In this document: piece by piece, positions 1 to 64,000 of the stretch | How the letters are laid out: every line of letters starts with the position of its first letter | Numbering within the stretch: position 1 is the first letter of the stretch | Assembly: GCF_006345805.1 (NCBI RefSeq) | Contig: NW_021832430.1 | Coordinates: forward strand, 186,001 to 250,000 | Direction: 5' to 3' | DNA length: 64,000 nucleotides | DNA from: Octopus sinensis | Taxonomy: Eukaryota | Position numbers and translations under genes: made by a program | Notes under the pieces: model-generated | Database searches by the model: none | Seen by the model: only the letters and a program-made list of their open reading frames with translations | What the model was told of the DNA's origin: nothing

Positions 1-70
1 GTTGAATGCATCGGGATCACGTGACGTTTGTTCGGTTTTTAGCGTGGTCTTGGTGATTTAATAAATAAAT
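1..70 (+). repeat. 3' end of a LINE-type repeat
   Basis: Near-identical to 46891-46960 (gttgartgcatcgggatcacgtgacgtttg...aataaataaatc), which directly follows an RT fragment. A related inverted copy lies at ~41110-41260. Confidence 0.7.
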
Positions 71-127
71 CGTCCGAAGCCATCAATTTGGATAAACTTG
101 TGATTTTCTGATTAAATCTTTCAACTA

Positions 128-600
128 TCACCTGACTCTGGGGATTGTTGGGTCGTCCATGAATTTGAACAATTTTGTACTTTGACAGAGTTTTCTTATA
201 TGGTCATTCTTGAACTCCCTACCATTGTCTGATTGCAAATATTTACAAGGCCCGTGATTTATAAAAATTTCTTCTAATTTATTTTGGCAATTTATTTGCA
301 ACCAAGAAAATTGATTATTGCCATTTTCAAACTTTGGGAATAACACAATTTTATACCTTTTTAGGTCAATCAGATCAATCTGAAATCTTTCATTCGGTAC
401 ATCCGCAAAAATATGACTTACGTCGTCATATTGTTTCAGCGGGATTGTAGACTGGCATATATCGCAGTCTCTTAGCACCTGACAAATACACCTCTTTTAA
501 CTAAACAAAATCGTTTTCCATACAATGGTTAGCGTCGTGGATCTCTTCTACAATTGTCCACATCTCCTGTGTGTTGGTTGAGGCAATAACAATTTTAATC
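128..600 (-). mobile_element. Gypsy-like (Ginger/GIN-type) integrase remnant
   Basis: Zn-binding CDICQ, core ERFQIDLIDL and HGPCKYLQSDNGREFKN (D,D of rve). Same family as 57440-58800 and 47480-47700. Confidence 0.8.
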
Positions 601-839
601 AAAAAAAGAATCTTTTATAAACCCAATTATTGTTTAGTCACTTTATTTTTACGGAAGTAATTTACTTCCTTTGGTATTAAAGGTTTGATCAAATCAGAAA
701 AGACAGGTCCATACAATATGCAATTCAACACGATTCTATTCATCTTTATGTAGCGCAAAAAAATGTGTCCCTAATTAGAAGACGGAAATAAAGTTTGAAT
801 AACGCCAATTATGATGAACTGAAGATCTTTAGGAAGTTG

Positions 840-869
840 GCCAAATTTGGCTATAATAAACGCCAATAT
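840..869 (+). promoter_or_regulatory. Candidate promoter module of IgSF gene A: palindrome GCCAAATTTGGC + AATAAACGCCAATAT
   Basis: Ends 28 nt before the ATG at 897. The same module with the same spacing is upstream of paralog D (51143-51172) and paralog C (~26418-26447). Function is inferred. Confidence 0.5.
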
Positions 870-896
870 AATTCCAAAAGACCGTAATAAATCAAA

Positions 897-2760
897 ATGT
901 ATTATCTCTTCATATTGATTGCTCAGATGAAAGCTTTTTGCTTTCCTCCAGTAATGGAAATGTTTGAGACGAATTTTATTTTTATAAAAGAACACAACAG
1001 CATAACCTGCCCAATAAAATCGTCTTCTTCTGATAATTACAAGTATTTGATTACTGTATGACATATTCAGGTGGACTAAAGACGGGGTTCCTATTAGATT
1101 GAATAATTCATTGTATCGTACTCATGGAAGAAATCTTGTTCTCTACGGGAGTTCAGTTGACACACAAGTTTTTGAATGCACTGTCGAGAATAAATGTGGA
1201 AAAGAAACATCTCTTCCATTTAAAGTGGATTATCTAAAGCTAGAACACAGTATATTTGTGACCAGTGACGAGTTTAGATTTTTATACTCATCATCAGCCG
1301 TTTACAATTCTCAGCACTAAGGGCATTAATGATAACTGCACTTGGTTCGAAAAAAATTACCGGTCGTCAGAATTTTATCGATTTCGTCCACATATTGGTG
1401 AACGAATATTTGAACTTGACAACGACATGTACTTTAGATTTTTTTGTGAATACGACTCGTTTTCTCAGTACATGTGCGATTTTAAGCACGGAAAAATGTT
1501 ATTTAATTTCAAATATGCCATGAAAGGTTTTTTTGTAATTTTAAACAAAAAAGAAACCAACTTTGAACCAGTTCCCTTTTTTCCAAAAGGAGAAAATATA
1601 AAACTTGAGTTTGGAAAATCCCACAAAATTACTCCTTGTATATTTTTTGGATGGTTTTTTTAAAAAATATATTTTTAGGGGAATTAATATAATAAATTAT
1701 TATCAGAATGATTATTTTATGGGACGCAACAGGATAACGTTGAGTTCACGAAACAAAGAGGATATATATGAATTCTATGGAATTCCTAGCTTCAACGGAA
1801 ACCCTTTAAATGACCGCAGGCTAAATTTTAGAGTTAGTTTTTACGGTTTGATTGTATAAAATATTCACAGAATTGCCTTCTATTTCCGACAAATTTCATT
1901 CACTGAATGCTACTATTGGAACAACAGCAATCTTTGAATGTTTTCCGAAATCAGGATACCCAAAGCCTACAATAAAGTGGTACTTGGATTCTGAGGAATA
2001 TCGTATTTTATGTTTTTATTAGATTTAGAGACAAAATTGTATTCTTTTGAGGTGTCTTTGAATGATAATAGCACGATATTAACTTTCTACAATATAACTC
2101 GATCAATGAGTATTCGCTGTCTCATAAAAAACAATTTTGGAAAAGCTGCAAGGACTGTTTACCTCAAAGTAACAGAAAAACCGACAATTTTTATGTCGCA
2201 CTCATCTCCAGTCGAAATAAGTCAATTTAACCAACATGTTATTAAATGTTGGGGAACTGTCGATCCAATTCATAAATTGCAGATAAACTGGTTATATAAC
2301 AACGAATTGATAAAAAGAGATATAACAAATTCAAACTATTTAATAAAAAATTCAAAAGTCGGAAGTGAGTTTTTATTTACCCTGTCGTCTAATCAGTTAC
2401 AAAAAATGAAGAAGAAAGTAGTACCTTTAACCTGTATCATATTTGATGAAACATCACAAGTAAATCAAACAATAGAAATTTTAATAAATTATGGTGAGTT
2501 TTTCTAATGTCATAAATCTAGTTGAAATTGTATCAAAAATGGCAGTCTTTTGGGTCGTTTTTGGAATTTTGGGAATTATTGGAATTTTTTTATTTGTTGC
2601 ATTCGTTTATATTCGGAGAAGGAGTTTAAAATTATTGGCGAATAAATTGTATTGTTTTAGTCATTTTTATTTCAGCTTTAATGACCCTGCAAAGCTAAGA
2701 GACTTTTGGGTTGAAGAATTGGAATGCTTTTCAAATTTTCAAAATGTTCCCCGCACTTAG
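897..2760 (+). CDS. IgSF type-I membrane protein, paralog A (549 aa; signal peptide, ~5 Ig-like domains, TM, short tail)
   Basis: Manual splicing of 8 GT-AG introns (1043-1070, 1250-1277, 1527-1553, 1654-1678, 1846-1870, 2003-2028, 2494-2521, 2649-2675) gives a 1650-nt open frame. Motifs: MYYLFILIAQMKAFC signal, CPIK..WTKDG..FECTVENKCG, FECFPKSGYPKPTIKWY..CLIKNNFG, and a hydrophobic TM followed by RRR. Confidence 0.85.
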
Positions 2761-2949
2761 GGTTTTAAAAAAATAAACAAAAAATAATTAAAATTTATTT
2801 CACCGGCCGTAGGATGGACGGCGCCGTTGAGTGGACACTAAGCAATATTTTTAATTAAAAATATTTTTACAATAATAATCTCGATTAAAAATCAAAATTA
2901 TTTAAATAATTTTAAATAATTTTCCTAATTTTTGTTTAAATTAAGAATC

Positions 2950-3690
2950 GCGTGAGAATGGTTTTGTTGTATCTATTGCAATCCTTTGTTGAAAAATTAA
3001 TTAATTATATTGAAACTGGCTTGATAGAAGATGAAACACAGAGGAAAGAACGTTTTAAAATACGTTCTCTCTCAAAAAATTTTATTTATGAGCAATCTGT
3101 GCTTTTCATTCTGAAAAATGGTAAAAAACTAAGATTCTTCACTATCGAAAAAAATGAATTTAAGATGAAAACAATTGAGGTAAATATAAAATCAAATTTT
3201 GTAGGCTGAACACAATTTAAACCATTTTGGTCGTGATAGGCTTTATTCCAAACTCTGTGAAGAAATTTATCCGATTACGAGAAAAGAGGTCCTTACTATT
3301 GTAGGCCGGTGTGAAGTTTGCCAGGTTTAATATTTATGAGCAATATAGGCGATGCGTTTGATGGCCACTAAACCAACTATTACTCCTATTATAGCTTATG
3401 AATTAGAACAGAGAAATAATGTAGTAGAAAATTTAGAAAAAGCAGGAGCGAAAATGTCTAAAAAAAGGAAATGGAAATTCGACGAAGAGGATATAAATGT
3501 CGGAGATTCTGTTATTATCCGACATGATAGAGACGCAAATGTGAATAATAGGAAATATCCTCTTCACGATGAAATATCTTCAGAGAAATTTTATATCGTC
3601 GACAAAAAAATAATTTATGTGTGTTAAAAGATGAAAATGGAACAGAAATTGAATCCATTCACATTAGTAGACTCAAACGATTAGTTTAAA
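2950..3690 (+). mobile_element. Internally deleted Ginger-like integrase gene with two tiny introns
   Basis: Removing 3180-3204 and 3325-3348 joins KTIE|AEHNLNHFGRDRLY..CEVCQ|AMRLMATKPTITPIIA (HHCC zinc motif + linker). The catalytic core is missing. The C-terminal GDSV-like domain is present and frameshifted. Confidence 0.7.
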
Positions 3691-4339
3691 TGTTTGGTTA
3701 ATAAAATTTTAAAAATTGTATAAAAAGTTTTTCAACTTAAGGCCGAAGGCCGCATAGGGGAATAGTTGGATTCCAAAAAAATCCGGCCGTAGGGCAATTG
3801 GTTTAGGTTGGACTTACTACCTGAAAGCCTAAGGCTGGATAAGAAGTAATACGTGTGCAGCAATTAAGGTTTGGTTAGGGTTCCCTTTAGAAATCTGTAC
3901 TGGTCATCTCTAAAATTGCTGTTAGGATACCAACGTCTATTTTATTTAATTTGACATCTTATATTCTATTTCATTGTTTTGATGATCTTTTCAAGGCCGC
4001 AAAGAAAAAATATTCGAGAAATGTAATTTTTATTAGAAATTTCAAATGTAACCGAACGTAACCGGTTGAAATTTATTGAGGACGGAGTTCGGCGTCAGTT
4101 TTAGAAATGTCAGCATTGAAATGTAATCTTGAATTCATTTCATTGGATGTGCACAAATCTTCAAACCAGTATGCAAGATGAGCTGCACTGCAAGGGTATT
4201 GGGATTCCAGCTTCCATAGTCAATCGAGAAATCATGTCCTTTATATGACTCAGACTTCTAATCGGTTTAAAAGAACTAATCCCACATTTCATTCTCATAA
4301 ATTGACAATGCAAGAGCGTTGTCTCGCGTGGGAAACTTC

Positions 4340-4480
4340 CGTGAGTCATCTGGGGGCATCGGATGTTTGTTTTTGTTCCAAAATAATTTAATTTAGATTG
4401 TCGAAACCTTGTTCCAATTATATATTCTGTTTTCTCAGCGTTTATTTTTAAGAATGATATTGCAAATTTTTTGGTCAATT
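4340..4480 (-). mobile_element. LINE RT C-terminal fragment (CR1/L2-like); duplicated near 28950-29050
   Basis: FLKINAEKTEYIIGTRFRQSKLN resembles the LKLNxxKTEYIIIGTRQ motif at the end of the LINE RT domain. Confidence 0.5.
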
Positions 4481-4862
4481 TATTTACAGTACTTTCTAAT
4501 TAGTAGGTAATGCATTTCTGAAATCTCAATAATAAGAATATTGGCATTATTCAGTATTCATTACAGAATATACGATATTAAACCGTTCGCTCGTTCTTAG
4601 AGATTCTCCACTCAATAGGCAAAGCCTTGGAAGGTTTTATAAAGGCCGTGGATCTGGAGCCCAATTACAAGTCGGCGACTAACACCCATGTGTGTGGTGA
4701 CATAGTCATGTCATGGAAAAGCACTAAGTATCTTGTGTGATTGAGAGTCTAATCTTATTAATCACACCCGAAACGAGAAAATGTGTAGTGAAATGTGTGC
4801 GTAGTAGGGCAGCAGTGTTATGCAAAACTCTCAATGCACAGAACATAGTCAATACCTTAAAC

Positions 4863-5790
4863 CAGTGGTTCCCAACCTTAAGGTGCTCGCGGAACCCTTT
4901 TGGGCTAATTAATTTTTTGCGGAACCCCTCCAATTCAATTATTATAATTTCACTTAAAACATAATAGTAATAACCAAAAACAATTTTAATGTGAACATTG
5001 AGGTAATTTTTTATCATAGCATAGTTGTGTAACGTTAGGAGTTATTGTTGACAACTGTATCCTCATATCAGCGGAAGCATTAAGTTTATTTCTATATTTT
5101 GTTTTGGTGGATGTATATATTGAAAACCCAGACTCGCATAAGTAAGTCGTTGGAAAAGGTAATAGTTTACGTATAGCCTTTTCTGAGATATCTGGATATT
5201 TTGAAATGTATCCCCTCCAAAAATTAAAAAGGGATTCATTTTTATATAACTGATATGACGCTGATTCTGATGTCAAATCAATAAGATGTTCATATAAAAC
5301 TGCCAATCCTTCAGTAGATTCATCAATTTAAATAGCGAAACCATTCGAATTATTCAAACGAATTAGTAAATGTGTTTCAATATTTTCCGAAAGTTCCTGA
5401 ATTCGCCTTGAAATAGTATTATTTGACAAAGGAACAAGATCCAGTTTCTTAGACATTTGTTCGCCATAAATACACTCGATGATTTTTTTTGAACATGGCT
5501 TTATAAGATTTTCGGCAATTGTATGTGCCTCTCCACAACGTGCTACAAGATGACTCACCTGTTTGATTAAAATAATTATATACTTCATAAGATGCTCTGG
5601 TCGATTTTAAATTGTCGTCTTTCGCAAAATTAGACATTTCCAAGTTGCACCTTGTAGATGAATTTAATTTGTTTTGAAAAAAGGAAATATCTTTATCCTT
5701 TAAATGAGGATGCTTCATCAATAAATGTCTTGATAGTTTGGCAGGAACAAGAGATGTGTTAGGCATTATATGATGGCATATTACACATTC
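4863..5790 (-). mobile_element. Degraded hAT (Buster/Charlie, ZBED5/SCAND3-like) element
   Basis: TIR-like cagtggttcccaacc at 4863. Frameshifted transposase pieces include LVPAKLSRHL, HTIAENLIKP, LSNNTISRRI and the dimerisation motif LPFPTTYLCESGFS. The partner TIR was not found. Confidence 0.85.
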
Positions 5791-6639
5791 TGCCGTATGT
5801 GGTAAATCAGATCCATTCTGAGAAAACCCATATGAGAGGTAGCTTTCATCATATTTTCTTTTCTAACTTAACCACTGACAATATCGCAATCATAATTGAA
5901 AATGCTCTAAAATCTAATACTAACTTACAACACAGCCGTTACAATAGGTGCAAAAGAGTTTCCGTGGACGAATATCGTCTTGATTTAAAAAATTCTCTAA
6001 TTGAATTCAACATCAACAGCTTTCGCTTTTCAGACGCTGCAGTAAATAATTGATTACAGATCAAACAACTTCAAAATTCAAAGAATCTAAAGGACATGAA
6101 TACCTTGATATAAGAAAACTTGAAATCTGATGAATTTGCCACTTCTGGTTAAAATACCCCGTTCAATCCGATTTAGCAGGCAAATACGGTAATAGAATAT
6201 TACATTTTATTCATCTAACAAAAATGATTTGAAAGTTGCCAAATCTCGAAAAAGCTATCATTCACTTAATCTATACCGACTTTAAATGCAGATGAGGTCT
6301 CGAAATGTATTAAAACTCGAAAAACTCCCTTTCCACGAGTGCTAACAACATTTCAATCTACCATCTTAAGAAACTTTGCCCTGACTCCATATATGCCATA
6401 GTGTATATTTACAACAATTCTGTTAAAAAAACAAAATTCTTTCCCCTTAAAAGAAATCACGCCTCCTTCCATTAACCAAACCAAACGGCTTAATATCAGG
6501 CCAGAAAGAAAAAAATATCCCTTAATAAAAAAAATTATCCCCTAATTATCACTTAATATCAGGTCAGAAAGAATTAGAAACCCATAATTGATGACCAAGA
6601 ATCAGAAAACTAAATTACAGCTTTTTAAAAAGGACGACT

Positions 6640-6810
6640 AAATCTCAATGAGCACCTAGACCCATTCGTAAAAACTCTCAGAGGACTCGATACAGACATC
6701 ACGCTCTATGAAGCTATTTCAGTCTTGAGCAAGTTGAAATATGGCAAAGCTTCGGGACCAGACAACGTGAATACAAAATTATTAAAATATGCACCGATAG
6801 AGTTCTAAAT
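6640..6810 (+). mobile_element. LINE RT N-terminal fragment
   Basis: LSKLKYGKASGPDNVNTKLLKYAP (KAxGPD motif preceding RT domain 0). Confidence 0.6.
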
Positions 6811-7079
6811 ATATCAAGTAAACTTTCCGGAGTCTCTTGCTTAATAACATTTAGCAACATTGTGAATTCGCATTTTTTATAATTCGTTAATCATCCAAAT
6901 GTTCCAGTTCGCTGAGGTCCTCTTCATCACTACTGTTATTAGCCCAGAAACTCTCAAAAATTGCATTTATTATAATATCCGAATCAATCAGACTTTATCA
7001 GATGTTTTTTTTCCAACAGTCATATTCCAAAGCTTTTTCAGAACAATGTGTCTGTAATCTCGTCCCATGCCTTATTAGC

Positions 7080-7770
7080 TAATCGTGAATCGCCATGAAA
7101 TATTCTACTCGAATTGTTTTTTTGGCAAGCCAGGCGGTGTTGGTCAAGGTATACCAAAAGGTCAGACACACGAGCTCTGGATGCAATAGAGTTCCAGGAA
7201 ATTTGAACGAGAAATCTCCAGGCCTCTCAGGAAAGGAGCGATCCCAGGTAGCGAGCCCATCTGAAGAGCACCGGTCATGCAAGATCCGAAAGTTTTGTGG
7301 TAGATTTCAGAGGCCAGGTTGTTGCACATCGAAAGGAAGGATAGATATGCCAGCAGTGCCAAATCGGATGCAGTACGGATTCTCGCACCTCCGAATCTCA
7401 GTGGGAGCAAACATTGAGCCCACCCCGGAGCATCAAGGCGGACGTTGAGGACTGATTTAGCGGCTTTTTTCAGAATGATGTCGTATGCAAAAAGTAGATC
7501 CATTTGCAAGAAACAGGGATTGCTTCGGAGAGTAAGTTTCGGCAGATGGATGCTGTTCCTCAGAAGGAAAAAAGCAGTGGTTAAGTCCAGGATAGAACCC
7601 CGATAAGTAGGTCACGAAGGACACAGTCAAAAGCCTTTGATATATCGATACCAAGGATAACCGTAGCTTTTTTAAATTTCTGCTGGACAGCGCAGCGCCA
7701 TCTGTGACTCCAGACTATATCAGCTGTGGATTTTCCAGCCCTGAATCCGCTGTGACTGGGGGAGAGATAT
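7080..7770 (-). mobile_element. CRE-like non-LTR retrotransposon fragment
   Basis: WAQCLLPLRFGGARIRTASDLALLAYLS matches the post-RT LPxRxGGLG region typical of CRE-clade elements. Confidence 0.7.
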
Positions 7771-8139
7771 TCATTAACAGCTCGGGTTATGAGAACGAAT
7801 GTAACGAGTGAGAAAGTTTACGAATTAATATAACGTGTTAAAAATTGATTAGGTTTTATTTTACAAATTAGAGTTTATAAAAAATAAGTAATAAGTAATT
7901 AATTAAATATTCAGTTTGGCTGTATTATTAATAACTAATTATTTTTAAATCTGTCGGAGGTCAATCGACTTTCGCAACCTATTATTGATCTTTAAAGCGT
8001 TTAACGGCAACGGCTCATTGTCAACCTGGGCTCATTACAAACCTGTCACAATTAATATAACTTCCATTTTTGGATACAGTAATTTGAACCTTCTTCCTAT
8101 TATTTTCCTTATTACATGGAAAAATAAAGCGTATAAATA

Positions 8140-10046
8140 ATGCTTAATTTTCCGCTCACTTTAATTTTATTCTTCAGTCAAACAAAAAATATATGTATTC
8201 CTCCAACTATGGAAATGACCCCAACTATTTTCATCCCAAATATAAAAAATCACACCATAAAATGTCCAATTGATGCAATTCCAGCTATTGAATACCAGTA
8301 TGTTCTATTATCACATGTTAGATGGACTAAAAATGGAGTTCCCATTTCATCTGAATATAATGAGTTTTATCATATAGATGGTCGAGATCTCGTATTTAAT
8401 CAACCGTTCGTCACCGAAGGCATTTTTAAATGTTCTGTCAAAAATCAATGTGGCCAAGAGACTTCGCTCTCAGTCACAGTAAACGCTATAAAAAAAGAAA
8501 CGAGTATCTTTATAATCATGAATAGTTATAGTGATATATAAAGACAAGTATTTCGCCGTTCTCAAAGGCAAAACCTTTGATTCCAAATGTTTGTGGTTTG
8601 AACATTCTGAAGACGGTATAAGAAACCTAATTGATGAACGTGGACCGATAAACAATAGATTGTTTGTGTTGGATAATGATCTTTACATAAAATTCTTTCG
8701 TAAAACTGATCCTTACTTATACTACTGTATGTTGGACTTACAACCCATGAGAATATTTTTTTTTGAAAATTTCAAATCAGGTTTCTTTCAATTTTTTTAA
8801 AAAAAGATTCCTGTTTTTTAATTCCTCACTTTCCAAAAGGACGGCACCTTCAAATTCTTCTCGGAAGCACTGAAGAACTTATTCCCTGTTTGTTTTTTGG
8901 AAGGTTTTGTGAATTATTGATTTTAGGAATTATGACAAAATTGAATATTTTGAAGAAAAAAATTTAGTAGGAACTAACTTTTTGATCGTGAATTCGACCA
9001 TCGATACGCAATTCAAATCATTTTCTTGTGTTCCTTCATTCGAGGGGGTTTCTTTATTTCACTATTCAGAGAACTTTTTCGTATCCGTATATGGTTTAAA
9101 TTTGTTAAATATTTACAGAATTGCCTTCTATTTCCGACTCATTTCATTCATTAAATATTACAGAAAAAGAAGTGGCAAAATTTGAATGCTTACCAGCATC
9201 TGGCTATCCCAAACCCGAAATAAAATGGTATGCAAATTCCATCAAAATAAGTATTTATTCTCGTAATTCTATTTAGATACAAACTCGCATGATTTTTCCT
9301 TTGCTTTATTTAACGATTCTACAGTTCTATACGTTTTTAATCCACATAAGTCAATGAGTATTCGGTGCATTGTTGCAAATATACATGGAAAAGTGGCAAA
9401 AACAGTTTACTTGAATATCATCCAATTTCCAACAATATCATTATCAGATCCACATATAATCAAAATATCTGAGTTAAAAAAAATATCATGTAAAGGAACA
9501 GTTGATCCATTTCGAAAATTAACATTTAAATGGTTATACGATGGGAAAGTGATAACAAAAAACAACAATTTAATAAAAATTATGGAAACTGAAAAAAACA
9601 AAACCAATTTTGTATTTACCCCGTCGTTAGAAGAATTAAAAAGAATTGATAATATGCAGAAATCTCTTACCTGCGTTGTATCCGACGGCTTTTTACAAGT
9701 AAATAAAACAATAAACGTTACCTTTTTGTATGGTAAGTTTGTTTAATGAAAATGGTGTAGTGGAAAATTTGTGGGAAAAGACTCAGACAAACTTTCTTTG
9801 GATTATTCTTACGATAGGTTTTTTGATGGGAAATTTGTTAATTGGATTAGTAATTTGTCAGTACAAAAATTACTCAGGTTATATTATGAGAATATATTTT
9901 TAGTTTTTGGAAAATCTTTCGCGATTTGTTTGAATATCAAGATTTTCAGATTCAAGAAATTTCGAGAACCCAAAACTTTTTTTCTTGACGATCCAGACTT
10001 TATTCCAAGTTATCGAAAAGTGATATCCAAGATGCGTCTAAAATAG
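8140..10046 (+). CDS. IgSF type-I membrane protein, paralog B (~568 aa)
   Basis: Eight GT-AG introns of 22-28 nt at positions equivalent to gene A restore one frame (intron 2 acceptor is ambiguous, 22 or 28 nt). Motifs: signal peptide, KCPIDAIP..WTKNG..FKCSVKNQCG, FECLPASGYPKPEIKWY, ISCKGTVDP..LTCVV, and a TM near 9790-9860. Confidence 0.85.
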
Positions 10047-11619
10047 TCTTCAAAATGATATTTTTTCGCCTCATAGGCTATATTCTCAAATTAACCAAAT
10101 ATTATTAAAAAATCTTGTTCAAAAAAACGTGAACACTAGTGTTTTTCTACTAAATTTTGGGTTTTTATAGAATTTAAGATACAACGAGATGTCATTCCAG
10201 TTTTCTTACAAAAAAGTATTTAATTGCGAAAAAAATTAAGAAATAGAAATATCGATGGGTTTGCATTTGCCGCTGTTTAGAGATAGTCAGCTCTTCAAAA
10301 AACTGGAAATGATTCTGTTTATGTCTTTCATAACGACCTCAGTGTGTTCACTAATCGTAAAGTCATCAAGTACCAGAAGTTAACACTGAACGAAAGGTTC
10401 AGTCCAATATGGTCAACAAAGAGGACAAACCCTGCTGAATACCGCATTCTGACATGATAATTAGGTTTTCTTAGAATTTCGCATTCAAAATTCGTGTTAT
10501 CTTTTTTAGCATCATATAAAAATGGTCTAGAAAATCAACATCAGAAATAAATATTTTGGTCAAATTCTGGTTTAGGTTTCAAAATAAATTTGCTGAAAAG
10601 CTATACATGATTAGAATAACCTTGTTTTAAAATTAATGATGCTAAGGAAAACTGACATAAATTAAACAAATGAGAATTTTAAAAGGAAACAACCAATATT
10701 AAATTAATTCAGTCAAAATAGGTAACCATTAGGACTACTGTCAGTGTCAGAATTAGGAAACCAATGTTGAATTTTTGATTTCCTGAATATTTATTACATA
10801 CTACCTTTTGTGACATCATTACCAAAAGCGTCCTTTACTTTGTCGAAGGCATTCTATAACTAGAAAACTATAAAAGCAATACATTGACTTCCGAGCCGAT
10901 ATCGGTCTCTAAATAGACTGAAGGCAGTATCGTGCAGATTATCAAAACCAAGAAAAACATTCATATTTTGCGCAAATTCAAAATATAAATACAAAAATAA
11001 CGGACTAATTGAACACGTTGCCGGTGCATTAATCGCTCAATTACGTTGTAAAAAAGTAAAAAATAACAAGTTTGAAAGATTCTGTGCTTTTGTTCCTGTC
11101 CTAGAATAAAGCGATAAGCAATTTAATGTTTCAGTCATTCGTATTGGCACGCCAGTTCCAGTGGAAGGAATCAAAAGATGCCTCCGTTATAGAGGCGAAA
11201 GTAAACGCAAAGCATGTCGAAAAAGTGATAGTCTTTTTTGAGTTTCGAGTCACTAGGCTGAGTGCCAGGAATTCTCGCGGAAAAAGACAATTAATTGTAA
11301 AAAATTTATTATAAATCTAGATTTTTTTAAATTCTGTTTCAGTTAATAGATCGTCGAGCTTTCTAGGTCAGCCTCTTGAATCATCGTTGCACTGTCTTCC
11401 ACGTACTTCTAAACCTACTCTAATGTGACTACTCTTTTGAAAAAGGCGTCCTTTCTGTTGGCCACAGCTCAGGGACACAAAGACCTCCAGGTTTCAGAAG
11501 GACCATACAGCAGCACTTCTTAAAGAGGTTCAAACCCAAGGATCAGAAACTTACTAAGCAAAATTATTTTCTCCAATAAAACAAAATTCAAGTTATTTTC
11601 ATCAAATAAAAGAAATAGT

Positions 11620-11790
11620 GTTAGATATTTTCACGGTGAAAGATTTTGTTTGGCGAACATTATACCCGCGATAAATTTAGGGGTGGAAGTGTTCTAGCCT
11701 GTGGCTGTATTTTGTCTAAAGGAGTAAGCCGGCTCGTTTTTATTGATGGGATTATGACGGCTGCAAATTATGTTTAAATCTTAGAACAAA
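11620..11790 (+). mobile_element. Tc1 transposase fragment
   Basis: FRGGSVLACGCILSKGVSRLVFIDGIMTAANY matches the Tc1 KxGGGSVMVWGC region. Confidence 0.65.
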
Positions 11791-11799
11791 ATTTTTCTT

Positions 11800-12595
11800 C
11801 TACACATGCCACGAGCACCCTTGTCCAAGAGATTCTCCAACCCGTTACCGAATCTCCTATGGACTCGGAGTCAATCGCCGCAGAAAGTTGCTGGCTTGGG
11901 ATGTCTCTTGTGCTTCCGCAGAATACACACGCACAGGACGAATGGAACAGGATTCTCTGTGATCAGAAGTCGAACAACTTCAAGTCTAAGCTTAACCAAC
12001 ATCTCTTGGCTTGTTTATTGGCTGCCTCGCAACCATATTCGGGGGCTTGGTTGACCACCATTTCTATGGAATCGATTGGAACTTTATTGGACGACGATTC
12101 ACTGAGGATCGGTGACTCATTGCGCTTGGGACTAAACGTATGCCAAGAATACCGGTGCCCCTGTGGATCGACCGTTGACCCCTTTGGATTGCACCCATTA
12201 TCGTGTCAGAGAAGCTCCGGACGCTTTTCCCGACACGCTGCCCTGAACGACATAGTCAAGCGGACTTTTGAAACTGCCGGATTCCCATCGGAACGCAACT
12301 TGCACGGACACCAAATATCTTTACGTCAGCCGCAGAGCCGGGCTCCGCAGCTAACCTGGCAGAAACGCTAAAAATCAAGAAATACAGTGCATTATTGCAC
12401 CGTCATATCTTTGCCCCGATCGCAGTGGAGACACCGGGAATCCTCGGTCCCAGAACTAAAAAATTCCTTATTAAACTGGGGATTTGGCAAGCAGAAGGAG
12501 AAATGATCATCGGAACGGGCATGGCTTTTCCAACGCATATCAATAGCCATCTTGCGTGGGAATTGCCATTCCATCTTATCCTCTGCTGCTAATTA
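11800..12595 (+). mobile_element. CRE-like non-LTR retrotransposon 3' part (zinc knuckle + RLE), degraded
   Basis: SQPYSGAWL..SIGTLLDDDSLRIG..RLGLNVCQEYRCPCG..GLHPLSC..RHAALNDIVKR, followed by IFAPIAVETPG. Confidence 0.85.
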
Positions 12596-13668
12596 AATAT
12601 TTATTAACACTTTTTAACATTGCTTAAAGACGATGGAAAATTTAAATCAGTCCGCGGAAGAAATGTTTTAGTGATTTTGAATTTATGCACGATAACGACC
12701 CAAGTCTGTGAGGCAAGAGGAAAACACATTAATTATTAAAATACTTGTGGTCAAGTTTTTTGAACTAAGATTTTTTGTTTATGATGATTCTGACATCATC
12801 CCGGTTTAAAATATCTCAGTTCATCTTCTGTGTTGTTTGACATAATGTACCAGTCCATCTGTATGTTCAACTGATATCAGCAGTCGATATGCTGATCCTG
12901 AATTTACTCTTTTATTTATTTATTGACCAAAAGACCAGGGTGATTCCCGATTCAAGCAAGAGAGATACTTCTGAAAGGTTCGATCCTGCCCATATGATCG
13001 GACTGAGACGACGATGTCCCAGTGAATCTACTCTGAATAGCAATAGAAAATTTTTTACCTTGACTTTTTCCTTATCTAATGTAATTAGTAAAGTAACCAT
13101 AAAGTTGATCTAAAAATCAAAAATTGACTTTCAAAAGTCAACAAAGTTGATCCAAAAAAAAGTTGACCAAGGCAGGTATTTCGTCCTCTTTTGAGTTTGC
13201 CCCTTGCCTTCAAAATTTCAGGAATCGTCGGCAAGGCTGCGTCTCAACTTCTCACTGACTTTGGTACGACCAGAGGGAGCTGGCTCTTTCAGCGAAGCCG
13301 TGCTCCGTGGAAACTGCCATTCAATACGCATTGCAACGTCGTTGACATGATCTCTAGGCTCTTGACTATTCTTTGAGTTGCTTACTTATTCTGTTCTCAC
13401 AATCGATATTAACTAAAAATTCATTGAAAAATTCTTGGATATTTTTTAAGACTTTCAAGTAGGTGAGTTTTTTTGACAAGTGGGACGTTATCTGACCCGA
13501 CTAATCGTTCAGTTTTAAGTTTTTTGCTGGCTATTGAAGTTTCAGAATGAATGAGTGTTTTTATTTAACGCGAAACTGAGAGAACAAAAACAAGTTATTT
13601 GGTTAAAGCATCGGTCTTTATGAGACCTAACATTGAGGTTTTATAATCGCTTATTGAGGAGGTTATTA

Positions 13669-15108
13669 CACTCCATGGAATAAAAAACCGGATTTTCGAA
13701 TGCTTAATTTTTTTGATATTCTGTTTTTAATTTTAGACTTTTTTTTAATTTATAATGATAATCTTCGTAACTTTTCTTTTTATAATTTTTCAATAAATAA
13801 AAAAAAAATAATAATCTTTTTGTACAGCTAAACTGACTATATTAAATTTTTTCTGTGTAAAAAAAACCGGATTAGAAAAAAAGTCAAATGATTAATAATT
13901 AATGTGTCCTCCATGTGCCTTATAAAGCTCAATGCTTCTTCTTGGCATGCTTTCAGTTAATTTTCTCACAAATTCCATTGGTATTTCGTCCCAAATTTTT
14001 ATGATATTTTCGCATAAATCCTTTTTACTATGCAGCATTTTTTTACTCAATTCTTCTTTTATGTAGCTTCACACATGTTCAATTGGGTTCAAATCTGGTG
14101 ATTGTGGTGCCCAATTTAATAATTCAATTTTTTCTCATCCAAAAATTGTTTTGTTCTCCGTGAATTATGACAGGGGGCCAATCTTGTTGGAAAATAAAAC
14201 GATTTAGTCCCATTTTATCTGCCGATTTCCACAAATTATTTATTAAAATGTTAATATATACAGCAGAATTTATTTTTTCATTTACTATAACCAAATTCCC
14301 TTTTCCATGATAGGAGATACAACCCCATACCATAATTCTTCCACCATCAAACTTCAAAGTTGGCGTTAAATGGGCATAATTTAAGGCTTTATTTTTTTTC
14401 TAAAGCAAAATTTTCTTTTTTTAGATGAAAAAATTTCAAAGGAAGCCTCGTCACTCTATATAACAGTTCTCCACGTTTCATTGCTTATTGCAGAAAAGAT
14501 TATTGAAAGCTCGTATTGTTTTTCACTATTTTTTTTGCTAAAAAAGGATTTCTTTTACACACATGCTTTGTAATGATTTTCATGTAGATAATTGCTTATT
14601 GTTTTTTTGCAGACAACTTTTCCTGTAAAATCGAAGACTTCTTTCAGGTTGGCCAGTGTTTTTTTTGGATTTTCTTTCACAATGTTGGCAAGTTTACAAA
14701 TATTGGGTCTTCCAGAACCAGGTATACGATCAACAGTCCCTTTTTTATTTAACTTATTCAGAAAATCATTGAGAGTCGAAGTTGGAATATTCAGCTCCTC
14801 AACAATCTTCTTTTGTGTCCAATTTAATTGAATGAGAGCTAGAATTTTTCCTTTAGTGATTTTATCAAGCATTTTTTTCAAATACCTAAAAATTGGCTTA
14901 GCAACAGACTAATCAAAAAAAATCCGGTTTTTTAATACACGCTAAGATTTTATCAAGATCAATTATTCAAATATACATTATAATTTTAAAAATAGTAAAA
15001 AGATCAACAAACGATTGCTGAAAAGTAATTTAAAAATTGATGTACATTTAAAAAAATACTAGTATAAACATGCAAACTTGAAAATCCGGTTTTTTATTAC
15101 ATGGAGTG
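13669..15108 (-). mobile_element. Full-length degraded Tc1/mariner element (1440 bp)
   Basis: TIRs cactccatg(g/t)aataaaaaaccggattttc flanked by TA on both sides. Frameshifted transposase with HTH..PGSGRP and KFDGGRIMVWGCISYHG..FQQD. Confidence 0.92.
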
Positions 15109-15899
15109 TATATGTAAGTTGTGTTTATTATATTTAAATTTCTTCGCCTAGCTGTAAATCATGTATACTTTGATACAAGGGATCAGAATTTTGTGACCGC
15201 TAATCGACTCTAGTCTATCACATGACCGTAAATCGGTAAGTAGATGTTTATAAAAACGTTTTATAGGATATATTTGATCTGGTTGTGTATTTTTTGGTAA
15301 TAAAGTTTATATTATAAATAAACAAATAATATTTAATTTATTTTTTCTTCAATTTATATTATTTAATATTTTTAAATTATTAAATTAAGTGATTGTCACC
15401 TTATGCTACTCTATTGTTGGCTTATTTGTATTGTTAGATAAACCAGCCAGCCACTAATTTTGTAATTAGTGGTCGTGGGTTTATCTTAAATTTTGATGTA
15501 TGAGATTTCGATCAATTCATACTACAGTATTTAAACTATTTAAATATACCTTTTGATTTGATTAAATATTTCCAGTGGTGGGAATGTTTGAAACTAACAG
15601 CGCTGTGTTTAATTAATTTTTTTGTTATCTACTCTAAAAGAGTATTTTATACTTTACGCAAACTTTGCCGGGCACGCTGTTTTTGTGGTGCATTATATCA
15701 CTATTTCGTCCTCTTATTTAATTCATTCATTTTCTTTCTTATTTTTTTTATTTTCTGGCCGTCTTTGCTTTTCATGTAACGGGTATTTTCACCTTTCGTG
15801 TGTCATAAAGCGTGATTTAGTGAATAACACATGCCATTTCATTCACTGCATCCGTTGCCTTTCATACAGAATCTGTTTTGAATTCTCTTCGGTTAAAAC

Positions 15900-17870
15900 A
15901 TCCTTCCCCTCGAGCTGACATTCGAGAACACTCTCAAGCAATCAAATCTGCTCGCATTGTTTTCCCTAATGACGTGCTACCTTCTTGTTAAGCTGGATGT
16001 GCGAAACGTCTTAACAGTGTTCACAGGGATCATATCCTGAAAGTCGTTTACGCCCGTCGCGAAAAATATGCTAATCTCAGCGTCTGGTGTTCAACAAAGA
16101 GATCCATTAGTGCCTCTCATATTTGCCCTTGCAGTGGACCATGTTGCCTAAAGACTGTCAAGTTCGCTCAATTTCTGGTATCATATCACCCTGGGTGATT
16201 CGTTTGAATCCATACGGAACAATGTTGTTGATATTATTCTGGGGTTTGGCCAAATCGGTCTATCATTTAATGGTTCCAAGTCGGAGTTCACTCGGCTTTC
16301 CCCGACTATTCCCTATTTGATCAAGCTTTTGCATCCCTTTTTGAGAAGGTTGTCGGTCTCAGATCGACAGATCTAAAAGATCTGGTCGTCCTTGGTTCGC
16401 CAATAAGAAAAGTGAGTTAGTTCTGATCATGGAACAAATCTCGACCTTGATGCACACGTGAGGCCATTTTTCATTAAAAACTACCTTTGTATCCCGCGTC
16501 TCCCTTACTTACTCCGTTCATCCCCGACTTGTTTCCTGGAATTCGACCTGGATTTTATTATCTGGAAGTCTGTCAAGAAATTACTTAATGTTAACTTCTC
16601 TGGAGACAAACTTAGTTGTGCAATGTTACCTCTACGATTCGGTGGTATCCGCTCGTGCATGGAAATCGCTCTGCCTTGCTACCTATTTTCGCTTTCGGCA
16701 TCGAGAAATTTTGTTCATTCTGTTCTTTTTCCCCCTCCTGAACATTTCGAACTGAATGAATCTTTTTCTGCTCTCGAAGTTTGGACTGCATCTGGTCTTT
16801 TAAAAGACCTGAATAAAGTAGCTCAGATTCTAGCTCCTATATGCTTAACAGTTAATCCACACAAATCAAAGATCTTCAACATTGGCTACGAACAAGCAAT
16901 CTTTACTTCAGAAATCCGTCTTTTGTTTGACTATCATCTTTCAGCCATACGCACTGTTTTGCCTGAAGGTTTTACTCTTCTTGGCACGCCTCTTTTCTCT
17001 TCCTGAATTCCACCATTCCTCCACGCTAAACTTTGCATAATGGAAAAATCATTTGACGCTCTTAAATTCATCGAGCCAATGGGGCTTGCTTTCTACTGAA
17101 GAACTTTTTGCTTTTCTTCGTTTGGAGTACGCACTCCGTACTTCACCTTGTTTCCGTTTTCCTGACGAAATCGGTGAATTTTATTCGTTGCTGCGAAATA
17201 CTTTCGTTCAGATTTTTAACGTACATTTTGACGACAGGGGTTGAAAACAGGCTATCCTGCCTATCAGGCACGGCAGTCTCGGATTCCAGGCTCCCTTTGT
17301 TTTCTCTTTGCTATACTTTCTTTCTCCTCAGATCGATGCAGGTCTCTCGTAGTCCAGAACCTCCCTCTTCCCTCCGGATTGCCCACGGACCAAGAGTTTT
17401 CATATGACACAGCGTTATGGACAGAAAGCGGACTTAAAACTTCCGAAGACCTATTCCAAATGCGCAAGTGGGCGGAAGCCAGCAGCTCTCACTCTTTTCG
17501 GCACTTAGTGTTTCACGGAGACCAACACCGGCGTGCTTGCCTGTTTTAAGAAGCATCTCCACGTATGGAGACTTGGATTAACGCCTATCCCTCTCCTGCA
17601 GCAGGAACCTTGCTAGACCCAGAGTGCTAATGAATCGGAATCTCTCTTTGACTCGGCTTGGACATTTTCCAGCCTCACCAATCCCGCTGCGGGGCCTATA
17701 TAGACCGTTAAAGTATACACCCGCTCTCTTGCCGTAAAAGACCAGGGAGGATCCCCAGGCACGTGAAGCTGAACAGCATTAAAAAACGTCTATTTGAGGC
17801 AACCGACATCCCGTGCCGGCTGAAGCCAGAGGCCATACGGCGTTTCGCTCTTACCGTACAAGTGGGGTAA
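15900..17870 (+). mobile_element. Two stacked degraded CRE-like retrotransposon fragments
   Basis: IPRLPYLLRSSP..LPLRFGGIRSC, followed by a second RT C-terminus (LTVNPHKS..GFTLLGTPL) and the downstream AW..LL and zinc-knuckle region. Confidence 0.7.
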
Positions 17871-18272
17871 AGCGATCGTTGTAACGCAGGGTTTACCTTT
17901 CTCCTCAGCACTTTTCAACCTCCTTTTAAGTGACATGCCTGAAAAAGATTACAACCTGTTTCTATCCTATGCAGACAACATCATCATAGCCTAGACACAA
18001 CCTAATCAGTCAAGCTTCTACCATTCCTCCTTTATCAGTGCAGTTTAGAAATATGGAGAACCTTCTACATTCGTATATCAAACGTGATTACTTGTTTCTC
18101 CGTGTTCTACAACATTCAAACACATTACTGCAATCACTCTGACCATCTCCAGCAGAACCAAACCAATGTAGACGACCAGGAATTAGTCCTCCATAGCTAT
18201 GTTTGTTGTTGGATCCAAATCCATCCTAACGATGTGTCCGAATACCCTCTACCTGCATGCTGTAATTTCAAA
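17870..18272. mobile_element. Small RT fragment (+, ~17870-18000) and RTE-like 3' fragment (-, ~18000-18272)
   Basis: Plus strand reads FSSALFNLLLSDMP..YADNII. Minus strand reads RVFGHIVRMDLDP. Confidence 0.55.
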
Positions 18273-18880
18273 AGAGATTGGTGAAGTGCGCCCTCCAGAA
18301 GAAAGAGTGTGGTATGCTAGTTAGTCTTGACATTGAAAAGGCCTTCGACTTGGTGTGGCACGACGGCTTCCGGAGCTCCCTCGCCACGTGTGGGGTTTCT
18401 CCGTGTCTAAGGCGCTGGCTGTCGGGGTTTCTTGAATCTTGCGGACAGGTCGTGCGGCATCAGGGGGTCTTTTCTAAAGTCACAACAGTCCTTCGCGGGG
18501 TCCCTCAGAGCTCTGTGCTGAGTCCCACGCTTTTTAACGTCTTCATGGCTTCTGCGCCCATGCCAATCCATGATCGTACTGAAATGGTGATTTATGCAGA
18601 CGACATCATCCTCTGGGATCACTCGATGAAACCTGAGTGTGCGTGTCGTAGGCTACAGGTTGCTGTGGATGGACTTGTAAACTGGTGTGGGAGTAGGGGT
18701 TCAAAGATGCGTGCGTACAAGTGCAGTGTTCTCAAAGTCTGTAAAAGGACAAGGGGTTACACTAATTACGTTCCTAGGTTATTGCTGAACGGGTCAACAA
18801 TTGCTGCAGTTGATCGGATGACTTATTTGGGCGTGCTCTTTAAGCCGTCCGGTAAATTTGATGATCACATTGCACGTACG
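18273..18880 (+). mobile_element. APE-type LINE (I/Jockey-like) RT fragment; family pieces also at 23859-24230 (+) and 60420-60525 (-)
   Basis: LDIEKAFDLVWHDG, GVPQSSVLSPTLFN, YADDI and YLGV motifs. About 80 bp are shared with 23859-23938. Confidence 0.88.
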
Positions 18881-20489
18881 AAAATATTTAATTCCTTATC
18901 CACTTATGGAATTTTGGAGTAAAATGATTCCAAAGTATTCGTTATTGCAACAACAAATATCTCACTAGAACTAAATCTTTTACACTTTTTCGGAATAAAA
19001 TATTTTATGATGTCGCACTGCCTGCCTACCTTTCGTCACTTTCTTCATGCCAGAAACTCATGGGCACGGTTCTCTCAACCGATTTTGAACATTACGTGCC
19101 CTCTGAGTTATCATCGGCGGTCCTGAAGTGGCACTCGCTAGGATTGGAAATCCCAATGCCACTCCACTGCCGAGTATTGGGAACCTTCTGGACCAAAGCT
19201 TTTCAAAAAATAACTCTCGCGTCACACTAATCTTAAAAAAATAATCCACGGCACACATTAAAAATAAAAAAAAATAAATTTTTAAGATATGTAAAACTAA
19301 GTACAAAAATTGGTAATTTAATGCCCAAATTTTTATTAATAATGAAAATGAAATCTTAATTATTATTGTTGTTGCATATCACATCATCAATTTAATCTGA
19401 ACACTGACGATATTGACCCCTTTACTTGCACATCAGCACCTCTCAATAAGCCAATCGCAGTTGAGGAGGTCATCCAAGCTGCCAAGAAGCTTAAGAATTG
19501 TCGGGCAGCTGGACCTGATAATATTAATGCAGAACTGATCAAGTATGGTCAAAAATACTCATGGAAAAACTGACGACCTCGTTCAATGAGATGTTCGCAA
19601 CCAATGACCTGCTCCCACTGGGCTCAGGCACACTCATTCCGATACAAAAGGCAACAAAACCTCCGGACGGTGGAAAATCTCCGTCCCGTCATACTACTAA
19701 ACACTGAGAAAACTTTTTTACCATTACACTCGGCCGCATAACCCGAACTGTTAATGAATATCTCTCCCCCAGTCACAGCGGATTCAGGGCTGGAAGATCA
19801 ACAGCTGATATAGTTGGAGTCACAGATGGCGCTGCGCTGTCCAGCAGAAATTTAAAAAAGCTACGGCTATCCTTGGTATCGATATGTCAAAGGCTTTTGA
19901 CTGTGTCCGTCGTGACCTATTTATCGGGGTTCTGGAAAGCTTCCTAGAGGTGGATGAAGTGAGAATGATACGGTTGCTACTTGCTAAGACAGAACTTTCT
20001 GTTGTATTGGGCCAGTCTCCTCCAGGCGGTTCAAAACGAATGTCGACACGCCTCAGGGAGACTCTCTCTCCTCCCTACTATTTGTAATCTATCTGGAAGC
20101 CGCCTTGAGAGATTTGAGAACTTTCTATAATGATTCTATCACCGAAATTGCATATGCCGACGATGTGGACTTTGCCTCGGACAACATAGATGATCTAATT
20201 CGTCTACTAAATAATTCCCCACGGGTGCTTAACAAATGGTTCCTGATAATTAACATTTCCAAAACTGAATTGACGGAGATAAAACGAATGGACACCAGAA
20301 TTGGCGAAACATGGAGGAACGCCAACAAACTCGGCTCCTTACTTGGAGATAGTGAAGACATTCCTCGTAGAAAGATGCTTGCTACCGCGGCTCTGAGCAG
20401 AATACGTAAAAATGGCTCCAAGCTTGGCCGATAAATCGGGCCCTCAGATCAATGCTTTATAATGCATTCGTAAAGCCTGTTCTACTATA

Positions 20490-22577
20490 CAGTGCTTGTG
20501 GAAAAAAACCGGTTTTGCAGTTACTAAGTTTTTTTGGCAGATAGCATTCAATTTTCCAACTGAATTGAACTCTTTGGAGTTTATTAGATTTATAATTTTT
20601 TTGGCTGAAGACTATGGATGTTGGAATTCAAACGTCGTGGGTTCGAATCCGATAGAACCAAGTTTTCAGCCGGGGTCAAATCTTGTCAACGTTCCCCACC
20701 CGTGAGGCGACGAGTCCATTTGGCACGACACAGATGTCGAAAGGGGACCTCCTACCTTCCCCTGATCACATTACCGATGAAGAATCTCCATTATGCAAAA
20801 AAACCCGTCCGGATTCAAATGAAGTGCGGTGAGCTACGGTAGGAGGCTGACAAATGGGAACTGGGCATACCAGAAATTCCCCACCTCTCTTTGGAGACGG
20901 ATGGCTGTAATGAAGATTTGGAGGCTAATGTTGATCCGCACAAGCAATCCCTTCGTTCCTTGCTCCTTCATTTGATTAGTTAGTTGTGACCCCGATCGCC
21001 GTGGAGACCTCTGGCGTAATCGGTGACAGGTCACTCATTTTCCTCAAAAAGCTGGGTCGGCTGATTTCTCGCAAGAGAAACGACACGCGTGAGTGTGGAT
21101 GGCTCCTTCAGAGGATTTCCCTTGCCATTGTACGTGGAAACTGTTTCTCCATCTACGAGGCGGGGAAGTCCTCTTGTTAACTCTCTTTTCTCTCCGTTTT
21201 CTTTTAAGAAATAAAAACATTTTTTTATAAAAAAATTTTTTTTGTTTATACAAAATTTCATTAATCGTTTAAAATTTTGAAGATTTAAATTTTTGCGTGT
21301 GAATAAAAAATCGGTTTGATTTATTGAATGATATTTTATTTGTTGAATTTTAAGCTTTATAAGCAAATGTTAAATGCAATAATTAAAGGAAAGATCTTTT
21401 GAGTTAAATTGGACGATAAAAGATATCGCAAAACATCTAAATACTTTAAAATCGACAATCAGAGATTTTTTTCGAAAATTCAAAAAATATGGAACTGCTG
21501 ATGGGATTTCTTATTCCGGACGTCATAAAAAGCTTCAGAAAACACACATTGAAATCCTATTACATCTTATTGAGTGCGATCCAAAAAAATCTTCTAACAC
21601 GTTGAGAAATGAAATAAAACATTTAACTGGTAAGAGTGTCTGTAGAAAGACAATTGGAACTTATTTAAATTCAAATTTTCTCTTCGGAAGAGTATGTCAA
21701 CGTAAACCGTTGCTTTCGAAGAAAAACATAATAAAAAGATGTGAATTGTCAAAAATTTTTATTCGGATGAACAAAGACGCATGGAAAACTATTATTTTCT
21801 TTGATGAAGCATCTTTTCAGATTTTTCATACTAAAAAAGGCAATACTGTTATCGAAAAAAATTTCATGTTATGAATTGAGCCATATAACACCGACAGTAA
21901 AATTTGGTGGAGGTAGTGTTATGGTTTGGGGCTGTATCTTCTATCAAGGGGTGGGCAATTTAGTTTTTGTTAATGGAACACTCAATTCCGCTAAATATAT
22001 AAATGTAATAACGAATAATTTGTTTGTTTCGGCGCGAAAAATGGCACTAAATCAGTTCACTTTCCAACAAGACTTTGCTCCCTGTCATCAATCTGCGTTG
22101 ACAACCAAGTTTTTTGAAGAAAATAAAGTTCCAATTCTTGATTGGGCTCCGCAATCTCCAAACATGAACCCAATGGAACATGTTTGGAGCATGATGAAGC
22201 AAAATTATTCATTAGATCCTGCAAAAAATTAACTTGATCTCGAAGTCAAATTAATGAAAATTTGGAACGAATTGCCATCTGAAAATATTTGGAAATTAAT
22301 TGATAGTATGCCTAAAAGGTCATACGAGCTATTTATTAATCGAGGATACCACACAACATACTAACTGTTGATTTTGTTAACTCTTTTTGTTAAAACCGGT
22401 TTTTTATTCACATGCTAAAATTCAAATTTTTTAAATTTTCGCCGATTATTGAAATTTTTAAAAGTAAAAAAAATTATACATATAATCAACTTCAAACTCT
22501 TTATTTCATTTGGAAAATTAATAGCTATAAGCTAAAAAAACTTAGTAACTGCAAAACCGTTTTTTTTACCAGCACTG
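20490..22577 (+). mobile_element. Tc1/mariner element with TIRs and TA TSD, degraded transposase (~21367-22364)
   Basis: cagtgctt..aaaaaaccggttttgcagttactaagttttttt and its inverse at 22520-22577, with TA at both flanks. Motifs IFFDEASF, KFGGGSVMVWGC, FQQD..SPNMNPMEHVW. Confidence 0.92.
20603..21200 (+). mobile_element. Putative SINE: tRNA-like head + ~300-bp body + CRE-type 3' tail
   Basis: B-box GGTTCGAATCC at 20640-20650 in a 5'-truncated tRNA-like context. The body is shared with ~57070-57400. The tail translates as the CRE C-terminus VTPIAVETSG..WLLQRISLAIVRGNC. Confidence 0.45.
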
Positions 22578-24499
22578 TACAACTCGTCAACATGGGGGAT
22601 CTCGGACACTGAACTGAAGACTATAGACTCTTTTCATCGTAAACAACTACGTCTCTTACATGGAATAGACTGGCCATCAAAAATTAACAATCTATCTTTG
22701 TATAAACATTACGATGCTACGCCGTTGTCTCAAGAAATCGTTGGAGGCCGGTGGAAATTATTTGGCCATATTTTGCGAATGGACCCCAGAGCTCCGGCCA
22801 ATCGGGCAATGGACGATTATTTCTCCGAACATGGAGACAAATATCGTGGAAGACCTAGATCTACTCTTCCGGCAGTTCTGGAGAGGGATCTCAAACTTCA
22901 TGGCAAAAGTTTCAAAAACTGGGACGACCTAGAATCTTTTGACAAAGCCACCCGCATTTCAGCATCAATGTTTCTCAAACTTTCGCGTTTGTTATATTTC
23001 ATATTATGCAGCTTAGAAAAACCTGCTTCGCATAAATAGGTCGTTGAAAACTGTGAAATTATGGTCAGTGCTTTTTTGATAAACTGGGATATATGTTTCG
23101 AATATATATTCAGAATTCTCCAATGTCTAACTCCGTCATCTTTAATCTTAAGGATCGATCATTAAATAGCGCAATAAGTTCTTCATTTTCTTTAACAGAC
23201 AAGTTTTTTTATTGTGAGGTTCTAGTTGTTTAGTTGTTTTGCTATCAATTCTGAGGTCAGGTATGAACATTTTAATGATTCCTTTGTGTTTACAAAAGGC
23301 CAGCAAACCGATGGAACAGCTGTTCTTACGCTCAACGGCCAAAAGGTTTTTTTGAATTAGGAAAGTAAAGTCTCTAGTATCCTTTCAGTGAAATGAACAG
23401 AGGTGGACAAGTTTCTCCAGATAATTAACTGTCTTTGTGCGAAAGAAACATCAAGTCTTAACAACAATTGGTCAAAAACAAAAGCCGTCTAAAAGCGCCG
23501 ATATTTCTCGAATTTCGTCAATTCACCCTTATTAGCAGTAGACCCGAGCAGAGAGGCGATTCGTTGATGACTAACTTAGAAAAAGTATCAACACACGTGG
23601 CATCCCAAAATAATGGCTTTCCAGTGTCGAAAGCGAACAACGTACAGCCACCAAGCCTTTTTCCACCACCACGGTCGAGACCAATTGCCTCAAGGACAGA
23701 AGGATACCCTCCTTTTCAAGGACCTCGAGTATGATCTTGTTGAGAGCCGAAGGTTTTCTTTCAGGAAAGGGCATGGAGTCCGTATGTGTCCATCTTTGAT
23801 TCACACCGACAAACTTCAAATGTCAACCGCAAAAATTACTTTGTCAATTTTAAGCTTCTTGCTGCAGTTGATCGGATGACTTATTGGGCGTGCTCTTCAA
23901 GCCGTCCGGTAAGTTTGATGATCACATTGCACGTACAAAAATGAGTGCAATGGAGCGACTAGGCGCGTTGAGTGCTTTCCGCCTGCAGAGAGGTGCCTGG
24001 CTACGCGTGTTTAACGCCATGGTGTTACCCGTGTTGACATATGAGGTACATGTCTGGCACTTCTGCAAGGACAGGGAGAAGTACGTTGACGCGCTCAAGA
24101 AAGTCAGAAGACGAGCCATCCGGCTAGCCCATGGCTTAGGATAATGTCTGGGTGGCAGGTAAAGCGGTAAGTCTTAGTTTGCGGCTGAGAGGTGAGCGTG
24201 TGTGCGGAACTGAAAAGGCAGGAATGCCGAAGGTCCTTATCTATTCTCTACTAACAGCCTCTTTTTAAATAAAAATTTTTCTTCTTTATACATCGAAAAT
24301 TGTTTGATGACTGAAAAAAACAAGATATCGCAAGTACAGTGATGATACAAAAAAATAATAATTGAAACATGAAAATTTTGGCGATTGGGAAATTTTGGCG
24401 AAAGTTAAAAAATGGATGAAAAATAATTAATTATAGATAATAAGTTATTACTAGAAAAAACAAGAATATCTGATATTCTCCATTTTTTAAAAAATTTTT

Positions 24500-26280
24500 C
24501 TTCTTGTGGTGTTGTGCATGTCTGTTTCTACTGTATCAAGAGAAGCAAATCCTACGGGCCTTCCTGCTGGAGATTTAAACAAAAGTGATTTGGCGGGCGC
24601 AGGACAACTGGCTCTAGGGCTGGACGAAGCCACAAGAGAAACTTTTCGTGATCCTGCAGGTTCTGGGAATATGCCAACAAACCTGCACTCTCTCAACGCG
24701 ATCATAAGTGAAGCCAATTGCTCCTCTGAAAGTGCATGGGTGTCCGAAATTGTGCGAGTCACAAAGCAACGGCTGCGCAGGATCCCTAGAGGCGGGTGGA
24801 AAGCTATCGTTGGGAAGTTCAACTCCAAATTCTCTAAAGATCTGAATGTTGGTCAAGTCAAATCAATGCTGAAGCCCCGGAAGTTTGACAAAAGAGCTGA
24901 AGTTGGAGAAGTTGACCAATCTATATTTTCGAAGATTGATGTATCTATGTTCGGGAAGTGTCTGAGTGAGTTAAAGTTTCAATTGGAGAGAATCAAGGAG
25001 GTGCCAAGAGAAGCCCGAGTGCCCACGCCCAAGCTACTACGAAAATATATAAAAGGGGAAATACTTAATTGTCTAAATTTGGCAATATCTCATCTCACCT
25101 AAAGCTCCTCCGCAAAATATCAATGATATATCTGATATAATTTTTGCTGCCAGTGTGCATATTTGGAACTTTCAAAAGGAACAAGAACAGGCTCTGACTG
25201 GAAGGAGAAAATCCACAAGGAAGTATCCAACTTGCAGGCCAGATTAAATCTTGTCAATCTCTATGCGAAACAAGAATTACCTAATGCCGACAAGAAGGAG
25301 CTATTTGACACTCTCTGTGCGTATGGGTATAAGAAATCGAAAAAGGGGGAACTGGTGAGAATTAGATTGGCCATACAAGATATGATTCGAATAAAAGAAA
25401 AGAAGATATTGATGCATAAATCCAGGACCGAATTTCGAAAGGACAACTGGTGCTTCGAGTTGAATCAGAAAAGATTTTATAGGCAAGTATCAGGAGATAA
25501 GATGCTCGCTGAGTTTGAGTTCAGTGACAATGATTGCTTGTCTTTCTGGAAGCAGGTCTGGTCCAAGAAGAACCCCCCTAAGGCAGCTGGGTTCGTGAAC
25601 AGGAGGGTCACCGGTATCGAGAGTGCACCCTCGGAGTTAACTGAGGAATTCATTAAACAGACCATTAAGTGGTCCAACGACTGGAAGACATGTGGATGCG
25701 ATGGAGTGTATAATTTCTTCATCAAAAGATTTGACTCACTACATGGATACCTTTGTCGGGAAGTGAACAGAATAGTTAATAAGGAACACATCCCTGAAGA
25801 CTGGTTCTATACAGGCGTCACTTACATGATTCCGAAAAAAGAAGTTTGTGAAAATCCCCGTGATTTGCGCCCAATAACGTGCATGCCTGCTCTCTGTAAA
25901 CTTGTGACAAAATGTGTAAACATCAAACTCTCTGACTATGTGGATACGTTCGGCTTGGTCTCTGAAAATCAATTGGGAACGAGGAGACAATGTCAGGGTG
26001 CTAAGGAACAAGCCCTTATCAATCAGTGCATAAATCGAGAATATGGCAATAATCTCTGTGCATCATGGGTGGATGTTAAGAAAGCCTTCGATTCGGTGGA
26101 TCACGAATTCCTGTTTCATGTGTTGGACTGCTCGGGAATTCCTTTATGGATAACCAACTTTATAAAAAGCCTGGTTGAGAGGTGGACAGTTTGCCTTCAT
26201 TTTGGGAAAAAGGAAAAAGAGAATTGGGGCTGTTAAATTGAATTGTGGAATTCTACAGGGAGACGCCTTATCCCCGCAAT
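24500..26280 (+). mobile_element. RLE-type non-LTR retrotransposon (R4/NeSL-like), 5' region and RT, 3'-truncated
   Basis: WKTCGCDGVYNFFIK, DLRPITCMP..YKL-type motif, ENQLG..QGAKEQALIN, DVKKAFDSVDH. One frameshift near 25100. Truncated at the duplication boundary ~26290. Confidence 0.88.
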
Positions 26281-26289
26281 TGTTCGTAC

Positions 26290-29200
26290 CAATATGCAAT
26301 TCAACACGATTCTAGTCATCTTTATGTAAAGCAAAAAAAACTGTGTCCCTAATTAGAAGACGGAAATAAAGTTTGAATAACGCCAATTATGATGAACTGA
26401 AGATCTTTAGGAAGTTGGCCAAATTTGGCTATAGTAAACGCCAATATAATTCCAAAAGACCGTAATAAATCAAAATGTATTATCTCTTCATATTGATTGC
26501 TCAGATGAAAGCTTTTTGCTTTCCTCCAGTAATGGAAATGTTTGAGACGGATTTTATTTTTATAAAAAAACACAACAGCATAACCTGCCCAATAAAATCG
26601 TCTTCTTCTGATAATTACAAGTATTTGATTACTGTATGACATATTCAGGTGGACTAAAGACGGGGTTCCTATTAGATTGAATAATTCATTGTATCGTACT
26701 CATGGAAGAAATCTTGTTCTCTACGGGAGTTCAGTTGACACACAAGTGTTTGAATGCACTGTCGAGAATAAATGTGGAAAAGAAACATCTCTTCCATTTA
26801 AAGTGGATTATCTAAAGCTAGAACACAGTATATTTGTGACCAGTGACGAGTTTAGATTTTTATACTTATCATCAGCCTTTTGCAATTCTCAGCACTAAGG
26901 GCATTAATGATAACTGCACCTGGTTCAAAAAACTTTACCGGTGGCCAGAATTTTATCGATTTCTTCCACTAGTTGATAACCGAATATTTGAACTTGACAA
27001 CGACATGTACTTTAGATTTTTTTGTGAATCCGACTCGTTTGCTCAGTACATGTGCGATTTTAAGCACGGAAAAATGTTATTTAATTTCAAATATGCCATG
27101 AAAGGTTTTTTTGTATTTTAAACAAAAAAGAAACCAACTTTGAACCAGTTCCCTTTTTTCCAAAAGGAGAAAATATAAAACTTGAGTTTGGAAAATCCCA
27201 CGAAATTACTCCTTGTATATTTTTTGGATGGTTTTTTTTGAAAATATATTTTTAGGGGAATTTATTATATAAATTATTATCAGAATGATTATTTTATGGG
27301 AGACAACACGATAACGTTGAGTTCACGAAACAAAGAGGATATATATGAATTTTATGGAATTCCTAGGTTCAACGGAAGCCCTTTAAATGACCGCAGGCTA
27401 AATTTTAGAGTTAGTTTTTACGGTTTGATTGTATAAAATATTCACAGAATTGCCTTCTATTTCCGACAAATTTCATTCACTGAATGCTACTATTGGAACA
27501 ACAGCAATCTTTGAATGTTTTCCGAAATCAGGATACCCAAAGCCTACAATAAAGTGGTACTTGGATTCTGAGGAATATCGTATTTTATGTTTTTATTAGA
27601 TTTAGAGACAAAATTGTATTCTTTTGAGGTGTCTTTGAATGATAATAGCACGATATTAACTTTCTACAATATAACTCAATCAATGAGTATTCGGTGTCTC
27701 ATAAAAAACAATTTTGGAAAAGCTGCAAGGACTGTTTACCTCAAAGTAACAGAAAAACCGACAATTTTTATGTCACACTCATCTCTAGTCGAAATAAGTC
27801 AATTTAACCAACATGTTATTAAATGTTGGGGAACTGTCGATCCAATTCATAAATTGCAGATAAACTGGTTATATAACAACGAATTGATAAAAAGAGATAC
27901 AACAAATTCAAACTATTTAATAAAAAATTCAAAAGTTGGAAGTGAGTTTTTATTTACCCTGTCGTCTAATCAGTTACAAAAAATGAAGAAGAAAGTAGTA
28001 CCTTTAACCTGTATCATATTTGATGAAACATCACAAGTAAATCAAACAATAGAAATTTTAATAAATTATGGTGAGTTTTTCTAATGTCATAAATCTAGTT
28101 GAAATTGTATCAAAAATGGCAGTCTTTTGGGTCGTTTTTGGAATTTTGGGGGTTATTGGAATTTTTTCATTTGGTGCATTCGTTTATATTCGGAGAAGGA
28201 GTTTAAATTTATTGGCGAATAAATTGTATTGTTTTAGTCATTTTTATTTTAGCTTTAATGACCCTGCAAAGCAAAGAGACTTTTGGGTTGAAGAATTGGA
28301 ATGCTTTTCAAATTTTCAAAATGTTCCCCGCACTTTGGTTTTTAAAAAAATAAACAAAAAATAATTAAAAGTTATTGTATATATCCGAAAATTTTTATAT
28401 TTTACTGTTATTTTAACGGCTTGAAAAGAACGTATAACTTTCAGCAAACTATGTTAGACATGCTTTGTTTTAGAAAGAAATTGAAAAGTTAAGAGAGTTA
28501 GATAGATGATATATTTAGGAAAAGACTTCTATTATCGAAGAATTTGGTTTTTGTTCGGAATTTCTTTTAGCGGTTGTCAGGAAATTAGCTTCGAAATTAA
28601 AAATTTTTATCTTGTAAATCAATTAGCCCTGGTAAAGTTCTTGTGCCAATATTTAATCTTCAAATATCCGTTCTTCTTCTTTTTTCGCTTATTATTGTGT
28701 TTCTTTTTAGTCTTCCCCTTATTCTTTTATCTTATTCCTAGCTATGCAAGATGAGCTTCACTGCAAGGGTATTGGGATTCCAGCTTCCATAGTCAATCGA
28801 GAAATCATGTCCTTTATATGATTCAGACTGCTAATCGGTTTAAAAGAACTAATCCCACATTTAATTCTCATAACAATGCAAGAGCGTTGTCTCGCGTGGG
28901 AAACTTCCGTGAGTCATCTGGAGGCATCGGATGTTTGTTTTTGTTCCAAAGTAATTTAATTTAGATTGTCGAAATCTTGTTCCAATTATATATTCTGTTT
29001 TCTCAGCGTTTATTTTTAAGAATGATATTGCAAATTTTTTGGTGAATTTATTGACAGTACTTTCTAATTGGTAGGTAATGCATTTCTGAAATCTCAATAA
29101 TAAGAATATATTTTTTCGCCTCATGGGCTATATTCTCAAATCAACCAAATATTATTAAAAAATCTTGTTCAAAAAAACGTGACCACTAGTGTTTTTTTAC

Positions 29201-31053
29201 TAAATTTTGGGTTTTTATAGAATTTAAAATACAACGCGATGTCATTCCAAAGTTTTCTTACCAAAAAGTATTTAATTGCGAAAAAAATTAAGAAGTAGAA
29301 ATATCGACGGGTTTGCATTTGCCGCTGTTTAGAGATAGTCAGCTCTGTGAAAAACTGGAAATGATTCTGTTTATGTCTTTCATAACGACCTCAGTGTGTT
29401 CACTAATCCTAAAGTCATCAAGTACCAGAAGTTAGCACTGAACAAAAGGTTCAGTCCAATATGTTCAACAAAGAGGACAAACACCAATGGGTCACCCTGG
29501 TGAATACCGCATTCTGACATGATAATTAGGTTTTCTTAGAATTTCGCATTCGAAATTCGTGTTATCTTTTTAGCATCATATAAAAATAACTAGAAAATCA
29601 ACATCAGGAATAAATATTTTTGTCAAATTCTGGTTTAGGTTTCAAAATAAATTTGCTGAAAAGCTATACATGATTGGAATAACCTTGTTTTAAAATTAAA
29701 GATGCTAAAGAAAACTGACATAAATTAAACAAATGAGAATTTTAAAAGGAAACAACAGATATTAAATTAATTCAGTCAAAATAGGCAACCATTAGGACTA
29801 CTGTCAGTGTCGGAATTTGGAAACCAATGTTGAATTTTAGATTTCCTGAATATTTATTGCATACTACCTTTTGTGACATCATTACCAAAAGCGTCCTTTA
29901 CTTTGTCGAAGGCATTCTATAACTAGAAAACTATAAAAGCAATACATTAACTTTCGAGCCGACATCGGTCTCTAAATAGACTGAAGACAGTATCGTGCAG
30001 ATTATCAAAACCAAGAAAAACATTCATATTTTGCTCAAATTCAAAATATAAATACAAAAATAACGGACTAATTGAACACGTTGCCGCTGCATGAATCGCT
30101 CAATTACGTTGTAAAAAGGTAAAAAATAACAAGTTTGAAAGATTCTGTGCTTTTGTTCCTGTCCTAGAATAAAACGATAATCAATTTAGTGTTTCAGTCA
30201 TTCGTATTGGCACGCCAGTTCCAGTGGAAGGAATCAAAAGATTCCTCCGTTATGCCTCCCTCCACAGCTCGTGGACACAAAGACCTCCAGGTTTCAGGAG
30301 GACCATACAGCAGCACTTCTTAAAGAGGTTCAAACCCAAGGGTCAGAAACTTACTAAGCAAAATTATTTTCTCCAATAAAACAAAATTCAAGTTATATTC
30401 ATCAAATAAAAGAAATAGTGTTAGATATTTTCACGGTGAAAGATTTTGTTTGGCACTGTTTTGCCAGAAGGGTTTACTCTTTTTGGCATGCCTCTTTTCT
30501 CGTCCTGAATTCCACCATTCCTCCACGCTAAACTTTGCATAATGGAAGAATCATTTGCGCTCTTAAATTCATCGAGCCCATGGGGCTTGCTTTCTACTGA
30601 AGAACTTTTTGCTTTTCTTCGTTTGGAGTACGCACTCCGTACTTCACCTTGTTTCCGTTTTCCTGACGAAGTCGGTGAATTTGATTTGTTGCTGCGAAAT
30701 CAGTAAAGTCTCTCGAATCCGCCGACCCAACATCATCAATATGCAGACAACATCATCATAGCCTAGACACAACCTAATCAGTCAAGCTTCTACCATTCCT
30801 CCTTTATCAGTGCAGTTTAGAAATATGGAGAACCTTCTGCATTCGTATATCAAACGTGATTACTTGTTTCTCCGTGTTCTACAACATTCAAACACATTAC
30901 TGCAATCACTCTGACCATTTCCACAGAACCAAACCAATGTAGACGATCAGGAAATAGTCCTCCATAGCTGTGTTTGTCGTTGGATTCAAATCCATCCTAA
31001 AGATGTGTCCGAATACCCTCTATCTGCATGCTGTAATTTCAAAAGAGATTGGT
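26290..31053 (+). repeat. Collinear segmental duplicate (or second haplotype) of 714-18272 with internal deletions
   Basis: Six ordered blocks match 714-2790, 4170-4541, 10058-11190, ~11462-11654, 16951-17199 and ~17968-18272. Confidence 0.9.
26475..28364 (+). CDS. IgSF type-I membrane protein, paralog C (558 aa), recent duplicate or allele of A
   Basis: Same 8 introns as A. The only indel falls inside intron 3 (26 vs 27 nt), so the frame is kept (1677 nt spliced). Confidence 0.85.
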
Positions 31054-31830
31054 TTGCTTGACGTCTTGGCATTAACTGTTTTACTGCTGGGCCTCGAATG
31101 TCATTTGGAGAATAGAATACCCAGATGTAGTCTCTATAGAACGAGTTTAGATTGAGATTGTCCGTATCAGAAAGCCCCCATGTTCCGGCATTATAAAGGA
31201 GGATAAGTTTCATCATGACTGTATTTTTGAACTGTATAAACGTGTCTGTGTTTGTGTACTGAGTCCTTTGCGCTTTAGACAATTTTCCTTTAGGCCGTGT
31301 AGTGTGCATTTTTGCACGTTCTTACGCATTATCACGTTTTGTTCGTCTCCCAATAGAGATCCAAATTTCTCAACTTTTCTCCAGTGTTCGTTCAGCTTAG
31401 ACTTTTGTTTGACAAGTCTAGTAAATTCTGTTTTCTCCACATCTACATTGAGGAACCACTCAGCAAGTTTATTTGGCATCACCTCCAGTAGGCTCTTCAG
31501 AGCATTCCTGTCAGAGGAAAAGAAATTCATATCATCAGCGTATGGAACCACATTGATCTTTCCTTTATGGTATGGCTTTAATTCTTTCAATGCTGCATCC
31601 AGATATATAACAAACAGCATAAGCGATAAAGGATTCCCCTGAGGTAGTTGTTTCAAATGGTTTAGAGTACTTTTCTCGTACCCTGACCGATAGATAGGTT
31701 TCTGATAATAATGCCCTAATCATCTGGGTAGAAGATTTGTCCAGGAATTCTGAAAGAACATTCATCAATTTCTGACCATCGATCGAGTCAAAAGCTCTTG
31801 ACATATCGATTACGAGAATGTGGATCTTGC
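30780..31830 (-). mobile_element. Degraded RTE-like LINE, same family as 19430-22940
   Basis: DMSRAFDSID, PQGNPLSLMLFVIYL..PYADDM, and YNAGTWGL. Confidence 0.85.
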
Positions 31831-31865
31831 TTCACGGAAACCGCTATAAAAAGCGAATATAAATA

Positions 31866-33334
31866 CAGTCCGTGGCAAATGTTCCGGACCACCCAATTTT
31901 TTTCATTCTATATATATTTTGGCAGTTACGGCTTGACTCTCTTAGACAAATTTTAATATTAAATAAATACAAAACTTTTTTGGTTTTTCTTTTTTCATAA
32001 ATTTTAAAATATTGAATTTTTAGCAGTCAGTAAATTTCGACCCGTGCATATGTTCCGACCACTCATTAATTTTTTAAATTATTATTAAATACACCTTCAT
32101 CTGATATTTTAATGCTCAATATATTAATTCGTTAAATTGCCTGGTGTTAGTTTCGGTAACCGTGCCTCAATTATCACTCTGTATAACTTGGAATGTCTCA
32201 AAGAAAAATATCATTATGTGTTGGAATTTCCAAGTCTACAGTTCAGAGAACTTTAAAGATATTCTACATGTTCCATAATTCAGGAAAACCTAAATCTGGA
32301 AGACCCAAGAAGTTATCTAAAAGAAAATGAACGAAATATTGTTTATCGATCAAAAATAAATCCTTCTAAACAGCCAATCAAATAGATCTGATTCAATTTG
32401 TCATTATCCGTTTTCTGTAGATACGATTAAAACGATGTTTAAGGTCCAATAATCTTCATGGTAGAATAATGGTAAAAAACCGAAACTTAAAATAAGAAAT
32501 TTGAAGTCAAGATTAATGTAATTTTTTGAAGTCAAGATTAATGTAATTTTTCAGATAAATGTCGAATTATTTATTTCCAAATGTTAGAAGATATGTTAGA
32601 AGACCAGAAAATGTAGAAATGAGAAAAAATATTCATCAGAAACTGTAAAGTTTTCTCCGAATATCTTGGTATGGGGTGCTATCACTGCAACTGGAAAAAG
32701 AGATTGGTTTTGAGTAGAAAAATTTAATTCCAATGAATACCAAGAATTCTCGAAGAAGGATTAGAAAATATAAATTTTCAAAATATGATGTTCCAGCAAG
32801 ATGGGGCCCCTGCCACAAATCGAGATCCACCATTCAATATCTTGATCAGAAGAAAGTTAAATTACTTGAAAAAGGCCAAGTCAGTCACCGGATTTAACAT
32901 TATTGAAACCTCTGGTGTATACTTAAACAAGAATACGTGAAAAAGAACCAGAAGATCTGGAGAATTACAAAAAAAGAATTTTATAAAATGGAAGATGCTC
33001 ATATAGAAATCTCATAAATCACTTCCGACTAGGATGATCGATGTTGTAAAGAAATAAGGAGGTAAAGTAATTATTATTATTTTTTAAATAAGATTTTTCA
33101 TTGAATAAAGTGGTTTTTTTTTGATGCTGTTAATCACTGGTCCGGAACATATGCAGGGTCAAATTTACTGACTGCTAAAAAATTCAATATTGTAAAATTT
33201 TATGGAAAAAGAAAAAGTACAAAAGTTATTTATTCATTTAATATTAAAATTTGTCTAAGAAAGTCAAGCCGTAGCTGCCAATAATATATAGAATTTAAAA
33301 TAATTGGGTGGTCCGGAACATTTGCACGGTACTG
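31866..33334 (+). mobile_element. Tc1-type element with ~195-bp IR/DR TIRs and TA TSD; transposase heavily decayed
   Basis: cagtccgtggcaaatgttccggaccaccc and its inverse at 33302-33334, with an inner repeat atgttccg(g)acc. Residual ILVWGAITATG and FQQDGAPCH. Confidence 0.88.
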
Positions 33335-33546
33335 TAGTTCTATACGAGACTTTATTTTTTGTAGAATAATAATTGGCCAGAACTTCCCGTATGGTATTCA
33401 TAAGGATTACTGGCCTAAGGTTTTTCAGTATCTTTTAGCAATAAATATAATGAAAAGACATTAATGACGTATGGATAATATTTTATTTAAAAGTTATTAC
33501 ATGTTATTATATAAAAGATTTTGTGTAGGTTTTGTTGTTGTGTTTA

Positions 33547-34103
33547 ATGGACAATTTAAACTTGTATGAGTACAAACATTTAGGATTTCTCCCACTCGAC
33601 ATAATCATCGAAAGTAATTAAATAATAAATCAGAATTAGTCGAGGAAGCAATTTCTGATGAACTTACGAGACTGGAAGCTAATTTACAGTATGATACACT
33701 TCCGACTAAAGTAATGCCACTAATTTATATTTACAGCCTCCTGTATCTCAAAAGGTCTGGGAAGCCGCACTAGAAAGTAAATTTAAGGAATGTTTTGGAC
33801 TGCTGGTAAAGTACATTGACGAACTATATGTATCAGCCCATTTTATTTTCATAGAACATATTTTCTGAAGTTTCAAGTCTTCCCCCAGACGTTGTTCTTG
33901 CGTGCGATCAACAGGAAGTGACCACTGTCGAAGATTTGCAGATTACCGACCTCAAGCTGTCGGCAATGAGGGATAAGCTAATAAAGGCCTGCTCGGAGAG
34001 TGACCAACTTGACAGGAATATCCGACAGTTGGAGAGAGACATCGAGGTGGTTACAGACCTACTTTCTTCTGACATTCCTCGTTCATGTTCCTCCTCGTTA
34101 TAA
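33547..34103 (+). CDS. MIS12: Mis12/Mtw1-like kinetochore protein (159 aa, 3 introns)
   Basis: Introns 33614-33639, 33711-33736 and 33830-33854 give a 480-nt frame. YEYKHLGFLPLDIIIEIEEAI resembles the Mis12/Mtw1 N-terminus (E-H-L-G-Y/F-x-P). ELYNIF..LPPDVVL and a C-terminal coiled coil also fit. Assignment is by remembered motif only. Confidence 0.6.
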
Positions 34104-34588
34104 ATGTTTTTTTATCAATAATTGAATTGGGGTAGAATTAAGTTTTATCTTTTTCGATACTGAATCGTGGTGATGAGTACACCAACCCGACCCCTAAACG
34201 GGCGAGGAGATAATTTTCTCTTCAAAGGGTTGTTGATAAGACAGATATTAGACACCGTTTTTAATTTTTCTGAGAAATGGTGTTAAAACAATTTTCTACC
34301 CTATTTTTATAGTTTATTACGGCGTTTTGAGCCACTGTGAAAAAAATAGCTATTTTGTCTTCTTTCTTTTTTAGTTGTTCCCAAAAGTCATCCTTTAATG
34401 AAATCATGTAAACATACATGTTTTGGAATTTAGTAATTACGATTAAATTCCGTGTATCTTTTATATTGACTATCTCAATTCATTGAGATATTGACGACAA
34501 AGTTGCTATCGAATTTGTGCACTTATAATAATTATTATTATTATTTATTTTAACCCAAGAATCACCAACAGTTAATTAGGGTAATTAA

Positions 34589-34900
34589 TTAGGTGATTCC
34601 AACAATCCTCAAAATCTTTCTCAGCTTTTCCCGATGTTGGACTCTGGACCCAACGCAAGTGCGGGACGGGCGGGGAGCAGTTTTTTTGAGGAATTGGATT
34701 GGGGTGATGTGCTTCTGATTGTTGTAGTCTTTTGGCAGGTGGTCTTGTTGGAGGGCTAAGAAACCCCTTCCATCTTTCTTAATAAGTTGGTCAAGCGGAG
34801 TTGGGGTAATGTTGCTCAGTTTGGAAATTTTCGTAATGCAAGCCGCGGCTCGGCATAGTGTAGTCTCAATTTTAAGGCGGTTAGTATTTAAGAAACGAAT
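34589..34900 (-). mobile_element. Probable LINE 3' coding fragment
   Basis: IETTLCRAAACIT..SNITP resembles the post-RT LExxQNRAARIIT..HITP region of CR1/L2 LINEs. Confidence 0.35.
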
Positions 34901-34937
34901 AGTGCATTTTATTGAAATTTGTTTTCCTTTTGAATTA

Positions 34938-35338
34938 ACAGATAATTCCAAATACTATGACTACTTCAAATAGTGTGACCATCCAAATAGTATGAACATT
35001 TTCAAGAAACTTTTTCTCATACTATGTCACCGTCTGCTAAACGGACCACGGCGTTGAATGGACAAAATAAACTCAGCTGAAAAAGATCTCATCAGCAAAG
35101 ATAAGGACGTCGATCCATGACAGACGACACACAGTGATGCACGTCGTCCTTGATTGCAAAAAGAATATCATATAAAATTAATTTACTCCTTAACTTATGG
35201 TGTGACCCTAAGAGGTCTGTCGGTTTTCTTCGTGCCGCATTTTTCCCAATTTCAGGGGGGGAATGTGGTTAAATTAATAAATAATGGGCGATGACATACT
35301 ATTCAATAGTATGACTCATACTATTTGGAGTTATCGGT
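34938..35338. mobile_element. MITE-like element with ~24-bp imperfect TIRs
   Basis: aacagataattccaaatactatga vs tcatactatttggagttatcggtt (3 mismatches), with repeated aatagtatga/catactatt submotifs. No clear TSD. Confidence 0.45.
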
Positions 35339-35611
35339 TTTTAAAATGCCAACTAAACTTGATATATTATTTTCTATATGCAGATAGCCAAGGCATTACC
35401 GCTGATTATGGGCAGAAACTTTTTTCCTAAATAAAAATGCTCAGACGAGTTGCCAGCAGCGCTCTCCATAATTGTGGTTGTATTTGATTGCGTAGAAAGA
35501 ATATAGAACAGAGGTGATATTCGAACAATTAGTGAATTTAATTAATTAAATATGTCTGTTTAATTGACTTATTGTTTATTTCTTACATTTAAATATTAAA
35601 TTTCTTTGTTG

Positions 35612-38524
35612 ATGAGCGCTCCAAATCTACTATCAGTTAACCTTCGAGGACTAAGTAATATCAGAAACCGAGACAGGTCGAGTTACAACAAATAGATTGC
35701 GTGGGACTGCAGTCGGGAGAAATAATAAGTGCCTTAGCCGCCTCAGGGAGGGTTGTACTTATCTGTGACGGACTAGTTCATTCTATTCGGAACAGATCGA
35801 GGATTTGTTCATTTTTACACATTCGACGGATATCCTCTCAAATCAACAAAAATAGTCAGTTCACTGAGTTATTTGTAGCATAATTACAAAATAAACTCAA
35901 TCTCCCTCAACGATAACGGAGAATTTGGCTTGTTTTGTTCGAATAACAAGGTTAACCCCGTTCACGAGGCAGATTTCCATTCTCGGGCTGATTAATTTTG
36001 ATGACCTTAACTTGATTTATTCAGCAGACTCTTCTACTTTGGTGAATTCGGGAGTTATTCCTGCCTTCTTTGATAACTCAATCAAATCACGTTTTCTTAT
36101 TGCTGCTGACAAAGTACTGTTTAATCAGCCAATTAGCTTACTCTCTACAAACAAAATATTTTTGGGAAATTCGTCGTTTCATTCGTCGTTTACAGCAGTC
36201 CTACGCCCGTGGAGTCTCTTGCTTTTTTTGACCCCTACGTGGCATGGAATACTACTTCGGTCTCTTGATCATATTCAATCTTTGATAGGAGGTGGGCGTC
36301 CACGACATTTCTTCAAAGACACGACTACTCAGAATTGACCTCAAGGACTCTCATTCGACGTTCGAATTATTTTGATATTTCAGTCATTTGTGCCATTTAT
36401 TTTGGGCTCCCCCAAATTCTTGGTTGTCTCCCTTAGCTCTGATTGTTGGGTGGGGCTCCAACGTCTGGGTTATGAGTTTGCTGACTATTTAGGTCTATTC
36501 TTTCGAAAAAAGGGGGACCTCACTCATGAATACTCAGACCTTTGTCCAAGGAGGTTTTTCTAGTGACTTAGGCCGCAGAAGTTAATTTTAAAATGGACAA
36601 CGTGACTCTCGGTGGTGTGAGCATTCACAAGGGGCAACTTATAATGCTCACTGACAATTCGGAGTACACGGAAGTGGCAGTCCGCCTTCTCCACTATGGC
36701 GATCCTGACAATAAAGTGGAGACCAAAGTCCTCTCCACCGAAAAAAAGAAAGACATTGCTTCTCGACTATTTCTAAGTCATTTTTATGGGTCAGTGCAGG
36801 GCGGTTGACTGATGATGAAATGCTTGTCATGAATTGTGCTCAATTATATCTCCTATCCAAAGAGAAGCTGTCCGACCTGCTCATTGACTTGCTTATGAAC
36901 GGCCAATTCGATGTTCAATTTTCGGTTTTTTATTACAAGGAATTTACACGTCAAATGGAAGGACAGCTCAGTCGGGCAATACTTGATGAAGTTGTGTCTT
37001 TTATGGAAACGAATGACGACCTTATGCGTGTTCCCGCCCTTGCCTCTTCTGTCGCCAAAAAGTATTCTTTATGAATTTGTCAGTTTTGTGAAATTGGGGA
37101 AGTACGAAATGGCTTTCAGCTATTTTATATTGTTAGTCGACATGCTTTTATCTGTTAGGGCGAAGGACACGTCAGTCCTAGAAATGAAGGTTCCTGACCA
37201 GTTCTATGTGCACAAAATATCTGTTTTACTCCACACATTCCCTTCCCAGGCATCCTCATTCTTTGTGAGGATTAATCAACGGAATCCTGTTTATACTTTA
37301 ATTGGATTGTTTAGGACTTGTTGAGTGCAGTTGCTTTGTGTCAGGCAATGGAGAAACAGTTGCCAAAGTCTGAGAGTCACATAATGCCCCTTTTGGCTGA
37401 TTTGTACTTTCATTACTTTAATAAAAAGATATTTGAAGCAGAAAAATGCGGGGAAGGCCTATTTTTATATGATTCGGTTAGTCTACCTTGAGTATGTGGT
37501 AGATGCAACTCTGAGACCATCTTCTCTCTCATCGAGTCGAACAAACTGTTTGAATTGGCCACTAATGATGTTTACGCTCTATTCGAAATAAATCCACACA
37601 AGTCTGCCAATTTTTTGGTAAAAAATATAATGCACTTCCCCGAATCGTCCGTACTCCGCCAGCTCGAGGGAAATGATTTATTTATGCTCACAGTTTGCAG
37701 ATTCATGTATATCGTAGTATTTGAGGACTTTGATGAGTGAGAGTGGGAAAGGCTACGAGCATCATACCTCGTTGCTCATTTCTCTGTTCATCAAACACGA
37801 TGGAGATGGATTGACGTCTTTTTTGGGGTCTAAGGCGGTCTACGATATTGACTGTGCTCTCAAAATGTGCGAATCACATGGGTTATACTCAAATTCGGCC
37901 TTCCTATATGGTGTTCTCTTGATGGTTAAAACTAGCCCGCATTGGGAACACTAAGAAGGCACTGACTCTGATGCAGTCAATAGAACTGGCAATTGAGTTC
38001 TGCAATAAATGGAACGATCCAGATTTGTGGAGGAGTCTCCTTGAAATGTCCTTGGGAAGAGAAGGTGTCCCTTAAATCTCAAATGCCAGATTTCATTAAG
38101 GGACTACTTCAGTACTCCAGTCTTCACAAAGTTGATTATATTGAACTTATCGAACGTCTTCCTTCAACACTCCGACTCGGTCCCATCTCTCATTCCCTTT
38201 CTGTTTTGCTGCAGGAGCGGAGCATTCAATTGTCCATTGTGCGTAGTTGTCTGCAGATATTTTCATCCGATTACATCACATACGCCAAACAACTTATTTA
38301 CAGGCAGACGAGGGCTATTTCCATATTGGACGACAATAAGTGTTCTCTCGTTAGTTGCTACTTACCACGTTTGTTTATTTTGTTACTTGAAAGTGCTCGA
38401 GTCACAGTCATCCATTATAGTGCTCATGTGCGGACATTCATTTCACACTCGTTGTTACGACTCACAGGTTGCGACAGTGCTTAAAATGTAGGCTGGCTGC
38501 AGTGTTTGTTCTTGGAGTTATTAA
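35612..38524 (+). CDS. VPS41: HOPS subunit Vps41 (WD40 propeller, CHCR repeat, C-terminal RING-H2), many ~22-29 nt introns
   Basis: Splicing gives SALAASGR|FILFGTDRGFVHFYTFDG, HNYKINSISLNDNGEF..CS, YLRTL..YEHH..LISLF, ARIGNTKKAL..AIEFC..NDPDLW..DFIKGLL, and RING C-x4-C..CGHSFHTRC..CSVC. Not every middle intron or the start codon was verified. Confidence 0.85.
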
Positions 38525-39049
38525 TTTTTTATTAAAATTACATATTTATTATTTTGAATTGTTAGCAGTAGTAAAGATTTTCATTGTAACATGAACGAGT
38601 TATCCTTGCTATTCTATAGCCGTTATGCGAACTGAGTAATTTAGTCTTATGAAAATCAAAGTCGCATTATTTGATCTTCGAGGATTGATTAGATTATTAG
38701 GATTATGAGTGAAAGCTGCAATAGGTCAATCTATTTTTTTAATATTCTGAAAAGGGAAATTCTTGGTTTATCGATATCTAGTCGGGCATTCTCTTGTAAT
38801 CGGTAGTTAACAAAATCTCTGTTAGTCATTCCTCGAAATGATTTTTTCAGTAAGATTAACCCACGAAATGATAGTTTTTATGATTATTGACTATTCTAAA
38901 CCAGTTATCGGATTACGTTGAATTTTTTCCTGAACTTAATATAATAGTGAAAATATTTTCAAAAGATTAAATGTCGGCCCCAATTTAACTTATTTTTTAG
39001 TGAAAGCTGTAGAAGACTATCTCTTAATTTTAAGCATAAAAACGAAATA

Positions 39050-40582
39050 ATTGAATATTATAACAAGAATAAACATAAAACCCATAAGGAAATTGCTGAT
39101 CACTTTTCAAAAATATGGAGACTATCTGTCAAAAGAAGGACTGTTTGTGAAATACTACAACACAAAGCAAAATTAGAAAACTTGATAATTATAACTTAAA
39201 AGCTAAGCGCACTAAATCTGCGAAGCATTTGGATTTGGAGGAAGCTTTTTGGATTTGCTTTGTAAACAAAAGGTCTCAAAATATTGTTTTGAATGATGAA
39301 ATATTACGGAAACAAGTGAAAAAATTGGAAACGATTTAGGAATTATGGATTTCAAATATTCAAATGGATGGATGCATCGGTTTAAGCGAAGACATAATAT
39401 TGAAATCCATTTATTGTCAGGAGAAAGTTCAAGCGTGGATCCTGAAACAGTTTATGATGGGATTGAAAAATCAAAAGAAATTTGTGCCAAATATAATGGA
39501 AATGATATCTTCAATATGGATGAGACTGGTCTTTACTATAAAATTATTCCTTCGAAATCATTAACAAATCCTGATAAAACTAAAACTAATTTTAATAAAT
39601 CAACTATATTTTGAAGGTGTTAAACAAATATAAAGAAAGAATTGCAATTGTTTTATGTTGTAATTCAGCAAAAAACTCCGTCCACTTGTGATTGGAAATC
39701 TAATAATCCGCGTTGTTTCAAAGGCTTCAATTATCATTTATATTCGGATTACAGATTTAATACTAAATCATGGATAGCATCAATGACATTTCAAGATTGG
39801 ATAAAGGGGTTGGATAATCAAATGAAATGCTGTGGGCGAAAAATACTTATAATTATGGACAACTGTTCATGCCACATTATTCCGACGTTATCGAATATTG
39901 AAGTGCACTTTTTGCCTCCAACAACAACAAGTCACTTACAACCATTGGATTCCGAAATATTGAAACAAGTAACAATTGGCAAATTGGGTTGGATGATGCA
40001 ATACTTTTTGTTGGAAAATAATGGGACAGAATAAAAGAAGAAACAATTAAAAACTGCTGGAGGCAAACCAAGATTTGTCATGTCGAAACTTATAACACTG
40101 AAAATTCAAGAAAATAAATTGTTGATCAAAATCTATTGAATCAACTGAGTTCAACATTTAATATTAATGATGAGATGGATGTCAATGCATATGTTTCGGT
40201 GGACAGTAATGCTAAAACATACTGTCATATTGAAGAAGACCAAATATTGTCTACATTTCGAAGAATCAATGACAGTGACGATGGAGACATAAAAGAAGAC
40301 TTTACTGAAAAAAGACCTTCTAAAAATGAAATGGCTAATGCGTTCGAAGTTATAGTTTACTCAAGGGATGTCGGAAAAAAGCTTACAATATTTAAACATA
40401 TTAAAAGGGAATATCGGGATTTTCTAAAAAATAGTTATAGACAGTCAACAATTATGGAGTTTTTTAATGAATATTAAATATTTTGTGTTTAATTAATTTT
40501 AGCGGGGTCTCGTTATAATGCCACTCACTTATTGCCATGAAATATTTGGTTTTTTTCGTGGCAATATAGAGAGGTTTAAGTG
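39050..40582 (+). mobile_element. Degraded Tigger/pogo (CENP-B-like HTH + DDE_1) element
   Basis: FKYSNGWMHRFKRRHNI, IFNMDETGLY, ILIIMDNCSCH, LPPTTTSHLQPLD. A right-end TIR-like gcaatatagagaggtttaagtg is followed by TA. The left TIR was not found. Confidence 0.88.
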
Positions 40583-40619
40583 TATATACAACTATTTAGT
40601 TTTTAGAGAATAGAAAAAG

Positions 40620-40745
40620 TAAGTAACTCAAAGAATAGTCGAAAGCCTGAGGGTCAGCTTTTCGACGCCGTACTGCGTATTGAATGACAGTTTCCGCGGA
40701 GCACAGCGACCGAGATTCGCTGAGAGAGCCAGCTCGTCTCCCTCG
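40620..40745 (-). mobile_element. CRE-like 3' terminal fragment (related piece at 13270-13340, +)
   Basis: PRETSWLSQRISVAVLRGNCHSI*. Confidence 0.7.
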
Positions 40746-41289
40746 GTGAAATATATTCAAGTTAAAAGGAATTGTATAATTAATTACAAACCAAAAACAT
40801 TGGAATTAACCGGATTTGATTAGCGTGGTTCATCATTCTACTTATGTTAATAAGAATCGTCATCTTTGATCGGATTCCTACGTTGAATTTTGATTCACTG
40901 AATTCATTGCCTCAAATAATGAAATAAAGGCAAAATGCATGGTTTGCCGTAGAATTTTGGAAACAATTCACTGAAACTTCTCAACTTAGGGGCCACAAAG
41001 AGTCTGTACACTCAGAAAATTGTTGCTCACGTGAATATTTTAAAGTCAAAAGAACGAAATTTGATTCACAGCCGAAGCTTGAATTTTATTTATTTAAACA
41101 CCGAGACCACGGTAGAAACCGGACAAATAATCACGTGATCTTCGCTCGGTGAATTTCCCACAAGCCCACATAAGATCGCATCGGGTGGCTGATCGGTTTT
41201 GCCGCACATTGGCCGGCAATCTAGAGTTCTGCTTAAGCAGATGCTCCAGAGGAGCGTTTGTTATCATAATGAACGTGAATGGTTTAATA

Positions 41290-41700
41290 AATTTTGAAAT
41301 ATCTCGTATTTTATTTGGTCATTCTGTTACCAAGCTTAAGGACATACCATTATCGAACGATTCAATTTTCCTTAGAATTTCATAGTTGTCATGTGAAATA
41401 ATACATAGCATGTGATATCCTGTGGCAATTAATTAAAAGAATTAAGTCTGTCAGCTTCGTTCCTATCTTTGATCATGTGATATTATTGATGGGTTTTTAT
41501 TTTGTTTGGAGATGGATGGACACGTTCGTGAAAAGGACACTTCTAATATTTTTGACAATTTTATGAAGACGAATAAAATCCAATAGGATAAAATTTGATC
41601 TACTGATGGTGCACCTGCGATGATTGGTCATCAATTTGGATTTGTTACTTGCATCCTGATATTTTTAAAAAACATAGTGCATTGCACAAATAAAGTAAAT
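41290..41700 (+). mobile_element. hAT Buster-type transposase fragment
   Basis: LSNDSI..RI and TDGAPAMIG..HC remnants. Confidence 0.55.
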
Positions 41701-41889
41701 CAAGAATGTGGGAAGTTTACCAAAATATTAGATTTGTTACATTACTCGTTCCATAAGTAAGTATGATCATCCAGATTCACTAAGATTGTTTAAAATTTGT
41801 TTTCCCTGAAAATATTTTTGCTTAAAAATTATATGAGCAAAAGATCATTCATAATCCTGGTTTGCATAAATTTAAAATTATCTAAAAAT

Positions 41890-42100
41890 GGAGATTCCTG
41901 AAACACAATTAGAATATAACTTACTAATCCGACCCAGAAAAACCCTACCGGTTGTTCTGCAAGACGACTTGAGGCTTTTAAAGAAAACCCTGAAGACTTG
42001 TGATGATCTCGACGAACTTCGAATACTGCCCCAAAACCGCGGAAGCTGGAAATCGTTGCTACAGAAGGTCGTGTCGTGTGTGGCACGTGTAGGAATATAA
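41890..42100 (+). mobile_element. RTE-like 3' end fragment
   Basis: RPRKTLPVVLQDDL..DDLDELR..NRGSW, homologous to 22850-22940. Confidence 0.65.
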
Positions 42101-42109
42101 CTCTTTTCT

Positions 42110-42530
42110 GTCTATATCCCTACGGAATGTGCTAAAATAATAATTTACTGGCCAAGAGGCTAACACGATCGAGAAAAAGTTCGAGCGTACTATCGCGAGG
42201 GATATCCGCTCAAAAAAACCATCTCGTTTCGCGGGCGTCGCCTGTGAGTGTCGACATTTGAGACCTGATCTCCTCAACGAAACTGATTGCCTTTCCGCCC
42301 AAAAAACCAACGTCTCAACTGCGAATGGAAGGAATTGGTACTTTTCCACACGTGAAGAGTACTTTCGCAGGTAAGTGGTTTCCCTCTATTGAAGGAAAAC
42401 ACAGTAATTTAGTCCGGTCTTTTCTCTTCCCCCAGATCGATCTCAGTTGGATCAAGTATGGAGGGGATTCCGGCGACTTCTAAGGCTCTTCTGATGAGAT
42501 CATTTAGAGCAGCGTGCCGCGATATTACAT
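42110..42530 (-). mobile_element. CRE-like RLE 3' fragment
   Basis: [38 protein letters not shown]. Confidence 0.75.
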
Positions 42531-43023
42531 TATCTCAGTAAATTGATGAATGTTCACTTAAATTATATAAAGTAACTTTAATTGATCAAAAAGTCACAAG
42601 TTTCCTCCGGAAAGTCAGGAGAGTTTCTATCAAATTTCAAAGTCAAAAAAGATGTGGGAAACTTTCGAAGTGAATTAGAAAAAGCAAACTTTTTTGTGAG
42701 GAAGGCCAAAAATAAGAAATTCGGCCAGTTGCAATGATTCTAAAAAATGTCCCAACTTGGATCGACTTTGTCGACTCCAGGAGCTTGATCAATGACGGGT
42801 CGAAATCGAGCTGAGTTAATCAGTGAGCCCGAAAGTTCTATTAAGAATGTGACCAGAACTAAAAAATGCCAAATATGTACTTGATTTGGTGGCTCTTCTA
42901 AAAGATGGAAACAACCACCAAATAAATCAAATGTAGCCAGGATTACTTTGGTTAATGCCTGCTCTCTCCTAAAAGCGGTCAGCAGAGCCGAGAGCTCTTA
43001 TCCGCAAAGTTCAGAGGGATGTA

Positions 43024-46000
43024 CAGTGGGTCAAATTAGTCTTGGGACACTTGTTTATTTTTAATAAAATTTTATTTTCGTTAACATAGCTGTTTTTATT
43101 TAATTTTTTCCAATAGTATAATAGTGCTCCTAGTTTTCTTTACATCCTAGATCATAAAAAAATTACAAAATTCGTTTTATTTATAGAAAAATTTCACATT
43201 TATTTCCAACAGATAGAATATCATGTTCCAATTAGTCTTGGGACAGTTAGTTATTTATTTACTTTTTGAAAAAATAATTGAATTGATCTACATATCGATC
43301 AACGAAATTATACTAATTCCGGATTAATTCCTATATTTAAATGATTATTAGCATTATTTGCGATTAATATTTTGTACATGCTTAAGCGAAAGGACATTCA
43401 GAAGAAATAAAAAAACTTATACTTCTTGAATATAATGCAGGAAACTCAATCCGAAAAATTTCCGAAAGTGTTCATATTCCGAAGAGTACAGTATGGAACA
43501 TTATCAATAAATGAAAATTATTTAAAACTACCAAAAATAAGCCAAGATCAGGACAACCAAAAAATATCATCTCGATCAATTTCCATAATTAGACGAAAAG
43601 TGCTTGATAATCCGAGATTATCTTGTAAACAACTCTCTACTTACTTGGGTGAGATAGGAACACCAGTATGCTCACAGACTGTTACAAATGCCCTAAGAAA
43701 AGAAGGGTTCCATAAATGTCGTCCACGTAAAGTTCCGCTGCTTACTAAGAAACACGTCCATGCACGGCTAAAATATGCCAAAAAAATTTTACTTAAAGAC
43801 GACGACTTTCTAAATAATATTATTTGGTCGGATGAAACAAAGATAGAAATTTTTGGACACAATTATACAAGCTACGTGTGGCGTAAATCGAAGGATGAAT
43901 ATCGTCCAAAAAATACCATACCAACAGTTAAACATGGAGGTGGCAGTATTATGCTATGGGGGTGTTTTTCTTCTTGGGGCGTTGGAGAACTTCATGTAAT
44001 TGACGGAATATTGAATGCTTCTAAATACTGTGATATTTTGGAAAAAAATCCATTTTCGTCAATTGAGAAATGTGGTATTGCAGAAAATTGGACATTTCAA
44101 CAAGACAATGATCCAAAGCACAGCGCAAAAAAAACTCAAAAATGGCTAGAACATTTGATTGATACCCTTGAATGGCCAAGTCAGTCCCCAGATCTTAATC
44201 CGATTGAAAACCTTTGGAAGGAATTAAAAGCCAAAGTATGGGCGCATAATCCAAAAAATATTGCGGAATTAAAATCATTTTGTTTTGAAGAATGGAATAA
44301 AATTCCTGTTGAAACTTGTAAAAAGCTTATTAACAATTATAAAAATCGCTTAAATGCAGTTTTGGAGAATAACGGATACTTTACAAAGTATTAAGTAATT
44401 TGTCCCAAGACTAATTAGTAGGGCAATTTTTTTCAGGCACTTAAAATTTATTTTTAGGACCTTAAAAATAGGCATTTTAGGACTTTATTTTTAATTTTTA
44501 GGACTTTATTCTACATTTTTAGGCACATTTTAATAAGGTATTAAATCAAAAAGTCGTAAAAATTATTTGTTATAGTAAGGTATTAAATAATTTTTGACAT
44601 TTTCCGCATTGAAACCTCTATCTTTAGTAATTAATTTTTTAAGCATAGAAAATGCTCTTTCAACGGTTGATGATGTACACTGACATTTTCTTATTAGTCC
44701 ATATTCTTCAGGGGAGATATTACTTTTCTCCATTTCTATAATTGATTCTATGTCATTTTTGTGTAATCTTTTTTGTATGTATTCATTTATTTCTGCATTA
44801 TCAGACGGAAATTTTAACAAACAAAGATCTGAATGTGCATCATTTATTGTATAACTTGTGGATTCCATTTTTTTCAATATTTGATTAAGTATCTGATAAT
44901 TTTCATTTATTTCCATTAGACTTTTTCTTAAGGTTGGCGATTCAATTATGTAACAAATGTGCAACACATGTTACATGGAACATCCTAGGATAAAGCATTT
45001 TCAATGTTTTTCCGGCTAAAAATAATTCAACAAACTACCCAAAATCATATACGGGGCTGCATCAGAAAGAAAAAGAAGAAAATTATTGCGTATAATCTCG
45101 AATTTTTTAATCTCTTCATCGATAATCTGAAGAATTGTGTTAGCAGTTACAGATTCATATAAAGGTTCACACGAATTAATAGGTCTTCTCTGGATAGCGA
45201 TATTCCCAATGAGAACAACTACAAACTTCTGTCCATTTACGTCACCCTCGTCAACAACCATAAAAATCTTTTGAGATCTAAAAATTAATCATTTGTTAAC
45301 CTTAGATCACTTTTATACTTGGATAATTTTTGTTCACTGATTGCAGGAATACAATTGCGACAGGCTGACTGGGAAGGAAGCGAAATATTCAATTTTTCAA
45401 ACAATCCCTTTAAGCTTGGATTATTGAGCTTATGAAGAGGAATGTTTGCTTCAGAAAAGGCTTTGGCAACTTCCATCGGCATACTCTGAAAGTCTTCCGT
45501 TTCGGTTTGACCGTTGAATAGGGAATCTAAGGATTGTTGGAATCCTTCATTGTTATCTAAAAAAATAATTTTAAATTACTCAAAAGCTTTAGATGTTTTG
45601 TAGATTGTCTATGCTGATCAATATAATATTTTTTTGATGCATTGACGTAGATCATACATATTTTACAATATAGACTGCCTTTAATCACTGTGAATTCTTT
45701 TACGTAAGTTTCATAGGCTTTTAGAGCTTTAGACTTTATTGTAGAACGTACACGTGGCATTTGAACACAAAAAAGTAATTTATAGCGTGCCTAATTTGTT
45801 ATTTTTAAAATATTTTTTTGTAACATTTAAAAATAATTTATTTTAAAAATTTTTAAGACCTTAAAAAAATTTTTAGGACCTTAAAAAAATTTTTTAGGAC
45901 CTTAACATTTTTTAAGCATTTAAGGCATTTATAACTCGTTGTAGATAAATCTATTTTAATTAAATTATAGCTTAAATTAATTATTTAAATAAATAGACCT

Positions 46001-46250
46001 TTTGGTGCAAAAGGCATTTTAGGCAAAAAATTGCCCTACTAATTAGCATTTGATTTTGTGACTGTTTGTTTAAAATGTCAAAATTTTTTCAAATAAAATT
46101 TTCCTTGGATTATTTTTAAATGTTTTATTATGTAAAAAACTTTGCTTAATTTTTTAGCCTTTGGAAAAAATGAGATAAAAACAGGTATGTTTAAGAAAAG
46201 AAAATTTTATTAAAAATATACAAGTGTCCCAAGACTAATTTGACCCACTG
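43024..46250 (+). mobile_element. Young Tc1 element (transposase 43378-44394) with a nested hAT
   Basis: Near-perfect TIRs cagtgggtcaaattagtcttgggacacttgt, TA TSD, inner DRs at ~43229 and ~44401. The ORF has one nonsense codon (~43513) and one frameshift. DDE motifs WSDETK, QQDNDPKH and SPDLNPIE. Confidence 0.95.
44419..46038 (-). mobile_element. hAT-type element (CGGBP1-like transposase), internally deleted, three 23-nt introns
   Basis: TIRs TAGGGCAATTTTTT, 8-bp TSD CTAATTAG (44411-44418 and 46039-46046), subterminal tttaggac repeats. The spliced frame reads C2H2 finger, FSEANIPLHKL, IFMVVDE, SDAAPYMILAGKTLKMLYPRMFHVTCVAH, SSTVERAFS. Confidence 0.92.
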
Positions 46251-46339
46251 TATATATCATTGACAAGACGAAAACGAAGAATTCTGGAAGTATCAGTATT
46301 CCCAGCTCAATTAATATCTTTTGTTATCCTGGTGCTAAC

Positions 46340-46960
46340 GCTGGCACATCAATATTTTAAAAAAGTCTATTGATATTCACTATCAATATTCCGACGAAGT
46401 CCGCCACGTCCCTCTTCACCTCAGACAAAAGATTGGGAAGGACGTCAGTCGACTTAAAGCTGAATAATATGTCCGTACCCTTCTATAGGAGTCAGACGGT
46501 CGTAGGGGTAACCCTCGACATGCACCTCTGTTTCTCCCCACATGCAGACAACCTCCTTCGCAAATGCGAACAAAAATTGAACATACTACGAACTCTATCC
46601 GGAATATGGAAAAACGGGTCGCACCCGGTACTGGCAAATATCTACCGCCAGTACTTCGAACCTTGTATTGCCTACGCTTGCTGATCATGGGGTCCGCGGC
46701 TATCGTGGTCCAACAGGAGGCGAATCGAGGAGGCCCAACAAAGGGCCCTCAGATTAACCAGCTTCTCTGGAAGACCTCATCAAGCTGAACCTGGGCCCGT
46801 CAGCGAATGCTCCGCCAAAAACGGCCTGCCGCCCAGTGCAATCTTGTGTGGGCTCGTGGAAAGATCACCGAGCGAGGATGAGATCCCTGGTTGAGTGCAT
46901 CGGGATCACGTGACGTTTGTTCAGTTTTTAGTGTGGTCTTGGTGATTTAATAAATAAATC
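46340..46960 (+). mobile_element. 5'-truncated APE-type LINE 3' end with 3' UTR
   Basis: KSATSLF..VGVTLDMHLCFSPH..KLNILRTL..IYRQYFEPCIAYAC, with a 3' tail shared with 1-70. Confidence 0.8.
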
Positions 46961-47479
46961 AAAGAATAATTAACCAGAATGTAGTGAATTAGCATGTATT
47001 GATTGAAAAACTTTATTGGATGGATAACCGTTGGAGGTATATACTCCAAAGGATTAAAGGAATATTCGTCGACTGTTAAAATTTTTATAGAAGGAAATGG
47101 AAAATCCAATTCTTGTTAAATAAAAAGCATACTCCATATGAGTGCGTGAAGTCAAATCAGGATAAATTGTTTATTTGAGATTAAATTTTTTTTAATTTTA
47201 ACGTTTGAAGAACTTAGTGGTGATCAATTAGAATTTTTACTGTTGCAAATGCCTTATGTGTTACCGGCCTTATGTTGAAAATGATGTGGGGAGTGATCAT
47301 CTTTCACAAAGAATGAAATTGCGAATGGGAACAGTATTTCTTGGTTATAATATCAGCAACATTGATTGGAATCATTTCAATTTTTATATGTTTATGAAAT
47401 TGACAAATATTCAAAAATTGGAAATACTAAATCTTGATGAGCTCAATTATTTGGATGAAAGAATGAGAAATATTATGTG

Positions 47480-47700
47480 ACATGAAAGTTAAATTGTGAA
47501 GTAGTCATTCAAAATTGTGAAGTATGTAAATTTGCCTGTCCATTGAAAGTTTCAATCCTTTTTAATTTTTAATGTAGGGTGGTGATATGAATCATCATAT
47601 TTTTGCTTCTTCTCCGAATGAAAGGTTTCTGCTAGATCTTGTAAATCTAAAAAAGTTTTCACTCTTAAATAATAATTACAAATGGATTTTGGATAAAGTT
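47480..47700 (+). mobile_element. Ginger-like integrase fragment
   Basis: VIQNCEVCK..PLK and HIFASSPNERFLLDLVNLKK, homologous to 128-600. Confidence 0.55.
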
Positions 47701-48289
47701 TAGATAAAAAATTATAGATAGGTTCGAGTTAAAAAAGATTATGGAACAAACCCTTTGTTGCGGTTGGATAAATTCGAGTCTCCATTCTATCCGGCCGCTG
47801 AAATAATTAACATTTTATCAAATAATCGAGTCGAGATAAATCAATCATTTTTATTTAATAGATAAAATATGCTAAAGGAGAGATATCGACGGTACCAATG
47901 GCAAGACTAAAGAATTATTAATTTTAATATTTTTCCGATCTCACATTAAGTTATGATACCAGCAGCTTGCAGAAACAACAGCACCCTCCCAGGCTGCTCC
48001 CATAGGACCTCCGGGAAGTGAATGTGGGTCACCTTCTCGCGGTGGCAGATGCTAGTTTTATACTACGAAAAGACCCACAACTACTCCCCTGTCGGATCGG
48101 ATCGATTCCGCGACGTTGGTGGCAGCAGAGCAGGCGCGAAGCCGTTGCTCCCAAAGGTCTGGACAGTACCGATGGAAAGACTGAAAAAATAATTAATTTT
48201 AATCTTTTTTGTTAAAATACATAGGAGTTTTTTTCTTGGGAAGATAATCGTTTTTACGGGTCGGAAACCAATTTTCGAAGAGAATTTTG

Positions 48290-49344
48290 CTTATCACAGA
48301 TGTTTCACAGAGATCTGTCTTCATTTCAGCTTGTATTTAATTGTGTGATGTGCGACATCCTCCAAGTGGATCATTTTAACGTGGAGATGATCATTTATGC
48401 GGATAATATTTTAATTTTTGATTTTTCTATAAGCAAATCAATATCATGGAAAAGAACTCATTGTCATATTGAAAAAATTAACAAATGATGTCAGGATGAA
48501 GACTTATTTTTTGAAAAAAGGACTATTTGTTGGATTGTCCTATTGGTAAAATTTCTCCACTTCAACATGATTAAAGCGATCTTGTGAGGTAATGTCCAAT
48601 TCGATTAAATTTATATTTTTTCTTTTTGTTATACAAAAAATGTCAGGTTTATTGAATTGGACTTTCGTTTCAGTCATGATTGACGTGTCAAATCTCATTT
48701 CGACATTCTGGGTCGACATTATTGACACAACCAAATGTCTTTTCAATTTTCTGTTTCATTAAATTCCATATATTCGACATAAGTGAAGATGAATACACTT
48801 AATCACTTCATTATTTCTTTGGAGATAATCACTGTTTAGCATCCAACCACACTGCGTGACTAGATGATCAAAAGTCTGCTTGGTTTTTTGCAATGGACGC
48901 ATAGTGATCAGATGTATGTAAAGAAAAAAATCTTATCTTTCAAAAGACAGTACACGACATTTAATTCCAACATCTTTTTGGGAAAACGATTTTTAATTAA
49001 ATGCGCTAAACTCTTTTTTATAACTGAATGTTAAACAAAGTAGCTCACCCTGTCATGTATGTGTGTTACCGTCCTGGTCGCCAGTGTGGGGCGCGAAATA
49101 TTCTATCGACACGTTAAATGATTGTCAAGATCATATTTCTAAAAATAATTTCACAACTGGCATTTTTGGGGAATATATCAAACAAATAAAAAGAATCACA
49201 GTGATCTCGGAGTTTCTGAGAATTATTTTTTAGTTAATTGGCTAAAAATAAAATTTCGATGAATTTTTTTGACCATTTAGATCTTAAATCTCTGCGATCT
49301 TTGTTTAGTTTAAAATCAGTTCATCCTGCAAGGCTGAATGTTGT
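48290..49344 (+). repeat. ~1.05-kb near-identical duplicate of 62945-64000, containing RT (+) and RLE (-) scraps
   Basis: Identical ORFs at 48300/62955 and 48540/63195 apart from single substitutions. Motifs IYADNIL and FNKPDI..LIELDIT..VEVEK. Confidence 0.92.
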
Positions 49345-51142
49345 TCATGAAATTCGGGTGTTTCTTTTGTCAAAGGATTCAGAAATCGATAGATTAGTGG
49401 TTGATAAACAACAACATCCTTCTCATTAATTAAATAATTTTTTTCCTTAATTTTTTAAAAATCGATAAGGGGTACGCGAAAAATTAATAAGATGGCAGGG
49501 CAAGAAAGTTTGAGAACCACTGATTTAGGAAAACTGGGAGTGTCAGTCAGCTTACCAGAAAAGTCAGTTCCCTTAATGCAATACAGCAATCTCAAATAAT
49601 ATTCTCAAATAAATTTATCTTAGGAAAAACAAATTAGTAAGTCAATCATTTTTTGTAAGAAACGATCGGGAATCATGTTTAAGAACATTTGAACGCATTT
49701 CGTTTTCGAGGGACTTTCTAATATTGGACTCATGTTTCTGAGCATAATAATAAATAAAGGACCTTCTTGATACGTTTGACCATTTTCGTCTGAATAATCT
49801 TCCCACTTTGCTTCCCTTTTCCTACAACAATTATCGATATGAGAGAACCTCGATCTTTCTTGGCAGAATTTTTCTTTTCTTTCTTATTAACCAATTTTTT
49901 CATAACAATGTCGAGTTTCTTTATAGGCTTTTGAGGCATGCACAGATAAATACAACAAGACGTTTTTATAAATATATTTCATTTTCAATTAAATTTACAT
50001 ATTATTAGTATAATTTATTTTATAATAAGAAAAAGATCAGAATTGATGCAATTCATTAAAAAATTGAAAAAATTCTTCCGAATTCAAATAGCTCTATTCA
50101 ATATAAAAACATCTGACGAGATCAGGGGTGAAAAATAAGTACAGTAAAATTCGAGAGACAATTTAAATTTTAAATAATCCTTTCTAATTGAAAGTTAAAA
50201 TCTTTAAATTGAATCTGAAAAGCACTGATGTTTTATCATTAAAACTCTGGAATACTTCTACGAGTATGAGCAGTTAAAAAAGGAAAGATAAGTTAAACTA
50301 CATCGAGAACGTTTTCTTAAAAAGCGAACATCCTGTCCGCAGCGTAAAAGATGTATCAAATTAAACAGCAGATATCCAATTATTCTTGAGACTATCTTTT
50401 TATTCTGAAAAAATTATCAACTCCTATATTTGTCATAAACGTTATATGCCTCTAGTTATGTATGGTACGAAATAAGGTTGGATTATAATTAGCTAGAATT
50501 ACAGTCAAAAATAAGGCTTAGGGTAGTTATTTGAGTCGGAATTTTTGAAGTTGATATCCATTTAAAAGACAATTTTAATTAATTGTCTCTTGGAGCGTTA
50601 TCTGCCTGGCAACTTTTGTCTGATAATGTCGCGAGTCGACAGTTGTTAAAAAAGGATTTCCTACCTTTCCTCAACCAGCACTTTTTAGGTGCCTCTTGTT
50701 TGCCGCACACCAAAACAGTGACGCCTGGTTGAAGATATTTCCAACTGCATCCACAGGAACTCCTTTCAAAGACGATTCTCTCGGACTGAACCAATGCTCA
50801 ACACACCGATCCCATTGGGGAAGCATAATAAACGAGAAGTGACTGCACTCTCTCTCATGTCGACATAGCGTTCGCTGCTTTCCCCAACACGTAGCTCTGA
50901 ATGATGTCGTGTCTGTAGTGTCTAGAACGCGGTGTTTGTTTTGAACCACCTATTCTCGATCGATGTGACAAACAAGAGACCAGAGTCCCGAATCCTCTGA
51001 GGACGAAAAAAATAAAACGGGACGTACGAAAATCAGGCAATTAAAGCTTTTTCTGAAAATTGACAATATAGGAAATAATAAGTTTAATTTCTTGAATAAA
51101 GAAATATTATTTTTTACTGTTTAATTCAGAGTTTACAGTTTT

Positions 51143-51172
51143 GCTAAATTTAGCAAAAATAAACGCCAATAT
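51143..51172 (+). promoter_or_regulatory. Candidate promoter module of IgSF gene D: palindrome GCTAAATTTAGC + AATAAACGCCAATAT
   Basis: Same layout and nearly the same distance to the ATG as 840-869. Confidence 0.5.
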
Positions 51173-51200
51173 TTAACTTACAAAACCGTTGTAAATAAAT

Positions 51201-53093
51201 ATGCTGCTTTATGTTTTTATGTTGATGACTAAAACATATTCTTTTTGTTTTCCTCCGACAATGGAAATGTCAGAAACTAATATTATTCTTAATAAGACAC
51301 ACCACACTATACACTGTCCGATAAAAGCAATTCCAGCCGACAATTATGAGTATGATTATTATTACAGATTCAGATGGGCTAACGATGGAATTCCAATTTA
51401 CATCAAATATTATATTGATGACTATAAAGCTGGCAGAGATCTTGCATTAAAAAAGAATTCCATTCATGAAGGATTATATGAATGCACTGTGAAAAATCAA
51501 TGTGGAAAAGAAACATCACTTCCTATTAAAGTAGATTCTCCAAAGAAAGATACTGGTATATTTGAAATCATTAACTATTTAAGTCTTTAATTTTTACCAT
51601 CAGCCTTATGAAATACTCAAGACTAAAGGTGTCAGTGGGAAATGTTCATGGTTCAGAAGAACTTGGGATGTGCACGAAATGTCCGCAATTGAGACACTGT
51701 CAATATCTAGAAGGCTATTCGTGGTGGACAACGATTTGTACATAAAATACTTTTTCAAAGATGATTCATTTTCTGAATACACGTGTAAACTTGAACATGG
51801 AAAAATATCATTTTATTTCAATTATAAGATTGAAGGTTTTTGCTAGATTTTAAATAAAAAAAAGAAACACAATTCGATATAGTGCACTTTTTTCCAAGAG
51901 GACAAAAAATACAACTTGAGTTTGGAATTGTCCATCAAATCACTCCTTGTATATTTTTTGGAAGGTTTTCTTGGAAATGCATATTTTAGGGGATATGATA
52001 AAATAGTGTATCATCAAGGAAATCATAAAATAGGAGCCAATACTATAATCATTAAATCACATAGAATAGATGAAATAAAAACAATTTCTTGCACTCCTGT
52101 CTTTAAAAGCACCGTCTTGTCTGAGCATAGTCATGATTTCACACTGTCCTTTTATGGTCTGTGACTGTTTAAAATATTTATAGAATTGCCGTCAATTTCT
52201 GATTCATTCCAATCAATCAATGCCACCATTGGATCAACAGCAATTTTTGAATGTTTTCCAAAAACAGGTTATCCACAACCTACAATAAAGTGGTATTTGG
52301 ACTCTGTGGAATATCGTATTTTAAGTAAAAATTACTTTTAGAAACGAAAAATTATTCTTTTGATTCGCGTTTGAATCATGACAACACACAATTAATTTTT
52401 CGCAAAGTAGCCCAATCGATGAGTGTTCGATGCCTTATTAAAAATAATTTCGGAATAGTTGCCAAAACTGTTTACCTTAAAGTAACGGAAAAACCCCAAA
52501 TATACATGTCCCACTCAGGTCGCAATAAAATTACTCAATTTAATCGACCCGTCTTTTCATGCAAAGGAACGGTCGACCCAATCTTTAAATTACAAATAAA
52601 TTGGTTATATGACGGAGAACGGATAGAAAGTGATAAACAAAATTCCGACTTTTTGATAATGAATAATGAAATCGAAAGCGAATTTTTATTTACACTTTCA
52701 TCTGACCAACTTAAAAAAATTAATAAAAAAACAGTAACTTTAACTTGCATTGTGTCCGACGGAATATCAAGGGTAAATCAAACAATAAATGTTTCATTTA
52801 ATTATAGTGAGTTTTTATAATGATATGTTCCTAGTTGAACATGGACTGAAAATGCATGTCGTGTGGATTCTTTTTGGGATATTCTTGATGAATGGGATTA
52901 TATTATCTGCTATATTTATTTATATTCGAAGAAGTCACAAATGTTTATTTCAAAATACTCCGTATGGTTTTCTTATCAATTCTTTAGATTGAAAAATCTT
53001 CAAAAGCAAAACTTCTGGGTTGAAGATTTGGAATGTTTTTCAACTTTTCAAACCTCTGTAGGAATGGAATCGAAAATAGTCGAAAAAACGTAG
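51201..53093 (+). CDS. IgSF type-I membrane protein, paralog D (559 aa)
   Basis: Introns 51350-51373, 51556-51583, 51836-51864, 51965-51989, 52157-52183, 52316-52341, 52807-52834 and 52962-52987 (24-29 nt) give a 1680-nt frame with signal peptide, Ig domains, TM and an NFWVEDLECF tail. Confidence 0.87.
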
Positions 53094-53199
53094 GAATGAT
53101 TATACATTTGTAATATGTTTAAATGCTATTTTAATAAAAAGCCTTTACCAATTAAGTAATTAATTCCCTAAGTCTAGGGTCTTTGAAATGAAAAAATGA

Positions 53200-55130
53200 C
53201 GCTCCACGCACCTCCTCCTCTTCTTCCTCCTCTTCTCTGGCACTGTAGACCCCCGAGAAGGTGCAGTCCAGCGCCTCTCGCTAACTAAATGTCGGAAAAG
53301 AACTGGATCGGGAAGTATCAAACAAAATACTCTCCATGATCCTCTTAAGAACAGTAGACTGCATATACTGTCTTAAGTACCCCTTGTGGTATTTAGTGAC
53401 CTGTCCATTTAATGTAATTACAAACAGAATGACACGGACTTTACACTGGTGCATCAGCTCTAGCTCGTTTGCAAAGAGGTCACAATTCCTCCTTTTCTCC
53501 ACTTCCACTGTTTGCAAACGATCTAGGCACGTATGCCCACCCCCACGATAACGATCTCCATAGTAACCTTATTCACAATATTGGGTTTGTTGTGCTAGAC
53601 AACAAACGAGGTGCATATGGGAGTATCCACTTTAATGCAAACCTTCGAGTTCTCACACACAGATCGAAATCGATGACTTCTCAACTTGTTGGAGAGCCTC
53701 AAGCCATACTTATTGTAGGCGCAGAAGATAGAGAGACCTCACCACCTCCTTATACCTCCATATGTAATCATGGTACAGCATACTCACGCAATTCGTAAAT
53801 AAATGGTAAACTTTTACAGTGGCTACACTGTTTCCGTTTATTATTAAAAATAATTTCTGTCCTGAAAATATGAGAATAACTCTTCTGATTGGAAAGAATT
53901 ATTCCCATACTTCAGCCACGTCGATGACCACGATACATCAATGTGCGGGTTATCCAAACTGCTAAAAAGAGTCTTGTGAAAGACTTTTAAGTTGATTTTT
54001 AATCGCGATTCTCTCTAAGTTTGATCAAATCCTTCACGTTAACTTGGATAGCACCCAGACCATATTTAGCCTACACATACCCTTTTATGGCCCCAAGGTG
54101 TATACCATGGACTTTTCAACAGCAAGGAACGCAACCTTTTTTTGGAATACACCCGACCCACTCCACAGGTGTTGTGCATCTTAGTAAGAATTCGCTCACT
54201 TAAGTGTACGATGTTACTCAGTCCACGTCCTAGCATCCTGTGATACAAGTATCTCTCCTTATTGCTTGCCAACACGTGGACATAATTCTCTTGGAGAACT
54301 CTTTAAACAAAAAGGTCCATTTCATTGTACTCACTCTGCTCGAATTCGATCAGGCCAACGTAGTAGTTTAGCAATGAGATCATGTACTCCTTCATGAAAT
54401 AAGCTCCGTGCATTGAGGCGAGTTTTTCATAACATTGCTGCCGTACTACGCACACCCTCAACTACACACTTTCTCGATTCAGATATGATTAATGAGTCTG
54501 GACACTCAAACACACCAGGATACTTATATTTTTGGTGCTTCTCTAAGACTTTGACTAGGTCACCACACACAGGGGTGTTAGTCGCCGACAGCTCCAGATC
54601 CACCGCCTTCACTGGTTATAGGACGGTAATCTGTCGGAGCGGAAGGATTATCTACTTTAAGAATCAAATAAGTGACTCCAGTACATAACCTCTCTGGAAT
54701 CGAGCTAGGGTCAAGTCTAAACTGTTCGATTGCTTGACACATGCAATCATGGATTAGTTTGCAATTTTTTATAAAGAAATTATACACCTTATCGACCCCA
54801 GATGTCTTCCCGTCAGAGAGACGGGTTACATCGAACTTCTTGCGGATGTCAGAGACACCTCAAGACTTGGTCACGAAGAGAGCCTTGGATCCAGAAAACG
54901 GAAAAGAGACAACTTTGCGAGAACGTGCTTTCGACATACTCCTGCATGTGTCAAGCATTTCAGCCTTTTCCCGGGTACCCTCCTTCGTTTCTTCATGCTG
55001 CTCAAACAGGATTTTTTTTCGCCTACGCTGGCACCAAAAATCACAAGTTGAAAGCTTCTGATTAACAAGAATCAGCTTCTTCCTTTCTGTTCGGACACGC
55101 CTCAACTCGTTAAGGTCCCATTTGTCACAT
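53200..55130 (-). mobile_element. Degraded RLE-type non-LTR retrotransposon (R4/NeSL-like)
   Basis: MYNFFIK..GVTYLILK..DYRPIT, KYKYPGV, and RLE tail VEVEKRR..DLFANELELMHQC..TKYHKGY..IMESILFD. Same clade as 24500-26280. Confidence 0.82.
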
Positions 55131-55229
55131 TATGAATGTGCCCAGCTCAGCCTTTCTTGCCTATCTTTGGGGAAATGTTTTTCTTTTACCTACTCTTTGA
55201 CAGTTGAGTTATATGAACTGGTTATCCGG

Positions 55230-55420
55230 TTCATTATCGAAATCCATTTATAAATGAGGTTTTCCAAACATTAATATTATTTTATTTATTGCTTCGGAGA
55301 CTTCCATAGCTGACTTAAACAATAATGGTGACGTCCAAAAAACTTCGAGAATGCATCGAATAAAATAAACTATGTCTTTCTTGGAGTCGGACAATCTGAA
55401 TAATGATGCCGTCATCCTAA
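55230..55420 (-). mobile_element. Integrase core fragment
   Basis: LEVFWTSPLLFKSAMEVSEAINKIILMFGKP..DNEP resembles the rve DxFSKxxWxxPLxxKxAxEV..FGxP motif. Confidence 0.45.
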
Positions 55421-57039
55421 AATTCGACTCATTCTGATTCTTTTTCTGTAACGTCAACAAAACAAACTTCATAACACAAAATTATGTTAGCGTGGTCGGA
55501 AAATTTCAGCCATTCAAATGAAGTCAGTTATTTTAAGTCAGCGTGTCTCTGTTTCTCTAAAGTGCAGTCTTTCAGACCTAGTTTTATGTTGTTTATCAAC
55601 TTTAGGGCAGTTTCTGGCCTTCTTATTCATTTCGATTCCGGATCATTGGCTTCAATCTCCTCATTCTCCTGAGACCTATTCTTGAGTGAACTATAGGAGT
55701 ATTTTCCTTTATTCACTATCACCATTCTTAAACATTTAACTGGTTTTAAAGACCATCAAAGTCTTAACATATCCAAATTAGAATAGACCGACTTGGAACT
55801 GTATTATAAATTAGTTTGGCCTCTCATATTTAGCAAATTATGTCCATGTGTTAATTCAATTTAAAAAGGTGTTGAATAACTAATTCATTGAGATTTCCTG
55901 GAGTTTATTAATTTCACTGGTATGTTGAAAACAAATTCTTAGACTTATATTGTTTTGACCAATTTGAAAATTTTTTTACCTGCGAGGACGGGTGCCACAC
56001 TTCTCATAAACCATTTGATATCCCGACATATTAAACACTGTTTAAGAAAGCCTTGTCGTGGTAACGGAAATGAATAAAATTTTTTATAACAAATCAGATA
56101 TTTAATCAATATAGGCCTGCACTTCACTCTTTTTAACCCCCTAAACTCCAAAATACCTAACTTAACCTTCATTTTGAGGATTATCTTTAACTTAGCATCG
56201 GAGGGGTCATTAATGTGCTGACAATACAAGTTTACAAATTCAGGGGGATCAATTTCTCCTGCGCCAATGGTGATTTTAGGAATGAGTTCAGAAAAACTCA
56301 TTTGCCTGGTCACATAATTCATATAACTGACTATAACAAACCAACCACGTAATGGAAGAAGAACGCATCCGTAAAGCCTCCACAACTGGTATTTGAAGGA
56401 ACGACACTTTTATGTTGTATGTATCCAACAAAAACTACTAAATATGTAGAATAGCTATCCATTTTTCAGCAAAAGAGTCCACTTCTTTCAATATGAATAA
56501 GGTTTAAGTGAATTTCTTTCAACCGTCCTTGAAGCGACCAAATATAACCTACGTGACAAATTGTGGCAAAAATAAACTAGAACAAACATGAGAAATCCAA
56601 CTAGAAATTATTTGTCCAATTTGTGGAATGCATTCAATGGAGTGAGGATCTATAGTCTTGAGGGGACCACGACACAAAAAAGTAAAATCGTCCATGAAAA
56701 GTTTTTGTAATATTTTTATTTGAACTTCTTTATATCTATTTCGTAATAGTTGCTAAGTGTGTCTGCATGTCACAAAATTCAAGGTTGAAGAGTCGTGTAA
56801 CCTCTACAAGCCATATCCGGTCGGGATTCACTTTAGAGGTCAGCCTGGGGTTATCAAGATGAATTGACAAATTTTGTTTTTTCCTGAAATAAGTGGTTTT
56901 TAAGGAATATAGACATGTGTAGTTTGTCTCTTCAGAGTTTTCTTTATTTTTGGGAAAAACTGGAAATCAGAAGCCGGGAATCTTGTCTAGGATATATGAA
57001 GTGGTGGATCAAGTCCCTTTGAATATTGCGAGGTAATTC

Positions 57040-57400
57040 GCTTACTATCCGTCGTGCGACTGGAAAAAGCAACTTTTCATTTGGGGTCAAGTCTTGTCAA
57101 CGTTCCCCACCCGTGAGGCGATGAGTACTTCTGAACGACACAGTTGTAGAAAGGAGTTTTCCTACCTTCCCTGATTACATTACCAATGGGAAATCTCCAT
57201 TATGCAAAAGCCTTCCAGAGAAAAATGAAGTTCGGTCCGTGACGGTTAAAGGCTATTAAATTTGACCTGGGCATACCAAAATTTCTCGACCTCTCTTTGG
57301 ATAGGGAAGTCAGTAATGAAGAATTTGGAGGTGTATGTTGATCGGCACAAATAATTTCTTCCTTCGGTCTTCGTTCGATTAGTTAATTGTGACTATCGGT
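57040..57400 (+). repeat. Degenerate second copy of the SINE-like element at 20603
   Basis: Shares ggggtcaa.tcttgtcaacgttccccacccgtgaggcga through gattagtta.ttgtgac with 20668-20990. Confidence 0.75.
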
Positions 57401-57439
57401 GGCTAATAAATAATTTTCAAAGAAAGAGTAAAGCAAAAT

Positions 57440-58800
57440 AAAATCCATGCTCAAAGGACAAGAACTAAATATATCAGCTTTTCGGAAGTATAAACTAAAA
57501 AAAAGGCTGAAAAATTTGTTTAAATAGACGGAAAGCTATATCTTTAAGATTTTTTATCTAATCAGAAACTTGTTATTACTGCTACCGACGCACATGAGAT
57601 GCAGACAATTGCAGAAGAGATCCACGACGCTAATAATTGTGGACACAATGCATTGGAAAAATTCTGTAGAAAACAATTTTTTTGTTAAAAGAGATGGCAT
57701 TCGTCAGGTGGTAAGAGACTGCGGTATATGCCAATCTGCAGTCCCACTAAAACAATTATGACGACGTAAGTTATATTTTTGCGGATGTACCAAATGAGAG
57801 ATTTCAGATTGATCTGTCGAACTTGAAAATATAAAATTGTGTTATATTATGTCGCGAGCGCAGCGAGCACGCGAGCGCAGCGAGCAACCACTCAATTTCT
57901 AGATCCGATCAATCAAAAAATCTATAAATTGACAAATACCCAGGCTTGTATTTGGGATTAAATATATTCGATAACAAAAATTAAAATCGATGCCAAAGCA
58001 GAATGAGCTTTAAAACCGATTTCATAAATAAAAATAATATTTTAAAATTTATAATTGATTTTTTAGAATAATGAGAAAAAATCTAAATGCTTCATAATTT
58101 ATAAAAATGTCAAAACAAGAATCTTCTGAAGGAGCAAGCCTGTCTGCACAGTTCATTTTTGATTAGAAGACCTAATTTTAGAGATTAAAACGAAAAAATA
58201 GCAATGAGATTTGTCAAATTATTACCCCCCTCACAACCTAAACAAAATTAGCGTTCAGTATTCATTGATTTTACTTTTTCTATTAAGGTCTACTTATAAA
58301 TTATTTTATGGGATTCAATGGAAAACTTAAGTTATTTCAATTTTAATTTTAAATCATGTTAAAATTTTAAATAATTTAATAAATATATTTGTTGATGACA
58401 GGCTTGTTAGCTGTCAAATGTGCGCGTCGCGCTCGCGTGCTCGCTGCGCTCGCGACATATTAAAAGTTTGTAAATGACAATGATCAATATTCTTGGTTTT
58501 TCACTGTTATTGACGTTTATTTGAGATCTGCCATCACAATGAATTCTAGAAATACAAGTGGAATTGAAATCGCTGGAAAATTAAACTACATTTTCGTGGA
58601 TCATGGCCCTTACAGATATTTACAGTCTGTTAACGAAACAGAATTCAAAAATCTTCACATTTCAAATTTATGTGGAGAATTCTAAATTACTCAAATTCAT
58701 GGAAGGCTGAACAATCCTCAGAGTCGAAGGATATTTAAACAATTTAACCAGACAATCACAAGGAGTTTATCCATATTGATGGCTTCGGATGATCAAAAAA
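57440..58800 (+). mobile_element. Degraded Ginger-like integrase interrupted by a MITE
   Basis: VVRDCGICQSAVPLKQ, FADVPNERFQID, YSWFFTVIDVY, HGPYRYLQS, HGRLNNPQSRR. Family member of 128-600. Confidence 0.8.
57850..58457. mobile_element. 608-bp MITE with perfect 29-bp GC-rich TIRs and 5-bp TSD
   Basis: TIR TGTCGCGAGCGCAGCGAGCACGCGAGCGC. TSD TATTA at 57845-57849 and 58458-58462. Removing it restores colinearity with the 128-600 copy. Confidence 0.9.
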
Positions 58801-59219
58801 GTAAATAAAAACATTTAAAAGGCTGTGTTTTGTATATCCGTATGGGGATCCAGTAACTATTGTCGAAAAATTGTCTAAAAATTTTTTCAGAGTCGAAGAT
58901 AGTGCTTGGTCACAATAAAGCCTTATTATAAATTAACGTCTTTAGTTACTAATAACTAACTAATCTGTATAATTCTTCTCCTTTTTGGACCGTTGCACTG
59001 GATCTGCGTATTCTTCTCCTCTAACACTTCATATGACACATGAGACACATCTTCCGGCAAATCTGGTGGATCTGTTGTTTCTCTAGCCATTTTAGGAGGT
59101 GGTTGGTGGCTCTCGAAACTTGTTCCTCATGTTTTTCAATTTCCACTCCATGTTTATGTTCAACAAGCATGGCCTCCAATGTCTTTTTAATCGTCAGCGA
59201 TTGTATATACGATCTAGTG

Positions 59220-60351
59220 CAGTGGTTCTCAACCTGGGGTCCGCGAAAGATTCCAGGGGGACCGCGAGATTTTTCTGAAACTTTATTTAAATGTTTATAT
59301 TTAATGATAACAATTTTAAATTAATATATAATAGAATTAAATCATAATTAATAATATCTCTTTTAGATATATTATAAATAAATATATTTTATATTCAATA
59401 ATACTGAGGGGGCTAAATAGCTGAATGTAGCTCAATTATTTATAAAAATCGTATATATATTTATTTTTTAGTAAAAGTTAATAAAATTTTTAAGCACGTT
59501 ATTGATATGAATTCCTCGAATGTTGTTGAGATACGCAAATATAATCCTGATTATATAAAATATGGGTTTATTTGTATTGATGAAGATGGATTTGAAAGCC
59601 CAAAATGTGTTGTGTGCATGAAAATTCTGTCACACAATAGCATGAAACCAACAACTCTTGTGAGACACTTGCGCACTGTCATCCCCATCTAATCTACAAA
59701 AATAAGGATTATTTTATTTCTTTGCGTAAAATGATGAAAAATCGGCTGACGGACAACTCGCCTACAGACGAGTTGTCCTTGAACTCGACAATAACAAGGA
59801 CGGACAACTCGCCTAGGAAGAAATGTATATTGGGGTATTAAAATTTGTATTTCAATAATTTTAACGATTTTTTAGAAGTAACTAATAATAAAAGAATTTT
59901 AGAATAACATGAATTTTTAAAATCAATCTATGTTAGACTTGCCGTCTTAAGTAGACATCATTTTATAATTTGCCCCCAGCGGGGTAGGGGATAAAAAAAC
60001 TTTTAATTGATAATGTCAAGACCAATAAGTAGCACAAAATCTTTATTTCTAAAATTGTCAATTGATATTTTATTATAGTTCAAATCGACGTTTTTTGTAA
60101 AAATAAAAATTGAAAAAGTTCTATTTATGAAAAATTTAATTTAAAATTCTCCTTTTTGTTAGAATTTTTAATTAAATTAAATCCTAATAAATGGCTACAA
60201 TTAAAAAGATATTAGGCCAAAGAAAGAGTGAGGTGGTAATTTTGGACAACAAAATTTTTTTGACAAAAAACTTAATAAATATGTAGGGGGTCCGCGAAAT
60301 TTTTCATTTACTCACAAGGGGTCCGCGGACAAAAAAGGTTGAGAACCACTG
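59220..60351 (+). mobile_element. Non-autonomous Buster-type hAT (1132 bp)
   Basis: 16-bp TIR CAGTGGTTCTCAACCT, 8-bp TSD ATCTAGTG with central TA, and residual BED finger KYNPDYIKYGF..PKCVVC..MKP..LVRHL. Confidence 0.93.
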
Positions 60352-60664
60352 ATCTAGTGGAAGCATCCAACTTCAGTCTTTCCATATAAGACTTACTGAC
60401 TTTAGAAAAGACCTCCTAATGCCGCAAGACCTGTCCGCGAGATTCAAGGAACCCCGACAACCAGCGCCTTAGACACGGAGAAACCTCACACGTGGCGAGG
60501 GAGGTCCGGAAGCCGTCGTGCCACCACACAAAGGCCGCTGTGGTGCATCGATTGATCAATTTGGACTTCACCTTTTTTCTTGCCGAAAAAGCGCTGGTAG
60601 ATTCCCGAGGCATTCAGCTCTCAACGACGTTTGAAATTGAGTTGTACCTAATTTCATATTATTT

Positions 60665-61400
60665 TATGTGCTCTCGGCAAACCTTGACCAACACCGCCTG
60701 GCATGCCTTCGTGCGGCATCCGCCCCTCACTCTGGCAGCTGGATGAATGCTCTTCCTCTTTCCAGCATCGGGACGTGGCTAGACGATGCTGCCATACGCA
60801 TCGGAGTGGCTCACCGACTCGGCCTGGATGTTTGTGCAAAACACCGCTGCAGATGCGGTGAGGACGTTGACGAAAAGGGACTGCACCCACTTTCCTGCAA
60901 GAGGAGCGCAGGCAGGGAACACAGACACAAGGCCCTCATTCGTGCCTCCTCGAACCGGTCGGACTCGATCGGGGAAATGGCAAAAGGCCTGACGGGATGA
61001 CAATATTCCCGTACTCGTCGGGGAAGGCCCTCGTATGGGATGTTACCGTTGTGGATACCTTTTCAAATCGAGGATCCATTCTTCTGCGGCAAACCCTTGT
61101 TCGGCTGCAAACCACGCCGAAAAGATCAAAATACACAAATATTCTTCGCTCGCAGACCGCTACCGCGTTACGGCAATCGCCCTGGAGACCGCTGGAGTTG
61201 CAGGAAAGGAGACTGACTCGTTCCTCAAAGAGGTCGGGAAGTCCATCGGGAGGAGGCTCAAGGACTCGAGAGAGGGTCTCTGGTTCTGCCAGCGCATCGG
61301 CCTGGCCATTGTTTGGGGCAACGCACACTGCGTCCTCGCCGCTGGGACTTACGATTTTCGTTTTTTTTGACTTTCGTTTATTACAAAAAAAAATTAAAAA
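60665..61400 (+). mobile_element. 5'-truncated CRE-like element with RLE domain and A/T-rich tail
   Basis: HSGSWMNALPLSSIGTWLDD, CRCG..LHPLSC..RH, GKALVWDVTVVDTF, IALETAG, WFCQRIGLAIVWGNA. Confidence 0.9.
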
Positions 61401-62189
61401 AAAAAATTTATGTGTAAAAATTCCGAAATCCACTTTTTAAGATTAATAAGAAAAAAAGCAAAACTGCTCAGAAACTCTACATGCCCTCCAACCAACAGGA
61501 ACGATCGTCCAAACGTTCAAAAAAGAACGTCAAGTCACGCTCAAGCAATGCAGAGTATAGAACATCATCACAGCTTTGTGTAAGAACAATTTCGATGAAC
61601 GTTCTTTCAAGGCAAACTTTAGAAATGATCCCTAGAAGTATAGCCTTAATTTTCACAAAATGCAAAATTTAAATCACATAGTTCTTTTAGTTAAAATATA
61701 TAAATTATTTGCCGAGTTAATAATTGATAATTAATTTTTCAGCTTAATAATAAACATTTTAAATATAAATATAGATATTAAGAAATATTTTAAATAAATC
61801 TTTTTCTCACAGATTATTCAAATAATATCTAAAAAATTCTGAATTATTCATTTTAAAAAACACAGAAAGCTAAATGATAAGATATATACATAAGATTAAA
61901 ATCTCTGAAAATCAATTAGATGTTGCAGATCACCACCTAGTCTAATAAATTAATGTACTGGAAGACATAATGGTGGATTATAAACAATTAGGCGTCATTT
62001 ATTTTCATCATAAAAGTGATATTAAAGGTGTCTAAAATACAGAAGTTATAGCCATAACAAATTATCTAAATAAAATTAACGAAAATTCCTTTTTATGACG
62101 TTTGGTTGAACTCATAGCCAGACACTTTAGCAATTTGAGGATACTGCATTACTCTCACAATTCGATGGACAGCCTTGTTCACTGAAAAA

Positions 62190-62944
62190 TATGTGTAAAA
62201 TTGATTTCGTCTATAAAGGCTGCCACAGTCAAAAACAAGAGACGTTTGGAGATGTTTTCACGAATCGGAAATCCACCCGAAGTTGTGGTTACAAGATGGG
62301 GAAGCTGGCTAAAAGCAGCAAAATATTACTCCCAGAATCTTCCAGAAATTATTAAAATCGTATCTGATTTTGAAGGAGATGGAGTTTTAATACAAAATGT
62401 TTTAGTTTTTAATTATTTTAGGCAAAAAAATCAGTGAATAATCCTACGTTGTTTCCAAGCTTAACCCAAATCAGTTCAAATTATTTGGGATTAATTGAAA
62501 TGATTTCAAATACTGAATTGCTTGATTACTCCATTGCAACAGCTTATGGTGATCTAAACACCCTAGACTTTACATCAGATCCATGCGACATAAAATCCTA
62601 TATATCAAAAAAGCTTGAGAAATCAGGAATACTAAGTATTCTTGAATTCTCAAATAAGAATCTATCGCCAGAAGTTTATTCACATCTCAGAAAATGTAGC
62701 GCAAGTTCAGCATCTATCGAAAGGGCAATATCTCTTTTGACGAAAATTCTTAGTAAAGAGAGGAACTTTAAACCTGAAAATGTTCAGGAATATTTGATTT
62801 CCTATTACAATAAATAATTTCGTTAATTTTTTGCATAATGTAATGTTTACAATTAAAAAAAATTATTTTTGCAATTTTTTACAATTTTTAAAATTCATTT
62901 TTGCAATTTTTTTTATTAAAAAGTGCAATTTTTTGGTTGCCCTA
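62190..62944 (+). mobile_element. 3' half of a hAT of the 44419-46038 family, with a 23-nt intron
   Basis: PPEVVVTRWGSWLKAAKYY, intron 62399-62421, SASIERAIS..YYNK*, and terminal TTGCCCTA at 62944. Confidence 0.85.
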
Positions 62945-64000
62945 CTTATCACAGATGTTTCACAGAGATCTGTCTTCATTTCAGCTTGTATTTAATTGTG
63001 TGATGTGCGACATCCTCCAAGTGGATCATTTTAACGTGGAGATGATCATTTATGCGGATAATATTTTAATTTTTGATTTTTCTATAAGCAAATCAATATC
63101 ATGGAAAAGAACTCATTGTCATATTGAAAAAATTAACAAATGATGTCAGGATGAAGACTTATTTTTTGAAAAAAGGACTATTTGTTGGATTGTCCTATTG
63201 GTAAAATTTCTCCACTTCAACATGATTAAAGCGATCTTGTGAGGTAATGTCCAATTCGATTAAATTTATATTTTTTCTTTTTGTCTTACAAAAAATGTCA
63301 GGTTTATTGAATTGGACTTTCGTTTCAGTCATGATTGACGTGTCAAATCTCATTTCGACATTCTGGGTCGACATTATTGACACAACCAAATGTCTTTTCA
63401 ATTTTCTGTTTCATTAAATTCCATATATTCGACATAAGTGAAGATGAATACACTTAATCACTTCATTATTTCTTTGGAGATAATCACTGTTTAGCATCCA
63501 ACCACACTGCGTGACTAGATGATCAAAAGTCTGCTTGGTTTTTTTGCAATGGACGCATAGTGATCAGATGTATGTAAAGAAAAAAATCTTATCTTTCAAA
63601 AGACAGTACACGACATTTAATTCCAACATCTTTTTGGGAAAACGATTTTTAATTAAATGCACTAAACTCTTTTTTATAACTGAATGTTAAACAAAGTAGC
63701 TCACCCTGTCATGTATGTGTGTTACCGTCCTGGTCGCCAGTGTGAGGCGCGAAATATTCTATCGACACGTTAAATGATTGTCAAGATCATATTTCTAAAA
63801 ATAATTTCACAACTGGCATTTTTGGGGAATATATCAAACAAATAAAAAGAATCACAGTGATCTCGGAGTTTCTGAGAATTATTTTTTAGTTAATTGGCTA
63901 AAAATAAAATTTCGATGAATTTTTTTGATTATTTAGATCTTAAATCTCTGCGATCTTTGTTTAGTTTAAAATCAGTTCATCCTGCAAGGCTGAATGTTGT

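What the first reader, a model, noticed from the sequence alone, without database searches (positions are those of the whole stretch)
1349..1402. Hypervariable, purely nonsynonymous patch in domain 2 of near-identical IgSF copies A and C
A and C are nearly identical, yet in 18 codons (A 1349-1402 EKNYRSSEFYRFRPHIGE; C 26927-26980 KKLYRWPEFYRFLPLVDN) I count 12 nucleotide differences changing 9 residues, with 0 synonymous. Across domains 2-3 the count is about 20 replacements vs 3 synonymous. The two membrane-proximal Ig domains show 3 vs 3 over a similar length. The patch lies between the conserved CxWF and R(L/I)FxxDND framework, after the Ig C-strand Trp, and is unalignable in B and D. This pattern fits diversifying selection on a ligand- or antibody-exposed loop, as in a variant surface antigen or recognition receptor (inference). 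Patchwork gene conversion from an unseen paralog is an alternative.
Basis: partly seen in the sequence, partly recalled or inferred. Interest (0 to 1): 0.85.

Follow-up and report, generated by a model that had tools for sequence, protein, structure and literature searches.

The report
Fast-diverging loop in duplicated parasite Ig genes
Two tandem, 97%-identical copies of a previously undescribed immunoglobulin-type membrane-protein gene, most likely from a dicyemid parasite co-assembled with an octopus genome, differ sharply in one 18-codon surface-loop stretch; the cluster is real, but the data cannot decide between adaptive change and an imported (converted) tract.

Summary
A (1349-1402) and C (26927-26980) differ at 12 of 54 bases, changing 9 of 18 residues with no purely synonymous change. 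The two genes are otherwise 97.3% identical.

- **The cluster is not chance.** No permutation out of 20,000 reaches it (P=0.006 if adjacent substitutions are merged).
- **The genes look functional.** Both are intact 555-aa, 8-exon type-I membrane IgSF genes with 25-34 nt introns. They belong to a family of about 25 members in tandem arrays, found only on small contigs of a 2.72 Gb Octopus assembly. This probably means dicyemid parasite DNA.
- **Location of the patch.** It covers two loops around a short strand in a divergent Ig-like second domain.
- **Rate.** Patch dN (0.34) is about 10 times the neutral divergence (0.03). Lineages A and C are each enriched 11-12 fold.

The selection reading is only partly supported:
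- "Zero synonymous" is not significant by itself (P=0.05-0.23).
- The same loop evolves at about the neutral rate in other family pairs.
- A single conversion from an unsampled paralogue about 92% identical fits equally well, although no donor exists in the assembly.
- Antibody pressure is implausible in a cephalopod host.

Verdict: a real, moderately interesting new member of a known kind.

The parts
897..2760 (+). Gene A: 8 exons (897-1042, 1071-1249, 1278-1526, 1554-1653, 1679-1836, 1871-2002, 2029-2493, 2522-2760). It encodes a 555-aa type-I membrane IgSF protein: signal peptide, five domains, transmembrane segment, 48-aa tail.
   Evidence: GT-AG introns of 25-34 nt restore one open frame. 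The same splice sites are conserved in C and E. Pfam Ig_2 hits residues 26-101; I-set and Ig_3 hit residues 280-369, above their cut-offs. The boundaries of introns 5 and 6 are ambiguous by 6-9 nt.
1349..1402 (+). The patch in copy A (codons 133-150, EKNYRSSEFYRFRPHIGE), in exon 3, which encodes domain 2.
   Evidence: 12 substitutions against C; Nd 11.5, Sd 0.5. It is the top window of the scan statistic. In the AlphaFold model it is residues 24-41 of the domain: end of a strand, a loop, a short bridge, a second loop.
26927..26980 (+). The patch in copy C (KKLYRWPEFYRFLPLVDN).
   Evidence: It is the only place in the 2.72 Gb assembly within 3 mismatches of this 54-mer.
1289..1463 (+). Wider tract of raised A-C divergence around the patch (18 differences in 175 nt). 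This is the maximal extent of a possible conversion tract.
   Evidence: A-specific changes 9, C-specific 8. Synonymous differences about 2.5 over about 31 sites (8%), against about 2.5% elsewhere.
26475..28364 (+). Gene C: the same 8-exon model as A, 94% protein identity. Its stop codon is displaced, adding 10 residues.
   Evidence: Intron 3 is 26 nt in C and 27 nt in A, so it must be spliced out for C to stay in frame.
1679..1732 (+). Second, weaker cluster at the start of domain 3 (N228Y, I229Y, R241D, R243T). All changes are nonsynonymous.
   Evidence: 7 substitutions in 54 nt, the second-best window. It is not significant on its own.
714..18282 (+). The A-unit of a segmental duplication: 714-2799, 4170-4541, 10058-11190, 11462-11654, 16951-17199 and 17968-18282. 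The pieces are separated by insertions, one of which carries gene B.
   Evidence: Self-BLAST. Non-coding pieces are 2.6-4.0% diverged from the C-unit.
26290..31053 (+). The C-unit, the compact counterpart of the A-unit.
8140..10046 (+). Gene B, a distant family member (about 37% identical). The 3' end of the model is uncertain.
51201..53093 (+). Gene D, a family member (52% protein identity to A). It has a 99.2%-identical twin, D', 23.5 kb downstream, outside the window.
25163..26236 (+). Reverse-transcriptase (RVT_1) fragment that abuts the 5' end of the C-unit.
   Evidence: A-C homology starts at 26290.

Best explanation
A and C are young tandem duplicates, about 3% diverged at neutral sites. 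They belong to a lineage-specific family of five-domain IgSF type-I membrane proteins, probably cell-surface adhesion or recognition molecules of a dicyemid parasite of Octopus.

The patch is the exposed loop region of the divergent Ig-like second domain. In this subfamily the region has lost the disulfide tether that other members carry. After the duplication, both copies took amino-acid replacements there about ten times faster than neutral sites change. C became more hydrophobic (L, W, P, L, L, V) and A more charged (E, R, E).

The most likely cause is a short burst of positive selection that separated the binding specificities of the two copies. Domain 1, domains 4-5 and the transmembrane segment stayed under purifying selection.

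Shown here: the cluster, the intact genes, the loop location, the rate excess on both lineages, and the absence of a donor in the assembly. Inferred: surface exposure in vivo, a binding function, selection as the cause, and the dicyemid origin.
For: - **Rate excess.** Patch dN 0.34, against gene-wide dS 0.031 and non-coding divergence 0.026-0.040. Binomial P of at least 11 nonsynonymous hits in 42 sites at the neutral rate is 4e-8. The scan statistic gives 0 of 20,000 permutations.
- **Both lineages changed.** With E as the third sequence, both lineages are enriched in the patch. A has 6 changes (10.8-fold, P=4.5e-5) and C has 5 (12-fold, P=1.4e-4). The long E branch is enriched only 1.8-fold.
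- **Recurrent hits.** Codons 147-148 changed in all three lineages: H/L/Q and I/V/S.
- **Few synonymous changes.** Synonymous change in the patch (0.5 of 11.8 sites) stays at the neutral level.
- **Purifying selection elsewhere.** Omega is 0.24-0.27 in domains 4-5 and 0.5 in domain 1. Splice sites and frames are intact in A, C and E.
- **No donor.** No other place in the assembly lies within 3 mismatches of either 54-mer. No exon-3 copy is closer than E. The assembly nevertheless resolves 99%-identical duplicates and has family-bearing contigs of 0.35 to at least 0.92 Mb.
- **No local template** for template switching.
- **Structure.** The patch is modelled as loops around a conserved short strand in a confident Ig-like model, pLDDT 86.
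Against: - Within the patch, 0-1 synonymous of 12 changes is not significantly different from neutral expectation (P=0.05-0.23).
- The implied omega of about 8-10 over 18 contiguous codons on two lineages is extreme.
- In other family pairs the loop's pN (0.21-0.31) is about equal to background pS (0.17-0.5), so omega is about 1 and there is no sign of sustained diversifying selection.
- Three near-identical pairs show no cluster in this loop.
- Branch lengths from three sequences are equally explained by one conversion of C (or A) from a paralogue about 92% identical.
- The 175-nt tract around the patch has somewhat raised synonymous divergence (about 8% against 2.5%), as conversion predicts, though from only 2-3 sites.
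- Long identical runs in D/D' and L023/L024 suggest that conversion or recombination acts in this family.
- Ten of the 12 substitutions sit in four tight groups. If these count as single events, the cluster loses significance.
- There are no expression, population or read data.
Confidence: 0.4

Rival explanations
1. Short-tract gene conversion (54 to about 175 nt). After the duplication, one copy received the loop region from a third, roughly 92%-identical paralogue X. X is missing from this assembly: lost, collapsed, or present only on another haplotype. The loop itself simply evolves near-neutrally, and no positive selection is needed.
For: - In the patch the three branch lengths are a=6, c=5, e about 10. 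This fits a tree in which X left the A-E path about one third of the way from A, with a uniform loop rate about 2.7 times the gene average.
- That rate agrees with omega of about 1 for this loop in other pairs.
- Differences extend beyond the patch (1289-1463), and synonymous divergence there is about 8% against 2.5% elsewhere.
- The family is tandemly arrayed. It shows mosaic divergence with 1.1-1.25 kb identical runs (P=1.5e-4 and 5e-5).
- Many changes are multi-base within a codon, as when a diverged template is copied.
Against: - There is no donor. Only A, C and E are recovered by DNA search. Exon-3 protein search finds nothing closer than E (72%), then 40%. Neither 54-mer has another match within 3 mismatches.
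- The assembly separates 97-99.7% duplicates, so a 92% paralogue should have been assembled.
- Other paralogues (65-69% nt identity) are too diverged to act as donors.
- Synonymous sites inside the patch are not raised: 0.5 observed against about 2.5 expected from an E-like donor.
Confidence: 0.33
2. Old allelic lineages kept by balancing selection. The ancestral locus carried two long-lived alleles differing mainly in this loop. The duplication (for example unequal crossing-over), or later allelic recombination, placed one version in A and the other in C.
For: - In the patch, A-C distance (dN 0.34) approaches A-E and C-E (0.41, 0.37), although the genes are six times closer elsewhere.
- The sample is probably a population of parasites. 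Near-identical contig sets (99.7% and 98.8%) look like haplotypes or strains.
Against: - No alternative haplotype of the A/C region is present in the assembly.
- Putative haplotype pairs differ by only 0.2-1.2%, far less than the roughly 8% background-equivalent age needed.
- There are no population data.
Confidence: 0.1
3. Mutational cluster without selection. A few multi-nucleotide mutation events (error-prone repair) fell by chance in an unconstrained loop.
For: - Adjacent double substitutions are over-represented between the A and C units outside the patch: 11 against about 3.4 expected.
- Ten of the 12 patch substitutions lie in four groups spanning at most 5 nt.
- With substitutions within 2 nt merged, the patch holds 6 events (P=0.6).
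- Domains 2-3 outside the patch evolve at omega of about 1.
Against: - Merging only adjacent substitutions still leaves P=0.006.
- Polarisation puts neighbouring changes on different lineages: 1392 and 1394 on C, 1393 on A, and 1395 on E. They are therefore not single events.
- No local template was found.
- Two lineages would each need an independent chance cluster at the same place.
Confidence: 0.09
4. Assembly or polishing artefact. Reads from a related strain or species of parasite in the same host were mixed into the consensus of one copy over a short stretch.
For: - The DNA appears to come from a parasite population inside an octopus sample, and several dicyemid species can share a host (PMC6736024).
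- Near-identical contig sets exist.
Against: - The patch has no indels and keeps the reading frame.
- The short strand between the two loops is conserved while the loops vary, a biological pattern.
- Both versions differ from the only other close relative, E.
- The rest of the 4.3 kb duplication shows no comparable window.
Confidence: 0.06

Closest known systems
Rapidly evolving, tandemly duplicated vertebrate IgSF receptor families (KIR/LILR, CEACAM, SIRP-type paired receptors)
   Same: These are type-I membrane proteins made of Ig domains, expanded by tandem duplication. Recent duplicates differ mainly in loops of particular ectodomain domains, and membrane-proximal domains are conserved. 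Positive selection and gene conversion are both documented causes there (established knowledge). Here the same contrast appears: omega is 0.24-0.27 in domains 4-5, against a patch dN of 0.34 in domain 2.
   Different: There is no sequence relationship beyond the Ig fold, and no homologue in 5.8 billion proteins. No ITIM or ITAM-like motif is visible in the tail (read from the sequence). The variable part is domains 2-3, not the N-terminal domain, which is conserved. The organism is a roughly 30-cell parasite, not a vertebrate.
Dscam1 hypervariable Ig2/Ig3/Ig7 of arthropods
   Same: Variability is confined to parts of specific Ig domains within an otherwise constant multi-Ig membrane protein. 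Dscam1 Ig domains are among the best Foldseek matches to the domain-2 model (TM 0.55-0.62).
   Different: Dscam diversity comes from mutually exclusive splicing of exon arrays within one gene. Here each gene has a single exon 3, and variation is between whole-gene duplicates. The Foldseek E-values are weak (>=0.025).
Parasite variant surface-protein families (for example var/PfEMP1, VSG, Giardia VSP, schistosome micro-exon genes)
   Same: A multicopy, lineage-specific family of predicted surface proteins in a parasite, with a hypervariable exposed segment and hints of mosaic recombination.
   Different: There are only about 25 members. There is no evidence of expression switching. The host is an octopus without antibody-based immunity (plus established knowledge). 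The long-term rate in the loop is about neutral rather than elevated.
Diversified invertebrate IgSF immune molecules (snail FREPs, amphioxus VCBPs)
   Same: IgSF proteins of non-vertebrates with unusually variable Ig-loop regions.
   Different: Those are secreted lectin or chitin-binding fusion proteins of the host's own immune system. This is a five-domain transmembrane protein with no lectin or fibrinogen domain.

Membership tests
Immunoglobulin superfamily (whole protein) | At least one domain matching curated Ig models above threshold | tested here: met
   Pfam Ig_3 scores 53 bits (cut-off 30) and I-set 49.1 bits (cut-off 23.7) on residues 280-369. Ig_2 scores 32.1 bits (cut-off 27) on residues 26-101.
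Immunoglobulin superfamily (domain 2, which holds the patch) | Ig beta-sandwich with a B-F cysteine pair | tested here: inconclusive
   There is no Pfam hit and no PDB sequence hit of meaning. The AlphaFold model of exon 3 (pLDDT 86, pTM 0.76) has seven strand elements, with Cys20 and Cys66 invariant or nearly so. Foldseek's best matches are all Ig domains, but E>=0.025 and TM is 0.42-0.70.
Type-I single-pass membrane receptor | N-terminal signal peptide, one transmembrane helix, short cytoplasmic tail | tested here: met
   Read directly from the translated sequence: a hydrophobic N-terminus (MYYLFILIAQMKAFC), then VFWVVFGILGIIGIFLFVAFVYI followed by RRR, then a 48-aa tail. This layout is conserved across the family alignment. 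No dedicated predictor was run.
Codons under diversifying/positive selection | dN significantly greater than dS at the same codons | tested here: inconclusive
   Nd 11.5 over 42.2 sites against Sd 0.5 over 11.8 sites gives omega 7.8. However, binomial P(0 synonymous)=0.052 and P(<=1)=0.23.
Codons under diversifying/positive selection | Replacement rate above the neutral rate of the surrounding DNA | tested here: met
   Patch pN is 0.27, against gene-wide pS 0.031 and non-coding divergence 0.026-0.040. P is 4e-8 uncorrected; the scan statistic gives 0 of 20,000.
Codons under diversifying/positive selection | Recurrence of the signal at the same sites across the family | tested here: not met
   In pairs L009/L010, L020/L022, L020-22/L026 and L012/L017, loop pN is 0.21-0.31 against background pS of 0.17-0.54. 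There is no cluster in D/D', L012-14 or L023/24.
Gene-conversion tract | A donor sequence matching one copy over the tract only | tested here: not met
   Only A, C and E are found by DNA search. No other match lies within 3 mismatches of either 54-mer. The next exon-3 relatives are 40% identical. A donor absent from the assembly cannot be excluded.
Gene-conversion tract | Silent-site divergence raised within the tract | tested here: inconclusive
   In the tract 1289-1463, about 2.5 synonymous differences fall over about 31 sites (8%), against 2.5% elsewhere. Inside the patch the count is 0.5 over 11.8 sites. The likelihood ratio between the hypotheses is about 1.
Parasite variant surface antigen | Variation driven by host adaptive (antibody) immunity | tested here: not met
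   The assembly's mitochondrial COX1 is identical to Octopus vulgaris/sinensis records. Cephalopods lack antibodies (established knowledge).
Parasite variant surface antigen | Mutually exclusive or switching expression of family members | not testable with these tools
   No transcript data are available.
Dscam-type hypervariable Ig receptor | Arrays of alternative exons for the variable half-domain within one gene | tested here: not met
   Each exon-3 hit lies in its own complete gene with its own exon 7. There are no tandem exon-3 arrays.

The most novel reading that the evidence does not exclude
Dicyemids, animals of about 30 cells with a drastically reduced gene set, keep a private, tandemly expanding repertoire of IgSF surface receptors. 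A loop of domain 2 is re-tuned by a burst of positive selection after each duplication. This would give a germline-encoded recognition code for attachment to host renal epithelium, host or species specificity, or recognition between co-infecting dicyemids.
Probability: 0.3. Interest if true: 0.7.

Novelty: new member of a known kind. Interest (0 to 1): 0.45.

Why it matters
If selection is the cause, this family would be the first candidate host-interaction or recognition gene repertoire in dicyemids. Their attachment and host specificity have no known molecular basis, and the D. japonicum genome and stage-transcriptome papers do not mention an IgSF expansion (PMC6736024, PMC6854800).

There is also a practical point. 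An octopus reference assembly appears to contain hundreds of kilobases to megabases of parasite DNA on unplaced contigs. That can contaminate cephalopod gene catalogues, and it could also be mined as a long-read dicyemid resource.

If conversion is the cause, the finding is an ordinary feature of tandem gene families.

Tried and rejected
- **Folding the full spliced protein.** Only exon 3 (domain 2) was folded.
- **Homologue searches for the family.**
  - The full-length protein gave one weak hit (E=7.6e-4) among 5.8 billion proteins.
  - The exon-3 ORF gave nothing, so no population or read-derived variants were recovered.
  - A domain-2 profile against 1.84 billion representatives hit only synthetic tandem constructs.
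  - The same profile against PDB sequences gave no meaningful hit.
- **Naming the organism through beta-tubulin.** I tried the beta-tubulin gene on contig C7755. It is too conserved: at most 95% identical to many animals, with no exact hit and no Dicyema-named record. It shows only that the small contigs are metazoan, not octopus-identical, and have 26-27 nt introns.
- **Second mitochondrial COX1.** Searching the assembly for COX1 recovered only the octopus gene and nuclear mitochondrial fragments.
- **Template switching.** A search for 11-mers shared between either patch and nearby sequence on both strands found only low-complexity matches and one chance match. Rejected.
- **E as an allele or orthologue of A/C.** Rejected: only the roughly 2 kb gene is homologous and the flanks are not syntenic.
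- **Myxozoan origin.** Considered because of the short introns. Rejected: the host mitochondrial code and COX1 are octopus, not fish.
- **Apicomplexan origin.** Rejected: the tubulin is 93-95% identical to animal tubulins.
- **Automatic gene models.** The dynamic-programming gene models sometimes choose a wrong mini-intron, as in A. The A, C and E models were therefore fixed by hand and checked by conserved splice sites.
Full report
**Observation.** A 1349-1402 encodes EKNYRSSEFYRFRPHIGE and C 26927-26980 encodes KKLYRWPEFYRFLPLVDN. An ungapped comparison gives 12 substitutions in nine codons, three of them double hits. None is purely synonymous; Nei-Gojobori path averaging gives Nd 11.5 and Sd 0.5.

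**Gene models.** The window is eukaryotic, and the genes are interrupted by very short GT-AG introns.
- Gene A runs from ATG 897 to the stop at 2758-2760, in eight exons with introns of 25-34 nt. It encodes 555 aa: a hydrophobic signal, five domains, a transmembrane helix followed by RRR, and a 48-aa tail.
- Pfam recognises domain 1 (Ig_2) and domain 4 (I-set, Ig_3) above threshold.
- Copy C (ATG 26475) has the same structure. Its third intron is 26 nt against 27 nt in A, so it must be spliced out for C to remain open.
- A third close copy, E, lies on another contig (C9495, minus strand). It is 87.4% identical in DNA, intact, and keeps all splice sites. Its flanks are unrelated to those of A and C, so it is a dispersed paralogue, not an allele.

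**Family and organism.** Searches of the whole assembly with exon 3 and exon 7 find about 25 loci. All are on small contigs, and several form tandem clusters. Five lie on this contig: A, B, C, D and D'. Chromosome-size contigs give only noise.

Automatic models give intact 470-630 aa proteins for nearly all members, with 141 predicted introns of median 26 nt. The alignment shows a conserved architecture. Its most variable segments are the loop region after C-x-W in domain 2, and domain 3.

The evidence on origin is as follows:
- The assembly is 2.72 Gb, and its mitochondrial COX1 is identical to Octopus vulgaris/sinensis records.
- A beta-tubulin gene on contig C7755, which also carries four family members, has 26-27 nt introns. 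It is at most 95% identical to any protein in the database.
- Among animals, introns this short are known only in dicyemids and myxobolid myxozoans (PMC13644364).
- Dicyema japonicum lives in the renal sacs of Octopus sinensis. Its genome has 36.7% GC and 49% repeats with many LINEs (PMC6736024).

I therefore infer, without direct proof, that the window is dicyemid DNA co-assembled with its host. No homologue of the family exists among 5.8 billion proteins or 1.84 billion representatives. The dicyemid genome papers do not mention it.

**Is the cluster more than chance?** A and C belong to a segmental duplication whose pieces total 4,338 aligned nt with 132 substitutions (3.0%). Non-coding pieces are 2.6-4.0% diverged.
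- The patch is the densest 54-nt window, with 12 substitutions. The next has 7, at 1679-1732 in domain 3. None of 20,000 permutations reaches 12.
- Adjacent double substitutions are over-represented in the background (11 against about 3.4 expected). Merging adjacent substitutions still gives P=0.006.
- Merging everything within 2 nt removes the signal (P=0.6), but that merge collapses any dense cluster by construction.

**Rates.**
- Gene-wide, A-C dS is 0.031 and dN 0.027.
- In the patch, dN is 0.34 and dS 0.04.
- Domain 2 outside the patch has omega 0.37, domain 3 about 1.5, domains 4-5 about 0.25, and domain 1 about 0.5.
- The patch's replacement rate exceeds the neutral rate about ten-fold (P about 4e-8 before correction for scanning).
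- Within the patch alone, 0-1 silent changes out of 12 is not significantly fewer than expected (P=0.05-0.23).
- The domain 2-3 versus domain 4-5 contrast (20:3 against 3:3) gives Fisher P=0.083.

**Polarisation with E.** In the patch, 6 changes are A-specific, 5 are C-specific, 10 are E-specific, and one site differs in all three. Compared with the rest of the gene, this is a 10.8-fold enrichment for A, 12-fold for C, and only 1.8-fold for E. A-C distance in the patch (dN 0.34) is nearly as large as A-E (0.41) and C-E (0.37), although the genes are six times closer elsewhere. Codons 147-148 changed in all three sequences.

**Structure.** Spliced proteins could not be submitted. Exon 3 alone, with 15 family sequences, gave a confident model (pLDDT 86, pTM 0.76). 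It has strands at residues 9-11, 21-25, 43-46, 49-52, 63-68 and 71-76, and a two-residue bridge at 33-34.

The patch is residues 24-41. It covers the end of the strand carrying Cys-x-Trp, a loop, the short EFYRF bridge (identical in A and C), and a second loop up to the next strand. Foldseek finds only Ig domains (shark VNAR, RAGE, Dscam1, FGFR, IL-18R), but weakly: E>=0.025, TM 0.42-0.70.

Most paralogues carry a Cys four residues after the Trp and a partner in D-x-x-C-x-Y-x-C. A, C, E and D lack this pair, so their loop is untethered. A, C and E also lack a Cys conserved in domain 3.

**Donor search.** DNA search with 256 nt finds only A, C and E. Each 54-mer has no other match within three mismatches in 2.72 Gb. 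After E, the nearest exon-3 relatives are 40% identical. The assembly resolves duplicates that are 97-99.7% identical, and it has family-bearing contigs of 0.35 to at least 0.92 Mb. A 90%-range paralogue should therefore have been assembled if it were present. No local template for template switching exists.

**Family-wide behaviour of the loop.** In four independent pairs with background pS of 0.17-0.54, the loop's pN is 0.21-0.31, so omega is about 1. Three near-identical pairs (98.8-99.7%) show no cluster there. Divergence along duplicates is mosaic:
- D/D' share a 1,247-nt identical run (P=1.5e-4).
- L023/L024 share a 1,139-nt identical run (P=5e-5).
- A/C share a 300-nt identical run (P=0.012).

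Purifying selection explains part of this, because only about 340-480 sites in those runs are neutral. The pattern nevertheless suggests that homogenising conversion or recombination occurs in the family.

**Interpretation.** Two explanations fit about equally well.
1. *A burst of positive selection in both copies after duplication.* It accounts for changes on both lineages, silent sites staying at the neutral level inside the patch, the physicochemical shift (C gains L, W, P, L, L and V; A gains E, R and E), recurrent hits at the same codons, and the absence of a donor. It requires an extreme omega of about 8-10.
2. *One short conversion from an unsampled paralogue about 92% identical.* With a loop rate about 2.7 times the gene average, this reproduces the three branch lengths, agrees with omega of about 1 elsewhere, and fits the slightly raised silent divergence in the 175-nt tract. 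It requires a donor that a contiguous assembly does not contain.

Silent-site likelihoods do not discriminate between the two; the ratio is about 1. I give selection 0.40 and conversion 0.33. Old balanced alleles get 0.10, a mutational cluster 0.09 and an artefact 0.06. Antibody-driven variation is rejected because the host is a cephalopod.

**Comparison and novelty.** The pattern works like fast-evolving tandem IgSF receptor families such as KIR/LILR and CEACAM, and superficially like Dscam's variable half-domains. There is no sequence relationship to any of them, no alternative-exon array, and the variable part is the middle of the ectodomain rather than its conserved tip. The family itself appears undescribed. 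This is a new member of a known kind. Its interest is moderate, and would rise if selection and a host-interaction role were shown.

Noticed in passing
whole window (G000:C8901:186001-250000) and contigs C7755, C7757, C8481, C8697, C8701, C8702, C8851, C9495, C9530, C9947, C10580, C12463, C12638: The window is probably not octopus DNA. Genes here have 20-34 nt introns (median 26). The assembly's mitochondrial COX1 is exactly that of Octopus vulgaris/sinensis. The IgSF family occurs only on small contigs. The likely source is a dicyemid parasite co-assembled in an octopus reference genome.
   Followed up: partly
window 51201-53093 (D) versus G000:C8901:~260.7-262.6 kb (D', L007); also L023 versus L024: Near-identical duplicates show mosaic divergence. 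D/D' share a 1,247-nt run without any difference (P=1.5e-4), L023/L024 share a 1,139-nt run (P=5e-5), and A/C share a 300-nt run at window 1801-2101 (P=0.012). This hints at homogenising gene conversion or recombination in the family.
   Followed up: partly
window 753-754, 1355-1356, 1662-1663, 1725-1726, 2574-2575 and elsewhere in the A-unit/C-unit alignment: There is an excess of adjacent double substitutions between the duplicated units: 11 outside the patch against about 3.4 expected. This could be a multi-nucleotide mutation signature, or small alignment effects near indels.
   Followed up: partly
window 1337-1345 and 1460-1480 (domain 2), 1760-1790 (domain 3); family alignment A3/A4: The A/C/E subfamily (and D, for domain 2) has lost cysteines conserved in other members. 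These are the loop Cys four residues after the Trp and its partner before Y-x-C in domain 2, and a Cys in domain 3 (EFYGIPS against ELICIPS). E has also lost the FFC cysteine.
   Followed up: partly
window 1679-1732 / 27256-27309: A second small cluster of A-C differences sits at the start of domain 3. It has 7 substitutions in 4 codons, all amino-acid changing, at positions that also differ in E.
   Followed up: partly
L016 (G000:C7755:~165 kb): One family member carries a long insertion of TNNTILD-like tandem repeats in domain 3. The repeats are rich in N-x-T glycosylation sequons.
   Followed up: no
window 43426-44394 (+); 18278-18922 (+); 25163-26236 (+): There is an apparently intact Tc1/mariner-type transposase ORF (HTH_Tnp_Tc3_2 plus DDE_3) and two reverse-transcriptase fragments. 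The second fragment ends about 50 nt before the 5' boundary of the C duplication unit.
   Followed up: partly
window 48290-49344 versus 62945-64000: A 1,056-nt direct repeat at 99.3% identity lies 14.7 kb apart, running to the end of the window.
   Followed up: no
G000:C1425:413645-414982 and G000:C13516:2594-3931: A full-length COX1 with the same score as the mitochondrial contig is embedded in a nuclear-size contig. Many COX1 fragments also lie on chromosomes. These are nuclear mitochondrial insertions or a misassembly in the host genome.
   Followed up: no
window 2758-2760 versus 28335-28364: The stop codon of A (TAG) is changed in C, which reads on for 10 more codons (LVFKKINKK and the next stop). 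E also lacks A's stop at this position.
   Followed up: no

What the first reader, a model, noticed from the sequence alone, without database searches (positions are those of the whole stretch)
897..53093. Four intact, co-oriented paralogs of an unrecognised multi-Ig surface receptor family hidden by 22-29 nt introns
None appears as a long ORF. Each reads through only after removing 8 tiny GT-AG introns at equivalent positions (spliced lengths 1650, 1707, 1677 and 1680 nt, all multiples of 3). The architecture is signal peptide, ~5 Ig-like domains, TM, and a ~45-aa tail with an F(W/F)(V/L)(E/D)(E/D) motif and no visible kinase or ITAM. Domains 2-3 are atypical and highly diverged, and A/C lack the second Cys of domain 3 kept in B (FSCVP) and D (ISCTP). 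All four remain intact among otherwise dead transposons, which points to selection. A diversifying family in a transposon-rich compartment resembles parasite contingency gene families or allorecognition loci such as Hydractinia Alr (analogy only). I cannot assign a known ortholog.
Basis: partly seen in the sequence, partly recalled or inferred. Interest (0 to 1): 0.8.

Follow-up and report, generated by a model that had tools for sequence, protein, structure and literature searches.

The report
Four diverged L1-like adhesion receptor genes
Four neighbouring genes, readable only after removing eight tiny (23-29 base) introns each, encode related five-Ig-domain membrane proteins that look like very diverged relatives of the L1/neuroglian cell-adhesion family, probably in a dicyemid parasite, with one domain changing unusually fast between the two youngest copies.

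Summary
Four co-oriented genes (A 897-2760, B 8140-10046, C 26475-28364, D 51201-53093) each read through after removing eight GT-AG introns of 23-29 nt. Each encodes a signal peptide, five Ig-sized modules, one TM helix and a 40-51 aa tail.

The family is not without relatives. A profile of the four proteins aligns colinearly, from N-terminus to TM, with five-Ig "L1-like" proteins of molluscs and annelids (hhalign 99.7%, E 4e-27). Ig1, Ig4 and Ig5 each match their cognate domain best. Identity is only about 17%, the margin over generic Ig arrays is small, and L1's FN3 repeats and FIGQY tail are absent. Domains 2 and 3 match nothing on their own.

Selection is supported: deep pairs give dN/dS 0.35-0.42. 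Between the recent duplicates A and C, Ig1/4/5 replacements run 5x below the neutral flank rate. Domain 2 runs 2.4x above it, concentrated in a 21-codon patch.

The contingency or allorecognition reading is untested. The neighbourhood also holds a VPS41 gene and an uninterrupted Tc1/mariner ORF, so it is not only dead transposons. No transcript evidence was available.

The parts
897..2760 (+). Gene A: 9 exons, 8 introns, CDS 1650 nt, 549 aa. Signal peptide, Ig1, domain 2, domain 3, Ig4, Ig5, TM, 40-aa tail.
   Evidence: Model. Pfam Ig_2 at residues 26-101 and I-set/Ig_3 at 283-372. TM segment and Cys pattern.
8140..10046 (+). Gene B: the most diverged paralog (34-37% aa identity to A and D). 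CDS 1701 nt, or 1707 nt with acceptor 8525. 566 aa. Keeps both Cys of domain 3. Tail motif FFLDD.
   Evidence: Pfam Ig_2 2.5e-14 and I-set 5.3e-14. Lies inside a 5.5-kb segment (4542-10057) that is absent from the duplicated copy downstream of C.
26475..28364 (+). Gene C: recent duplicate of A (97.3% DNA identity over 714-2799 vs 26290-28376). CDS 1677 nt, 558 aa. The stop codon lies 27 nt further downstream because TAG became TTG.
51201..53093 (+). Gene D: CDS 1680 nt, 559 aa, 50% aa identity to A. Keeps both Cys of domain 3.
   Evidence: Pfam Ig_3 2.6e-15 and I-set 2.8e-13.
1349..1411 (+). Fast-evolving patch of domain 2 (codons 133-153 of A; the counterpart in C is 26927-26989). Nine of the 21 codons differ between A and C, all by amino-acid replacement.
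   Evidence: pN 0.235, pS 0.035, neutral flank 0.034. Fisher p = 1.3e-7 against the flank (the window was chosen post hoc). Codon alignment.
857..869 (+). Conserved upstream 13-mer TAAACGCCAATAT (contains CCAAT), 28-29 nt before the ATG of A. Identical copies lie at 26435-26447 (gene C) and 51160-51172 (gene D).
   Evidence: Exactly 3 matches in the window, all at this position; 0.11 expected by chance. Upstream alignment. A promoter role is inferred.
26290..31053 (+). Copy 2 of a segmental duplication of about 4.8 kb (gene C plus 2.7 kb downstream). Copy 1 is split into 714-2799, 4170-4541, 10058-11190, 11462-11654, 16951-17199 and 17968-18282 by intervening blocks.
   Evidence: Self-BLAST. 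2475 nt of non-coding flank, 3.4% diverged, served as the neutral reference. Junction sequences.

Best explanation
The locus is a tandem, co-oriented cluster of four functional paralogs. They encode single-pass type I membrane proteins of the immunoglobulin superfamily, and they sit in a metazoan genome with ultra-short introns, most likely a dicyemid.

The proteins are best read as strongly diverged, lineage-expanded relatives of the five-Ig 'L1CAM-like' adhesion molecules found in molluscs and annelids.

Shown here:
- The gene structures.
- The architecture: signal peptide, five Ig-sized modules, TM, short tail.
- Recognisable I-set/Ig domains at positions 1, 4 and 5.
- Colinear, cognate-domain similarity to the spiralian L1-like proteins.
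- Purifying selection on Ig1, Ig4 and Ig5.
- Faster-than-neutral replacement in a patch of domain 2 between the two youngest copies.
- Birth-and-death dynamics: a segmental duplication, and a 5.5-kb block carrying gene B that is present in only one copy.

Inferred:
- The proteins act as cell-surface adhesion or recognition molecules.
- As in L1, contactin, hemolin and Dscam, the N-terminal domains fold back on each other.
- The paralog-variable domains 2-3 set binding specificity.
- Ig4-Ig5 serve as a conserved stalk.
- The conserved tail motif F-W-V-E-[ED]-L-E-C-F (FFLDD in B) binds an intracellular adaptor.
For: - Gene models, conserved intron positions and phases.
- Chance control.
- Pfam Ig_2, I-set and Ig_3 above their cut-offs.
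- TM and signal-peptide hydrophobicity.
- PDB profile search led by neurofascin (8e-15), Robo1 and contactin-1/2.
- Exhaustive HMM search of 1.84 billion representatives. No close family member was found. The hits include spiralian five-Ig proteins of 616-683 aa.
- Names from sources: 'neural cell adhesion molecule L1-like' (Gigantopelta), Lottia V4AK02 and Owenia A0A8S4N1V4. The Owenia protein carries the L1 Bravo_FIGEY tail.
- hhalign of the two four-protein alignments: 99.7%, E 3.9e-27, residues 7-512 against 22-578.
- These proteins rank top among 121 Ig-rich proteins.
- Single-domain profiles: Ig1 matches Ig1 best (93.8%), Ig4 matches Ig4 (97.7%), and Ig5 matches only Ig5 (95.5%). The weak best match of domain 3 falls in Ig3.
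- The best single-domain hits for Ig4 and Ig5 include NRCAM (Sepia) and neuroglian-like proteins (Haliotis, Limulus).
- Selection.
- Conserved upstream 13-mer.
- Tiny introns also in the neighbouring VPS41 gene.
- Organism inference. Introns under 30 bp are known among animals only in D. japonicum and myxobolid myxozoans (PMC13644364). Dicyema has median intron 27 bp (PMC6543705), GC 36.7%, 49% repeats and many LINEs (PMC6736024).
Against: - Identity to the spiralian L1-like proteins is only about 17-22%.
- The hhalign margin over generic tandem-Ig proteins is small (scores 116-121 against about 105 for hemicentin-like arrays).
- Domains 2 and 3 have no significant match on their own. The AlphaFold model of domain 2 was unusable (pLDDT 43.7).
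- No FN3 repeats and no Bravo_FIGEY tail were detected.
- There is no transcript evidence. Neither the spliced proteins nor an exon ORF are in the public protein collections searched.
- Whole-gene dN/dS for A vs C is about 0.95, so one of the two copies could be decaying.
- The domain 2 excess includes several multi-nucleotide changes, which could be single mutational events.
- The source organism was not identified directly.
Confidence: 0.6

Rival explanations
1. A lineage-specific IgSF family with no particular relationship to L1/neuroglian. The colinear match would reflect only generic similarity between tandem I-set arrays plus a coincidentally equal domain number.
For: hhalign scores against hemicentin-like arrays are only about 10-15% lower than against the L1-like proteins. 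Domains 2-3 and the tail are orphans. L1 hallmarks (six Ig domains, FN3 repeats, FIGQY) are missing.
Against: The top three full-length matches are all five-Ig L1-like proteins aligned from N-terminus to TM. Ig1, Ig4 and Ig5 each prefer their cognate domain, and Ig5 matches no other domain. L1-family proteins align in register from residue 1-2. The domain 2 segment RLFVxDNDLYI..F....D....Y.C aligns to the R..ID..G.LHF.......D....Y.C segment of Ig2 in the L1-like proteins.
Confidence: 0.25
2. One reading: a diversifying contingency or allorecognition-type family. Paralogs, and possibly alleles, would be variably or exclusively expressed, and the variable domains 2-3 would mediate self/non-self or host-interface recognition.
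For: Domains 2-3 are the most variable parts in every pair. Replacement in a domain 2 patch is faster than neutral between recent duplicates, while synonymous change there is not elevated. The locus shows gene gain and loss and recent transposon activity.
Against: Only four copies were seen. Deep pairs give overall dN/dS of 0.35-0.42. dN/dS above 1 is not significant against synonymous sites. A, C and D share the same upstream 13-mer, which argues for common rather than exclusive regulation. A housekeeping gene lies inside the cluster. No polymorphism or expression data exist.
Confidence: 0.1
3. Some or all copies are unexpressed relics or gene fragments moved about by transposons, and they are intact only because they are young.
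For: Whole-gene dN/dS for A vs C is about 0.95. Gene B sits in a 5.5-kb block that is present in only one duplicate copy and ends 11 nt after its stop codon. No transcripts or proteins were found in public collections.
Against: B, D and A/C are separated by saturated synonymous divergence (dS about 1-1.5), yet all keep open frames, splice sites, intron phases, the Cys pattern and dN/dS of 0.35-0.42. In the A/C pair, Ig1/4/5 replacements are 5-fold below neutral. The 5.5-kb block has no terminal inverted repeats.
Confidence: 0.05

Closest known systems
Spiralian five-Ig 'L1-like' proteins (Gigantopelta aegis XP_041362159.1, 629 aa; Lottia gigantea V4AK02, 652 aa; Owenia fusiformis A0A8S4N1V4, 683 aa)
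   Same: Signal peptide, five Ig domains, one TM and a short tail. Colinear profile-profile alignment from N-terminus to TM (99.7%, E 3.9e-27). Cognate-domain best matches for Ig1, Ig4 and Ig5. Shared Ig5 signature G-T-x-D-P-x-x-x-L-x-x-x-W-[LY]-Y.
   Different: Only about 17% identity. Domains 2 and 3 of the window family are unrecognisable on their own, and A and C lack the domain 3 disulfide. The tail has no detectable Bravo_FIGEY homology, and the motif is different (FWVEE/FFLDD). The window family is a four-gene tandem cluster. These spiralian proteins are themselves known only from automated annotation.
L1CAM / neuroglian / NrCAM / neurofascin family
   Same: Type I IgCAM with I-set domains. 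Neurofascin is the best PDB match (8e-15). NRCAM and neuroglian-like proteins are among the best hits for Ig4 and Ig5. They align in register from the N-terminus.
   Different: L1-family proteins have six Ig domains, 3-5 FN3 repeats and a tail of about 110 aa with the ankyrin-binding FIGQY motif. Here there are five Ig domains, no FN3 repeats and a 40-51 aa tail without Bravo_FIGEY.
Dscam (functional analogy only)
   Same: An IgCAM in which variation is concentrated in Ig2 and Ig3. In Dscam those domains set homophilic binding specificity (from my own knowledge). Dscam appears among the PDB hits (1.3e-10).
   Different: Dscam has 10 Ig and 6 FN3 domains and diversifies by alternative exon arrays within one gene. 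Here the variation is between paralogous genes, and self-BLAST shows no intragenic exon duplicates.
Hydractinia Alr allorecognition genes
   Same: Clustered genes for Ig-like transmembrane proteins with variable extracellular domains.
   Different: No sequence relationship was found. The defining allelic hypervariability and its link to fusion or rejection cannot be examined from one haplotype.

Membership tests
Immunoglobulin superfamily (I-set type) | At least one domain scoring above the Pfam gathering threshold for I-set, Ig_3 or Ig_2 | tested here: met
   I-set 49-52 bits (cut-off 23.7), Ig_3 53-57 bits (cut-off 30) and Ig_2 31-54 bits (cut-off 27) in A, B and D.
Immunoglobulin superfamily (I-set type) | All five modules are Ig folds | tested here: inconclusive
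   Ig1, Ig4 and Ig5 are supported. Domains 2 and 3 give no Pfam or PDB hit alone, and the AF2 model of domain 2 has pLDDT 43.7. Their Ig assignment rests on size, the C-x-W ... D-x-x-x-Y-x-C pattern, phase-1 flanking introns and register in the full-length alignment.
L1CAM/neuroglian family | Six N-terminal Ig domains | tested here: not met
   Five Ig-sized modules between the signal peptide and the TM.
L1CAM/neuroglian family | Three to five fibronectin type III repeats | tested here: not met
   No FN3 hit in Pfam at E <= 1, and there is no room between Ig5 and the TM.
L1CAM/neuroglian family | Cytoplasmic Bravo_FIGEY domain (PF13882) with the FIGQY ankyrin-binding motif | tested here: not met
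   Not detected in whole proteins or in isolated tails at E <= 10. No FIGQY-like motif is visible in the tails.
L1CAM/neuroglian family | Ig domains most similar to the cognate L1-family domains, in the same order | tested here: inconclusive
   Met for Ig1, Ig4 and Ig5 against the five-Ig L1-like group. L1-family proteins align from the N-terminus. The margin over generic Ig arrays is small, and domains 2-3 carry no signal.
Spiralian five-Ig L1-like group | Architecture: signal peptide, five Ig domains, TM, short tail | tested here: met
Spiralian five-Ig L1-like group | Significant full-length colinear profile similarity | tested here: met
   hhalign 99.7%, E 3.9e-27, 489 aligned columns. Top ranks among 121 Ig-rich proteins.
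Spiralian five-Ig L1-like group | Orthology (a monophyletic grouping in a phylogeny; shared intron positions) | not testable with these tools
   No genomic DNA of the spiralian genes and no broad IgSF tree were available.
Dscam | Arrays of alternative exons for halves of Ig2 and Ig3 within one gene | tested here: not met
   Self-BLAST of the window shows only between-gene similarity and no intragenic exon repeats.
Allorecognition / contingency gene families | Extreme allelic polymorphism, or switching or mutually exclusive expression | not testable with these tools
   A single haplotype and no expression data.

The most novel reading that the evidence does not exclude
The four genes would form a small paralog-based recognition code in an animal of about 30 cells that has very few Ig-domain genes (6 reported for Dicyema sp., PMC6543705). 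The fast-evolving patch of domain 2 would be under positive selection because it contacts a changing partner. That partner could be the other paralogs (cell-type sorting), conspecific parasites, or the cephalopod host's renal epithelium. On this reading a degenerate L1-type adhesion molecule has been re-used as a host-interface or self-recognition receptor.
Probability: 0.15. Interest if true: 0.7.

Novelty: new variant of a known kind. Interest (0 to 1): 0.42.

Why it matters
If the source is a dicyemid, these four genes would be most of the animal's Ig-domain repertoire; only six Ig-containing sequences were reported for Dicyema sp. That makes them prime candidates for the molecules that hold a roughly 30-cell body together or attach it to the host kidney.

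The cluster also gives a compact natural example of several processes:
- An L1-type adhesion molecule stripped to five Ig domains and a short tail.
- Birth-and-death evolution of a receptor cluster amid recently active transposons.
- Domain-restricted accelerated evolution that can be measured against a neutral reference inside the same duplication.

Practically, it shows that comparison of paralogs can validate ultra-short introns (23-29 nt) without RNA data.

Tried and rejected
1. The search for homologous proteins with spliced protein D returned no hit at E <= 1e-3. The word index was too insensitive. The exhaustive representative search with the exon-7 profile was needed.
2. The look-up of encoding contigs with the exon-7 ORF found nothing on record. 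The source assembly is therefore not in that collection, and the organism could not be identified this way.
The allowed exon-3 alignment (domain 2) gave pLDDT 43.7, so no fold search was run.
4. Pfam and PDB searches with isolated domains 2 and 3 and with the tails returned nothing.
5. Single-family HMMs of domains 2 and 3 against the 121 Ig-rich hits gave only sub-threshold matches. The best for domain 2 was a hemolin, at 7 bits.
6. The search for homologous proteins with the VPS41 model, tried for taxonomic placement, gave one weak unnamed hit.
7. Gene conversion from B or D as the source of the domain 2 patch was considered and rejected. Synonymous divergence in the patch (0.035) equals the neutral rate rather than the saturated paralog level, and neither B nor D matches the variant codons.
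8. I looked for terminal inverted repeats around the 5.5-kb block carrying B and around the Tc1/mariner ORF. None were convincing.
9. tRNA and Rfam scans, tried for taxonomic clues, found only a U3 snoRNA.

Full report
**1. Observation**

I rebuilt the four genes from the raw sequence. A search for the smallest set of 20-32 nt GT-AG introns that keeps a frame open from each ATG recovered the obligatory introns. Three-frame inspection and comparison between copies fixed the rest, including introns that are in frame and stop-free in one copy but frame-shifting in another.

Examples of the latter are intron 1 (24 nt, in frame in B and D, against 28 nt in A and C) and intron 3 (27 nt in A, against 26 nt in C and 29 nt in D). 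The final models are:

| Gene | Coordinates | CDS (nt) |
|---|---|---|
| A | 897-2760 | 1650 |
| B | 8140-10046 | 1701, or 1707 with acceptor 8525 instead of 8531 |
| C | 26475-28364 | 1677 |
| D | 51201-53093 | 1680 |

All 32 introns are GT-AG, 23-29 nt (median 26), with 22% GC against 32% in the exons. Introns 1-7 share position and phase (2,1,1,2,1,1,1) in all four genes, and exon lengths are almost identical. The four introns at module boundaries (2, 3, 5 and 7) are all phase 1, as is usual for Ig-domain exons (this rule is from my own knowledge).

This is far beyond chance. Of 150 random starts elsewhere in the window, 145 cannot be carried through 1840 nt by any such introns, and the other five need 9-12. 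The genes need 6-7. Pfam Ig matches run across the proposed junctions. The only indel between A and C inside the transcribed region lies in intron 3.

A VPS41 gene at about 35612-38594 shows the same intron style, with about 18 introns of 20-29 nt. Its Pfam hits are Beta-prop_Vps41 (1.2e-23) and TPR_Vps41 (8.8e-28). Splicing itself could not be checked.

**2. The proteins**

Each protein has:
- a hydrophobic N-terminus;
- five modules of 83-107 aa;
- one strongly hydrophobic segment followed by basic residues;
- a tail of 40-51 aa.

Pfam recognises module 1 (Ig_2) and module 4 (I-set, Ig_3), with a second stretch in module 5. Modules 2 and 3 give nothing when searched alone, either in Pfam at E <= 10 or in the PDB.

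The Ig assignment of modules 2 and 3 therefore rests on four things: their size, the C-x-W ... D-x-x-x-Y-x-C pattern, their phase-1 boundaries, and their register in full-length alignments.

B (FSCVP) and D (ISCTP) keep the second Cys of module 3, while A and C have Gly there. Pfam finds no kinase domain, and I saw no ITAM-like motif in the tails.

**3. Relatives**

A profile of the four proteins against PDB sequences is led by neurofascin (8e-15), Robo1, contactin-1/2, titin and Dscam.

An exhaustive HMM search of 1.84 billion representative proteins with the exon-7 profile found no close family member. Nothing resembled a 550-aa paralog at high score. It found 121 Ig-rich proteins. Among them are spiralian proteins of 616-683 aa with the same architecture:
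- Gigantopelta aegis XP_041362159.1, named 'neural cell adhesion molecule L1-like';
- Lottia gigantea V4AK02;
- Owenia fusiformis A0A8S4N1V4;
- an unnamed transcript-derived protein (P0065, from a Logan assembly).

The Owenia protein carries the L1-family Bravo_FIGEY tail (1.2e-19).

Profile-profile comparison of the two four-sequence alignments gives 99.7% probability and E 3.9e-27, over residues 7-512 against 22-578. That covers all five modules and the TM. Because any two tandem-Ig proteins align well, I ran two controls.

- Control 1: hhalign of the family profile against each of the 121 hits. It ranks three five-Ig L1-like proteins first (scores 115-121). The next are hemicentin-like arrays at about 105, so the margin is small. 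NRCAM and neuroglian-like proteins follow, aligned in register from residue 1-2.
- Control 2: single-module profiles. Ig1 matches Ig1 of the L1-like group best (93.8%). Ig4 matches Ig4 (97.7%, E 1.4e-12). Ig5 matches only Ig5 (95.5%). The weak best match of module 3 falls in Ig3, and module 2 has none.

My reading is that the family is a very diverged offshoot of the L1/neuroglian-type IgCAMs, closest to the spiralian five-Ig form. It fails three defining L1 features: six Ig domains, FN3 repeats and the FIGQY tail. I therefore do not file it as an L1-family member. I give the ancestry about 0.6.

**4. Selection and locus history**

Deep pairs (A-D, A-B, B-D) have saturated dS (about 1-1.5) and dN/dS of 0.35-0.42. 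Ig4 is the most constrained (0.17-0.26) and module 3 the least (0.46-0.89). That is purifying selection over a long period in every lineage.

A and C belong to a segmental duplication of at least 4.8 kb. Copy 2 is contiguous at 26290-31053. Copy 1 is split into six pieces between 714 and 18282. The 2475 nt of duplicated non-coding flank differ by 3.4%, which serves as a local neutral reference. Rates measured against it:

| Class | Divergence | Against neutral (3.4%) |
|---|---|---|
| Synonymous sites | 2.8% | not different |
| Introns | 1.4% | not different |
| Replacement sites, Ig1+Ig4+Ig5 | 0.7% | 5-fold lower, p = 2.5e-5 |
| Replacement sites, module 2 | 7.5% | 2.4-fold higher, p = 0.004 |
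| Replacement sites, module 3 | 4.5% | not different |

Twenty-five of the 35 replacements fall in modules 2-3 (binomial p = 1e-6), whereas synonymous changes are not clustered. A 21-codon patch (A codons 133-153, window 1349-1411) has pN 0.235 against pS 0.035 (p = 1.3e-7 against the flank, with the window chosen post hoc).

The normal synonymous rate in the patch argues against conversion from an old paralog and against a simple mutational hot spot. However, several changes are multi-nucleotide and may be single events, and dN/dS above 1 is not significant against the few synonymous sites. So both young copies are, or recently were, constrained, and module 2 has changed faster than neutral. 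That is suggestive of positive selection, not proof.

Gene B lies in a 5.5-kb block (4542-10057) that is absent from copy 2. There the flanking sequences abut, sharing a 2-nt AT. The block ends 11 nt after B's stop codon and has no inverted terminal repeats. Either a B-like gene was deleted next to C, or the block was inserted next to A. Either way the cluster gains and loses genes.

A, C and D share an exact 13-mer, TAAACGCCAATAT, 28-29 nt before the ATG. It occurs three times in the window against 0.11 expected, despite saturated synonymous divergence between A and D. This is probably part of a common promoter.

**5. Context**

Between the genes lie:
- LINE reverse-transcriptase fragments (18278-18922, 19561-20434, 25163-26236, 31213-31656 on the minus strand);
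- Tc1/mariner (a fragment at 21801-22232 and an uninterrupted 322-aa ORF at 43426-44394);
- pogo-type DDE_1 (39642-40034);
- an integrase zinc-binding domain (2958-3627);
- hAT-like pieces.

Several of the blocks that interrupt copy 1 postdate a duplication that is only 3.4% diverged. If they are insertions rather than deletions from copy 2, as their transposon content suggests, transposons were active recently. With VPS41 inside the cluster, 'transposon graveyard' over-states the case.

**6. Source organism (inference)**

Among 51 animal genomes, introns under 30 bp were found only in Dicyema japonicum and myxobolid myxozoans (PMC13644364). Three things favour a dicyemid:
- the window's GC (about 35%), LINE-rich repeats and median intron of 26 nt fit Dicyema (GC 36.7%, 49% repeats, PMC6736024; median intron 27 bp, PMC6543705);
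- Henneguya, the myxobolid whose median intron length (27 bp) fits, has 29% GC;
- the closest relatives of the proteins are spiralian.

I estimate about 0.75 for a dicyemid. No tool could confirm it. Zverkov et al. report only six Ig-domain sequences in Dicyema sp. (PMC6543705). If the source is a dicyemid, this cluster would be a large share of that repertoire.

**7. Mechanism**

Shown: the genes, the architecture, the constraint pattern and the remote L1-like similarity.

Inferred:
- These are surface adhesion or recognition molecules.
- The N-terminal modules may fold back as in L1, contactin, hemolin and Dscam (from my own knowledge).
- The variable modules 2-3 provide binding specificity.
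- Ig4-Ig5 form a conserved stalk.
- The tail motif recruits an unknown adaptor.

The contingency or allorecognition reading remains possible but is unsupported by direct evidence.

**8. Verdict**

This is a real and carefully observed feature. The family is a diverged variant of a known kind (IgCAM, L1-like), not a categorically new one. The most interesting element is the domain-restricted acceleration between the two youngest copies, in an animal with almost no Ig genes.

Noticed in passing
window 35612-38594 (+): A VPS41 gene (Pfam Beta-prop_Vps41 1.2e-23, TPR_Vps41 8.8e-28) interrupted by about 18 GT-AG introns of 20-29 nt. It lies between paralogs C and D. The model comes from a simple dynamic-programming chain and is approximate, especially at the 3' end.
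   Followed up: partly
window 61463-61647 (-): A full-length U3 snoRNA (Rfam RF00012, 95.8 bits, E 7e-20) lies immediately next to LINE-like ORFs (60668-61440). It may be a genuine gene or a retro-copy.
   Followed up: no
window 4542-10057: A 5.5-kb block containing gene B is present in copy 1 of the A/C segmental duplication and absent from copy 2, where the flanks abut at 29108/29109 sharing a 2-nt AT. The block ends 11 nt after B's stop codon and has no terminal inverted repeats. Whether it is an insertion or a deletion is unresolved.
   Followed up: partly
window 43426-44394 (+): An uninterrupted 322-aa Tc1/mariner transposase ORF (HTH_Tnp_Tc3_2 6.6e-20 and DDE_3 9.3e-10). It could be a still-active element, but no clear terminal inverted repeats were found.
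   Followed up: partly
window 48290-49344 and 62945-64000: A 1056-nt direct repeat at 99.3% identity, running to the end of the window. It is a very recent transposon copy or segmental duplication. Its content was not examined.
   Followed up: no
window 44563-45760 (-) and 62252-62817 (+): Two related hAT-like transposase remnants (weak DUF659 hit, similar C-terminal ends ...ERA[FI]S.L.K[LI].[ST]K.R.F..ENV..YL[IL].YYNK). The first reads through with about 4 tiny introns.
   Followed up: no
window 8504-8531: Intron 2 of gene B has two in-frame acceptor AGs 6 nt apart (8525 and 8531), giving a CDS of 1707 or 1701 nt. This is a possible alternative-acceptor site.
   Followed up: partly
window 1689-1691 vs 27266-27268, and other sites in modules 2-3: Several A/C differences are runs of adjacent changes. 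Examples are ATA against TAT (its reverse complement), AAT against CTT, and CGC against GAC. They look like multi-nucleotide mutation events and could inflate the apparent replacement rate.
   Followed up: no
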